DNA of 64,000 bases from Octopus vulgaris (GCA_951406725.2 OX597815.1:207948001-208012000); one strand, 5' to 3'. Counted from the first letter of the stretch, positions 1 through 64,000 are shown. Notes: generated by a model not told the origin, from the letters alone. Made by a program: numbers and translations.

Positions 1-50
1 ATACTTAATAGAATATTTCTAGTTTTGGGAGGTTCTGTGGTACATATATG

Positions 51-91
<41 letters not shown>

Positions 92-2293
92 GTTTGTATG
101 TATGTCATTATTCAGTTTATTTCAAGATTTCTTGCCAATAGAGAAAGAACCGGTTTCTAACCTAGATCCAAGGCTCCTTCATTGGAATTTCAACATCAAC
201 AACAGGGTATTTTTGTTTGTATGTATGTATGTATGTTTGTGCAGATTTGTCACTGCATCATGTGATGGTTGTAAATAAGCATGTCTGTCTATGGGGGAAT
301 TGTCCCTTGCTCAGAAAAAGGTGAGGGTTGACAAGAAGGACATCTGGTCATAGAAAATCTGCCGCAATGAATTCCATCTGACTTGTGCGAGCATGGAAAA
401 ATCGACAATAAAATGATGACAATATGATGATAATGATGATGGAGGTGGTGGTGGAGATGACGACAACGATGACGACAACGATGATGATGATGATGGCACT
501 GAGAATTGCTATTAAGAATTATTGTTATGAACATTTGATGATGTATAGAAGAATAATAAAATGATAGCAGTTAGTCCCAGTGATATCTAAAAATATCATG
601 ACAACTAACAACATGTTATAATTTCAATTGAGCTTAGCTCCAGTGATATCTGAAGATATCACCCAAATGTAATAGTGATAGGATATTAAAATTTGTAATT
701 GAAAATATATAATTAAATCAATTTTGTCCATCAAAAGCTGTAATTAAATCAATGCAATACCAATGATTTGTGGTAGATATGTCAACTATTTATAATTATG
801 TAATATACAGAGGTGTTTCTTTTAAGCAACTTGTATATTTTAGACTCTCTCTCTTTTTCGAAATCATCCGGTTCTGTTGATATATGTTATTTTGGTTTAG
901 CAAATTATATTTACATGACATTTTAGATTCTTTTGGTATTTCTTAAGAGAACTACAAGCAATCCACTTGATCAAGAACAAACAACTTAACATTTGGTTAT
1001 TGACCTTGAGATGGCATTTATCTGCTGCTGGACAGTAAGAAAACTTGGAGAAATCGAATGGTTCAAGTGAACTCAGAAGAATAGTTTGAGAACGGAAAAT
1101 ACTCAGAGTTTGTAATAAATTTTCTGATGCATAAGAAAGCTCCATTATTGTATCTTAACCCTTTAGCATTTAAACCAACTATATCAGGCCAAAATATTCT
1201 GCCTGTTTTATGTAGGAGCCAGCTACCAAATTCACTCACCAGACTTGGGCCGGTCACAGGTTATTATAGAAGACACTTGCCCAAAGTGCCACACAGTGGG
1301 ATTGAACCCAGAACTATGTGGTTGGGAAGCAAGCTTCTTGCCACTCAGCCACATTAGCACCTCTATAGGAATGTTACTTTTAACAAGAAAAGCATGAAAG
1401 ACCAAGGATAATTCCGAAGGCTATCTACTGTTTATCACACGTGGATATGCATATTGACAGAGAAACGTAGAGAGAACTTGGAGGAAACAAGAAACAATTG
1501 GATACAGTTGGGTTCAAAGTGAGTTTTGCGGTTACTGAAGAGGTTAGTTGTGGTGGGAATAAGATGGAAGGTAGCAGATACATCACAACAAAAGATTATA
1601 GAAACCAAGATGTTAAGTTATCTAATCATTGTTTAAGAAATGTTTAATGTGGAATTATTAAACAGGGAATTGCTGTAATCCCAGGTATTATTAAGAAAAG
1701 AGCATCTGAAATGATTCAAGTGAAAATGAATTAGATATAGGTGTGTGTATAAGTGTGGGCTGCACAAGAAATATGAATAAAGAGAGTAAACGGTGAATGA
1801 CAATCATCAAACACATAACGATAATGAAAGCAGACTTGAAGGAAGAAAGTGACTAAAAACATAAAAATGACTTGGAGACATAATAGATTTCTCAATTTGC
1901 TAATTGTAATTGTGAAGGAAATAGTATAACTAGATTATCATCATTAACGGATGATAATGTTTCTGGTAGAACATCATCAAGAAAAGTATTGGATGAGTAA
2001 CAAAAGAATCTATAATGCATTTATTCATCATCATCATTATCATTAACATCATCATTATCATTGTTTTAATGTCCACTTTTCCATGCTTGCATGGGTTAGT
2101 TGGAGTTTATTCATGCAAATTAGATGCCCTTTTTCCCGTGAACCTTTGCCTGTTTCAAAGCAAGATTATATTTCCTCATCACCAGACATGTTTTTGCAGT
2201 GTATTGGGAATGAATGATACTGATTGTATGACCAATCATATGCAACTATCACACAATGTCAAAACAATGAGACACAAACATGCACACACACTC

Positions 2294-2328
<35 letters not shown>

Positions 2329-2345
2329 AATACATACATACGTGG

Positions 2346-2399
<54 letters not shown>

Positions 2400-3617
2400 C
2401 ATACATACATACATACATATATATATATATGTGGAACCACAATGGACCAGTGGTTAGAGCAGCAGACTTGCGGTCGTAGGATCGCGGTTTCATTTACCAG
2501 ACCAGGCGTTGTGAGTGTTTACTGAGCGAAGACACCTGAAAGCTCCACGAGGTTCACTCTTTCTTCTGTTGGCCTGCTTGCTCAGCCAGTGGGCAAGTGT
2601 CTTATACTATAGCCTCGGGCTGACCAAAGCCTTGTGAGTGGATTTGGTAGATGCAAACTGAAAGAAGCCCGTTGTATATATGTATATATATTTGTGTGTT
2701 TGTGTGTCTGTGTTTATTCCCTCAACATCGCTTGACAACTGATGTTGGTGTGTTTACATCCTCATAACTTAGTGGTTCGGCAAAAGAGACCGATAGAATA
2801 AGTACTAGACTTACAAAGAAGAAGTCCTGGGGTCAATTTCTCGACTAAAGGTGGTGCTCCAGCATGGCCGCAGTCAAATGACTGAAACAAGTAAAAGAGT
2901 AAAAGAGTATGTAACCTAATCTTCCCTTTCCTCTTCAAATGGTAGAGCATGACTTGAGGGAGATATGGCAGCTATTTTTAGCAGACTGAGTGAAGCTACA
3001 CAAATTTCATGCATTAGTGGGGTCTCTGCTTTGGTTCAATCATCTTTTCTTCAGTGTGTAGTCTTTGATACCATTACAAAACAATCTTGGACTTGAATAT
3101 CACAAATAGCATCTGTGAACTAATGACCAGATTTCAATTGTTACATTTGTTCATAAGCTTCAAAGAAAGCTCCAGATATGAAAGAGTAAGTCTACATCAG
3201 AAGACTAAACTATCAGTTTGATTTATGTAGTTGGGTTTTGATTCTATTTCTATATTATACACCATATTGGTATGCAGAGATAGATAAGCAAGAAGTAAAT
3301 AAGCAGGAACTTAATTTTTCAAGATAATCACTTGTGATTCTTGCACAACGCGTGTTAAAATATGTTTGCTGTAGATTATCAAGGAAGCAAAATTTTGGAT
3401 ACAATAGATGCACACAAGAGTAGCTAATGCTAATGAGCAATCATAACACGGAGACCATAATCTACTTGAAAAGATTCCTAGAAATTGCATGAATATATAT
3501 ATGTATGTGTGTGCATAAGGTGATTAAAATTTTAATCACCTTATTTTGAAATTGTATGGATAATACCATACTAAATTCTGGTGCCTTTCCTTAAGTGCCA
3601 TATTCATCTGAATCTAA

Positions 3618-3660
<43 letters not shown>

Positions 3661-3712
3661 CACGCACACACAATCATACACACCCATGTACATATATATA
3701 TATATATATATA

Positions 3713-4093
3713 TCTCTCTATATAAACGGCAGTTTGTCTGTGCGTGTTTCTGTGTGTCTGTTTGGTTGTACCCTCACCCTGACCACTGCTTTCAACCGAT
3801 TCTGATGAAACTTGACACACACATAGCCCAATGGCATAATTCAAAACTAACGCAGCGAAAATTTTGAAAAGTTCCCCCAGTTCTGAAAAAAATCGATAAA
3901 TTCGACATGGGGTCGAGAATCAGAAACACAAACCACAGACCGTCTAGGGGACGCAACTCCACCTTTTTTAACTCTCAAAAAAAATTACCATCATTTTTTT
4001 CCCATTTTTTTGCTATTTTTGGCTATAACTCTCTAAAAATGCTTTATAGTTATTTCCCTTACAAACCTGAGCAACGCCGGGCGATACTGCTAG
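3713..4093 (+). mobile_element. Non-autonomous Helitron
   Basis: 5' TC...TATATAAA, 3' hairpin cctgagcaacgccggg and terminal CTAG|T. Confidence 0.8.
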
Positions 4094-4134
<41 letters not shown>

Positions 4135-4164
4135 GTTTATATATATATATATTCATGTATGTAT

Positions 4165-4307
4165 CGCAACTCCACCTTTTTTAACTCTCAAAAAAAATTA
4201 CCATCATTTTTTTTCCATTTTTTTGCTATTTTTGGGCTATAACTCTCTAAAAATGCTTTATAGTTATTTCCCTTACAAACCTGAGCAACGCCGGGCGATA
4301 CTGCTAG
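4165..4307 (+). mobile_element. Tandem duplicate of the Helitron 3' end
   Basis: Near-identical to 3952-4093 including CTAG. Confidence 0.8.
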
Positions 4308-4341
4308 TATATATATATATATGTATGTATGTATGTATCTA

Positions 4342-4414
<73 letters not shown>

Positions 4415-5036
4415 CAAAATATATTCATATAAATTACATATGTATACTATACACAGATATATATATATGTGTGTGTGAAAGTGTGAGTTGTATATATGCA
4501 TGTGCGTGTGTATGTGTATGTATGTGTAGCATATATACATATGTGTGAGTGTGTTATAGCATTCATTTTTCCATGAAGCATGGAATTTGTTAAAGTCAAT
4601 TTTCTACAGCTTGATGCCCTTCCTGTTGCCAACCCTCAACTGAGGATGATACTAATAGTAATGATCTTGAATGAAATGATGATTAATAAGTGTAATATTG
4701 GTTTCAAATTTTGGCAAAGGCCAGAAGGTTTGGAGGAGGGACTAAGGCAATTACATTGACCTTAGTGTTCAACTGGTACTTATGCTGCTAAACAATTTTC
4801 TCAGTATACTAACAATTCTGTCAGCTCTCTATCTTAAGTAAGTGCAATATTAAATTATAAGATTACTTTCCGGTCATAAGGAAAAAAAGTTCTATCTGGT
4901 AAGTCAAATATAACAGAATCCAAGGGTATTAGTGATGGTCTGTGTCAGCAAGACTTGTATTATTTAGGAAAAACAACTTAAATAGTACAAGTGTCCATTG
5001 CTTATACTTTTTCCAATAGATTTGTATTGAATTTTA

Positions 5037-5212
5037 GGTGCAAGAGCGGCTGTGTGGTAAGTAGCTTGCTTACCAACCACATGGTTCTGGGTTCAGTCCC
5101 ACTGTATGGCACCTTGGGCAATTGTCTTCTACTATAGCCTCGGGCCGACCAAAGCCTTGTGAGTGGATTTGGTAGACAGAAACTGAAAGAAGCCTGCCGT
5201 ATATATGTATAA

Positions 5213-5243
<31 letters not shown>

Positions 5244-5443
5244 GTTGTTTGTGTGTCTGTGTTTGTCTCCCCAACATTGCTTGACAACCAATGCTAGTGT
5301 GTTTACGAACTTAGCAGTTTGGCAAAAGAGACCAATAGAATAAGTACTAGGCTTACAAAGAATAAGTCCTGGGGTCGATTTGCTCGACTAAAGGTGGTGC
5401 TCCAGCATGGCTGCAGTCAAATGACTGAAACAAGTAAAAGAGT
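5037..5443 (+). mobile_element. SINE family A (tRNA head, CORE-like CCTTGGGCAAG, internal (TA)n(TG)n, (AAAAGAGT)n tail)
   Basis: A-box TGGCTGTGTGG, B-box GGTTCAGTCCC. More than 20 full or partial copies in the window. Confidence 0.9.
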
Positions 5444-6578
5444 AACTATTTATGGAAACTGAATTTCCCTTTATAGGTGAACGTGTGACAGGTATAACTC
5501 TCTCATTATCAATAAAAAATTCAGTCATACTTCATAAGATTTTGTAAGATGCTATTATTCCAAAACTCTGTAAGTAATGAAGTAGTAGACATCAGAGAAT
5601 TTCTGATAAATTCCATCACAGCTTGTAATTGAATTTAACATAATATCTCTCTAATAGTTGTAGAATTTGATAGAACTGACAGAGTTCTAAAGATATTCAA
5701 CAGATTCAATAATTCAAAACCTATGATTATTAAGGTTACTACCAGCCTGGAGATAATTTAAAATCAATGAAATCCAAAGAAATTTTTAAATTTCTGTTAA
5801 CTATTTCTTCCATGGTACACCAACGTTTTTTCTTAATGAAAATATATATCTGTTGTTAAATATGAATTAGATGCTACAGGGAATTTCTGTTGCTGTGCTC
5901 ACTACATGAATGAAATTGGATAAAATTCTCTGTTACAAGAATGGTGAATTTGATTAGTATGGCAATTGAAGAAGGCGTGTAATTAGTAATCATTAATTTT
6001 CTGTGTTAATCTAATTACTTTTGTTTGTATTTTTGTTTTTTTCTGTTGCAAAATAATTCTTTATTTATTTCAAATAGAATCAGATATTGTGAAAACAGCA
6101 AATATTTTTTTGCAATACAAAACTACTATTTTATTCAAAATATACTGTGAGTTATAGACAATAAACCATTACAGAAAATATAGCAAAATCTTATAAATCC
6201 ATTTTTTATTCAAAGAATAAAAATAAATACTAACAGGGAATAATAAGCATTATATATACTTCCTTTCAAAATTTCCCTTGTGTAGTATCCTAGTGTAATG
6301 TCAGTTGACAGTTATTTGCTATAACAATGTTAGAAATAAAAAAACATTTTTCTTTGAAAATAAACATTAATAATGCTTGACTATTGTTAATTTATACAAT
6401 ATCAGACAAACTGTCAATAAAGTTCAAGAAGTTTTGCCAATCAATAAATTCTGTCATCCATACACAATTTAATGTTGGAATCATTTAATTGTAACATTTC
6501 CGTGACATAATAACAAAACAAAACAACACAGTTCCCAAACATAAACCTAACTAAAGCAGCAGATAACTAACCACACGA

Positions 6579-6674
6579 TCAGTCATTCAGAACCTTGATA
6601 ACTTTTTGCGTATGGATAACTATAACTTCCGATAAAGTTGGACGGAGTTGTTTTCTGTTCTTTAATTCAACATA
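6579..6674 (+). promoter_or_regulatory. Candidate TSS (TCAGTC initiator) and non-coding first exon of a nested antisense gene
   Basis: TCAGTC at 6579-6584, about 94 nt of higher-complexity sequence, then a consensus donor gtaagt at 6675. Sits in a roughly 2 kb SINE-free block. Confidence 0.4.
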
Positions 6675-7201
6675 GTAAGTAAAATCTTTATATGATTTGA
6701 TTATTTGATTTTAACAACATGAAAAGACCTTTAACAAGAACCGAATCATAAACTGAAGTACAGTTTTGTTTGTGTATTTAACATTTAAAAAGTGGTTAAG
6801 ACAAGTCAGAAGGAAATAAATAACTGTTGAGACTATTGATTCAGAATATGATATTAGTTTGGTCTATTAATTTCTGCTTTAGATTTAAAATACCGAGTAG
6901 GAGGTTGTGAAGTTTATGCTTTCTCAAAAATGCATTAAAGACATAGGAAATATATCCTTCCTTGAGAAAGATTGAATCTCACAAATCTTCAAACCTTCTT
7001 TATTATAAATTCATTTTCATCTCTAGGTATTTCTAATTTCTTTTCCTCTTGTAGTTTTCTTCCAAGTTTACCATATTTTCCAGCATAAATTCTAAGACCA
7101 ACATTTACAGTAAAAACAAAAGAAAAAAAAGTTGGTTGGCTTCTACACCAAGACGACTCTAGAGGACCAAAATTTCCATGTAAAACACAGGAGGAATTGG
7201 A

Positions 7202-7276
7202 ATGATAGTGATGATGTTTCAGTGTTTACTCATGTTTACACTATATACTACATCGACTTGTTTGCCAGAAAATATG
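7202..7276 (+). CDS. Candidate first coding segment (signal-peptide-like MIVMMFQCLLMFTLYTTSTCLPENM) in putative exon 7055-7276
   Basis: Branch-point-like ctaat plus ttcttttcctcttgtag acceptor ending at 7054. In-frame TAA upstream of ATG 7202. 25 codons end in ATG|gtaaat (phase 0). Downstream exons not identified. Confidence 0.4.
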
Positions 7277-7733
7277 GTAAATCTTTATTTAGTCTTTGGA
7301 TTTGATTAGAAAATGTTTATCAATAGATATAGGTCTAATATTCTCTTTTAAGTTAACCTTATTAGAAGCATACACTATTTTAATTTAAATTAATTTAAAA
7401 AATAAAGAAGAATTTACTAATGCAAATTTATCATTACTAAGCTGGTCTCTGGGAAATAAATTAACATGAAAATTTTGATGGAAATTTTTTTATTTAATTC
7501 AGTTTTAAGCACAAAGTTTGTTTGAGAAAACCACACGCAGACTCAAGTGAATTGGCATCAAAAGGTGGGCAGTTTTGTTGTTGTTTATGAACTTTTTCTC
7601 AAATTATTAAATCTAAATATCATTGCAAGTGCTTTGTGTATATATATATGATATATATCAAACATTCGCATTCTAAAAGTACAAAGAACTTTCTCATTAA
7701 TTTTTCATTTATGCACGAACACGTGAGTGTATG

Positions 7734-7767
<34 letters not shown>

Positions 7768-8090
7768 TGTATGCATATATGCACGTATGCATGTACGTAT
7801 GTATGTACGTATGTGTGCATAGGGAGAGTTGTCACATCATTAGCACACTGGAGAAGATAATTAGTGGCATTTCGTCTGTCTTAATATTTTAAGTTCAAAT
7901 TCCACCAAGGCCAAATATACCTTTAATCCTTTCGGGGTCAATAAAATAAGTTCTAGTCGAGCACTGAAGTTGATGTAATCAAGATCTCTCTCACAAAATT
8001 TCAGGCCTTGTGCCTAAAGTAGAACCACTGTATACAATAATTTCATTATTATATATCCTTTCTACTTCTCTCCTTGTTTTTTTCTGTGTA

Positions 8091-8128
8091 TCTTTCTGTC
8101 GAAGAGCGTAGGCTCGAAACGTAAAAGA
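8091..8128 (+). ncRNA. Minimal hammerhead-like motif (A6U core change) in a pLTR-like element about 8055-8220
   Basis: tcttt-CTGTCGA-a-GAGC-gtag-GCTC-GAAA-CG-TA-aaaga. All three stems present. Confidence 0.55.
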
Positions 8129-9086
8129 CTTTTTCTATTCCTGAGCGCTATACTAATACATTTGTTTGTTTGTACACCACCTGCCTTCATCTTTTGTTTA
8201 TTTTTGTAAACTTTCTCATTATATATATATATACATAAAAGAGTAGAGTATATACACACACACACAGATATACATATATATATATTCGAGTGTGGTTGCT
8301 GCCAGTGCTGCCTGACTGATCCCGTGCTGGTGGCATGTAAAAAGCACCCTTTGAGCATGGTCATTGCCAGTGCTGCCTGACTTCTTTCAGCTTTTATCAA
8401 CCAAATCCACTCACAAGGCTTTGGTCAACCTGAGGCTAGAGTAGAAGACACTTGTCCAAGGTGACATGCAGTGGGACTGAACCTGGAACCATGAGGTTGA
8501 GAAAGAAGCTTCTTACCACATAGCCACACCTAAACCTACATATATTAATGTGTGTGTTTGTGTGTGTGTGATAACTCTTGAAAGTTATATATTTGTCTTG
8601 TCAAAGTTAGCAAATTTACAGAAATATTAAGTGCAATGATTTCAGAAATAGTATTAAATTTAATAGAATAACTGTACGAGAATAAGTTTATTCTCCCTTT
8701 AGCTCACATCTTGTTTCACCATAAAGAAATCAGTCAGTCATAAAATGAACAGAAGAAGACTATTCGAACAGAAATTATAGTTGCTATGAGCATACATTGT
8801 GACAATTCATTAATATGAGAAAGTATCACTGCATTAGGCCTGATATTCATTCACTGTTAGAACCAAGTGAATGAACCACAATAAAAGGTGGTAAGGGAAT
8901 TAATGAGTGCTAAATATTCAGTTAATGAGAATGGGCTCTCTTGTTAGATATGTGCATGAGTGTATATATATACATATATATTTATATATATGTATGTAGA
9001 TGTCTGTTGATGCATGATATATATATATATATATATATCTATTTATATAAAACTATATCTATCTATATGTCTATCTATCTAACTAA

Positions 9087-9119
<33 letters not shown>

Positions 9120-9231
9120 ATCATCATCGTTTAACGTCTGCTTTCCATGCTAGCATGTTTTGGATGATTTGACTGAGGACTGGCAAACCAGATGGCTGCA
9201 CCAGGCTCCAATCTGATCTGGCAGAGTTTCT

Positions 9232-9463
9232 TATTCCTTTATTGCCTGCCACGGGCTAAACACAGAGGGGACAAACTAGGACAGACAAATGGATTAAGTT
9301 GATTACATTGACCTCAGTGTGTAACTGGTACTTAATTTATCGACCCGAAAAGATGAAAGGCAAAGTCGACCTCAGCTGAATTTGAACTCAGAAAGCAGCG
9401 GTGGATGAAATACCACAAAGCATTTCGCTCAGCATGCTAACATTTCTGCTAGCTTGCTGCCTT
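9232..9463 (-). mobile_element. SINE family B nested in family C
   Basis: 16-bp imperfect TSD atctggcagagtttct / atctggcaaagttcct. Confidence 0.8.
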
Positions 9464-9607
9464 ATCTGGCAAAGTTCCTACAGCTGGATGCTCTTCCTAA
9501 TGCCAACCACTCCAAGAGTGTAGTCTGTGATTTTACATTCGCACGGGGGCCAGGCGAGGCTGGCAACAGCCACGAACGGATGGTGCTTGGCTGTTGCATA
9601 TATATAT

Positions 9608-9646
<39 letters not shown>

Positions 9647-9918
9647 TATGTCAAATATATTATAATATTCAAACCTAAAGGCATATTAATAAACAAGGGT
9701 ACAAAATAGTACCAGCATTGCTAGAAATAAGAGTCAAAAAACACTCAAAAAGCCACAAAAGCACAAACTCATGAGTTGACGAAAGAGAGGAAGTGAGAAA
9801 TCCCCCTACCCCTGTGAGACAAAGTCACAAATGAAGCAACAGATGTAACCTTATCACGTGATTTTGAACTCTGAATTTAATCTTTGTTCTCATTATATGT
9901 ACGTATACATATATATAT

Positions 9919-9966
<48 letters not shown>

Positions 9967-9992
9967 TATGTACATATACAAATACATATATA

Positions 9993-10366
9993 GGCACAGG
10001 TGTGGCTGTGTGGTAAGAAGCTTGCTTTCCAACCACATGGTTTTGGGTTCAGTCCCACTGCGTGGTACCTTGGACAAGTATCCTTTGCTACAGTGTCAGG
10101 CCAACCAAAGTCTTGTGAGTGGATTTGCTATACGGAAACTGAAAGAAGCTCGTCGTATATATATATATGTATGTGTCTATGTCCCAGCATCTCTTGACAA
10201 CTGATGCTAGTGTGTTTACGTCCCTGTAACTTAGCGGTTCAGCAAAGAGACCGATAGAATAAGTATTAGGCTTACAAAGAATAAGTCCTGGGGTTAATTT
10301 GCTGGACTAAAGGCTGTGCTCCAGCATGGCTGCAGTCAAAATGACTGAAACAAGTAAAAAAGAAAA
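9993..10366 (+). mobile_element. SINE family A
   Basis: Full-length match to the other copies. Confidence 0.85.
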
Positions 10367-11003
10367 CTTATATATACGTTATTAAGGAGATCTGAAAGTT
10401 ACTATAGTAACATTATTTGATTATTTGAAATCTGAAGAAAATAGAAAATATGAAGCAAGCTATGCAAATAGAACCATATGCTCACCTTTAGAGTTTTACT
10501 GTAATTCACAGAGAGAGATCAATGTAATTAAATGTGAGTTTAAACAAACTATTTTAGCTATTAATAAAATGTAATAAATGTTTAAATGTTAATAAATGAT
10601 AACTCAACTTCCGGAGCAACTAGAAATCTAAAAGATATCAAAATAGATTTAATGAGAAACAATAACAATGAACTCAGAATATTTATTTTGATAAATTAAT
10701 TGTATTTGAAGTAAAACAAAGGAAAGCAGTAAATTAAAGAACAAACATTTAAAAGGTTCAATAGATTTTCCAAATATATCGCATCATTTTTTTCTTTAAG
10801 TATAACAGGCATGGCTTATTTTGCAACTATATAGTTTCAGGTTCAGTCCCACCTCACAGCACCTTGCTTATTAGGTTATTTATGTCCTGCTATAGTCTTA
10901 GGCCAACCAATGCCTTGTTAGTGAATTTGGCAGGTAGAAACAACACTTATTACACCTGAGAAGTATGTTAAGTGTATACAAGTTCGTGGAATACTCAGCT
11001 CAA

Positions 11004-11237
11004 GGCGTCGAGCTGGCAGAACTGTTAGCACGTCGGGCAAAATGCTTTGTGGTATTTCGCCTGCCATTACGTTTTGAGTTCAAATTTCGCCGAGGTCGAC
11101 TTTGTCTTTCATCCTTTTGGGGTAGATAAAATTAAGTACCAGTTAAACACTGGGGTCAATGTAATCGACTTAATCTCTTTGTCTGTCCTTGTTTGTCCCC
11201 TCTATGTTGAGCCCCTTGTGGGTAATAAAGAAATAGA
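11004..11237 (+). mobile_element. SINE family B (about 230 bp; GGCGGCGAGCTGGCAGAA head, GCCTTTCATCCTTTCGGGGTCGATAAA central domain)
   Basis: TSD aatactcagc. About 15 copies in the window, e.g. 14172-14401 (+), 20563-20771 (+), 35502-35734 (-), 62697-62893 (-). Confidence 0.85.
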
Positions 11238-11329
11238 AATACTCAGCCACTTGAATGATAATTCAGTTGATCCTACAACTAAGTCCCCATCATCAACACC
11301 AACAAAGATCCAGTCTCCATTTACCATCT

Positions 11330-11905
11330 CCCAGGAGGTGAGGAATAACACTGTTTTAGGCAAGAAGCCACTTAGTGTAAGGGAATATGAAGGAGAAATT
11401 AAGAGGAAAGGAATGAGTTTACTTTAGACTTGAAAGAGTTCAGGTGAAAAGAAGGGGCAAAACAGTGAGAGGGATGAGAGTTCCAAAGTCTGACAGCTCA
11501 AGGAAAAAAAGCTACGACTGTAGGAAGACTTCCTTATTTGTGGAAACACAACAGCATTTGGATGAAGGTGTGAGATTCAAGTCAGGTGAGATGTCACACA
11601 GTAATTGGGAACTCGGAATGAATGTTCATCCTGTGGCATGGCAACATCACACAGATATGATGTGGGTTGCAAAGGTGAAGTAAGATAGGGACCAATGAAA
11701 TTAGAGGCCCACTTCTCAACCCAGCCAAGGAGATCCAAGTGACAAAATGGTGTACCAGCCCAAATATGACATCGGTCTTGGTGCTGAAATGAGCATAAAG
11801 GCCAAAATATCAAGCTACCCCTTGAGGCAAATAACAATCAAATGTTTTACTTTGAGTTTATCATCAAATTATGAGAGGCTCTGCTTAAAACAATTTGTGT
11901 TTGCA
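11330..11905 (-). mobile_element. Decayed LINE 3' region (Jockey/CR1-like ORF2 C-terminus)
   Basis: Minus frame CHIWAGTPFCHLDLLGWVEKWASNFIGPYLTSPLQP..CDVA, typical post-RT motif. Frameshifted. Confidence 0.65.
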
Positions 11906-11911
11906 TTTCCT

Positions 11912-12326
11912 ACTCTTTTACTCTTTCCTCTTTTACTTGTTTCAGTCATTTGACTGTGGCCATGCTGGAGCACCACCATTAGACAAGCAAATTGACCCCA
12001 GGACTTATTCTTTGTAAGCCTGGTACTTATTCTATTGGTCTCTTTTGCCGAACCGCTAAGTTACAGGGGCGTAAACACATCAGCATCGGTTGTCAAGCGA
12101 TGTTGGAAGGACAAACACAGACACATAAACATATACACATACACATACATATATACATATATACAACAGGCTTCTTTCAGTTTCCGTCTACCAACTCCAC
12201 TCACAAGGCTTTGGTCGGCCTGACGCTATAGTAGAAGACACTTGCCCAAGGTGCCACGCAGTGGGACTGAACCTGGAACTATGTGGTTCGTAAGCAAGCT
12301 ACTTACCACACAGACACTCCTACGCC
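11912..12326 (-). mobile_element. SINE family A
   Basis: Full-length reverse copy. Confidence 0.9.
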
Positions 12327-12738
12327 TATGACATACCTATTTTATTTCTTGCTTCTTATCTATTGATTTATACCAATACAAACCCACCAATTTGCTTAAA
12401 TTCTAAAATTTATATCGAAATTACCAGGTTTTCTTTTTTTGCTGTAGTATTTTTAAAATCCAAACAACTGTTTGCAAGTTTAAATTGATCTTCAAAAAAA
12501 TTATTTTAACAAATTCTAACTAAATTGTAAAAAGGTTTGTATGTCAATATAATGAGCCGATATCTGAGGTAAAATTTCCTAAGTTATTTGATACAAAACA
12601 ATTTTGGAAGTTTTATTTTGACTTGTTAATGTGTAGTTAGAAGTAAATTGGCATCTAACTTAGTTTAAAAAACAAAGATTTATATTGCATTTCTGTAATA
12701 TAATGATTTAATTCTATCAAAACGAAAAAATAAAATGC

Positions 12739-12967
12739 GTATGTATGTATGTAAGTATGTATGCATGCATGTATGTATGTATGTATGTATGTATGTATGT
12801 ATGTATGTATGTATGTATGTATGTATGTATGTATGTATGTATGTATGTATGTATGCATGCATGCATGCATGCATGCATGTATGTATACATAATAATGTAT
12901 GTATGTATGTATGTATACATAATAATGTATGTATGTATGTATGTATGTATGTATGTATGTATGTATG

Positions 12968-12998
<31 letters not shown>

Positions 12999-13336
12999 AC
13001 ATAATAATGTATGTATGTATGTATGTATGTATGTATGTATGTATGTATGTATGTATACATAATAATGTATGTATGTATGAATGTATGTATGTATGTTTGT
13101 ATGTATATATGCATGCATGCATATATGTATTTATCTGTGTTTGTATGCATGTATGTATGCATGTGTGTATGTATGTATACATAATAGTTTATGTATGTAT
13201 GTATGTATGTATGTATGTATTTATGTATGTATGTATGTATGTATGTATGTATGTATGTATGTATGTATGTATGTATGTATGTATGTATGTATATATGTAT
13301 GTATGTATGTATGTATGCATGCATATATGTATGTAT
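12739..13336. repeat. Compound (TATG)n microsatellite with recurring atacataata interruption
   Basis: Direct reading. Confidence 0.95.
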
Positions 13337-13645
13337 CTGTATCTTTTATGTAATACTTGTTCCAGTCATTAGACTGTGGCCATGCTGGGGCTCCATCTTG
13401 AAGAGTCTTTAGTCAAATGAATCAGCACCAGTTCTCATTTTTCTTTTTACGCCTGGTACCTATCCTATCGGTCTCTTTTGATGAACTGCTAAGTTACAGG
13501 GATATATATACACCAATACAAGTTGTCAGGTGATGATGAAGGACAAACAAAAGCACACACACACACGTACACAAACACACATATATACACACATACATAT
13601 ATGTGCATGTATATATGTGTGTGTGTGTGTGTGTGTATATATACA

Positions 13646-13814
13646 TATATTAAGGAAAAGGAGCAGTCAGAATTTTGGATAATTCTTTATTAGTGCTTTC
13701 ATCCATTCATGAGGATTTTTCAAAAAATAATCCTCATGAAATGTCCTCATGAATGGATGAAAATGCTAATAAAGAATTATCCAAAATTCTGACTGCCTCC
13801 TTTTTCTTAATATA
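13646..13814. mobile_element. Palindromic Penelope-like fragment (about 70-bp arms)
   Basis: Inverted repeat. Minus strand reads TTGAAAA-ATCC..GGAT-GAAA-GCAC-TA-ataaa. Confidence 0.55.
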
Positions 13815-14411
13815 CAATATCTGTACATCACTTCAAACACTACCCACACACACACCTGTAGTATATGTCTGACCATGGGGGAAATTATTACCTTGCATGG
13901 AAACGGGTAAGTGTTGGTGACAGGAAGAGAATCCATCCATAGAAAATTTGCCCCAAGAAACACCATCAGAGGAAAGCATAGAAATGATGATATAATGATA
14001 TATATATATAATAACTGAACAAACCAACATCAATCATATTTTGATTGAAAGAGCTTGGCTCTTACTTTTCCTGTTCCCTTTTGTTCTGCTAAGTTACAAG
14101 TATGTCAAGAAACCAATACCAGTTGTTGAGCGATGGTGGGAGACGAACACAGACACAAACACACACACGCACAGTGAACTGGCAGAAACGTTAGCAAGCC
14201 GAGTGAAATGCTTAGCGGTATTTCGTCTGCTGCTATGTTCTGAGTTCAAATCATGCCGAGGTCGACTTTGCCTTTCATCCTTTCGGGGTCGATTAAATAA
14301 GTACCAGCTACACACTGAGGTCGATATAATCGACTTAATTCCTTTTGTCTGTCCTTGTTTGTCTCCTCTATGATTAGCCCCTTGTGGGCAATAAAGAAAT
14401 AACATACACAC

Positions 14412-14453
<42 letters not shown>

Positions 14454-15209
14454 ACGGGTTTCTTTCAGTTTCTGTCAATCAAATCCACTCACAAGGTTTT
14501 GGTCAGCCTGGGGCTATAGCAGAAGATACTTGAGACAGAAACCAAAACAACATAACTAAAATGCAAATTTTTTACCACAGTCATCTGTGTGTCGATATGT
14601 GAAAGTTCAACCATAATTCTTTTCTGTTTTTTTCATATCTAAATCAAATTTCCCATGCTAAAGAAACATTTATCCAATTTTTCAAACCCAATTGGTTATT
14701 TATTTTCTTAATGACAATTTTTAAATGTCTTGACACACACAAGTGTTATTTGTTTATTTCTGCTTAACATGACATGTTATGATGAACTCCTAACACCTGT
14801 ATTCATGATTCAATCTCATTATGTTTTACTGTTTATGCAATTTTTTCTCTCTATTGTAACATAATTTCACATCATGCATAAAATCAGATCAATCTGTCTG
14901 ATATGAAGTTTTACAAATATATGAATGCCATTTGAGTTCATAAATATGTGTGTGTGTTTGAGTGTGTGTGTGTGTGTGTTTGTGTGTGTGTGTTTGTGTA
15001 AGTGTGTATGTATGTGTATATACATACATACATATATATATTTGTATAAACACATGTACTAATATATATATACATATATAGGTATATATGTATACACACA
15101 CACTAATATATATAACCAATATATATATATACAACTTTGATAACTTTGATAGGTTTCAATCAGTATAGGCCGAGGCCATGTCTAACTTAATAGCACCGCC
15201 TGGTGCTAC

Positions 15210-15242
<33 letters not shown>

Positions 15243-15614
15243 GATAAGTGCAGGCGTGGATGTGGGGTAAGAAGTTTACTTCCCAGCCTCTTGTTCTGGG
15301 TTCAATCCCACTGTATGATACCTTGGGCAAGTTATCATTTTACTATGAGCCAAGGGCTGACCAAAGCCATGAGAGTAGGTATAATAAGTGGAAACTTTGT
15401 GGAAGCCTGCCATATATATATCGGTGTCACGCGAATAGTACCTTTGCTGGTGGCATGTAAAAGCACCCATTACACCCTCAGAGTGGTTGGCATTAGGAAG
15501 GGTATCCAGCTGTAGAAAGCTATGCCAAATCAGACTGGAACCTTGTGCAGCCTTCCAGCTTGCCAGCAACAGTCAAACTCTCTAACCCATGCCAGCATGG
15601 ACGATGGACGTTAA

Positions 15615-15646
<32 letters not shown>

Positions 15647-15663
15647 ACACACACACACATCAT

Positions 15664-16120
15664 AATCATCATCATCATCGTTTAGCGTCCGTTTTCCATG
15701 CTAGCATGGGTTGGACGGTTCTACTGGGGTCTGTGAAGCCAGAAGGCTTCATCAGGCCCAGTCAAATCTGGCAGTGTTTCTACGGCTGGATGCCCTTCCT
15801 AACGCCAACCACTCCGTGAGTGTAGTGGGTGCTTTTTACGTGCCACCCACACTGGTGCCAGACAGAGCTGGCAAACGGCCACGAACGGATGGTGCTTTTT
15901 ATGTGCCACTGGCACGAGGGCCAGGCGAGGCTGGCAACGGACACGAAACGGGGCGGTGCTGGCAACGGTCGCGAAACGGAAAGTTCTCTTACATGCCACC
16001 GGCACTGGTAACACATCTGCAATTTCCATTGATCGATTTCCATTGATCGATTTCGATTCTGATCCTCACTTGCCTCAACGGGTCTTCACAAGCAGAGTTT
16101 TGACATGCCACCGGCACTGG
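15664..16120 (-). mobile_element. SINE family C with (GAT)n tail and internal GGTGGCACGTAAAAAGCACC repeats (RTE-type 3' end)
   Basis: Tail catcatcgtttagcgtccgttttccatgctagcatggg. Related copies 9117-9590, 29690-29950, 33296-33610, 53346-53716 and shorter tails. Confidence 0.75.
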
Positions 16121-16172
16121 TATATGTAAATATACACATGTACACATGTATATGTAAATATACATTTGTATG

Positions 16173-16225
<53 letters not shown>

Positions 16226-16825
16226 AGATATACAACTTTGATAACTTTGATAGGTTTCAATCAGTATAGGCCGAGGCCATGTCTAACTTAATAGCACCGC
16301 CTGGTGCTATATATATATGTGTGTGTGTGTGGATAGGTGCAGGCGTGGATGTGTAGTAAGAAGTTTACTTCCCAGTCTCTTGTTTTGGGTTCAATCCCAC
16401 TGTATGATACCTTGGGCAAGTTATCATTTTACTATGAGCCAAGGATTGACCAAAGCCATGAGAGTAGGTATAATAAATGGGAACTGTGTGGAAGCCTGCC
16501 ATATATATATCGGTGTCATGCAAATAGCACCTTTGGCTGTTGACTAGATTGACTTCAGTACGCAACTGGTACTTAATTTATCGATCCCAAAAGGATGAAA
16601 GGCAAAGTTGACCTCAGTGGAATTTGAACTCGGAAAATAAAGACAGACGAAATACCACTAAGCATTTTGCCTGGCATGCTGACATTTCTGCCAGCTCACT
16701 GCTTCACTGATGAGAAAATATTATCAGGTTCAGTCTAATAGTAGAGCAATGTTAGATTCAAACATAAATATGCGTACATGCATATACTTGTGATTGATTT
16801 GTATTCAAGTGAGCATGTATGCTCA

Positions 16826-17189
16826 TCTCTATATATATAAACGGCAAAACGTCTGCGTGCGTGTCCTTTATACAAATCCACAATTTTTCAGTTAGAGGGC
16901 TCGCACTTTCTATGGTCATTCAAAACCGTCCAAGGGTGGTCATGCACATCTTTACATTTCCCCGGTCACCCCGTAAGGCCATTAAAAGATCAATAGTAGT
17001 GACTTTTTTGTGAATTTTCTATCCAAAACACAATCAAAATGCCTGAAACTTGATACGCCAATTGAATGCCAGCTAGCTGTATGTGACTGGTCGGATATTT
17101 GGACAGTACTCGCGTGTATGTGTGCATGCACGCAGCTGTATATGCATGCACTAGCACTATGACCCGGTGTTGCCGGGTCATAGTGCCAG
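16826..17189 (+). mobile_element. Non-autonomous Helitron
   Basis: A|TCTCTATATATATAAACGGCA 5' end shared with the 3713 copy. 3' palindrome then CCAG|T. Confidence 0.7.
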
Positions 17190-18292
17190 TATGCTATAAT
17201 CATTTAATTATTTCCATAAAGTACCAGTTACGCACTGGGGTCGATGTAATCGACTTAATCTGTTTGTCTGTCCTTGTTTGTCCCCTCCATGTTTAGCCCC
17301 TCGTGGGTAATAAAGAAACAGATATTGTAGGGTTGGTGTGAGAGACCAGATATGGCCAGTTTGAACATAAAACAAGCAGAATACTTTTGGCCGGATATGG
17401 CCGGTTTAAATGCTAAAGAGTTAAAAGCTTTCTTCACTTCACTTAAGCATCTTCCCCACATTCTTCGTCTGAGAGAGAACAGCTCAGTTTCATTATTTTT
17501 GTTAAGGCTTCAGGTTGATATTAGGAATTAGCAATATCTAACATCTATGGAACTTATTCTATCCCTGGATAAGTCAAGTATCCTAAATGATATCAGAACT
17601 TCTACTACAAATGCATTGTTGGATGTTTGCTGTCTTGTTAAGTAGAAAGTTCTGACACCATGTTTTTTTGAAGTCTAGTATAGTTTGCTTTGGTCACTCT
17701 ATCTTTGCTGTCAGCAGTTTTGTGTAATAGATTCTACTCTATGCTTATATGTCCGTATGGATGTGAGTGTTTGTATGGATGTAAGTGTTTACGTATGTAT
17801 CTATGCATGTACGTGTGTAGGTATACATGTATATATATGTGAGCATGCATGCGTGCGTTTTATTTGTATGTTCATAAATGTGTCTGCATAAGTTTTTGCT
17901 AAAATGAAAAGAGGATCAAAGCGCATAGAAAACAAAGAATTTCAAACGTAATAAATTTCTCCTTGGCATAATTATCAAAGTAAAATTGACAAATCATCAG
18001 CAGGGATTCTTCTGAAAAATGTTTGACAGAAAGAAAAACATAGTTAAAAACATTGAGACAGAAACAGATTATTCCGTTCAACAAACTGCAAAATGAGAAA
18101 TTTAATCAAAATTGAATGCAAAAAAAAGAGAAACGAAAACGAAAATGAAAAGATATAACATTTTTACATTTCAAGCAAAAACAAAATATTTCATTCATAA
18201 ATAACAATTTTTGTATTTTAGGTTTTACAATGACATATCGAGACACATACAGACACATACCACATGTGTATATACTACCACACATTCTCTTC

Positions 18293-18324
<32 letters not shown>

Positions 18325-18542
18325 TTCATTCATAAATAAAATTTTTGTTTTTTGTTATATATATAATACATACATATATACATACATCACATGTAATACT
18401 ACATACATACATAATAATATATATATATATACACATACATACATACATACATACACATGCATACACACACACACATGTATGCACAAAATATACATATACA
18501 TGCATATATATGTATAAGTATGTATATGTGTGTGTGTAGGTG

Positions 18543-18578
<36 letters not shown>

Positions 18579-18632
18579 CATACATACATACATACATACA
18601 TACATACATGCATGCATGCATGCATACATACA

Positions 18633-18684
<52 letters not shown>

Positions 18685-19136
18685 CATACATATATTTATA
18701 TTTATTCTTTCATATATTTATTCTTTCATATATTTATATGAAAAAAAAAATACATACATATAGATATATATATATACACATACACACAAATAGATAGATA
18801 GATATGTAGGGGAGAGAAAGAAGAAGAGGAAGAGAGAGTGAGAGCTAAGAGGTATATATAATGTAGGTACACATACAGTAAAACACATCACACATGCACA
18901 TATCTACGTGGTTTAAAAAACTTCCACTTTCAACTGCCATTCGTTTTGTTTGAGTTCAAGTGCAGGTCCCTCCCTTTAACACATTAACGTACATTTATAT
19001 ACTCATAAACATACACAAAAACCTTCATATATCTCTGTGCTAACAGTATATGCATATTGATGTAAGTTTCCGTTATTAAAAATCCTTACAACACACACAC
19101 ACACACACACATGTATACACATATATATTCATACAC

Positions 19137-19170
<34 letters not shown>

Positions 19171-19172
<2 letters not shown>

Positions 19173-19578
19173 TCTTTTACTCTTTTACTTGTTTCAGTCA
19201 TTTGACTGCGGCCATGCTGGAGCACCGCCTTTAGTCGAGCAAATCGACCCCGGGACTTATTCTTTGTAAGCCCAGTACTTATTCTATCGGTTTCTTTTGC
19301 CAAACCGCTAAGTGACGGGGACATAAACACACCAGCATCGGTTGTCAAGCAATGATGGGGGGACAAACACAGACACACAAATATACACACACATACATAT
19401 ATATATACATATATCCGACAGGCTTCTTTCAGTTTCCGTCTACCAAATCCACTCACAAGGCATTGGTCAGCCCGAGGCTATAGCAGAAGACACTTGCCCA
19501 AGACGTCACGCAGTGGGACTGAACCCGGAACCATGTGTTTGGTAAGCAAGCTACTTACCACACAGCCACTCCTGCGCC
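19171..19578 (-). mobile_element. SINE family A (young)
   Basis: Full-length, CpG-rich copy. Confidence 0.9.
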
Positions 19579-21143
19579 TATATATATATACATATGAAAG
19601 CATTTTATGAATAAATTTAAGTGGAATGTGTAATTAAAACAAAATACATTGAGGTGGTATATAGATGAAGATGTGAGTGTGTATTTTCTGCTTGTTGTTT
19701 GGCTGTCCATGAGACGGAATAACATTCACTATTTAGAATTTAAAATTAATCATATTTCCATTGAATTTTAAGTATGTAATTTCTTCTCTTATTCCCTTGT
19801 GTAGTTACAACTAAACCTATATTGTTAATGTATCTGCTTCTGAAATCTTTCTTCGTTCCTTCAAGCAGCTTATTGATATTGATTTTATAGAAATGCTAAT
19901 TAGAAATAAATAGATAATTTTGAATAAAACAAATGTAACCATTAACATCTATCAAAATAAGCCACCCGAGGAGCCTCTTTGTGGTTACTTGACACAATAG
20001 AAATAGCAGTCAAGTTACTTCAGAGAACAAACTTGTATGCTAAAATGGAAGAATGCATTGGATGATGTAGTCAAGGCTGTCTTAGCAGCCTTATAAGGCC
20101 CAGGGTAAACCAATGCACTGGGCCCTATAGTGTATATCTGTTGACTGCAAGCCACAGGTACATAGATCAGAATTGAGCTCCTGGAGCCATGAGGCCTGCT
20201 GGTAACCGCCCAGGGTGTCCATGCCTGAAATGTAATATTTATTGGGCCTCTGTTGGTTTCAACAATGTGTGTTTAGTTGTTTGATCATCTGAATTACCTG
20301 TTCATTAGTTTGCAAGTGGCTGAGTATTCCACAGACATGTATAGTCTTTATGTAATTCTTAAGTAATATCAGTGGGAAACAGCGTGACAGGACTGGACAG
20401 CTGAATTATAAAAAATTCTATCCGACAAACTTCTGAACAGTTTCTCTCTACCCAGTTTCTCTCACAAAGCTTGAGTTGATCTGTATTTCTAATAGGGGGG
20501 TGAAAAAAACGGCATACCCCCAGTATGGTGTGCAGTGGAATCAGACCACATGATTCTTGACAGTACACCTGGTGAAATGCTTAGCAGTATTTCGTCTGCC
20601 TTTACATTCTGAGTTCAAATTCCGCCGAGGTCGACTTTGCCTTTCATCCTTTCAGGGTCGATTAAATAAGTACCAGTTACGCACTGGGGTCGATATAATC
20701 GACTTAATCTGTTTGTCTGTCCTTGTTTGTCCTCTCTGCATTTAGCCCCTTGTGGGTAGTAAAGAAATAGGTATACTAGATGAACTAAAAAAGGTAGGTT
20801 AATTACAACAAGAATGACTTTGATCAAAGGTGTGGCTCTTCATCTTGTTTGAAATTACCAGGCCATCAACCTAGAAAGGAGCCTAGGATGACTGACCTGA
20901 TGAGGTCAGAGACCTTGGCTCTGTCACAACTTCCCATAGATATGTTGAATAATGGATCCCCTTCCTTTTTTTTTTTACCTGTAGGAATCATCAGATACTT
21001 TTACCTGTAGGCTGATTCTGATAGGAAACCACTAATTCTATTAAATTTTACCCAAGGCCTTAGACTTTCAGAAACTTCATTATGAAAGGTTAAAAATCTT
21101 GTGTATATGTGTGTGTATTTAGATATATATATATATATATATA

Positions 21144-21160
21144 TAGATAGATAGATAGAC

Positions 21161-21232
<72 letters not shown>

Positions 21233-21274
21233 TAGATAGATAGATTAGATAGATAGATAGATAGATAGATAGAT

Positions 21275-21315
<41 letters not shown>

Positions 21316-21318
21316 TAG

Positions 21319-21391
<73 letters not shown>

Positions 21392-21457
21392 GAGTCAGAC
21401 AGACAGAAAGACAGACAGAGAGACAGACAGACATACACACAGATAGATAGATAGATA
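21144..21457. repeat. (TAGA)n microsatellite
   Basis: Direct reading. Confidence 0.95.
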
Positions 21458-22282
21458 TCAACAATAGGTGGTGTGTCTGGCCTACTCTTTAACTAGTTTC
21501 AACTCAAAACCTGTGGCTCTGCTGGGGCACCATATATTTTCAGTTTATTTTTACTAAAAGATGATGAAATGTTGATAATATCAGATACTTTCCATTTTAC
21601 ATAAGAAGTGTGTAACAACTAATCAGGCATTACTATGCAACCTTATATAGCATGAAAACTGAGGTGTCAGAGATGGCATATAAGGGAGATGATTTAATCA
21701 TGAAATCTTCAGTGGATTAAGTTCCCTGAAACAAATTTAAGCTAGTTATTGATTTTTTTGATGGCCTAAGGTAAAAAATTTGCCAAGAATGAGAAGGGTT
21801 TATTGAAATGACTCCAAGGCATTATGTGTAGTGTATTATACCTTGCAGTAGAGACTCTATTTTCTAAGCATATGAAGAAGCCTCTAATTGGTTAATCAGT
21901 TTGCTATAAATAGTAATCAAATCTTCCTCAAATCCCACCCTAGTAAGTAATGCAGTCTTTGATATACTCTATCTAAATGGTCATGCTGGAATGCTTATAA
22001 TCAAGGCTGGCTAGAGTTTAATAAAAACAAGTACTTATTATATTGGTTTCAAATTTTGGCACAAGGCCAGCAACTTTGTAAAGAGGAGCTAAGTTGATTG
22101 CATCAACCCTAGTGTTCAACTGGTACTTATTTTAACAACCCCAAAAGGAAGAAAGGCAAAGCTGACCTTGAATTTGAACTCAGAGTGTAAAGATGGATGA
22201 AATACTGCCGATCATTCTACCCAGCATGTTAACGATTTTGCCATCTCACTACCTCAAGGTACCTATTGAATTGACTTTAAAA

Positions 22283-22406
22283 CAGCAGTCTCAAACCTCT
22301 TTTGATCAATGGGCCAGTTTTGTGTGAAACAATTTTTCCATGGACTGCGGTATCATACACATTACTAAACACAATAGTGTAATATATTACTGAATTATTA
22401 CAAATG

Positions 22407-22442
<36 letters not shown>

Positions 22443-22578
22443 AAATAAGCAGCAAGGATATCCACCTCTGGATATCCTTGTTTCTTATTTTGATTATAAT
22501 CACCCCATTTTGAATTATATGGATAATACCATACTAAATTCTGGTGCCTTTAACTTAAGTACTATATTCAACTGAATC

Positions 22579-22629
<51 letters not shown>

Positions 22630-22811
22630 CAAAAACTGTCCGATGAACGGCAACGAGAAACTCAGAGTAACAGGTTTTGTTGAATTTTCTGCTGCTTTAA
22701 ATAAAGTATATATATATATATATATATATATATAGCAAAAACTGTCCGATGAACGGCAACGAGAAACTCAGAGTAACAGGTTTTGTTGAATTTTCTGCTG
22801 CTTTAAATAAA

Positions 22812-22882
<71 letters not shown>

Positions 22883-23063
22883 AATAGATAGACAGACAGA
22901 CAGACAGATATAAAATATATAATACATAATAATGTAAAAACACCTTTCTGGCTGCAACAGACAATAAAATAAAACAAAATTTAATCTATTCACTCTATGC
23001 ATCTCAGTACCAAATGATCCACAGCCTGACACTGGTCCCTAGCCTGGTGGTTGAGGACCCTTG
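22283..23063 (+). mobile_element. hAT/Charlie-like MITE carrying nested (TA)n-associated insertions
   Basis: MER1-like ends cagcagtctcaaacctc... / ...ggttgaggacccttg. Imperfect 8-bp TSD ctttaaaa/ggttaaaa. Confidence 0.55.
22628..22812 (+). mobile_element. Tandem dimer of an identical 79-bp hammerhead-bearing unit separated by (TA)n
   Basis: Copies 22628-22706 and 22734-22812, each ctgt-CCGATGA-a-cg-gcaa-cg-a-GAAA-ctcagag-TA-acag. Confidence 0.7.
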
Positions 23064-23873
23064 GGTTAAAATATAAAGTAATTATACCACAAGTAATTAG
23101 TTCAATAATGTTAAGATAGAAGTAAAAGCTTATCATGAATTAGCCATAAACAGATGCGACTAAGATTGAAATATTTTCTCAGGATTCTTTACAACATTAT
23201 ATTTTCCAATATATTGTTTGTTTCCAATTGGAAAAAATTTAGCTGAGAAACTGAATAAATGTACTGAACAGACAAAAAAACCTGAAAAATTTGTAGATTA
23301 ATTTCACTCTCAATCTAAGTGAATTTAAGAACTATTTAAATTTTTTAAAATAATTTTTTGATTTAAAAATGTTTATTTATGAATCAAGAAATTTATCAAT
23401 CTTCTTTATGCTTTATAAAATCTATTTTATAATTGTATTTCGAGTATTTTTGTGTAATTAATTCTCTAAAAGATTTCATACTGATTAAGGAAATGAACTT
23501 TCTGAAATAGAGATGTTTAGTGAATGCACAAACGATAAATGCTAAAATTGAATTAAATTAATTTAAATAAAAAGTTAAATTATTCAAAATAGATACAGGA
23601 AAAAAAAAAAAAAGGAATATGTTATTTTGTAATCATTTTATGAAGGATTGAAAGAATAGGAAAGAACTTTCCAGCGAGTCTTTCCTCTCTTGCAAAGAAT
23701 ACAAAACATCCAGTGAACAAGTTCAACTTTTTAATAATCCACATATTAGAAATAATTCAGTCAAAATAATCTAAAATAACAGAAATACAGCTTAATTATT
23801 CCAAACAAGATTTCCACACATGATAAAAAAAATCTGAAAAAGGATACACGAATACTTAGCCACTTAGCATGCA

Positions 23874-23940
<67 letters not shown>

Positions 23941-24937
23941 TTATACATACAAGCACAGAAATAATTTCAAAAATACAAAAATAAAGCAAGAAATTTTAAT
24001 ATATCTAGAAAAGGGAAAAAATTTCATATATTTCTTTTAATCAATGAAACCAGCCACAATTCTGAAATTAAATTGTTGTTTTACAAGTAAAACCCGGATA
24101 AACCTTGTTAGTTCCATTATTGTAGAACAAAGTTGGTCTTTTCACAAACAGCAGAGGTCGTAAAATCAGTATCTCGGAAGTTTATAGATGGGTAACAAAT
24201 CTGCCCCTGTATGTAACACTACTTGATTGCATCTAACATTTACTGTGGGATCAGTTTCTCTTATCCAGTTATGTAAACTGTCTTGGTGCTACAGCAAAAT
24301 TCTTGATGTCTGATGTCAACTAATCGGCTGACAACTTGTTTCACAGATCATATAAATTGACTCATTTCATCGCTAATATTGATAGAAAAATCAGCAGAGC
24401 AATGGATTAAAATATACAATTATTTTGCATATTCACTTTCACAATATATAATTAAATAGAAATCAAAAATCTGTTAAATAATATTATGAAGGATAATGGA
24501 AATATATAGCATAAATGAAGAGTACCATATGGAATCATAAACAGTAGATTCTGTGTCTTGTGGAGAAAAAAAATACAGATAAAAGTCAAATAATGCAGAG
24601 AGCTCCTGTGTAACGTAAACAGCTGTCATGGTGAGTTGTATTCAAAGATGCATGTTTGATGTATGGTTATACATTTTGAAATTGTTAGATGTAGAAGATA
24701 AAGTTGAAAACATTATTTCACATTGTTATCATTTTTATTATTTAGAAAACATGAAAGTAAAATATTTCTTTTTTATCTCTTAATAAACAGAGATAAAAGA
24801 AGCAACCAAGCACCCAAAATACAATATCTTAAAAATAATATTTTTTTTTTAGAATTACAACTGCAAAACATGTTTTATAAGAAAGGAAGTTTGATTTTTA
24901 ATTTACTTAAAATTCTTAAATGAAATTAATGACTAAC

Positions 24938-25085
24938 CTCGTTTTTAAGTTTCTTAATTTCGGCAGTGTGTTCTTCTGTTTGCTGGACATAATGCCATTT
25001 CGCCTGCCTTTCACTGTCTAATATCTGTAGAAGATGCAAATGTTTCTGTTCCAATTCTTCTTTGCATTCTATCATCTTGCTATAG
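24938..25085 (-). CDS. RASGRF: Internal coding exon (148 nt) of a RasGRF-family guanine nucleotide-releasing factor, coiled-coil segment between PH1 and IQ
   Basis: Acceptor tttttttttag, donor GAG|gttagt, phase 2 to 0. Translates (S)YSKMIECKEELEQKHLHLLQILDSERQAKWHYVQQTEEHTAEIKKLKNE. This aligns without gaps to my recollection of vertebrate RASGRF1 [50 protein letters not shown]. Lies in a TE-poor block. Too short for the ORF track. Confidence 0.9.
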
Positions 25086-26029
25086 CTAAAAAAAATTTAA
25101 TGAAAAGAAAGTGAGAGGTAAAATAATAGGAAGAAATAATTAGAAGACAGTTGAGAGATAAAAGAAAGCAAAAATATATTTTGAGAATTACAATTATGAG
25201 TTATTAATATAAATAATATAGACAAAAAAAAATTGAATAAATTAGATAAACATAACCACCAGAGAAATGATATTTTTATTGAAAATAAACATTGTAGTAA
25301 GTACAGACGATCCTAAATAGTAAAATGAACAATTTTAATTGTTGAAACACATCTAAAATATGAATGATATTTTAATAAAAAGGAGACAATTAAAGTACAA
25401 GTATTTGTCACAGAAATATCACTAAAGACAAAGTCTAATTTAGTCAATGAAAAGGATTTGAAAGAAAAGTGTGAATGTTCTACAATTGATTTTATTTTAT
25501 TGATAATTTTCTTTTCTCACTGATAACAAAGAAGTCACTGTAGATCCTGTGAAGGATAAAATTATCATTTTATCAATTTAGTAAGATGGATATTGTCATA
25601 CAGAATTATATAGGAAAATAAAATTGTTTGAAGAAAATTATTACTTTCTTTCATTTGCTTTTAAGTGTCAACATTCTGTATAGCAACAGAATTTATTCTA
25701 AAACAGCTAACTTGAAAGAAAAGTTAAATCAATGGATTGAAAAAAAAAAAGAATAGGACTTAAATATAATCCTTCCCATGACAAAATAAAATGGAAGACA
25801 TCAATAATTCTTTTGTTTAAGGGAAAATAATTCAACGAACTTTGCATTACATTCAAATCAATTCAGATCCCTAGAATTTATTTCAACAGCAATTTTAATG
25901 TCCCATGTACAAAGAAAATCAACTTGAAGCTGTTTGTTACAAAATATAACTGGAGACATATACATGCACACATATGAGAGTTGTGTTCCCTACATATATT
26001 TATATATATGACAACTGTGATCTTTATAT

Positions 26030-26425
26030 ACTCTTTACTATTTTACTCTTTTACTTGTTTCAGTCATTTGACTGCGGCCATGCTGGAGCACCGCCTTTAG
26101 TCGAGCAACTCGACCCCGGGACTTATTCGTTTTGTAAGCCCAGTACTTATTCTATCGGTCTCTTTTGCCGAACCGCTAAGTGACGGGGACATAAACACAC
26201 CAGCATCGGTTGTCAAGCAATGCTAGGGGGACAAACACAGACACACAAACAAACACACATACATACAGGCTTCTTTCAGTTTCCGTCTACCAAATCCACT
26301 CACAAGGCATTGGTCGGCCCGGGGCTATAGCAGAAGACACTTGCCCAAGATGCCATGCAGTGGGACTGAACCCGGAACCATGTGGTTGGTTAGCAAGCTA
26401 CTTACCACACAGCCACTCCTGCGCC
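26030..26425 (-). mobile_element. SINE family A (young)
   Basis: Full-length reverse copy. Confidence 0.9.
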
Positions 26426-27077
26426 TATATATGTATATATATGTATATATATGTATATATAAATGAATGTTGAAATAACATCTCACACATACGTATTCAA
26501 GCATATATACATTCATACACTCAAACATATATTCATTCGCTGTACCTCTTGATCGACCAACCGTATCCTCTCTTATGCTCAACTTCTTGTACCTTGACAA
26601 TTTGTTCCGGCAGCCCATTACTCCCAGCTTCATTTTCTTCCCAGTTACTACTACTCATCCTTATAATGTCGAATAGCCATGTATCTATCTCTTGTACATC
26701 AAGACACTGGTACTTGCCTCTTTATTGTACTTAAGCTTCTCAGCACCTGGCACAGAAGCTATTGCTCTTCCCTAAAACCTTACTCCTTCCACTTAGTCAT
26801 TAGGGCTTTCCCTTTTATTTATTTCCTTTTTTGTCTTTTCTGTCTTGCAACTTGGAAACACCACTATAGCCAGTGGTACAAAAACAACACCCAGTACACA
26901 TTGTAGAGAGGCTGGCTTTAGAAAAGGTATCCAGCCATAGAAAACATGCCAAAAGCTGATAATGGACCTCTGCACTTGCCAAATCTTAATAAACTGTCCG
27001 ACCCATGCCAGCAAGGAAATGATGATAATGATGCACACACACACACACATGCACACACTCTCATATGCATATCTCTC

Positions 27078-27494
27078 TTTTCTCTCTTTTACTAGTTTCA
27101 GTCATTTGACTGCGGCCATGCTGGAGCACCACCTTTAGTCGAGTAAATCAACCCCGGGACTTATTCTTTGTAAGCCCAGTACTTATTCTATCGGTCTCTT
27201 TTGCCGAACCGCTAAGTGACGGGGATGTAAACACACCAGCATCGGTTGTCAAGCGATGGTGGGGAGGGGGACAAACACAGACACACAAACATATACACAC
27301 ACATACATATATATATATATATACATATATACAACAGGTTTCTTTCAGTTTCCGTCTACCGAATCCACTCACAAGGCATTGGTCGGCCCGAGGCTATAGC
27401 AGAAGACACTTGCCCAAGATGACATGCAGTGGGACTGAACCCGGAACCATGTGGTTGGTAAGCAAGCTACTTACCACACAGCCACTCCTGCGCC
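27078..27494 (-). mobile_element. SINE family A (young)
   Basis: Full-length reverse copy. Confidence 0.9.
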
Positions 27495-28497
27495 TATATA
27501 TTTATTTATATATATGTTTGTCTATACATGTAGTTGAAATTTACAGAAAAACAAAAGGCAAAGACAGGTGTATAAACAACAAGCAGGTGTATTTAGTTTA
27601 ACACACACACACACACATAAAATATCTAAATATCTGACAAGATTGTATTGCAGGCATTACAGATTTATACTAAACCAAGCTTAATAATTAACTGTTAATT
27701 AGAATGATGAATTAACTGGTAATTGAACTGACACAAAGACAAACAACCTAGTTCCTATCGCAAAATCAATGTAAAACTGGAAAATAAGCGAGATCTGAAA
27801 ACTATCTCGACTCACGTTGAAGACAAACATTTTGAATACTTGAGAATTAATAAACAATTTTATTAAACAATAGCAACAACATTCTTCTATTGAATGGCTT
27901 TGTTTTTCTAAGAGGAGAAGCAGAAGTGCTCCTTGACTTGTATAAATAAACGAGGTTAATCCAATTGACATTTATTTTATTACCTGTTAATGTAAGGTGG
28001 GGGGGGAATCTACATTTATTGAAAGTGCAGGCATGGCTGTGTGGTTAAGAAGTTTGCTTTGAAATCACATGGTCTTGGGGGTTCAGTCCCATTGTGTAGC
28101 ACCTTCTACTATAGCTCTGAGCCATTCAAAAGCCTCACAAGTGGATTTTGTAGATGGAAACTGAAAGAAGCCTGTCATATATTTTCCTTGAATCTTTTAG
28201 CTGTTTTAGTCATTGGACTGTAGCTATGCTGGGACCCCACCTTCAAGGGTCTGGTCAAACAAACCCACTCCTATAGGGTTTTTCAAGCCTGGTACTTATT
28301 CTTTCAGTTACTTTTGCTCAGCCACTAATTTGTGAGGACATAAACAAACCAACATGTTTTTAAAACAATTCCTAATAATATTTAGTGATAAAAATATAAT
28401 ACCATTTTTTAAAGATGGCGTCCAGTAGAGTAAAATAGGAATCAAAGGGCTTCATAGGCAAAAAAAATGGTTGAGAACCCCTGGTCTAGTGTAATTA

Positions 28498-29063
28498 TTG
28501 GGTTGTCTGGAAAGTTCATGCCAATTTTTAAAGGTAAGAAAAAGGTCAATAAATACTTGCTATTGCATTTTTCATCAATCAAATATGAACCTTTTTATTG
28601 CACAATGCATCTCCATCTTTCCTTTAACTTGAAAATACCCTCTTCCCAGAATTGAGGTGGTTTCATGGCAAAGAATTCATCAAGGTATCTTTTTAGGTCA
28701 TCAAAGGAATTGAAATTTTTACCATTAAGACTATTCTGCACAGACCTGAATAAGTGGAAATCCGAAGGAGCAATATCTGGTGAATATGGAGGGTTGGGTA
28801 ACACATCCTTGCCAAGCTGCAGCAATTTTTGTCTGGTTCCTAAAGCATCAAGTGCCGAAAATGAACTTTCTGACCTTCCACTTTAAAGGGTTACAGAATT
28901 AACACAGGTTATAGGAACATAAACCTTCTTCCATGAAAAGATAGCTTAAACTGTGCTCTAAATGGAGGTGTAGTCAAATCCTATTTTATGGACTCAACCA
29001 TGTTCTAAAATAAGTCGAAAGGTAAGCTACTATAAATAGGCACAAACTTTCCGGACAACCCAA
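28498..29063 (-). mobile_element. Internally deleted mariner transposon
   Basis: TA-flanked TIRs ttgggttgtctggaaagtt / aactttccggacaacccaa. Minus-strand ORF with PPYSPDIAPSDFHLF and GIFKLKERW, the mariner C-terminal catalytic motif. Confidence 0.9.
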
Positions 29064-29959
29064 TACTTCTACAATAAAAAAGAAACTTAATTTTTAGAGA
29101 TACATTATGATTAACTATGGAGAAAAATCCAAGTTCTCTATGAAGGTTTATCATAGTTTGATAGGGTTTCATTTGGTTTTCTTGACATACATGATGTCTG
29201 TGATTTGAAACTTAAACAAAACTAAGATTTTAAAGTTCCTATTTCAAGACAAATAACAGTTTTTTTTTTTACACATCTGATGTCTCTTAGTTGACAGTTA
29301 ATACAAGGGAGATAATCATTTCTTATTCAACAACAATGTGCAGGCTTGACCAGAGAAATTAAGTTCATGTATGAACAATGGCTATTCTAGACAAAGATGA
29401 AGTATGATGATGTCCATACTCAATGAAAAGAAAAACAGAGGTGAATTAAGAGTAAGGTGTTTTGTTTTTTTTTACTTAAACCAGACCTGATCAAGCAGAC
29501 CCATGATCAAAAGCTCTCTGGCCATGCCCATCTAATCATCTGTTCAGATACAGTGTATCTTAGACCATATTATGCAAAGTTTTCTTTCTTTTTATGTGAT
29601 TTGAGGAACATTTGACTGCTATCTCTAGCAAGTCAAGTGACCTTCTAAAGATACCCTGTGCAACATTATTGACCAGTGCTGCAAATGACCAGCTGGATGC
29701 CCTTCCTAACGCCAACCACTCCGTGAGTGCAGTGGGTACTTTTTACGTGCCACCGGCACAGGTACCAGGCGAGGCTGGCCACGATCAGTTGGTGCTTTTT
29801 ATGTGCCACCGGCATAGAAGCCAGTTAAGGCAGCGCTGGCATCAGCCATGTTTGGCTGGTGCTTTTTACATGCCACTGGCACAGGTATCACAACTACAAT
29901 TTTCATTTGATTTTTTGATGTTGATGTACTTGACTCAATAGGTCTCCTCAACAAAATTT

Positions 29960-30760
29960 AATGCGTGCACAAGAGGCTGCAAACCATGCACTCTGTTGAT
30001 GGTATTGCTTTGCTAAGCCATCATGTAGAAAGACTGCACAGGAAATAACATCTACTTTAAATACTAATACAGAAAAGTCGAACTTTGCATCACCTGCGAG
30101 AAGATCAATATTATGTCCACCAATTTATATCTATATCTATCTTATCAAGATTGGAAATATGAAGACCTCTATCTTGGAACAAAATTTCCTGTAAAAGTGA
30201 TATAGAAGTTGAAGGCTGCTACAGTAGTTTTCCAGTAACTGCACCACGTATAGGGAAAATTATGTTTTCCAATGGCTGCACAATGTACAGGGAAAATTAT
30301 GCTTTGACATGACCACTTATGGAGCCAAATGCTATCTATGCCTTGAAACATGAAAAAATTCAGATTGCATTTACAACAGACTTGATATTTTTCACAGGTG
30401 CTGTATACAACCAACAATGAGAATTTCTGAGAGACCATGCTATTAATGAAAAAGTTATGTAAAGAGCTCAGATGGAAAATTTTTATCTCCTAGCACTTCT
30501 GTTGCACATGACGAATATTAATTCAACTGGACAGCTATTTCCAGTATCAGTGAATATTTATTCTCTGTTTTCCCATATTGGTGGTGAAACATTTCTTCTT
30601 GGAATGCAAGTGATTGTAAGTACATGCAACTGACAAAGCCCAATGAAGTAGAAATAAAACTATCCTCTCAGTGGACACTGCTAGAGTGATTTGTGTCTGC
30701 TTCTGATACATATATGTTGTATTTTTAACAACACTGGGACAAGATCTTAACTGAAAGTTG
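29960..30760 (+). mobile_element. Decayed RTE-like LINE RT fragment
   Basis: SVDGIALLSH (YADDIALL-like), EKINIM and YLG motifs in broken frames. Confidence 0.5.
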
Positions 30761-30818
30761 CCTATGATGTATTGTTAAGTATGATACACAAAGGACTTTA
30801 CACACACATATGCCCCCC

Positions 30819-30853
<35 letters not shown>

Positions 30854-30857
30854 CATA

Positions 30858-31254
30858 CTAGCAGTATCGCCCGGCGTTGCTCGGGTTTGTAAGGGAAATA
30901 ACTATAAAGCATTTTTAGAGAGTTATAACCAAAAAATAGCAAAAAAATGCATTAAAAATGGAAAAAAAATTATGGTAAATTTTTTTTTAAATCGTTGACT
31001 CATCGTAGACATTTTTAGAGAGTTACTTCCCTTATATAATAGCAAAAAAATGCATTAAAATGGAAAAGAATGATGGTAAATTATTTTTAAAATCGTAGAC
31101 TCATCGTAGACGCGCGCTAATACCCAGAAGGGCTCGATATGAATCACGACTATAAGATACCCGGTTTTGGTTAAACTGCACTGCAAAATGTGGGAGTAGT
31201 TAGGAATCTAAATCGTAGGAGACAGATACACAACCTTACTTTTATATATAAAGA
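30858..31254 (-). mobile_element. Non-autonomous Helitron
   Basis: Same 3' end as the 3713 copy in reverse (ctagcagtatcgcccggcgttgctcggg). 5' TCTTTATATATAAAA. Confidence 0.8.
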
Positions 31255-31308
31255 TATATGTGTATATATATATATTTATATATATATATATATATATGTA
31301 TATGTATG

Positions 31309-31340
<32 letters not shown>

Positions 31341-32989
31341 TGTACATATGTGTGTATGTATGTGTATGCATGTGTGTGTGTGTGTGCACATGGAAACCTA
31401 TTTTGCGTGTATATGTCCACACACATAAAATAGGTTTCCATGCAACTTCTTTCCACTGAATTCACTCACAAGTTGACCCAGGGTGCAGTAGAAGATGCTT
31501 GGCCAAAGTTCTCTGCTATGAGACAGAAATAATAACAACATGATCCTGAAGCAGTTTTCATAACCATATAATCATGCCTGCACCTTTCTGCATAAAACAA
31601 AAACAACAAAAACCTGTAGAATGGTTAAAGACGGCGTATGTAAAGTATATTATGCTGATGAAATCCAATAAGACTAAAACTTGTCCCTAGTTGTCCTTTT
31701 GCCCACAAAAATCAGATTCTTTGCTTAACATGTGAAGTGATTTTGTGAGATTAACTATTAGTTCTACTAAAATTATATCTCTTTTGGAGTTACTAATAGT
31801 TATTACTAGTTTGTTTTTCTTCTGCCGTCTAAGAAAAAGATTTCAATTAATTAAGAATATGTATATATATCATTCTGTACAACTTTTAAATTATCCATCT
31901 AAATGTACATCATTGGCCCACTTGAGTTATTGTTCTTAGCTTAGCTTATTTTTTTAAACTTCCGAATATAGTATCATAGCTTGTGTATCTGTCATGTATG
32001 TAAAGTTCTTAGAACCAGAAATGACATAGAAAGCTGTTACTGCTTTTCAATTTCAAGCAGGTTTTTTTGTTTATCTCTGCATTGTTTCTGAGGATGTATT
32101 GTCTTGTTTTATCCTACTTTTAATGATTATTTTATTAATTCAATAAAGTGTACTCACTTAATTGTTATAAAATTGTTGTTGCTATCAGCTTAATGGCTCT
32201 GTGTTTTTTTTTATGAGACTAAATGTGCTGTGACATGTTTTTTAGTAGTATTTAAGTAATTATTATTTGTTTAATTTCATTAATTTCTGTTTTCTTTACA
32301 CTGTATTAAAGCCTATCGAATAATCTTAACTGAGAAATTACTTTAGAGAAAGAAACAATTGTATCTAGAAAGGCTGTTATGCTTCACAAAGACAGCTATT
32401 AGAGTCATTAGTGTAAACTAACATGGTGTGTGAATTGATTTCTGCCTCTGTTTCAACCACAAATGTAATAGCAATTTCTTAAGGATATACAGTTGTTGTT
32501 GTTGTTGTCGTTATTGTTACTGTTGCTGTTTAGACTCAGGTCAATGCACTTCAAGCATGATTGTAGCATTTCATCTATGACCATCCTATATGTTGTTTGT
32601 TCCGTCTCGAGCCATGCCTGGTTCATAAGGGCCAGTTTCCCGGTTTCCTTGGCGTATAGGTTCCCCCACCTGGATGGGACGCCACTCCATCGCAGGTGAG
32701 CTGCAAGATGCAGGAGGAAAGAGTGAGAGAAAGTTGTGGCGAAAGGGTCAGCAGAAGTTCACCATTACCTTCTGCCGGAGCCGCGTGGAGCTTCGATGTT
32801 TCGCTCATAAACACACACATCGCCCGGTCTGAGATTCGAACCTGCAATCCCTCAATTGCATGTCCGCTGCTCTAACCACTAGGCCATGCACCTCCACACC
32901 GTCCTATATGATTAAAAGTTATTTAACCATAACCATTCCATCCGGGTTTTTTTACAATTGGGATTGCAGTAACTGTTATGTTCTCATTA

Positions 32990-33950
32990 CACTGGTTTAC
33001 AAAGAAATTGAGGCAAACATAAAAAATAATCGTTCTTGCCTAATTTTGGGGCACTGATTTCAGATACAAAACTACTTTCCACTTATCACCTCTAGTCTTT
33101 GAGATATACATTATTATGTTTTTGCAACAATTCACGTAACCATATAAATGGTCAATCTTTATTTTGTTTCCCAGAATTTTGTAATACATATGATGCATAT
33201 CTCTACAATAGATTCAGGCACTTCAAAACATCGAGGAAGCATCAACAAGGCAAATTCATTCTGCTATGTGTGTAGGGATTTCATGAGAGTTGCACATCAT
33301 CGTTTAACGTCCGTTTTCCGCGCTAGCATGGGTTGGACGGTTCGACCGGGGTCTGGGAAGCCAGAAGGCTGCACCAGGTTCCAGTCTGATCTGGCAGAGT
33401 TTCTACAGCTGGATGCCCTTCCTAATGCCAACCACTCCGCAAGTGTAGTGGGTGCTTTTTACGTGCCACCTGCACAGGTTCCAGGGGAGTCCGGCATCGG
33501 CCACGATCGGTTGGAGCTTTTAACGTGCCACCGGCACGGAAGCCAGCCAACGCGGTGCTGGTAACGGCCACGTTCGGATGGTGCTTTTTATGTGCCACCG
33601 GCACAGAAGCACAGTGCTGAACACTTACTTCCCTCTGGAGAACTGCTTACTTTCATTGTTTTGATTGTAAAATTGGAGATCGGGACAAATTCTGGGCTCC
33701 ACACATCTGTTGCAAACCCTGTTACAATGAACTAACTGCATGGTTTAACAGTAAGGAAGCAGCCTTCAACTTTGCTGTCCCAATAGTCTGAGAGAGCCAG
33801 GAAATCAGGCAGATGATTGTTATTTTGTCTAACAAATATAACAGGTTTCAATGCTTCTTCTAGAAAAAAAATTAAAATATCCCAACCTTCCCTTAGCTAT
33901 GAGACCCATTCCCCACTCAGATGATCTCCCTGTCCCTACACTCCCAGCAA
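32990..33950 (+). mobile_element. Chapaev3-like (CMC) DNA transposon 5' remnant interrupted by a SINE
   Basis: Starts CACTGG. Decayed frames INKANSFCYVCRDF...KIGDRDKFWAPHICCKPC...FAVPIV/REP..ADDCYF/LTNITG..YPNLPLAMRPIPH. Family assignment from memory of this Cys-rich N-terminus. Confidence 0.65.
33296..33610 (-). mobile_element. SINE family C inserted in the Chapaev3-like transposase remnant
   Basis: Splits the transposase frame. gcaca on both sides. Confidence 0.75.
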
Positions 33951-34214
33951 ATAAGGATCTTCTTCTTTCATCAGATGAAGAAATGCTTTAACAAATTCCA
34001 GCCACCAACCCACATCTATTTCCACCCTATGGTAATATTTCCCATTGGTTGGACATATTTTCATGGAAGATCAGATACAAAGGATACTGTTTGTAACCGC
34101 TGCATTATTTCAAGACAAGGAGGAACAAACAGACCCACACCAACTTATACATATGCATACACACACATACATGCACACACACACACATACTTGCACACAT
34201 ATATAAATATTTAA

Positions 34215-34295
34215 GGCTCTGATGAAGCTCTAGGATGTTATTCAGGCACTTGACTCTCAGTCCACTGCATCTAATTGCAGAAACAGCTGTAAGCT
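34215..34295 (+). ncRNA. Type I hammerhead ribozyme motif, canonical core, in a Penelope-pLTR-like fragment
   Basis: ggct-CTGATGA-(long stem II with gatg/catc)-GAAA-CAGCTG-TA-agct. Palindromic stem III ACAGCTGT, GUA cleavage triplet, 4-bp stem I. Confidence 0.6.
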
Positions 34296-34488
34296 AATGA
34301 AATGCATAAGATAATCATTTATTCCTTTGTCACCTCATTTTCTTATATAAATATATCATCATCACCATCGTTTAACCTCTGCTTTCCATGCTAGCATGGG
34401 TTGGACGATTTGACTGAGGTCTGGCGAACCAGACTCCACTCTGATCTGGCAGAGTTTCAACAGCTGGATGCCCTTCCTAAATGTAAAT

Positions 34489-34525
<37 letters not shown>

Positions 34526-36765
34526 CGTATGTATATACATACATAAATGATAGGCCTCTTTCAATAAAATCCACTGACAAGCTTTTGTTCACCTGGGGCT
34601 ATAGTAAAAAACATTTTCTCAAAGTGCCATACAGCAGGACTGAACTCACAACTACTTGGTTGGGAAAGAAACTTCATAACTTGCACTGCAATGCCTGTGT
34701 CAGATGTGAACAGACAAAAGCAATTACAAAGCAAAGGATTAAATACAATTTTTCTTAATTAGAAAAAATAGAAACAAAATCCCAGTGGTTGGGCAATATC
34801 TTGCATTAGTAATGTGTAAGACCTAGCAGAGTGTGATGCAGCACCAAAGTAAAACAAGCCTGGCTGTGGAATAAGGAATTAATTCTCAGATTATAATTAA
34901 CTTGAGATAATTGGAAGGAACCACTGAAACAGAATATAATCATTTGTGGTATTTACTTATTAAATGAGATCAATATAAGGGTGTGTTTATGAGAACTAAT
35001 TGAAATGAGTGATTAAATAATTAGTAATTATATAATTAAATAATTAATAATTCAATAAGTAATTAAATAAATAAAAGATATAGATATAAATATAGAGAAT
35101 AAATGGTTAAATAAATAATTAAATAATTAAATGAATAAATGTATCTAAGTGACTGGATAATTAAATGAATATATAGTTAATTGAATAAGGAGATAGTTGC
35201 ATAATTAAATAACAAAGAAATTTATTAATTAGGGATAAGTTAGAGGTACATTTAGTGAGTAGATTAGAGATAAATATGTGAAAGGATTTGAGGACATCAT
35301 CTGAAGTTATATGAAATATAATACAAAAGTTGGGCTCAGGTTTCTACCCAGCTACTTCTCCTTAGCCACGTATCTACTCTAAAGCAAAAATCTGTGATTG
35401 TCTCTGGCACAAAACCACCTTTCTCTCCATTCAAATACTCCACCTCTTAGTTGAGGGATCCTTTTATTTTTTCTTTCTTTGTTCTTTTCTTGTTCTTTTT
35501 CTTATTTCTTTATTGCCCACAAGGGGCTAAACATAGAGGGGACAAACAAGGACAGAAAAAGGAATTGAGTCAATTACATTGACCCCAGTGCGCAACTGGT
35601 ACTTATTTTATCGATCCCGAAAGGATGAAAGGCAAAGTCGACCTCGGCGGAATTTGAACTCAGAATGTAATGGCAGAGGAAATACCGCCAAGCATCTTGC
35701 CCAGTGTACTATCGTTTCTGCCAGATCGCTGCCTTTTCTTGTTCTTTTTCTGTTTTGCAAGTTACTTAGCAAACCCCTTAATGCTGGTGGCACAAAAGAA
35801 ACAAAAAAGCCCGCCAAATATATTCTGGTAAGTGGTTGGCGTTAAGAAGGGCATCCAGTTGTAGAAACCATACAAAAGTTGACAATGAACATGATGCAAC
35901 CCTCTGGCTCACTGAACCCTACCAAAGCCTCCAACCTATACAAGCATGGAAAATGAACATTAAATGATGATGATGATGGTGATGATGATCTGTAATGAAA
36001 TGTCAGCTTTGCACCTTTGCAGCCCCAGACATTCATGATATATGCATAGTATAAGTATAAGCGCATACACCAAAGGTGAAATGGAAGTAAGAACACCAAA
36101 GGTTCCCAACCACATGGTTCTGGGTTCAGTCCCCACTGCATGGCACCTTGGGCAAATGTCTTCTACTATAGCCTCAGACCAACCAAAGCCTTGTGAGTGG
36201 ATTTAGTAGACAGAAACTGAAAAAAGCCTATTGTGTGTGTGTGTGTGTGTGTGTGTGTTCCATCACTATCACTTGACAACTAATGATGGTGTGTTTACAT
36301 CCCCGTAACTTAGCAATTCAGCAAAAGAAACTGACAGAATAAACACAAGGCTTACAAAAAATAAGTCCTGGGGTTGATTTCTTTGACTAGAGGTGGTGCT
36401 CTGGCGTGGCTGCAATCAAATGACTGAAACAAATGGAAGAATGTGTGCAATTTCTTAACTAAATACTGCATATTGAGCTTGAAGGTCTGGATATTAGATG
36501 CCTACGAAATTTGAATACAAGAATGCTTGAGAATTCAAAATGCCTCCCGATGTAGATCAAGTATGTAAAATTATGCTTGTAAAATCGAAACAATAATTAT
36601 AAGCATTAAATTAGCTGCAATATCAATTGAAATACAAATATGCAGCCTGTAGATTCAAGTCTTATAGATTTGAATATATTGTTATGAAGGCTCAAAGAAG
36701 ATATACTCACTATTGCAGCCTCAAGTTTATTGAAGAAGATCGGTTGCTTAACTCTTTTTAATACC

Positions 36766-36999
36766 TATTTCTTTATTACCCACTGGGGGGCTAAACACAG
36801 AGGGGACAAACAAGGACAGACATAGGTATTAAGTCGATTACATCGACCCCAGTGCGTAACTGGTATTTAATTTTTCGACCCCGAAAAGATGAAAGGCAAA
36901 GTCGACCTCGGCGGAATTTGAACTCAGAACGTAACGGCAGACGAAATACCGCTAAGCATTTCTCCCAGCGTGCTAACGTTTCTGCCAGCTCGCCGCCTT
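36766..36999 (-). mobile_element. SINE family B (young)
   Basis: Full-length copy, flanked by atacc repeats. Confidence 0.85.
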
Positions 37000-37334
37000 A
37001 TATACCAATCCACCAGTATCTTTTTAATACCAACCCACCAGTCTTAGATGGGTTGGTATAAAAGTTTTATGACTATTTCAGACTCCATTTCAATAATGAG
37101 AAAGCTATTTTATTATATTCTTCATTATTTTAAAAATTCAATGAAACAAAGTCAGTTATGTCAACAGAACTATGAAAACTAAAGGGTTAAGTATATATGT
37201 AAGGCTTTGGTTCGGTCTTATACTACAAATTTGAAAGTATGCCTGAATGAATGAACTGATCATGGTCTAGTGTCATAACCACTATTTTAAAGTCACTGAA
37301 TATGTCTATTTAGACTTCTCTATATGTTTTATAG

Positions 37335-37658
37335 TGAGGGCACATGGCTTAGTGGTTAGGGTATTCGGCTCATGATCGTAAGGTTGTGAGTTTGATTCCC
37401 GGCGACATGTTGTGCCCTTCAGCAAGACACTTTATTTCACATTGCTCCAGTCCACTCAGCTGGCAAAAATGAGTAGTACCTGTATTTTAAAGGGCCAGCC
37501 TTGTCACACTCTGTGTCACGCTGAATTTCCCTGAGAACTACATTAAGGGTACACATGTCTGTGGAGTGCTCAGCCACTTGCACGTTAATTTCATGAGCAA
37601 GCTGTTCCATTGACTGTATCAGCTGGGACCCTCGTTGTCGTAACTGACAGAGTGCTCC
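37335..37658 (+). mobile_element. tRNA/CORE SINE sharing tail type 1 with the 56618 element
   Basis: gccttgtcacactctgtgtcacgctgaat...gtcgtaactgacagagtgct tail. Confidence 0.75.
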
Positions 37659-37767
37659 TATATGTTTTATAAGGGGTATTAAATTTACATCTAATATAGA
37701 ATAAAATTTTCAAAAAATTTTATCAGTGGCCTGCATATTAAAAAATATGTTTTAAGGTGAAAATTAT

Positions 37768-37938
37768 AAACAACTTATAAATAAGGGTAAAAGAAAGAAT
37801 TCCTATGCCAAATATGCCAAGAAATAGACTTTAAATCGTCAATAATTACATATATATGTGGTTATTGACGATTTAAAGTCTGTTTCTTGGCATATTTGGC
37901 ATAGGAATTTTTCTTTTGCCCTTATTTATAAGTTGTTT
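37768..37938. repeat. Near-perfect palindrome, about 85-bp arms, no loop
   Basis: Arms mirror around acatatatatgt. 4 substitutions and 1 indel. Confidence 0.85.
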
Positions 37939-38177
37939 TAAAAGGAGTATAAAACAATCACAATGAAAGAAATTATTATAAAATATATGAAATATTCATA
38001 AACGTTTATAATAAAAGAAATCATTATGTTGATTGATGGACTGCCTATGGTTGTTTTATAATCATGTGCATTACTCTCTAACTGTTTGGAATTCTAAAGG
38101 CTATTAATAAAAATTCCAGAATCCCTTGCACCAATAAGAAAACAATGAACTCATAAAGGATGGGAATCAACAAATTT

Positions 38178-38554
38178 TTACTCTTTACTCTTTTACTTGT
38201 TGCAGTCATTTGATTGTGGCCATGCTGGAATACAAAAAATTGACCCCAGGACTTATTCTATCGTTCTCTTTTGCTGAACTGCTAAGTGACGGAGACGTAA
38301 ACACACCAGCATCGGTTGTCAAGCGATGTTAGGGGAACAAACACACATACAAACATATACACACACATACATATATATATATAATTTAAAATTGAATAGA
38401 AGGTCTTGAAACCACCAGATGAATGTCCTTAGAAGTGACAAGAAACAATTGTAGTGGATAACTTAATTTATTTGATTTAATTTATATAAAATTTTTTATG
38501 TATTGGATTAAGTCTTTCTTTGTTTGATTTGCATAATAGTGGTTTTGTCTCTAA

Positions 38555-38638
<84 letters not shown>

Positions 38639-38797
38639 TACGACGGGCTTCTTTCAGTTTCCGTCTACCCCAAATCCACTCACAAGGCTTTGGTTGGCCC
38701 GAGGCTATAGTAGAAAACACTTGCTCAAGGTGCAACACAATTGGACTGAAACCAGAACCATGTGGTTGGTTAGCAAGCTACTTACCACATAGCCACT
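38178..38797 (-). mobile_element. SINE family A with pLTR-like insert in its microsatellite
   Basis: Both SINE halves flank the 38383-38540 insert. Confidence 0.8.
38412..38457 (+). ncRNA. Minimal hammerhead-like motif (U4A core change)
   Basis: ccac-CAGATGA-a-tgtc..gaca-a-GAAA-CAATTG-TA-gtgg. Part of a roughly 160 bp insert in the (TA)n of a SINE. Confidence 0.55.
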
Positions 38798-39510
38798 GAT
38801 TTTTTTTTTTATATAAGATTATAAAGTTAGCATTAAAAATGTGTGCAAATAACTAGAAATCAGTTCAGACTGTTTCTTATGAAGAAAACAGTTTGAAAAC
38901 AATATTTCATAAGATTCTCAAGTGCACATCATACAAGATAATGCTTGTATAGTTTTGTAAAGCTTGCTTGTAAAATTTGAGTCAAGCAAATTCATTTCCA
39001 CTTCATTTCAAAGTTTATATTATTGTTTTTGAGACTCCATAGGAAATTTGATCAACCTGTGTCACCGATTTTAAGTTAGTTCTGAAATGAATAAAGATGC
39101 TGAGAAAAGCAAGTTTTAGAACAATTTGGTTTATGATTTTGACGTAAGATTTCTTTTGACACTGGCTCAGTAAATGATATCTTTCTTAGTAAATGAACAT
39201 TTTAATAGACATTGATTTGTGTATGTACAATTACAAGCTGGAGGCTACCAGATAATACAAGAATTGTATAGATTGAATCAGCTATTACGAGACAAAGATT
39301 ATTCTGAATTTGGAATGGTTGAATAAGTTACGTTCATGGAGTTACTATTAAAAATTTTAAAATACACATGATCAGCAATTTAATGACAGTTAAAAAAATC
39401 TTCACCATAGAGCCTGAAACCTGTTGGTTGATAGGGAGGAGACTAAACCAATATATAATTCAACTTATAGTTTTATATTTTACAATGTAATTCCATTGGA
39501 TCTTATATAT

Positions 39511-39731
39511 CTTTTACTCTTTTGCTTGTTTCAGTCATTTGACTGTGGCCATGCTGGAGCACCGCCTTTAGTCGAGCACATTGACCCCAGGACTTACTCT
39601 TTGTAAGCCTAGTACATATTCTATTAGTCTTTTTTGCCGAAACGCTAAGTTACAGGGATGTAAACACACCACCATTGGTTGTCAAGCAATGTTGGGGGGA
39701 CAAACACAGACACACAAACATTTACACACAC

Positions 39732-39775
<44 letters not shown>

Positions 39776-40079
39776 AAAAAATATATATAAAAATACAAAA
39801 TGGGACAAGAACGCAAAACACTCAAATAGACAGCACAAAAAACGGACGGGTTATTCGAAGCCTGTAATCTTTAGACAAGAACCGGATCTTCCTTGCAATT
39901 TCGGCTGATTATATACATATATATGATGGGCCGCTTTCAGTTTCCGTCTACCAAATCCACTCACAAGGCTTTGGTCGGCCCGAGGCTATAGTAGAAGACA
40001 CTTGCTCAATGTGCCACACAGTGGGACTGAACCCGGAACCATGTAGTTCGTAAGCAAGCTACTTACCACACAGCCACTC
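39511..40079 (-). mobile_element. SINE family A with pLTR-like insert in its microsatellite
   Basis: Both halves flank the 39788-39910 insert. Confidence 0.8.
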
Positions 40080-40409
40080 AAACTATTCATTGATCTTATT
40101 ATGTTGTGAAGTATCTTTTGTAATACTGGAAAAGCATCACAAAACACATTTTCAATAATGGAGGGGATAGAGATATGTAAGGATATATTTGTAATGAATT
40201 TGTTTAAGGTATTTTTGAGCAAGTTAAAACGTAATGGAATAACTCCATGGGTTTTCTGAAATTTAAAAACAGCGAATTGTTTTGGCTGAAGTGAAAGTAA
40301 TATGGAGATACTTGATTATTTTAAGATCGGAGCTTGGTGCAGCCATCTGGTTCGTCGGCCCTCAGTCAAATCGTCCAATCCATGCTAGCATGGAAAGCAG
40401 ACGTTAAAC

Positions 40410-40444
<35 letters not shown>

Positions 40445-40647
40445 GATTCTCTCAATACCTGTGAGTTAGACTCCTGAGAAAGCTTACGGAATTTTTTCAG
40501 AAATCCTTCATTTAAAGTTCCTGAATATATGATTATTTACCTATATAATATATACATCCAAGGTTATATACATACGTACAAACAAACACACACACAGAGT
40601 CACACTTATCAAGTGTAATATATATGTATATATATATATACATATGC

Positions 40648-40686
<39 letters not shown>

Positions 40687-40687
40687 C

Positions 40688-40719
<32 letters not shown>

Positions 40720-41451
40720 GTAAATATAATATGCCTATATAAATATGCATCAAATACACACATGCACACACATATATACACACACACAAATATATATATA
40801 CATGATTAATTAGATACTCCACTATCAATATAATATATATATGATGTACACCCAGTTGATTCTTTTAATTTCTAATTTCTACGATCTTATCCTATACTTA
40901 ACATTATTTTATTTCATTTACCCAATATTTAATGCAATACATCATTTTATTATCTTAAAAGGATGCATATGTATGTATATGCATGCATGTATGTATGTAT
41001 GTATGTATGTATGTATGTATGTATGTATGTATGTATGTATGTATGTATGTATGTATGTATGTATGTGTGTACGTGTATGTATGTATGTATGTATGTATGT
41101 GTGTTTGTTTGTTTGTTTGTATGTATATATGTATGTAAATCAGTTTTATCACTGAGTGAAACTTTGAACTGTCAACTATTAATTTAATACTCAACGTATT
41201 TGGTTGTTAATTGATGACTTTTAAAAACCTCTTGATCTGAAATATAAATGTAATGCATTATCCTAACATCAAGCTCATCCACATTTATCTATTTTGATGT
41301 CTTCATACCCACATGCTTTATAAATGAATTTACTAAATCAAATCCATTCTCAGATGTAACATTCTTCAGCTAACTATTTATAAAGTACTTAATTTAGTAT
41401 GAAATTTTTACATTGGATGGTTAAATATATATTGTGTAAATGTCCTTAATA

Positions 41452-41869
41452 GGCACAGGAGTGGCTGTGTGGTAAGTAGCTTGCTAAACAACCACATGGT
41501 TCCGGGTTCAATCTCACTGCGTGGCATCTTGGGCAAGTGTCTTCTGCTATAGCCTCGGGCCGACCAATGCCTTGTGAGTGGATTTGGTAGACGGAAACTG
41601 AAAGAAGCCTGTCGTATATATGTATATATATATGTATGTGTGTGTGTGTTTGTGTGTCTGTGTTTGTCTCCCTAGCATTGCTTGACAACCGATGCAGGTG
41701 TGTTTACGTCCCCGTCACCTAGCGGTTCGGCAAAAGAGACCGATAGAATAAGTACTGGGCTTACAAAGAATAAGTCCCGGGGTCGATTTGCTCGACTAAA
41801 GGCGGTGCTCCAGCATGGCCACAGTCATATGACTGAAACAAGTAAAAGAGTAAAAGAGAGTAAAAGAGT
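41452..41869 (+). mobile_element. SINE family A (young)
   Basis: Full-length copy. Confidence 0.9.
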
Positions 41870-42384
41870 AATACAATAATGTAATATAACCTGAAAATAT
41901 TCTTTCACCCTAATTTTGAATTTATTTTTACTCAATCTTATCTTAAACATCCAACATGCAATTTTATTTTATAATAAAAAACAATAATGAAAATAATTCT
42001 TTCTGCTAAAGGCTCAAGGCCTGAAATTTTGGTGGGAGAGGACTAATTGATTACAATTACCCCAATATTTCATTGGTACTTAATTTATCGACTCAGAAAG
42101 GATGAAAGGCAAAGTTGACCAAGGTGGAATTTGAACTCAAAACTTAAAGATGGATACAATGCTGCTTCGTGTTTGATCCAGTGTGCTAATGATTCTACCA
42201 GCTCACTGCTTTAATAACACAGATAATGATAATGATGATGATGGTGGTGGTAGTGATAAGGACGATCAAAACATCAACAACAAGAATAATAATTCCTTTT
42301 TTTATTGGTCACAAGGCCTGTACACAAAAGTAAAGGACAATACAATACAAAGACAGTGGGGACTTAGATATAGTACATGTAAAG

Positions 42385-43130
42385 AGTGAAAAATAACAAC
42401 AATTAACAATAAATACCCCAAAAGTGGGGAAACTCCACCCAAGTGCACCCAGGGAACTCCCCTCATACTGGACACCTGAAATGCTAAGGGCACCTCAATG
42501 GGCACCCCTCACCTCTTCACTCCCCCTGGCCTACAAGTGCATGTTCAGAGTAGGCCCATTCACAGGGGCCATTCTCACCACATTCACCCACCTTTCAACA
42601 AATTTTCCGTGGGCCAGCACTTCCCTCTACACCCTCACTTTCCTTTTCAAGTGGAACTTGAAAATGTCGATGAGGCCTTGGTCAAAGAGGAGGGTGTCTG
42701 TCGTCAGTCCTTTCAACCTCACCCACCACACTACCTCTTTCATCACAGCTGCAGAAAATCCTGTCTGGTAAATGGTGACCCCCACCTGCTCACCATTAAA
42801 GAAACACTGGAGGTGTTACAGCATCAGCACATGTCTGTGCGTCATTAGCCATATTATTCCCAGCTCTTTACTCGGCAGCTGGGTGAGCAAAGTGGACAAA
42901 AACAAGCATTCCAGCTTGATCAGCAATGAAACAGGGTAAGGGACAACAGTCATCTACAGATTTGGCCCCATGAAGTACTGTCATTGGAGACTAGGATTCA
43001 ATCACACAGATGAGGTGAAAGTGACTGTAAAGAAACGGGTACAACGGTGCACACCTGAATATGTTCAAAGAAGATTCCAGAGAGAGATTCAATGATGGTA
43101 CGTATGCATTACTGTTGATGAAAATTATGT
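42385..43130 (-). mobile_element. Decayed Tx1-like LINE ORF2 C-terminus and 3' UTR
   Basis: Minus frame AVMKEVVWWVRLKG...LIDIFKFHLKRKVRV*REVL...FVERW. GC-richer than surroundings. Confidence 0.6.
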
Positions 43131-43466
43131 TGATTATCTCTGTGAAGAGGGAGAGTTACTCTATCAACATGTTTAATATGAATGACCTCCTTGGTCAGTT
43201 AATAAAAAAGTTACACTCGTCTTCACGGTACTTTCTGTATAACCTATTTTTCTACAATAGCTCAGGACTGACCAAATACTTGTAAGTAGATCTGGTGCAC
43301 GGAAACTGAAAGAAGCCCATTGTGTGTGTGTGTGTATGTGTCTGTGTGTGCACATGCATGCATGGATGTGTGTTTCTGCATGTGTGTGTGTTTTTGCATG
43401 TATATATTATGCATGTACACATCTATCTATGTATCTCACGCTCTCTCTACATATATATATATATAT

Positions 43467-43818
43467 GGAGATGTACCTGCATAGCAAGTGATTTGATCTG
43501 AGATCGTGTGCTGGAACGAAAACAATTGCAGTGTGGAAGGTGTTTGTAAGCCATTTAAGAAACACACAAAAGCCGTTCGATTCACTTCAACATTTAAGTT
43601 TAATTTGTCGAAATATTTTCGTCGCTGTAAGACCGCGACCTGTTCACTGCCAAAAATCAGTGAGCACGGAGATGCAGCATGGATTTTTGTCAGTGAACAG
43701 GTCGCGGTCTTAAAGCGACGAAAACATTTTGACAAATTAAACTTAAATGTTGAAGTGAATCGAACGGCTTTTGTGTGTTTCTTAAATGGCTTACAAACAC
43801 CTTCCACGCTGCAATTGT
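43467..43818. mobile_element. Long palindromic Penelope-like element (137-bp arms, 23-nt loop) with hammerhead-like motif in both arms
   Basis: Arms 43522-43658 and 43682-43818 with about 5 mismatches. tttgtca-GTGAACA-g-GTCGC..GCGAC-GAAA-acat-TT-tgacaaa. Flanked by (TA)n. Confidence 0.7.
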
Positions 43819-44407
43819 ATATATATATATGTATATATATATGTGTGTGTGTGTGTGTGCAGTGCACGTGCATGTGTGTGATGTGTGTTTGAAGTGTGAT
43901 GTGTGTAAGCACATGTGTGCATATACAGTAATGGGTATACATGTCTGTATGTGTCCACATGGTGGAAGCGTAGTGTGGACAGTGTTTATACAGAACAAGT
44001 GAATGCAAATTAGAAGCAAGAAGCAATATAGAAAAGGCTGTGCAGGAAGGAAGATGTCAAGTATACTAGCCAGAAGAAGCCAAAAGTAGAAGGTTTGCTT
44101 CTGTTCAGTACTGTGTGCATGAGTAATGAAAAGCATTCATAAAGCAAGATAGCAAGATAGCATGTGTGTGTGTGTGTGTGTGTATTTATGAACTAAGATG
44201 TCATCAAAGAAACAAGCAGCTATCTGATATCACACTTATAAACAGGACCACAAACAGAGGGAGGACAAAGTTATGAAAGTGCTATAATAATAATAATAAT
44301 AATTGTGTACAGTGCTCAGGTGCACTACAACTCATCTAAAGTGTATATATAATCAGGTGTAGTTTCGGCGGATTTCGGAAAGCATGAGGGCCTTAAAGGA
44401 TGTATAT

Positions 44408-44623
44408 ATAATAATGTTGAATAAGGGCAATAAGTAAGTGAGAAATTACACCAAATGCTATAATAATGTTGTATAAGGGCCATAAGTAAGTGAGAAATTA
44501 CACCAAATGCTATAATAATGTTGTATAAGGGCCATAAGTAAGTGAGAAATTACACCAAATGCTATGATAATATTACACCAAATGCTATAATAATGTTGTA
44601 TAAGTGAGAAATTACACCAAATG
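44408..44623. repeat. 52-bp minisatellite, 3 full and 2 truncated units
   Basis: ataatgttgtataagggccataagtaagtgagaaattacaccaaatgctata starting at 44411, 44463 and 44515. Confidence 0.9.
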
Positions 44624-44961
44624 AACCCAGCAGAGAAGACAGGTATTGATGTTAACTAAATCAAGCAAGGCTATTAAAGTAATGAAGTATGAAGAAATTG
44701 CAGACTCATTAGAAATATCTGCTAGGTGCACACTAGCTATTTACTTAATTAATCTATCTGGTAAAGAAGGCAGTTACGTTAGTTACTTTAATGCTGAAGG
44801 TGCAGGTAAGGTGTAGAGTAGGTGGAAGCAGTTCAGTATTCTCTGATAAGTATACAGGTGCATATTCTATTGAAGTGTCGGAAGTATTCCAGAAATGAAA
44901 TCTTAGACTTTTCATGCTGGTGTATGTCTTAGCTATAGTGGGACCTTGCGACAGTGAGCTG

Positions 44962-45264
44962 CTGTGTGTGTGTGTGTCTGTGTGTCTGTCTGTATGTATG
45001 TATGTATGTATGTATGTATGTATGTATGTGTGTATATTTGTATGTATGTATGTATGTGTGTATGTGTGTATGTGTATGTATGTATGTGTGTGTATGTATG
45101 TATGTATGTATGTATGTATGTATGTGTGTATGTGTGTGTATGTATGTATGTGTGTGTGTGTATGTATGTATGTATGTATGTATGTATGTATGTATGTATG
45201 TATGTATGTATGTATGTATGTATGTATGTATGTATGTATGTGTGTGTGAGTGTATGTATGTATG
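44962..45264. repeat. (TATG)n/(TG)n microsatellite
   Basis: Direct reading. Confidence 0.95.
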
Positions 45265-45412
45265 TCTTTTATCTTTCACCTGTTTCAGTCATTAGACTGA
45301 GGCCATGCTGGGGCACTGCCTCGAACAATTTGTTTTAGTCAAATGTATCGGTCCCAGTACGTTTTTTTAGATATTCACACACCAACACCAGTTGTTAAGT
45401 GGTGGTGAGGGA

Positions 45413-45478
<66 letters not shown>

Positions 45479-45643
45479 CACACACACACAAAACGGGTTA
45501 CTTTAGATTCTGTCTATCAAATTCACTCACAAAGATTTGGTTGCCTCGAGGTTATAGTAGAGGGCACTTGTTCAAGGCTCCATGCAGTGGGACTGAACCC
45601 AGAACCATATGGTTAGGAAGCAAGCTTCTTACCATACAGCCAC

Positions 45644-45684
<41 letters not shown>

Positions 45685-45775
45685 GTTAATCCAAACAAGA
45701 AAGCACAAAAAAAACACAACAACGCGAGGACGTGGAACAAATATAGTATTATTGGACGCTCAGGAAAGAAGGAGG

Positions 45776-45810
45776 GTTTAATGTTTCGAGCGGAGCTCTT
45801 CGTCGGAAAC
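45776..45810 (-). ncRNA. Minimal hammerhead-like motif (U4C) in a pLTR-like element about 45683-45882
   Basis: Minus strand gttt-CCGACGA-a-GAGC-tcc-GCTC-GAAA-CA-TT-aaac. Followed by TTCCTGAGCG as in the 8091 element. Confidence 0.5.
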
Positions 45811-46251
45811 ATAGGAGAAGGAAAGATCCAGAGAAGGGAAGACAGAGGAAAAAAAATCGCCACTGGTATACATGAGGTCACATATCATTTATATCATAAG
45901 AATCTAGAAACTTTGAGAGACATAAAATATACTGATCTTAATTATGGAACTTGAAGTAGAAAAATCTATAAATTATAGCATGAAAATATTGAATGAAAAA
46001 ATCTTGGATGGGAAAAGTTGAAGGCTACCATGTGACTTGAACCCACATTCTCTGCAACCTTGTATACATATACACACATAAACAAACACGTATATAAAAA
46101 GAGAGATTTACACAGACAAAGAATCAGATTGATAAATAGATAGGAAAAACAATAAATGCAGTCATAAAAATAATATAAATGAAACAAACAAAACTAAATG
46201 AAACAACAAAATAATAGATTAAAGGTTGAAGCAAAAATATTTTGCCACAGA

Positions 46252-46414
46252 GGCGCAGGAGTGGCTGTGTGGTAAGTAGCTTGTTTACTAACCACATGGT
46301 TCCGGGTTCAGTCCCACTGCGTGACACCTTGGGCAAGTGTCTTCTGCTATAGCCTCGGGCTGACCAAAGCCTTGTGAGTGGATTTGGTAGACGGAAACTG
46401 AAAGAAGCTCGTCG

Positions 46415-46453
<39 letters not shown>

Positions 46454-46661
46454 TTGTGTGTCTATGTTTGTCCCCCTAGCATTGCTTGACAACCGATGCT
46501 GATGTGTTTATGTCCCCGTTACTTAGCGGTTCGGCAAAAGACCGATAGAATCAGTACTGGGCTTACAAAGAATAAGTCCCAGGGTCGATTTGCTCGACTA
46601 AAGGCGGTGCTCCAGCATGGCCGCAGTCAACTGACTGAAACAAGTAAAAGAGTAAAAGAGT
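46252..46661 (+). mobile_element. SINE family A
   Basis: Full-length copy. Confidence 0.9.
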
Positions 46662-46670
46662 ATATATATA

Positions 46671-47070
46671 CTAGCAGCTAAACCCGGTTTATTTGGATGA
46701 TGTGGCTGTGATAGTTTTCGGTTAGGCATAATCTATAACAGCGTTTGTCAACCTTACCATTTCGGGTCCCTTGTTTCGATTGGAGCCTCCTGCTATATAA
46801 AAATTTCCTGACCCCACCCCGTCAGAAAACAGCTTCTGAGCAACTGGTTGTTTTAATGGCAGTAGAAAGAGGGAAATCCCATTAGAAAAAGTTTTAATCG
46901 ATTTCCTCGATAAGTATGGGGGTTAGGAAAAAAATACAAACTGCATTCCAATCTATGCACCTGTCTCCACAGGTATGCCATTTTTCACGCGATTCCACCC
47001 AGTCGTTTGGCTGTGAACCTCATGACAAGAAAGAATACAACGATCGCCCATGTCCAATTCATATTATAGA
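46671..47070 (-). mobile_element. Non-autonomous Helitron (different family)
   Basis: Minus strand starts TCTATAATA and ends ...aaccgggtttagctgCTAG|T. Confidence 0.6.
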
Positions 47071-47336
47071 TATATACATGTGTGTGTGTGTGTGTACCCA
47101 AAATATGTAGTATACATGCATACATACACTCAGACATGCACACACATATATGTGTGCACATGTACACACAACATGTATACTCTTTTACTCTTATACTTGT
47201 TTCAGTCATGTGACTGTGGCTATGCTAGAGCACCGTCTTTAGTCGAGCAAATCGATCCCAGGACTTATTCTTTGTAAGCCTAGTACTTATTCTATCAGTC
47301 TCTTTTGCTGAATCACTATATATATATATATATATA

Positions 47337-47566
47337 CTTTATTTAAAGCAGCAGAAAATTCAACAAAACCTGTTACTCTGAGTTTCATATTCCCGTTCGT
47401 TGGACAGTTTTTTCTAGCAAAAACTGTCTGACGAACGGGAACATGAGACTCAGAGTAACAGGTTTTGTTGAATTTTCTGCTGCTTTAAATAAAGCATATT
47501 ACTCTACCACTGGTATTTGAGCACTCTTTTTTCCACCTTGTTTCACATTTATGTGTTTACTCCGGT
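47337..47566. mobile_element. Palindromic (tail-to-tail) Penelope-like element with the same 79-bp hammerhead unit
   Basis: Inverted repeat 47337-47494 centred on CTAG 47414-47417. Plus arm has CTGACGA...GAGA-ctcagag-TA-acag. Flanked by (TA)n. Confidence 0.7.
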
Positions 47567-48124
47567 ATATATATATATATATATTTATATATATGTCGTG
47601 TGGGAAAAAAACTTGTTTAAGGTAATGAAGTCCTTCCCTGAGGAGACATTTCAATTTTTGCTGAAAAGTCCCCACCTAGCACCATCGAAGTGCTTGAGTG
47701 TGGCATTGAACCTGGTCAGGTGACGGTGGGGCAGAAAAATTCAGAGGCTTAGTGCCTTGTATTGTGTATCAACATTAAAGTAGGAGGTTTAATGCCTCGG
47801 CCTGTTGTTTTGTTTTGTGTTTTGAGTTTATTGTTTGTAAGGGGCTCAGAGCCTCAATTGAGAACGAACTACGGATCTAAAGTAAGAGATTTAATGCCTC
47901 GTATTGTTTTTACTATGTAAAAAAAAAAAGAATAATGTTTTAGAAGAAGCAAAAGATTGGTGGGCGTTTGTTGTCTTCTCCCATCAATATCATCCTTTTT
48001 CGTCATTCATCTCATCAATGTTTTTGTCCAGCCCGCAAGCTACTCAGTGTTAAGCCTTTATGGCAAAATTTCGAAATAATGTATGTATATATATATCTGT
48101 GTGTGTGTGAAAGAGAGAAAGAGA

Positions 48125-48169
<45 letters not shown>

Positions 48170-50753
48170 ATGTACAAAGAAGAATATTGCAAGTTTTAAC
48201 CTACTATATAGTAAACATGTTAAAAAGAAACAGGGTAGCTAAAACCTAAATGTTAGTGTTAGATAAGATTTTGGGTAGCATAATGTCCAATTCTTTTCAA
48301 TTCCTGCTTAAGCAATAACACCTCATATCATTTAACACAACTAAAACCTCATAACTAGCCAATCCTTATCTTCCAAGCTCTTGCTTCAACAGCCAATTTG
48401 TAATTTCAGACCTACACAGAATTGTTTACTGAATCAGACATACATACTCAGGCAGTAGTATCCAAAGTTATTATAACACCATAAAATAAACGACAGTATC
48501 CAGAAAGAACTATACTCACAAAGCATACATTTAAGAGTAGCTATAACCATCACACCTATATTTTTATATCCAGAAATGGAATGCATAACCTATTTATGCT
48601 AGCATGTCTAGAAACTGAATGACAGCAGAGTCAAAAAAGTTATGATAGTGTGGAGTATACAAAATAACGAATGTCTCAGCAACACTGAAGCAAAAAGATG
48701 TGTGCTGTGTCTATCAGAGAAATTTTATATTCTAACCCATAAATACAGTCACTGAACAGAAAGAATAACAGGAAAAATGCAAATACTGGACAAAATTTTT
48801 GTTGAACCATTTTTAATTACAAATAGGTTAGATGCCATTGGGGTCCAGTGAGAGTGTCCTTCCTTTGAAAATAAACATTAGTCAGCTTCTTTTGATTTCC
48901 ACCAACACCAAGAGAAGGTACTGAAGCTCATCTTCTGAACCTACTGAGAGGATTTCTCAGATCTAAGAATGTTACCTAGCATTCTTGCCCAGACAACCCG
49001 AATAAATGTCTCTAAAGAAACTTCTAAGCCTGTGGAGTTTATACAAATGAATAAACTCTGCTATATTAATCTCAGAGCCATTTTCTTCATTTGAAATTTT
49101 AGATGTAAGAATTAAATTATGTACAGAGAGAGAGAAGGGGTGAGGGAAAGAAGGGGTGGAGAATGCATAGACATATATATAATTAAAATGTATATAATTA
49201 TGTTTGCTGTATATGTATTAATTAATTATCATTAAGTGTGTGTATGACTCACTCATCTATGTGAATAAAACAAACACATATACAATATATTCTGTCCGTT
49301 TGTGCATGTGTGTACGTGCGTGAGAGAGAGAGAAAGAGAGTGAGAGAGAGAGAGAGAAAAAGAGAGAGAGTGCATGTATGCAAATGATGACGGAAGAGGA
49401 TACTTAGAAATCTGTTAATTTCCAGTTAAATAATTATTCAATACTTAATTCCTGTTCTTGATTGGGAAGGAAAAGCTACCTTAGATTAATAAAAAAAAAA
49501 CAAAAGAAAACTATTTTCTTATTTACAAAATATAATTTAAATTTATATTTCATTCTAGCTTGAATAATACGAAACATATGCCAAACCTGGAACATCCAAT
49601 AACGAAGTGTCAAGAATAAGAGAGAAAAATCCTCCTGGCCTTAATATATAGCAGCGAAGCAGGAAATAGATAAAATATTTAAGCATGCTTCAGTGAAATT
49701 TTCTTCGTTTATAATAAAAATAGTTAACAATAATGAAAACTGAAATAACCGTATTTGTTTTACTTGTACAAGTATATGCAGGTTGAGGAATTTTTTTTAA
49801 TGAAAATATGTCAATGAAAATATATATACATGTCGGAAAATCAGTCAAGTTAGATGTGCCCATATGAATATGTATGAAAATGTGAGTCTGCAATGGTATT
49901 TGTATCTGTCTTGTGTGCACATATATATATATAATATATGAACTTAAAATCATATCATGAGTGTTTGCTACAAATAAATGCGGTAGTCCTCCACCCAATA
50001 CTCTGCCTCGAAAGTTGAAAATAAATAATTTCATAGTCTGTCGTTTTCTAACTTGATGTGGTAAAGAAAAGGAAAGAACTTTCTTTATTAAAGAACATTT
50101 CTCAAAACAAAAAAAAACCCGCCAAAAAAAAACCCAAATAAATAAATAAAAAAAATAAACCAACAACTTTAACTAAATAAACAAAACAATCAATCAATAA
50201 ATAAATAAATGAATTTCAGAAAGAGATGTGGTTTTGTTGTTTTTCATTAAGTTAAAGTTACAGATGTAGAAAATTTAATAAAAATGGTAACACGTCTCAG
50301 AATATGAAAATGGTAAATGTAATCAAAGAAACTTGATTCATATATTACAATATTTTTCTGTTGCATCATAAAATGTGTGCACATAAAAGTAATAAGAGTA
50401 AATTTATACAGATATACATGCTTATTTTTATATATACACTTATATATACATAAATGTATGCCGCGACATATATAAATCAACTTAAGTAGCTTTCTCATAT
50501 ACTTCCACACTCACACACTCATATACTCACATACACATTTGCATGAATAGATTCTTATATATTTTATATATACATTCATATACAATGCTCTGTATGTGTA
50601 TGAACATATTTAAAATCAACAGATTTATGTATGTTTTTCTGTAAGTGCATAAACTTAAATATTTATGCCAGTATATTTATGCCCATGTATATATATAACT
50701 CGCTCTGAGATTTATCATTGGTTAATATATATATATATATATATATATCAATA

Positions 50754-50822
<69 letters not shown>

Positions 50823-51427
50823 ATATGTTTCTCTATTGATTCACATACAGAACAAAAAAATTTGTGTCAAGAAAATAAGTGTGAACAGGTACGACTGCAA
50901 CAAGGGTGAGACTGCAGGGAAGTGGGTACATAAATGCATGTGTTTATGCTTTCAGTTATCTGAGTAAATGAAAATATTTTTTACTGATGTAAATAGAATA
51001 AATTTTACAGTAGCTGCAAGAGATATTCCTATTAATATGATAATCCCTTTTTAGCCAATTATATTTTAAAGAATGCTCATTACATTATATTTTAATGAAT
51101 TTCTTGTTTCCATTGTAAATAATTTCAACAAGTCTTTGTTTGCTCTCATTTCCCAATTCCAGGTTGCTTCTGTGAATTTACAATTTTTGCAACTTCTGTT
51201 TTGAGTTTCTGTCTCCTGTTACCAGATATGGTTGTGTGGTAAGAAGCTTGCTTCCCAACCACACTGTTCTGGGTTCAGTTCCATTATGCATCACCTTGAG
51301 CAAGTGTCTTCTGCTCTGGCCCAGGGACAACTAAAGCCTTGTGAGTGGATCTCCTTGATAGGAACTAAAAGAAGCACATAATGTGTATGTGTGTATAAAT
51401 ATACATACATATGTACACACATATATG

Positions 51428-51463
<36 letters not shown>

Positions 51464-51470
51464 TATGTAT

Positions 51471-51688
51471 ACTCTTTACTCTTTTACTCTTTTACTTGTT
51501 TCAGTCATTTGACTGTGACCATGCTGGAGCACTGCCTTTAGTCGAGCAAATCGACCCCGGAGCTTATTCTTTGTAAGCCCAGTACTTATTCTATCGGTCT
51601 CTTTTTGCTGAACCGCTAAGTGACGGGGATGTAAACACACCAGCATCGGTTGTCAAGCAATGCTAGGGGGACAAACACAGACACACAC

Positions 51689-51719
<31 letters not shown>

Positions 51720-51890
51720 CATATATATGACAGGCTTCTTTCAGTTTCCGTCTACCAAATCCACTCACAAGGCATTGGTCGGCCCGGGGCTATAGTAGAA
51801 GACACTTGCCCAAGATGCCACGCAGTGGGACTGAACCCAGAACCATGTGGTTGGTTAGCAAGCTACTTACCACACAGCCACTCTTGCGCC
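51471..51890 (-). mobile_element. SINE family A (young)
   Basis: Full-length reverse copy. Confidence 0.9.
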
Positions 51891-52249
51891 TATTGCATTA
51901 TATATAATGCAATACAAAAAACACACACAAATACATACATACATATGTATGTATGTTCCATAGAAACGACCATTTTTATGAATAATTGGCAGGTTCTTTG
52001 TAATTCAGTTATGAACTTGACATTAGAATCGGAGCATATTTGTGAGCAATATTCAATATGATTAAGAACAAGCATCTTTCAAAAGCCAGCATGACTTCTT
52101 GTTCTTTAGTTTGATCTGCTCTTATGATGCATCCTGCCTGTTGTCTGCCTCTTCCTCTTGCTTCTAATTTAGTTGTTTGAATATGGAACAAGTCATCATT
52201 ATTTTTGAGCCAGTTAAACTGAAACTTACTTATGTTTTGTGGTGTTTAA

Positions 52250-52470
52250 CCCTTTCGATACCAACCTGCCTGAAACCGCCTCTGACTCTGTAGTACAAAT
52301 GTCTTGTTTTCAAAAGTTCTGAATTAAAATCTTCCACCAAACCTTAGTCACAATTTATGTTCCTAACACTAGCTTAATGATAACTAAATTATTTTACTAA
52401 ATTCTTTGTTATATTTAAAGAAATTGAAAGAAACACAGAGCATCTCAAAATAAATACGGTAACGAAAGGG
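52250..52470. mobile_element. piggyBac-like MITE
   Basis: TTAA|CCCTTTCG...CGAAAGGG|TTAA. Degenerate relatives near 7355-7565 and 36750-37186. Confidence 0.8.
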
Positions 52471-52892
52471 TTAAGCGACTGAGAATTTCTCTTCTGAATG
52501 AAGCAGCAGTCCATTGCAGGGTCAACTCACCCTTCTCAATTGTTTTTAGTACCCATCTTCAGTTGAGGATGAGTCAAGCACTGTGGAATAAAATGTATCG
52601 TTCAATGATCAAGTCTAGGAATTGAACCTATGACCCTATGTTTGTGAGCCTATCTTAAACACTTAACCACATGCTCATTACAGTTTCCAGATATTGCACA
52701 TTTTGGGGAGTTTGTAATTTTTCCTGTATTTATATATGCAGACTGTAATATGTCTGAAAACTGACAAGGATTTGCTGCAAACTTTTCATCAACAAACCAC
52801 ATGTTGCTTTCTTCAGTCCATTTGTATAAAGTCTGAAAAACCAGCTTCAAGTTCTGCTAATTATTTGGACTCTTAACTAAATTTCTGATACC

Positions 52893-53122
52893 TATTTCTT
52901 TACTACCCACAAGGGGCTAAACACAAAGGAGACAAACAAGGACAGACAGACGGATTAAGTCGATTATATCGACCCCAATGCGTAACTGGTGCTTAATTTA
53001 TCGACCCTGAAAGGATGAAAGGCAAAGTTGACCTCGACGGAATTTGAACTCAGAACGTAACGGCAGACGAAATACCGCTAAGCATTTCGCCCGGCGTGCT
53101 AATGTTTCTGCCAGCTCACTGA
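52893..53122 (-). mobile_element. SINE family B (young)
   Basis: Flanked by tttctgatacc repeats. Confidence 0.85.
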
Positions 53123-53345
53123 CTTCTGGTTTTCTGATACCGTCATCATAGCTATTCTAATAATCCCTTCTTATTTTGACACAAAGCCAGCAGTTTTGAC
53201 GAATGGGGAAGTCAATTACATCGACCTTAATGTAATGATGCTTATTTTATCAACCCTGAAAGGATGAAAGACAAAGCCATCCTTGGCAGAACTGAAACTC
53301 AAAATGTAAACATGGATGAAATGCCACTAAGCATTTTGTCCAGCA

Positions 53346-53716
53346 TCCGCCAGAGCGGCTAACTGGTGTTCGTGACAGTGGCATGTAAAAAACACTATTC
53401 AAGCGTGATCGTTACCAGTGTCGCCTTACTGGCACTTGTGCTGGTGTGCAGGTGACACATAAAAAAAAAGAAAACGATTTTTGTGGCTGTTGCCAGTACC
53501 GCCTGACGGGCCTTCATGCTGGTGGCACATAAAAGCACCCACTACACTCTTAGAGAGAGTGGTTGGCGTTAGGAAGGGCATCCAGCTGTAGGAACTCTGC
53601 CAGATCAAGACTGGAGTCTGGTGCAGCTATCTGGTTCGCCAGTCCTCAGTCAAATCATCCAACCCATGCTAGCATGGAAAGCAGACGTTAAACAATGATG
53701 ATGATGATGATGATGA
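53346..53716 (+). mobile_element. SINE family C
   Basis: Same internal repeats and (GAT)n tail. Confidence 0.75.
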
Positions 53717-54686
53717 TATTAACAATTCTGCCTACCCACCACCTTCGTAGCTGTTCTAATTATCAAAATGGCTGTTCTGCAATACAAATATATCTTGAGA
53801 GAGTGCTATGGCAAAAAGTAATGGAGCTACATCAGATCATTGAATAACGCCAGCTGGTCTCATTATTTTCTATGCTAGTATCATCTGGTTTATGGTATAT
53901 TATCCCATGATCACAATCGTAGAAGTCCTTAGCAAAATCTAAATATATCACATTTATGTTTCTTTGAAAGAGTAGCTGCTTTAATATTTATTCATAAAAC
54001 GGTAAAAGCTCTGTAAGGTAGCATCTCTCTGGATGGAAACAATACTGAGTATAGATAAATAAGTCATTCTCCTATATAAATTGTAATCAGTTTCTCCACG
54101 ATAATTCTTTCTATAACCTTGCCGTTGAGAAGTCAGAGACGTTGTCATATGATTTTTAGAATGTACTCTAATGTCTTATGTCTTATTTTGCATTTCTGGG
54201 GAGCTTACTATTTCCAAGTAAGATTTTGTAAGGAAGATTTTCCAAAGCAGATTTTCTAAACAAAAGTATTTAAAGTTGTTTGGTTAAATCTCTTCATGCA
54301 TGTTTTTAGCAGAACTGCCAAGCTGGGTCTTGATTTATTAGCGGCAGATATTACATTGTCTTCTCACTAAAATATAACAGATAGCTGTTACTCTCTTCTG
54401 TCAAGAGATGCAGCTGAAAAACTCGCTTAACTCTGCTATTTACATGTAGACATGGGATATAATGAAAACATTGATAAATTATTTATTTTACTTGTTTTGC
54501 AAGAGCCAGCAATAAGTAAGATATTTTCTTCACATAATGGTGCTCTCTTGTAGTAGGTTGAAGATGCCTCTTTACAAACTTACACCACATGGTTTCAGGT
54601 TCAATCCCAAGTGTCTTCAACTATTGCCCCAAGGCAACCAATGCCTTGCAAGTGAATTAACTTTGAAACTTTGTGGAAACCCATTT

Positions 54687-55316
<630 letters not shown>

Positions 55317-55767
55317 ATGAGTTTGTGTTTTTGTATGTGTATCTTTGTCATTGTCCCTCACAACCACTTGATCACCAGTATCAGTTTGTTTACAATTTGG
55401 CAAAAGAGACCCATAGAATAAATACCAAACTTTAAAATAATCACTGGACAGCCCGGGGCTATAGCAGAAGACACTTGCCCAAGATGCCACGCAGTGGGAC
55501 TGAACCCAGAACCATATGGTTGGTTAGCAAGCTACTTACCACACAGCCACTCCTGCGCCTATAAAAACAATTTAAGTAGAAGGATCGATTTGTTCAATCA
55601 AACCATTTGCGATAGTGCTCCAACATGGCCACAGTCCAATGACCAAGACAAGTAAAAGATCAAAAAGAAAAAGAATGAGCTTTATAAAAAAATTTAGATT
55701 GAAACTTTTGAAGTGTTTTGTTCAAGATGCTGAGTAACAGGTTGTTTTGGAATATATGCTACCAATA

Positions 55768-55929
55768 GGCGCAGGAGTGGCTGTGTGGTAAGTAGCTTGC
55801 TAACCAACCACATGGCTCTGGGTTCAGTCCCACTGCGTGGTATCTTGGGCAAGTGTCTTCTGCTATAGCCCCGGGCCGACCAATGCCTTGTGAGTGGATT
55901 TGGTAGACAGAAACTGAAAGAAGCCTGTC

Positions 55930-55987
<58 letters not shown>

Positions 55988-56211
55988 TTAGTGTCTGTGT
56001 TTGTCCCCCTAGCATTTGCTTGACAACCGATGCTGGTGTGTTTATGTCCCCGTCACTTAGCGGTTCGGCAAAAAGAGACCGATAGAATAAGTACTGGGCT
56101 TACAAAAAGAATATGTCCCGGGGTCGATTTGCTCGACTAAATGCGGTGCTCCAGCATGGCCGCAGTCAAATGACTGAAACAAGTAAAAGAGTAAAAAGAG
56201 AGAGAGAGAGT
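55768..56211 (+). mobile_element. SINE family A (young)
   Basis: Full-length copy. Confidence 0.9.
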
Positions 56212-56617
56212 AATTCTAAATGTGAAAGCAAATGAATAGTGAAAAATCTGTTGGATACTTAATCCACATCTATTTCATGGATATCTCAGTCTAATTACCA
56301 CTCTACCATAAACCCTCTGGCAGTTCTACATTCACACACACACACACACACACATATCAATTTCACAGAATTGGGAACAACTGAAAAAAAAAAAAACAAT
56401 TACTCCAACACAATATTTGTATCAGGCTTGCTTGCAAGGAAATGTTATGTAAAACATCATCCTCTTCAATTCTCTCTCTTCTCCCCCCCTCCCTCTCACT
56501 TTATGTATGTCATTCTTACAACTGTATCGCAAAAGCATGAATTGAAATACCACCGAAGCGTAATGCTCAAACCATGCTATGAGGTGGTATCATAAGGTTA
56601 CTGGACTAGTTATGTTT

Positions 56618-57001
56618 GGAAGCACTCCGTTGGTTACGACAACGAGGGTTCCGGTTGATCCGAATCAACGGAACAGCCTGCTCGTGAAATTAACGTGTAA
56701 GTGGCTGAGCACTCCACAGACACGTGCACCCTTAACGTAGTTCTCGGGGATATTCAGCGTGACACAGAGAGTGACAAGGCCAACCCCTTGAAATACAGGT
56801 ACAACAGAAACAGGAAGTAAGAGTGAGAGAAAGTTGTGGTGAAAGAGTACAGCAGGGATCACCACCATCCCCTGCCAGAGCCTTGTGGAGCTTTTAAGTG
56901 TTTTCGCCCAATAAACACTCACAACGCCCGGTCTGGGAATCGAAACCGCGATCCTATGACCGCGAGTCCGCTGCCCTAACCACTGGGCCATTGCGCCTCC
57001 A
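56618..57001 (-). mobile_element. SINE family D (tRNA-like head GGAGGCGCAATGGCCCAGTGGTTAGGGCAGCGGACT), tail type 1
   Basis: 10-bp TSD agttatgttt. A/B boxes intact. Possibly one of the described octopus tRNA-Arg-derived SINEs (not verified). Confidence 0.85.
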
Positions 57002-58001
57002 AGTTATGTTTAACCAATAACTAACCGTAAAGATTAATATAATTTACACACTTTTTTTCTGCAAAAACAGAAATAAACTTTAGGGAGTGTGTAAATTATA
57101 TGAATGGATCATTTCCAGAATTTTTTCAGAAATTTTTTTGTTGTAAAATGACGAACAAATGTAAACATTCGTACCGGAAGTTGACTCATTTCATGTCAGA
57201 ATAGGTTTTTACAGAAAAAAATATAATGAAGTTGACTTTTATTTATGCAGGACGGTATAATGTTTACTTTATCTGTATAAATTTGCTAAGCCCATTTAAT
57301 GGTTAACTAGTTTTTGAAGTTTGATGTTCATGTTGGTAATCAGGGTCTGGGCCATATTTTACTGCATCTAACACCAAAAGACAACACCATAATTCATCCT
57401 TGCACATGTAAATTCACTAAGTGAATATGACTTAGCGTTCCTACAGAAACCTTCATTTACCTTATACAAAAGTTACCCTCTGAGGCACAAGTCTGGGCAA
57501 GGTGGGTTGTAAGGAAGACCATCAGTCACCCATGCATACCAGCTTCCCTCTCCATACTGCTGACGTTTTCCAAGGGAAAGCAAAGGCTGAGACAGCTTGG
57601 CACCAGTGACATCGCAACTCATTTTTACAGCTGTTTGAACTGGAGCAATGTGATATAAAGTGTCTTGCTCAAGAACACAACACACAGCCCAGTCCAGGAA
57701 TTGAACTCACTATCTAATAGTCATGAGTTGAATGCTCTGACCACTGAGCTATGCACCTTCACAAATGCATAGAACTATCTACTGATTGTATAATAGAAAT
57801 GAATTGTCTTGGCATCCCAGAGGCACTTATAAATCTCAGACAGATCCAGTATGGCTTTGTGTGTTACAAGGCTGGCATTTGGAGTTACAAGCACACTCTC
57901 TTAGGCAGACTTCCACTTGCAGGAGAGGTGTGGCTGTGTGGAAAGAAGCTTGCTTCCCATCTACAGGCACAATGAACAGGTGTCTTCTACTATAGCCTCA
58001 G

Positions 58002-58303
58002 TGGAGGCACATGGCCTAGTGGTTAGAGCAGCGGACTCGTGGTCGAGGGATTGTTGGTTCAAATCTCAGACCGGGTGATGCGTGTGTTTATGAGCGAAAC
58101 ACCTAAGCTCCACGCGGCTCCGGCAGAATGTGATGGCGAACTTCTGCTGACTCTTTCGCCACAACTTTCTCTCACTCTTTCCTCCTGCATCTTGCAGCTC
58201 ACCTGCGATGGACTGGCATCCCATCCAGGTGGGGAACTTATACACCAAGGAAACCAGGAAACCAGCCCTTATGAGCCAGGCATGGCTCAAGAAGGAACAA
58301 ACA
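58002..58303 (+). mobile_element. SINE family D, tail type 2, nested in an old family A copy
   Basis: 13-bp TSD actatagcctcag. Reverse relative at 32592-32895. Confidence 0.85.
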
Positions 58304-58933
58304 ACTATAGCCTCAGGATGACCAAAGTCTTGTCAGTAGGTTTGTTAGACGGAAACTGAAAGTAGCCCATCATGTGTATGTGCACGAATGTGTGTGTGTG
58401 TGTGTATGTTTGTTCTTGTATGTGTGTGTTTGTGTTTGCATTTGCGTATGTGCGGCTTTATGTTTGTGGATGTCCCTACATCTGCCTGATAACTGGTGTT
58501 GGTAAGTTTATGTCCCTGTAGCTTAGTGGTTCGTAAAAGCTTGAAAGTAAGTGCCTGGATCAATTTGCATAAGTAAACCATTCAAGGCGATGTCCTAGCA
58601 TTGGCTACAATTCATAAACTGAAACAGGTAACAGATAAATGATAAAGTATGTATTTCCTTGTCAGCCCAATTTGACTCTCAATGCTTGGATCAAACTCAG
58701 TTTCACGAGAGAAGATACTGGCTCTAAGACTTCATAGTTGTGATGTGAACTTCTTACTCTTTCATCACATGTGTACACACACAAGCATGTACGTACATAC
58801 ATACACGCATACATACATACATACATTCATACATACACACACACACACACACATACATACATACATACATACATACATACATACATACATACATACATAC
58901 ATACATACATACACATACATACATACAAACATA

Positions 58934-59298
58934 CATGACACAAATAAAGTTAGAAAAATACAAAAGAAAGAGGACATCTATGAACCCTTGATAAGGAGTT
59001 TGCTAGTCCAGGACCCAAGATATTCTTTCAGCTTCATACCTATTATTATTGGAGCAACAGGATACATACAAACTCATCCAGAGTAAAATATGGCTGAATT
59101 AGGGATCTTGGGGAGAGAATGCAAATCCTTAATTCATATGCTACAAATGGTCACAGTATCTGGGACTATAAAACTCTGCAAGACCTTTATAAGATTTTAA
59201 GGAGTAATGGTTAAAACAAGACACCTTCCTTCACAACCTTGCTACCAAGTAGGTGGTCACTCAAAATTTACTCTAAATTAAAAAGAGAAAGAGAAGAA
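58934..59298 (+). mobile_element. 5'-truncated Dong/R4-like (restriction-like endonuclease) LINE in a (CATA)n tract
   Basis: HDTNKVRKIQKKEDIYEPLIRSL..RYSFSFIPIIIGATGYI..*..LG..LIHMLQMVTVSGTIKLCKTF. (CATA)n-type repeats on both sides. Confidence 0.7.
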
Positions 59299-59356
59299 CA
59301 TACATACATACATATGTATATACATACGTATATATGTATATACATACGTATATACA

Positions 59357-59775
59357 TACTCTTTTACTCTTACTCTTTTACTTGTTTCAGTCATTTGACT
59401 GCGGCCATGCTGGAGCACCGCCTTTAGTCGAGCAAATCGACCCCGGGACTTATTCTTTGTAAGCCCAGTACTTATTCTATCAGTCTCTTTTGCCAAACCG
59501 CTAAGTGACGGGGACGTAAACACACACCAGCATTGGTTGTCAAGCAATGCTAGGGGGACAAACACAGAAACACAAACACACACACACATACATATATATA
59601 TATACATATATACGACAGGCTTCTTTCAGTTTCCGTCTACCAAATCCACTCACAAGGCATTGGTCGGCCTGGAGCTATAGCAGAAGACACTTGCCCAAGA
59701 TGCCACGCAGTGGGATTGAACCCAGAACCATGTGGTTGGTTAGCAAGCTACTTACCACACAGCCACTCCTGCGCC
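59357..59775 (-). mobile_element. SINE family A (young)
   Basis: Full-length reverse copy. Confidence 0.9.
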
Positions 59776-59898
59776 TATACATGCATGCATTTATACTCAA
59801 ACAAACATACATAAGCATGTATACTTGTGCTTAAAGTGAAATTTTACTGGATTGTTAATTTGATGATAGATATCAACACAAAAAATTCTGTGTTTTCA

Positions 59899-60217
59899 TT
59901 ATTTATTTATTTATGCACCCTTTTCAAGCCTAGCCAGGCTCATGGGCCCAGTTTCCCAGTTTCTGTGGCATATGTGTTCCCCCCAGCTGGACAGGACGCC
60001 ACTCCATTGCAGCGTTACCCAAGAAACAGGAAGAAAGAGTGAGAGAAAGTTGGGGCGAAAGAGTACAACAGGGGTCACCAGCACCTCCTGCCAGAGCCTC
60101 ATGGAGCTTTAGGTGTTTTTGCTCAATAAACACACATAATGCCCGGTCTGGGAATCGAAACCGCGATTCTTCGACTGCGAGTCCGCTGCCCTAACCACTG
60201 GGCCATTGCACCTCCAC
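59899..60217 (-). mobile_element. SINE family D variant with (AAAT)n tail
   Basis: TSD tgttttcat. Confidence 0.8.
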
Positions 60218-60343
60218 ATGTTTTCATACTGCTGGCAAATTTGTGTATCATTAACAAAGAACCTCTGAAGTGAGAGTTAGTGACACAACTTTAACGGTAT
60301 CTCACCTGCATTATTTCCTTGTATATATAAAAAAATTTATACA

Positions 60344-60740
60344 GGCGCAGGAGTGGCTGTGTGGTAAGTAGCTTGCTAACCAACCACTGCGTAGCACCTT
60401 GGGCAAGTGTCTTCTGCTATAGCCTCGGGATGACCAAAGCCTTGTGAGTGGATTTGGTAGACGGAAACTGAAAGAAGCCTGTCGTATATATGTATATATC
60501 TATATATATGTATGTGTGTGTATATGTTTGTGTGTCTGTGTTTTTGTCCCCCTAGCATTGCTTGACAGCCGATGCTGGTGTGTTTTCATCCCCGTCACTT
60601 AGCGGTTCGGCAAAAGAGAGACCGATAGAATAAGTACTGGGCTTACAAAAGGATAAGTCCTGGGGTCGATTTGCTCGACTAAAGGCGGTGCTCCAGCATG
60701 GCCGCAGTCAAATGACTGAAAAGAGTAAAAGAGTAAAAGA
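60344..60740 (+). mobile_element. SINE family A with B-box deletion
   Basis: aaccac joined directly to tgcgt, a deletion between two CCAC copies. Confidence 0.85.
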
Positions 60741-61254
60741 TTACTTTCTAAAAGTTCAAATTCTAAATATAGTCGTATCTTCCATGATTTCTCTCTTTCT
60801 TATTTGCATCAAGCATACATACCCACATGCACACACATATACACACACACACACATATAAATATATATATATATTTATGCATGCCTATACACAAATTATG
60901 TGTACGTGCATGCAGACATCTAGAAGCATGTATGTGCATGGAAATGCATCCAAACAAGCAGACATACAGTAATTTTCTTATCTTACGAAATGCTGCCACA
61001 ATGTTGCTTCAAGGGAACATCTGTTAGTTGGCCCTTACATCAGTGCATGTCAGCGGGTGCACTGGAAAACATTTAAGCAACTATCATCATCATCGTCATC
61101 ATCATCATTATTTTGATGTTCGTTTTCCCATGCTCACATAGGTTCAGACTGAGCTTATTGAGGTAGAAACTCTATAACCAGATGCCCTTCTCGTTGCCAA
61201 CCTTCATCTGTCTCCAAGTAAGGCAATATTTCCTCACAGCCAAGCATGCATGCA

Positions 61255-61419
61255 GGTGCAGGAGTGGCTGTGTGGTAAGTAGCTTGCTAACCAACCACAT
61301 GGTTCCGGGTTCAGTCCCACTGCATGGCATCTTGGGCAAGTGTCTTCTGCTATAGCTCCGGGCCGACCAATGCCTTGTGAGTGGATTTGGTAGACGGAAA
61401 CTGAAAGAAGCCCGTCGTA

Positions 61420-61466
<47 letters not shown>

Positions 61467-61707
61467 GTTTGTGTGTCTGTGTCTGTCCCCCTAGCATTGC
61501 TTGACAACCAATGCTGGTGTGTTTACGTCCCCGTCACTTAGCGGTTCGGCAAAAAAGACCGATAGAATAAGTACTGGGCTTACAAAGAATAAGTCCCGGG
61601 GTCGATTTGCTCGACTAAAGGCGGTGCTCCAGCATGGCCGCAGTCAAATGACTGAAACAAGTAAAAGAGTAAAAGAGTAAAGAGTAAAAGAGTAAAGAGT
61701 AAAGAGT
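61255..61707 (+). mobile_element. SINE family A (young, long tail)
   Basis: 9-bp TSD atgcatgca. Confidence 0.9.
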
Positions 61708-61762
61708 ATGCATGCACACACACGCACTCATGCATGCGCTCACACACACACATTCGCATATA

Positions 61763-62611
61763 CAGGGTATGATGGGTAAACTGTCACCAATTTATATTTT
61801 TAATTTTGCACATGCGCACTGTTTGTTTTTGATTTTGTCAACTGCACAGAATAGTAGGGTGAGTTGGGCACCGTCTGTGAGAAAAACAGCGCCATGACGC
61901 AATTCACTATGCCAGAAATTTGGAAACGACATGCTGTACTGCTTGGCATTCAGGCCAGAAGCTCCAATATGAACATTTCAGAGTATTTGGGTGTCAATCT
62001 AAGGACAGTACAATCTGAGGACATGTACTGAGAGTGATAAAAATCAAACATCCAGTCAACATCATGATGTTTGGAGTGATCACTAGTGATGGCAACGTAT
62101 TACCTCCATTCACCTTCTCACACAGCTTCAAACTCAATATTGAGGCCTACATCAAGTGCCTGGAAGAGGTAGTGCTGCCCTGGGTGAAGACATAGGCTGC
62201 TGGAAGACCCTATGTCTCGCAACAGAACTCTGCACCTGCCACACAAGCAGGAGAACCCAGTCATGGCTGTCAGACAATTTCTGTGACCACATCACCCCTA
62301 ACATCTGGCCACTTAACTCCCCAGACTGCAACCCCCTTGATTATTATGTGTGGGGTGCAGTTGAGTGAGAGGAAAGGATTATGGCAGCATTCACCAACTT
62401 AAACAAGGAGACTGTTCAGAAGAGTTGCAGGAGATTCTGAAGTCGTTTGGAGGCTGTGGTTGAAGCCAATGGCAATTTTATTGAATAAATTTACTCTTTA
62501 GTATTTCAAGATATTTCTATGTAATTTTGGCAAAGATGCACGTTAAAATGTGTTGTCCATGTTATATTCATTTCAGCATAATTTAGACAACAATTTATTC
62601 ACTGCACCCTG
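61763..62611 (+). mobile_element. Deleted maT/DD37D Tc1-mariner element
   Basis: TA|CAGGGT...ACCCTG|TA ends. Frameshifted QQ(N)SAP/CHTSRRTQSWLSDNFCDHITPNIWPLNSPDCNPLDYYVWG gives 37 residues between the last two catalytic positions. Confidence 0.85.
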
Positions 62612-62659
<48 letters not shown>

Positions 62660-63251
62660 TATATACATACATACATTAAGAGGACTCTTTCAGTTTCTTA
62701 TTTCTTTATTGCCCACAAGGGGCTAAACATAGAGGGGACAAACAAGAACATTAAGTCGATTACATCGACCCCAGTGCATAACTGGTACTTAATTTATCGA
62801 CCTCGGCAGAATTTGAACTCAGAACGTTAAGACAGATGAAATACCGCTACGCATTTCGCCCGGTGTGCTAACGTTTCTGCCAGCTCGCCGCCTTTTGATG
62901 TAGGCTTTTTCAATATCTGTTAACCAAATCCACTCACAAGGCTTTTATCTGCCAGGGGCTTTAGTAGAATACACTTGCTTAAGGTGTCATACAGGTGGAC
63001 TGAACCAGAAGACCTTATGGCTGAGAAAAGAACTTCTTAACCTCACAGCTACATCTCTACCCAAACCATATATGATAAAATTGCAAATCAGGCATTTCCA
63101 GAAATGGGTGAATCAATATTTTCAACCATAAGTGTTTTTAAGAACCCTACCAACAACTTTTAATTATTTGTGATATCAACCCAGATCTTTAAAACAACTT
63201 TTATATTCAATTTCAACACAGATGAGATATCATCTAAAAATTCTATTTTAA

Positions 63252-63530
63252 CCCTTTGGTTTTTAACCAGCCATGTCTGGTCCAAATATTCTACCTGATC
63301 TATGTTGAAACCAGCCAAATCCAGGCTCTCACACATATACCATAAAGTCTTTCTAAAAATAAACATAGGCGCAGGAGTGGCTGTGTGGTAAGTAGCTTGC
63401 TTACCAACCACAGGGTTCCAGGTTCAGTCCCACTGCGTGGTACCTTGGGCAAGTGTCTTCTACTATAGCCTCGGGCCGACCAAAGCCTTGTGAGTGGATT
63501 TGGTAGACGGAAACTGAAAGGCGCCCATCG

Positions 63531-63569
<39 letters not shown>

Positions 63570-63878
63570 ATGTGTTTGTCCCCCTAGCATTGTTTGACAA
63601 CCGATGCTGGTGTGTTTACATCCCCGTCACTTAGCGGTTCGGCAAAATAGACCGATAGAATAAGTACTGGGCTTACAAAGAATAAGTCCTGGGGTCGATT
63701 TGCTCGACTAAAGGCGGTGCTCCAGCATGGCCGCGGTCAAATGACTGAAACAAGTAAAAGAGTAAAAGAGTAAAAGAGTAATCACATCATTGAAATCTCC
63801 AAGCTGTGAGATAATGCACTGAAAACAGCGTGAAGAAATAAGCATTATATTTGACAAAATAATCTGAATGCTAAAGGG
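63252..63878 (+). mobile_element. piggyBac-like MITE (second family) with nested SINE
   Basis: TTAA|CCCTTT...AAAGGG|TTAA. End fragments of the same family at about 1155-1210 and 17330-17424. Confidence 0.7.
63368..63779 (+). mobile_element. SINE family A nested in a piggyBac-like MITE
   Basis: Full-length copy. Confidence 0.9.
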
Positions 63879-64000
63879 TTAAAGTATAGAACTTTGTATA
63901 CCATTTCCTGTAGGATATTTACAATCTCAAAAACCAATTATGCAAAGTACAAGCTAAACTTTATACATCGCTCTTCTTGTGAAGGAGTATTTTCTGTTTT

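What the first reader, a model, noticed from the sequence alone, without database searches (positions are those of the whole stretch)
143..47566. Diverse population of tiny hammerhead-ribozyme elements inserted in (TA)n tracts
Seen: at least eight distinct short element types (80-350 bp), mostly embedded in or next to (TA)n, carry one architecture: stem I - core (CTGANGA or a variant) - stem II - GAAA - short palindromic stem III - NUH - stem I'. Loci: 143-191(-), 8091, 13686-13730(-), 22628/22734, 34215, 38412, 43686, 45776(-), 47424, and a weaker one at 31655. Flanking stems differ in sequence but keep pairing. Established: minimal type I hammerheads with palindromic stem III mark Penelope-like element pLTRs, are thought to cleave as dimers, and relate to small circRNA retrozymes. 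Inference: this genome hosts a rich, probably unannotated set of non-autonomous Penelope/retrozyme-like elements. I found no RT or GIY-YIG ORF here.
Basis: partly seen in the sequence, partly recalled or inferred. Interest (0 to 1): 0.75.

Follow-up and report, generated by a model that had tools for sequence, protein, structure and literature searches.

The report
Penelope retroelement ends with variant hammerheads
Most of these short repeats are the cut-off ends of a known class of jumping genes (Penelope-like elements) in an octopus-like genome, each carrying a predicted self-cutting RNA, and two very common families have permanently changed letters in that RNA's normally fixed catalytic core, though cutting is untested.

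Summary
Partly confirmed. Seven dispersed families in the window carry minimal type I hammerhead architecture and end in or beside (TA)n. 22628/22734 and 47424 are one family, 31655 is a decayed canonical hammerhead, and 143-191 lacks the core and lies in the 3' UTR of a likely RLE-type LINE. Two families were traced upstream. 43686 is the pLTR of a young element with a 1025-aa RT + GIY-YIG frame; 8091 lies about 1 kb behind a weakly matched GIY-YIG. They are 5'-truncated Penelope-like element ends, not stand-alone retrozymes; the other five families were not traced. In 780 kb of unselected genome, 28 motifs have a paired 3:8 core position against a mean of 2.0 in shuffles (about 10^5 genome-wide, extrapolated). 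New in detail: a G3:C8-swapped core fixed in 5,534 exact copies, whose sister lineage has C3-G8 plus four compensatory stem changes, and an A6U core in 14,944 copies with position 7 free. I found neither as a natural variant in the papers searched, but one key paper was unavailable. This scan noted both before on other DNA (G3:C8 in this genome, A6U in another). Cleavage, dimers and circles are untested.

The parts
43670..43817 (+). 5'-truncated pLTR end of a young Penelope-like element. Hammerhead 43686-43736 with swapped core G3-U-G-A-A-C8-A9 (43693-43699), extra G, 5-bp stem II, GAAA, 2-bp stem III, predicted cut after 43729, 7-bp stem I. Ends at the short 3' end point, followed by TA repeats.
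43467..43669 (-). Inverted partner of the 43670 element (core 43641-43647), reaching towards the long 3' end and abutting (TA)n 43451-43466
8044..8219 (+). Truncated end of a PLE family with family-fixed A6U core (CUGUNGA, 8096-8102), 4-bp stem II, ACGU stem III, GUA triplet; followed by (TA)n 8220-8233
45679..45894 (-). End of an abundant related family with C(C/U)GACGA core (45800-45806) and GUU triplet in the family; followed by (TA)n 45647-45678. Not traced to an ORF.
22628..22706 (+). Short-end copy of the 22628/47424 family (core CCGAUGA 22640-22646; stem III ACUC-A-GAGU), flanked by (TA)n
22734..22812 (+). Identical tandem duplicate (106-nt period) of the 22628 copy
47412..47565 (+). 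Long-end ('tail'-bearing) copy of the same family, core 47428-47434, GAAA mutated in this copy; followed by (TA)n 47566-47583
47337..47415 (-). Inverted short-end partner abutting (TA)n 47317-47336
34207..34343 (+). Older family with canonical CUGAUGA core (34219-34225), long stem II and palindromic ACAGCUGU stem III. Not traced to an ORF.
38381..38557 (+). Family with canonical core (this copy U4A, 38416-38422) and palindromic ACAAUUGU stem III; followed by (TA)n 38558-38631; often in head-to-head pairs
13657..13730 (-). Family with U3-A8 core (13717-13723), 4-bp stem II and A-GCGC-U-type stem III; a sister subfamily has C3-G8 with a compensatory stem II change
13737..13830 (+). Inverted partner of the 13657-13730 element
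31651..31692 (+). Decayed canonical type I hammerhead (core 31655-31661; G12 lost, stems I and III broken); 3 distant relatives; not beside (TA)n
91..240 (-). 3' UTR end of a likely RLE-type LINE; hammerhead-like words at 143-191, but G5 is absent and no stem I adjoins the core; not counted as a hammerhead

Best explanation
Most of these loci are short, 5'-truncated insertions of the terminal repeat (pLTR) of several endonuclease-bearing Penelope-like retrotransposon families (shown for two families, likely for five more), each carrying a minimal type I hammerhead that is predicted to self-cleave slowly. Mechanism: a tandem pLTR-ORF-pLTR copy is transcribed. Its RT/GIY-YIG protein nicks (TA)n DNA and starts reverse transcription at one of two sites just inside the ORF start, which gives the two 3' ends ('tail'). 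Synthesis usually stops early, often with a strand switch that leaves an inverted partner. These steps are inferred from anatomy and from the Anolis PLE work. The hammerhead lies shortly upstream of these start sites, so nearly every fragment carries it, which explains the density of 'tiny elements'. The fold is under selection (shown by covariation), while core letters drift between lineages: C3-G8, U3-A8, G3-C8, U4C, A6U, A9C. Cleavage most likely needs a dimer through stem III or help from the element's protein, and is probably not needed for insertion (inferred).
For: G3:C8 family: walking upstream reaches a GIY-YIG coding end. 19 of 20 loci picked by protein search alone carry the identical G3:C8 core about 1 kb downstream on the same strand. 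A 1025-aa open frame has RT YVDD, a CX3CXXC linker and GIY-YIG (25.4 bits, cut-off 22.6), with RT-annotated homologs. In L362 the pLTR runs in frame into the ORF start. 38 of 171 pairs of young copies are identical over 160 nt.

A6U family: it extends about 1 kb upstream to a GIY-YIG-like end (Pfam E 0.027, below cut-off).

Anatomy: inverted partners occur at three window loci. Two 3' ends lie about 67-77 nt apart in two families. 3' junctions run into (TA)3 in 38/53, 23/36, 12/12, 27/30, 37/44 and 13/16 cases.

Selection on the fold: with positions 3 and 8 left free, 28 of 39 hits pair there, against 0-4 in 10 shuffles. The sister PLE (57% protein identity) has C3-G8 and four more double changes, in stems I (two), II and III. 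Position 7 takes all four letters in the A6U family.

Literature: PLE pLTR hammerheads, the extra nucleotide after A9, palindromic stem III and U3-A8 (PMC4209133); the tail, the protein-assisted ribozyme and partial rescue by C3G/G8C (PMC11167929).
Against: Five of seven families were not traced to an ORF, and chance neighbours produced false links. Pfam did not call the RT domain in the 1025-aa frame, and no solved structure matched it. Copy 5' ends do not pile up at the predicted cut: 0/8, 0/24, 2/17, 0/40, 0/16 and 0/1 within -2..+3. The minimum-energy fold gives stems I and II clearly only for the G3:C8 motif (z -2.7, -3.2); the others have z -1.7 to +0.6, and cofolding two copies did not give the stem III dimer. 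The G3:C8 family has a UUU triplet, the window subfamily has a non-palindromic loop, and the sister has A9C, all expected to slow cleavage (own knowledge). The five-row covariation count represents two lineages, not five events.
Confidence: 0.82

Rival explanations
1. Some untraced families (45776, 22628/47424, 34215, 38412, 13686) or 31655 are true non-autonomous retrozymes: short self-cleaving units that circularise and are mobilised in trans by PLE proteins.
For: Most copies are short. 22628/22734 is a perfect 106-nt tandem. 31655 has the canonical type I shape typical of retrozymes (PMC7229834). A preprint derives animal retrozymes from PLE pLTRs (10.64898/2026.07.22.740005).
Against: The two families that were walked both led to endonuclease coding sequence, although only 27 exact copies of the far 5' motif exist against 14,944 of the core, so shortness alone is uninformative. 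5' ends are variable and partners are inverted rather than tandem. The 106-nt tandem is separated by (TA)n and may be a local duplication.
Confidence: 0.15
2. The variant cores (G3:C8, A6U, A9C) are catalytically dead or negligible; selection keeps the three-way fold for another job, such as protein binding or positioning of reverse transcription. This is compatible with the PLE-end origin.
For: Hammerhead mutants did not affect insertion in vitro, and no reads ended at the cut site in Anolis (PMC11167929). There is no pile-up of 5' ends at the cut here. Natural A6C is slow in Mg2+ (PMC3088659; PMC7151607 abstract).
Against: The 3:8 pair forms in the active core, and it stays paired in 21 of 23 listed families, with one U-G and one unpaired. 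GAAA, U16.1, H17 and G5 are kept while N7 varies freely.
Confidence: 0.35
3. The motifs are chance matches in AT-rich repeat DNA.
For: Window-only scans are not beyond chance. This reading probably holds for 143-191.
Against: 28 against a mean of 2.0 paired-core hits in unselected DNA, with 1 in reversed sequence; compensatory changes; position inside pLTRs.
Confidence: 0.02

Closest known systems
Minimal type I hammerheads in PLE pLTRs (Cervera and de la Pena 2014, PMC4209133; read parts 1-2 of 4, figures and supplements not seen)
   Same: pLTR location, mostly solo truncated copies, close opposite-strand pairs, extra nucleotide after A9, G10.1-C11.1, palindromic stem III, many unrelated families per genome, U3-A8 variant
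   Different: The text reports 2,000-9,000 motifs per genome and only U3-A8 as core covariation. Here there are about 10^5 (extrapolated), with family-fixed G3:C8, A6U and A9C.
Poseidon element PAc of Anolis (Frangieh et al. 2024, PMC11167929; read parts 1-2 of 4)
   Same: Hammerhead next to the ORF start, two 3' end points giving a tail inside the ORF start, AT-rich targets
   Different: There C3G/G8C is an engineered partial-rescue mutant; here it is the natural state of an apparently active lineage. The linker zinc finger marks a different clade.
Neptune and Nematis clades of EN+ PLEs (Craig et al. 2021, PMC8557442; passages and section 11)
   Same: C-terminal GIY-YIG with CX2-5CxxC linker and CCHH, inverted 5'-truncated copies, (TA)n bias
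   Different: Clade not placed on a tree (no reference sequences at hand); 1-1.6 kb microsatellite-rich 3' UTR in the G3:C8 family
Metazoan non-LTR retrozymes (PMC7229834, passages; bioRxiv 10.64898/2026.07.22.740005, parts 1-2 of 5)
   Same: Type I hammerhead in short repeats; 31655 has the canonical shape
   Different: No head-to-tail arrays of 170-400 nt here; the traced families are ends of coding elements; circles not shown. The axolotl already has up to 120,000 motifs (section heading), so the number here is no record.
Natural hammerhead core variants (Perreault et al. 2011, PMC3088659, passages; Naghdi et al. 2020, PMC7151607, abstract)
   Same: U3-A8, U4C and position-6 variation (A6C) occur in nature
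   Different: G3:C8 and A6U are not named as natural in the passages seen; those variants were rare single cases, not thousands of copies

Membership tests
EN+ Penelope-like element | RT and GIY-YIG in one ORF linked to the motif | tested here: met
   43686 family: 1025-aa frame with YVDD and GIY-YIG over cut-off; 19 of 20 loci linked. Pfam missed the RT domain.
EN+ Penelope-like element | Same link for the other window families | tested here: inconclusive
   8091: GIY-YIG-like end about 1 kb upstream, E 0.027, RT not reached. 45776, 22628/47424, 34215, 38412 and 13686 not traced.
EN+ Penelope-like element | pLTR running into the ORF start (partial tandem) | tested here: met
   L362 for the G3:C8 family; L371 for the sister family
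EN+ Penelope-like element | Inverted 5'-truncated partner and optional 3' tail | tested here: met
   Three window loci; two 3' ends in two families
Neptune/Nematis clades | CX2-5CxxC linker and CCHH in the endonuclease | tested here: met
   Read from translations; clade definitions
Neptune/Nematis clades | Placement in an RT phylogeny | not tested
   No named reference sequences in session
Type I hammerhead ribozyme | Three stems around the core, supported by covariation | tested here: met
   for seven families
Type I hammerhead ribozyme | Consensus core C3 U4 G5 A6 N7 G8 A9, G12 A13 A14 A15, U16 H17: families 34215, 38412, and U4 copies of 45776 and 22628/47424 | tested here: met
Type I hammerhead ribozyme | Strict consensus core: families 43686 (G3:C8), 8091 (A6U), 13686 (U3-A8) | tested here: not met
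   Family-fixed departures; the 3:8 pair is kept
Type I hammerhead ribozyme | Core and adjacent stem I at 143-191 | tested here: not met
Type I hammerhead ribozyme | Site-specific self-cleavage | not testable with these tools
   No assay; only contigs could be laid
Non-LTR retrozyme | Non-coding unit in head-to-tail repeats | tested here: not met
   Traced families are ends of coding elements; only one 106-nt (TA)n-spaced duplicate. Untraced families remain open.
Non-LTR retrozyme | Abundant circular RNA | not testable with these tools
   No raw RNA reads available

The most novel reading that the evidence does not exclude
Recently active Penelope-like lineages in this genome run on natural hammerheads with core letters thought to be invariant: a G3:C8 swap, A6U and A9C, each fixed in thousands of copies. 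These cleave in vivo with help from a dimer or the element's own protein. The genome would then be a natural mutational scan of the hammerhead core across more than 20 families, and standard descriptors would miss a large part of animal hammerheads.
Probability: 0.4. Interest if true: 0.62.

Novelty: new variant of a known kind. Interest (0 to 1): 0.42.

Why it matters
What hammerheads do in Penelope-like elements is still open: they cleave poorly alone and were dispensable for insertion in one in vitro system. Young, intact elements whose ribozymes differ by defined core swaps, next to a sister lineage with the canonical pair, give a direct test of whether catalysis or only the fold is selected. 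The C3G/G8C swap, a laboratory proof of the tertiary core pair, appears here as a natural, lineage-fixed state. In practice, many short repeats in this genome are PLE ends, and hammerhead searches that fix C3/G8/A6/A9 will undercount. The class of element and its ribozyme are otherwise already described.

Tried and rejected
Rfam scan: no hammerhead in the 150 rows shown of 241. The repeat finder was swamped by microsatellites and a common SINE-like repeat. The genome search with 105-215 found no candidates; relatives came from sampled DNA and from a search with the upstream coding end. A Pfam family I wanted for PLE RT was not in the library; GIY-YIG was used instead.

Apparent links of 8091, 143, 34215 and 45776 copies to nearby PLE frames were not accepted: those of 8091 are separate insertions after (TA)n, and the others were single cases or lay beside another family's element. 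The upstream-extension script for five families was dominated by self-overlaps and shared repeats and traced none.

The idea that copies begin at the cut site, raised by a depth step in laid contigs, was rejected on genomic 5' ends; contig depth cannot show starts. Expression: no RNA holder listed; four contig sets held the element, which shows nothing on transcription, cleavage or circles. The 3'-junction count for 38412 (2 of 19) is set aside because my end pattern stopped short of the element end; one search shows those ends running into TA. Cofolding did not return the stem III dimer. No solved structure matched the 1025-aa protein; Pfam gave no family for the LINE end, so RLE-type rests on recalled motifs.

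Print searches for natural G3:C8 or A6U, or for octopus hammerheads, found none. Lunse et al. 2017 and Przybilski and Hammann 2007 were not held and not seen; the former, and unseen figures and supplements of PMC4209133, may already list such variants.
Full report
Setting. The window is C2:207,948,001-208,012,000 of a 2.80-Gb genome in 227 contigs. It is 35.6% G+C and rich in (TA)n and other microsatellites. The closest named relative of a protein from this genome is labelled Octopus vulgaris, so I treat it as an octopus genome (inference). No PLE coding sequence is in the window: tblastn with two PLE proteins from this genome gave no hit.

Observation in the window. All named loci exist. A descriptor allowing one core mismatch found 8096, 22640, 22746, 34219 and 38416 among 14 hits, but 7 hits at score >=7 is within the range of 12 shuffles (mean 2.5, max 7). 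A stricter descriptor passed only 43693. Rfam listed no hammerhead among the 150 of 241 rows shown. The case therefore rests on families, not on the window.

Families. Genome searches returned 40 scored candidates each for 43686, 45776, 47424, 34215, 38412 and 13686 and none for 143. Alignments show that 22628/22734 and 47424 are one family, and that the family majorities keep stem I, core, an extra nucleotide after A9, stem II, GAAA, a short and mostly palindromic stem III and UH. Whole-genome exact counts are 5,534, 14,944, 10,590 and 8,709 for motifs of 43686, 8091, 45776 and 22628/47424, with 0 in reversed controls.

Two loci do not fit. 31655 has three relatives at 78-89% that together outline a canonical hammerhead with 6-bp stem I, 4-bp stem II and UC at 16.1/17; three of four copies lack G12. 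143-191 lacks G5 in nearly all of eight copies and has no stem I adjacent to the core. Where copies extend upstream they meet a coding end with motifs I recall as the restriction-like endonuclease of R4/Dong-type LINEs (no Pfam match). I do not count it.

More than chance, and selected. I took 78 stretches of 10 kb at round positions (780 kb) and scanned with positions 3 and 8 left free. Of 39 hits at score >=9, 28 have a Watson-Crick 3:8 pair (C-G 19, U-A 7, G-C 2), against 0-4 (mean 2.0) in 10 shuffles and 1 in reversed DNA; non-pairing hits were 11 against a mean of 3.5. That extrapolates to roughly 90,000 strict motifs; copies cluster, so read it as order 10^5. Clustering 340 hits from all fetched loci (which include targeted and overlapping ones) gave 23 listed families. 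The majority or tied core pairs at 3:8 in 21, is U-G in one and unpaired in one. (TA)5 lies within 250 nt downstream of 21 of 28 motifs, upstream of 10, and downstream of 20.6% of random positions. 3' junctions run into TA repeats in 38/53, 23/36, 12/12, 27/30, 37/44 and 13/16 unique cases.

The 43686 family. Its core reads G3-U-G-A-A-C8-A9, inside a 7-8 bp stem I and a 5-bp stem II that are the minimum-energy fold (z -2.7 and -3.2). Of 115 parsed copies out of 148 hits, some overlapping, 106 have this core. Only 166 genomic matches have another letter at position 3, and none of the 100 listed is C3-G8. Walking upstream through a microsatellite-rich UTR reaches a GIY-YIG coding end. A protein search then gave many near-identical copies; 19 of the 20 loci cut out carry the identical G3:C8 core, with a palindromic stem III, about 1 kb downstream on the same strand. 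One copy has a 1025-aa open frame with the RT YVDD motif, a CX3CXXC linker and GIY-YIG over the Pfam cut-off. Pfam did not call the RT, but homologs are annotated as RT-domain proteins. In L362 the pLTR continues in frame into the ORF start, and the stretch between the two 3' end points is the start of the ORF. This is the arrangement described for the Anolis element, where the tail lies between two RT start sites (PMC11167929, parts 1-2 of 4).

The sister lineage. A PLE at 57% protein identity carries a homologous hammerhead with C3-G8 and C at position 9 (3,684 matches). Against it, five pairs change on both sides: two in stem I, one in stem II, one in stem III and the 3:8 pair; three outer stem I pairs break (two lineages, five rows). 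The swap is thus a compensatory change within one hammerhead lineage; its direction is inferred from the commonness of C3-G8.

The 8091 family. Its core is CUGUNGA: U at position 6 in 14,944 exact matches against 158 with A, and all four letters at position 7. A 5' motif present in 27 exact copies led, in the 20 fetched, to a shared pyrimidine-rich UTR and, in four, to the end of a GIY-YIG-like frame with a linker zinc finger (Pfam E 0.027, below cut-off). The RT was not reached. In the 13686 family, a U3-A8 and a C3-G8 subfamily differ also by a compensatory stem II pair.

How it most likely works. Shown: pLTR position, variable 5' truncation, inverted partners, two 3' ends, (TA)n junctions, intact young ORFs, covariation. 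Inferred: target-primed reverse transcription at (TA)n from sites just inside the ORF start, so that almost any fragment includes the nearby hammerhead; and slow cleavage assisted by dimers or the element's protein. Against a role of cleavage in making inserts: 5' ends do not gather at the cut (0/8, 0/24, 2/17, 0/40, 0/16 and 0/1), and ribozyme mutants inserted normally in vitro in the Anolis system. Cofolding did not give the stem III dimer, and folds of the other motifs are not better than shuffles.

Comparison with print. Minimal hammerheads in pLTRs, their occurrence as thousands of solo copies, close inverted pairs, the extra nucleotide and U3-A8 are described (PMC4209133, parts 1-2 of 4; review passages). 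The linker zinc finger, inverted copies and (TA)n bias are described for Neptune, Nematis and Hydra (PMC8557442, passages and section 11). PLEs, including recently active ones, are annotated in O. vulgaris; the parts read do not mention ribozymes (PMC13282606, parts 1-2 of 3). Natural U3-A8, U4C and A6C are known (PMC3088659 passages; PMC7151607 abstract). G3:C8 appears only as an engineered rescue. Searches found no natural G3:C8 or A6U and no octopus hammerhead study. Lunse et al. 2017, the main paper on PLE hammerhead variants, could not be read, and unseen figures and supplements may list them. Retrozymes as PLE derivatives are covered by PMC7229834 (passages) and a 2026 preprint (parts 1-2 of 5). 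Earlier notes of this scan report a G3-C8 PLE end in this genome and an A6U family in another genome. I had reached both readings before seeing them, and they are not independent support.

Verdict. A real and abundant feature of a known kind: truncated PLE ends with minimal hammerheads. The added value is the set of family-fixed core variants in young lineages, which is directly testable. Interest 0.42; new variant of a known kind.

Noticed in passing
L370:919-965 and L374:903-960 (G000 C17, C6): A young sister PLE family (frames up to 1312 aa, 56 scored matches) carries a homologous hammerhead with C3-G8 but C at position 9; 3,684 exact motif matches, nearly all C9 among the 100 listed.
   Followed up: partly
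L233:1-4954 (G000 C6): Intact Neptune-type PLE with a 781-aa RT + GIY-YIG frame, an overlapping upstream 479-aa frame and direct pLTRs; related loci carry a U3-A8 hammerhead 0.4-0.9 kb after the endonuclease.
   Followed up: partly
window 91-240 (-); L151, L380-L386: RLE-type LINE whose 3' UTR holds a GAAA-palindrome hairpin resembling half a hammerhead and ends in (CATA)n; could be a captured, decayed pLTR piece.
   Followed up: partly
window 31651-31692; L376-L378: Old, low-copy canonical type I hammerhead family; 3 of 4 copies lack G12.
   Followed up: partly
G000 C18:50376175-50378544 with P0001, and P0105: PLE coding sequence sits inside annotated host protein models, including one named as a dynein regulatory complex subunit isoform; probably annotation carry-over.
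   Followed up: no
window 19172-19581, 41449-41858 and about ten more: A roughly 400-nt SINE-like repeat with an internal microsatellite is the commonest interspersed repeat in the window.
   Followed up: no
window 28595-28882 (-): Open frame resembling the C-terminal part of a mariner transposase (recalled motif).
   Followed up: no
window 58676-59086 (+): Remnant resembling an RLE-type LINE endonuclease end (recalled motif).
   Followed up: no
window 44407-44571 and 3952-4338: 52-nt tandem repeat (3.2 copies, 97%) and 214-nt duplicate (97%).
   Followed up: no
L163, L166, L174, L364, L065 and others: At least 16 further hammerhead families outside the window, several with long stem II insertions or stem III of 5-6 bp.
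   Followed up: partly
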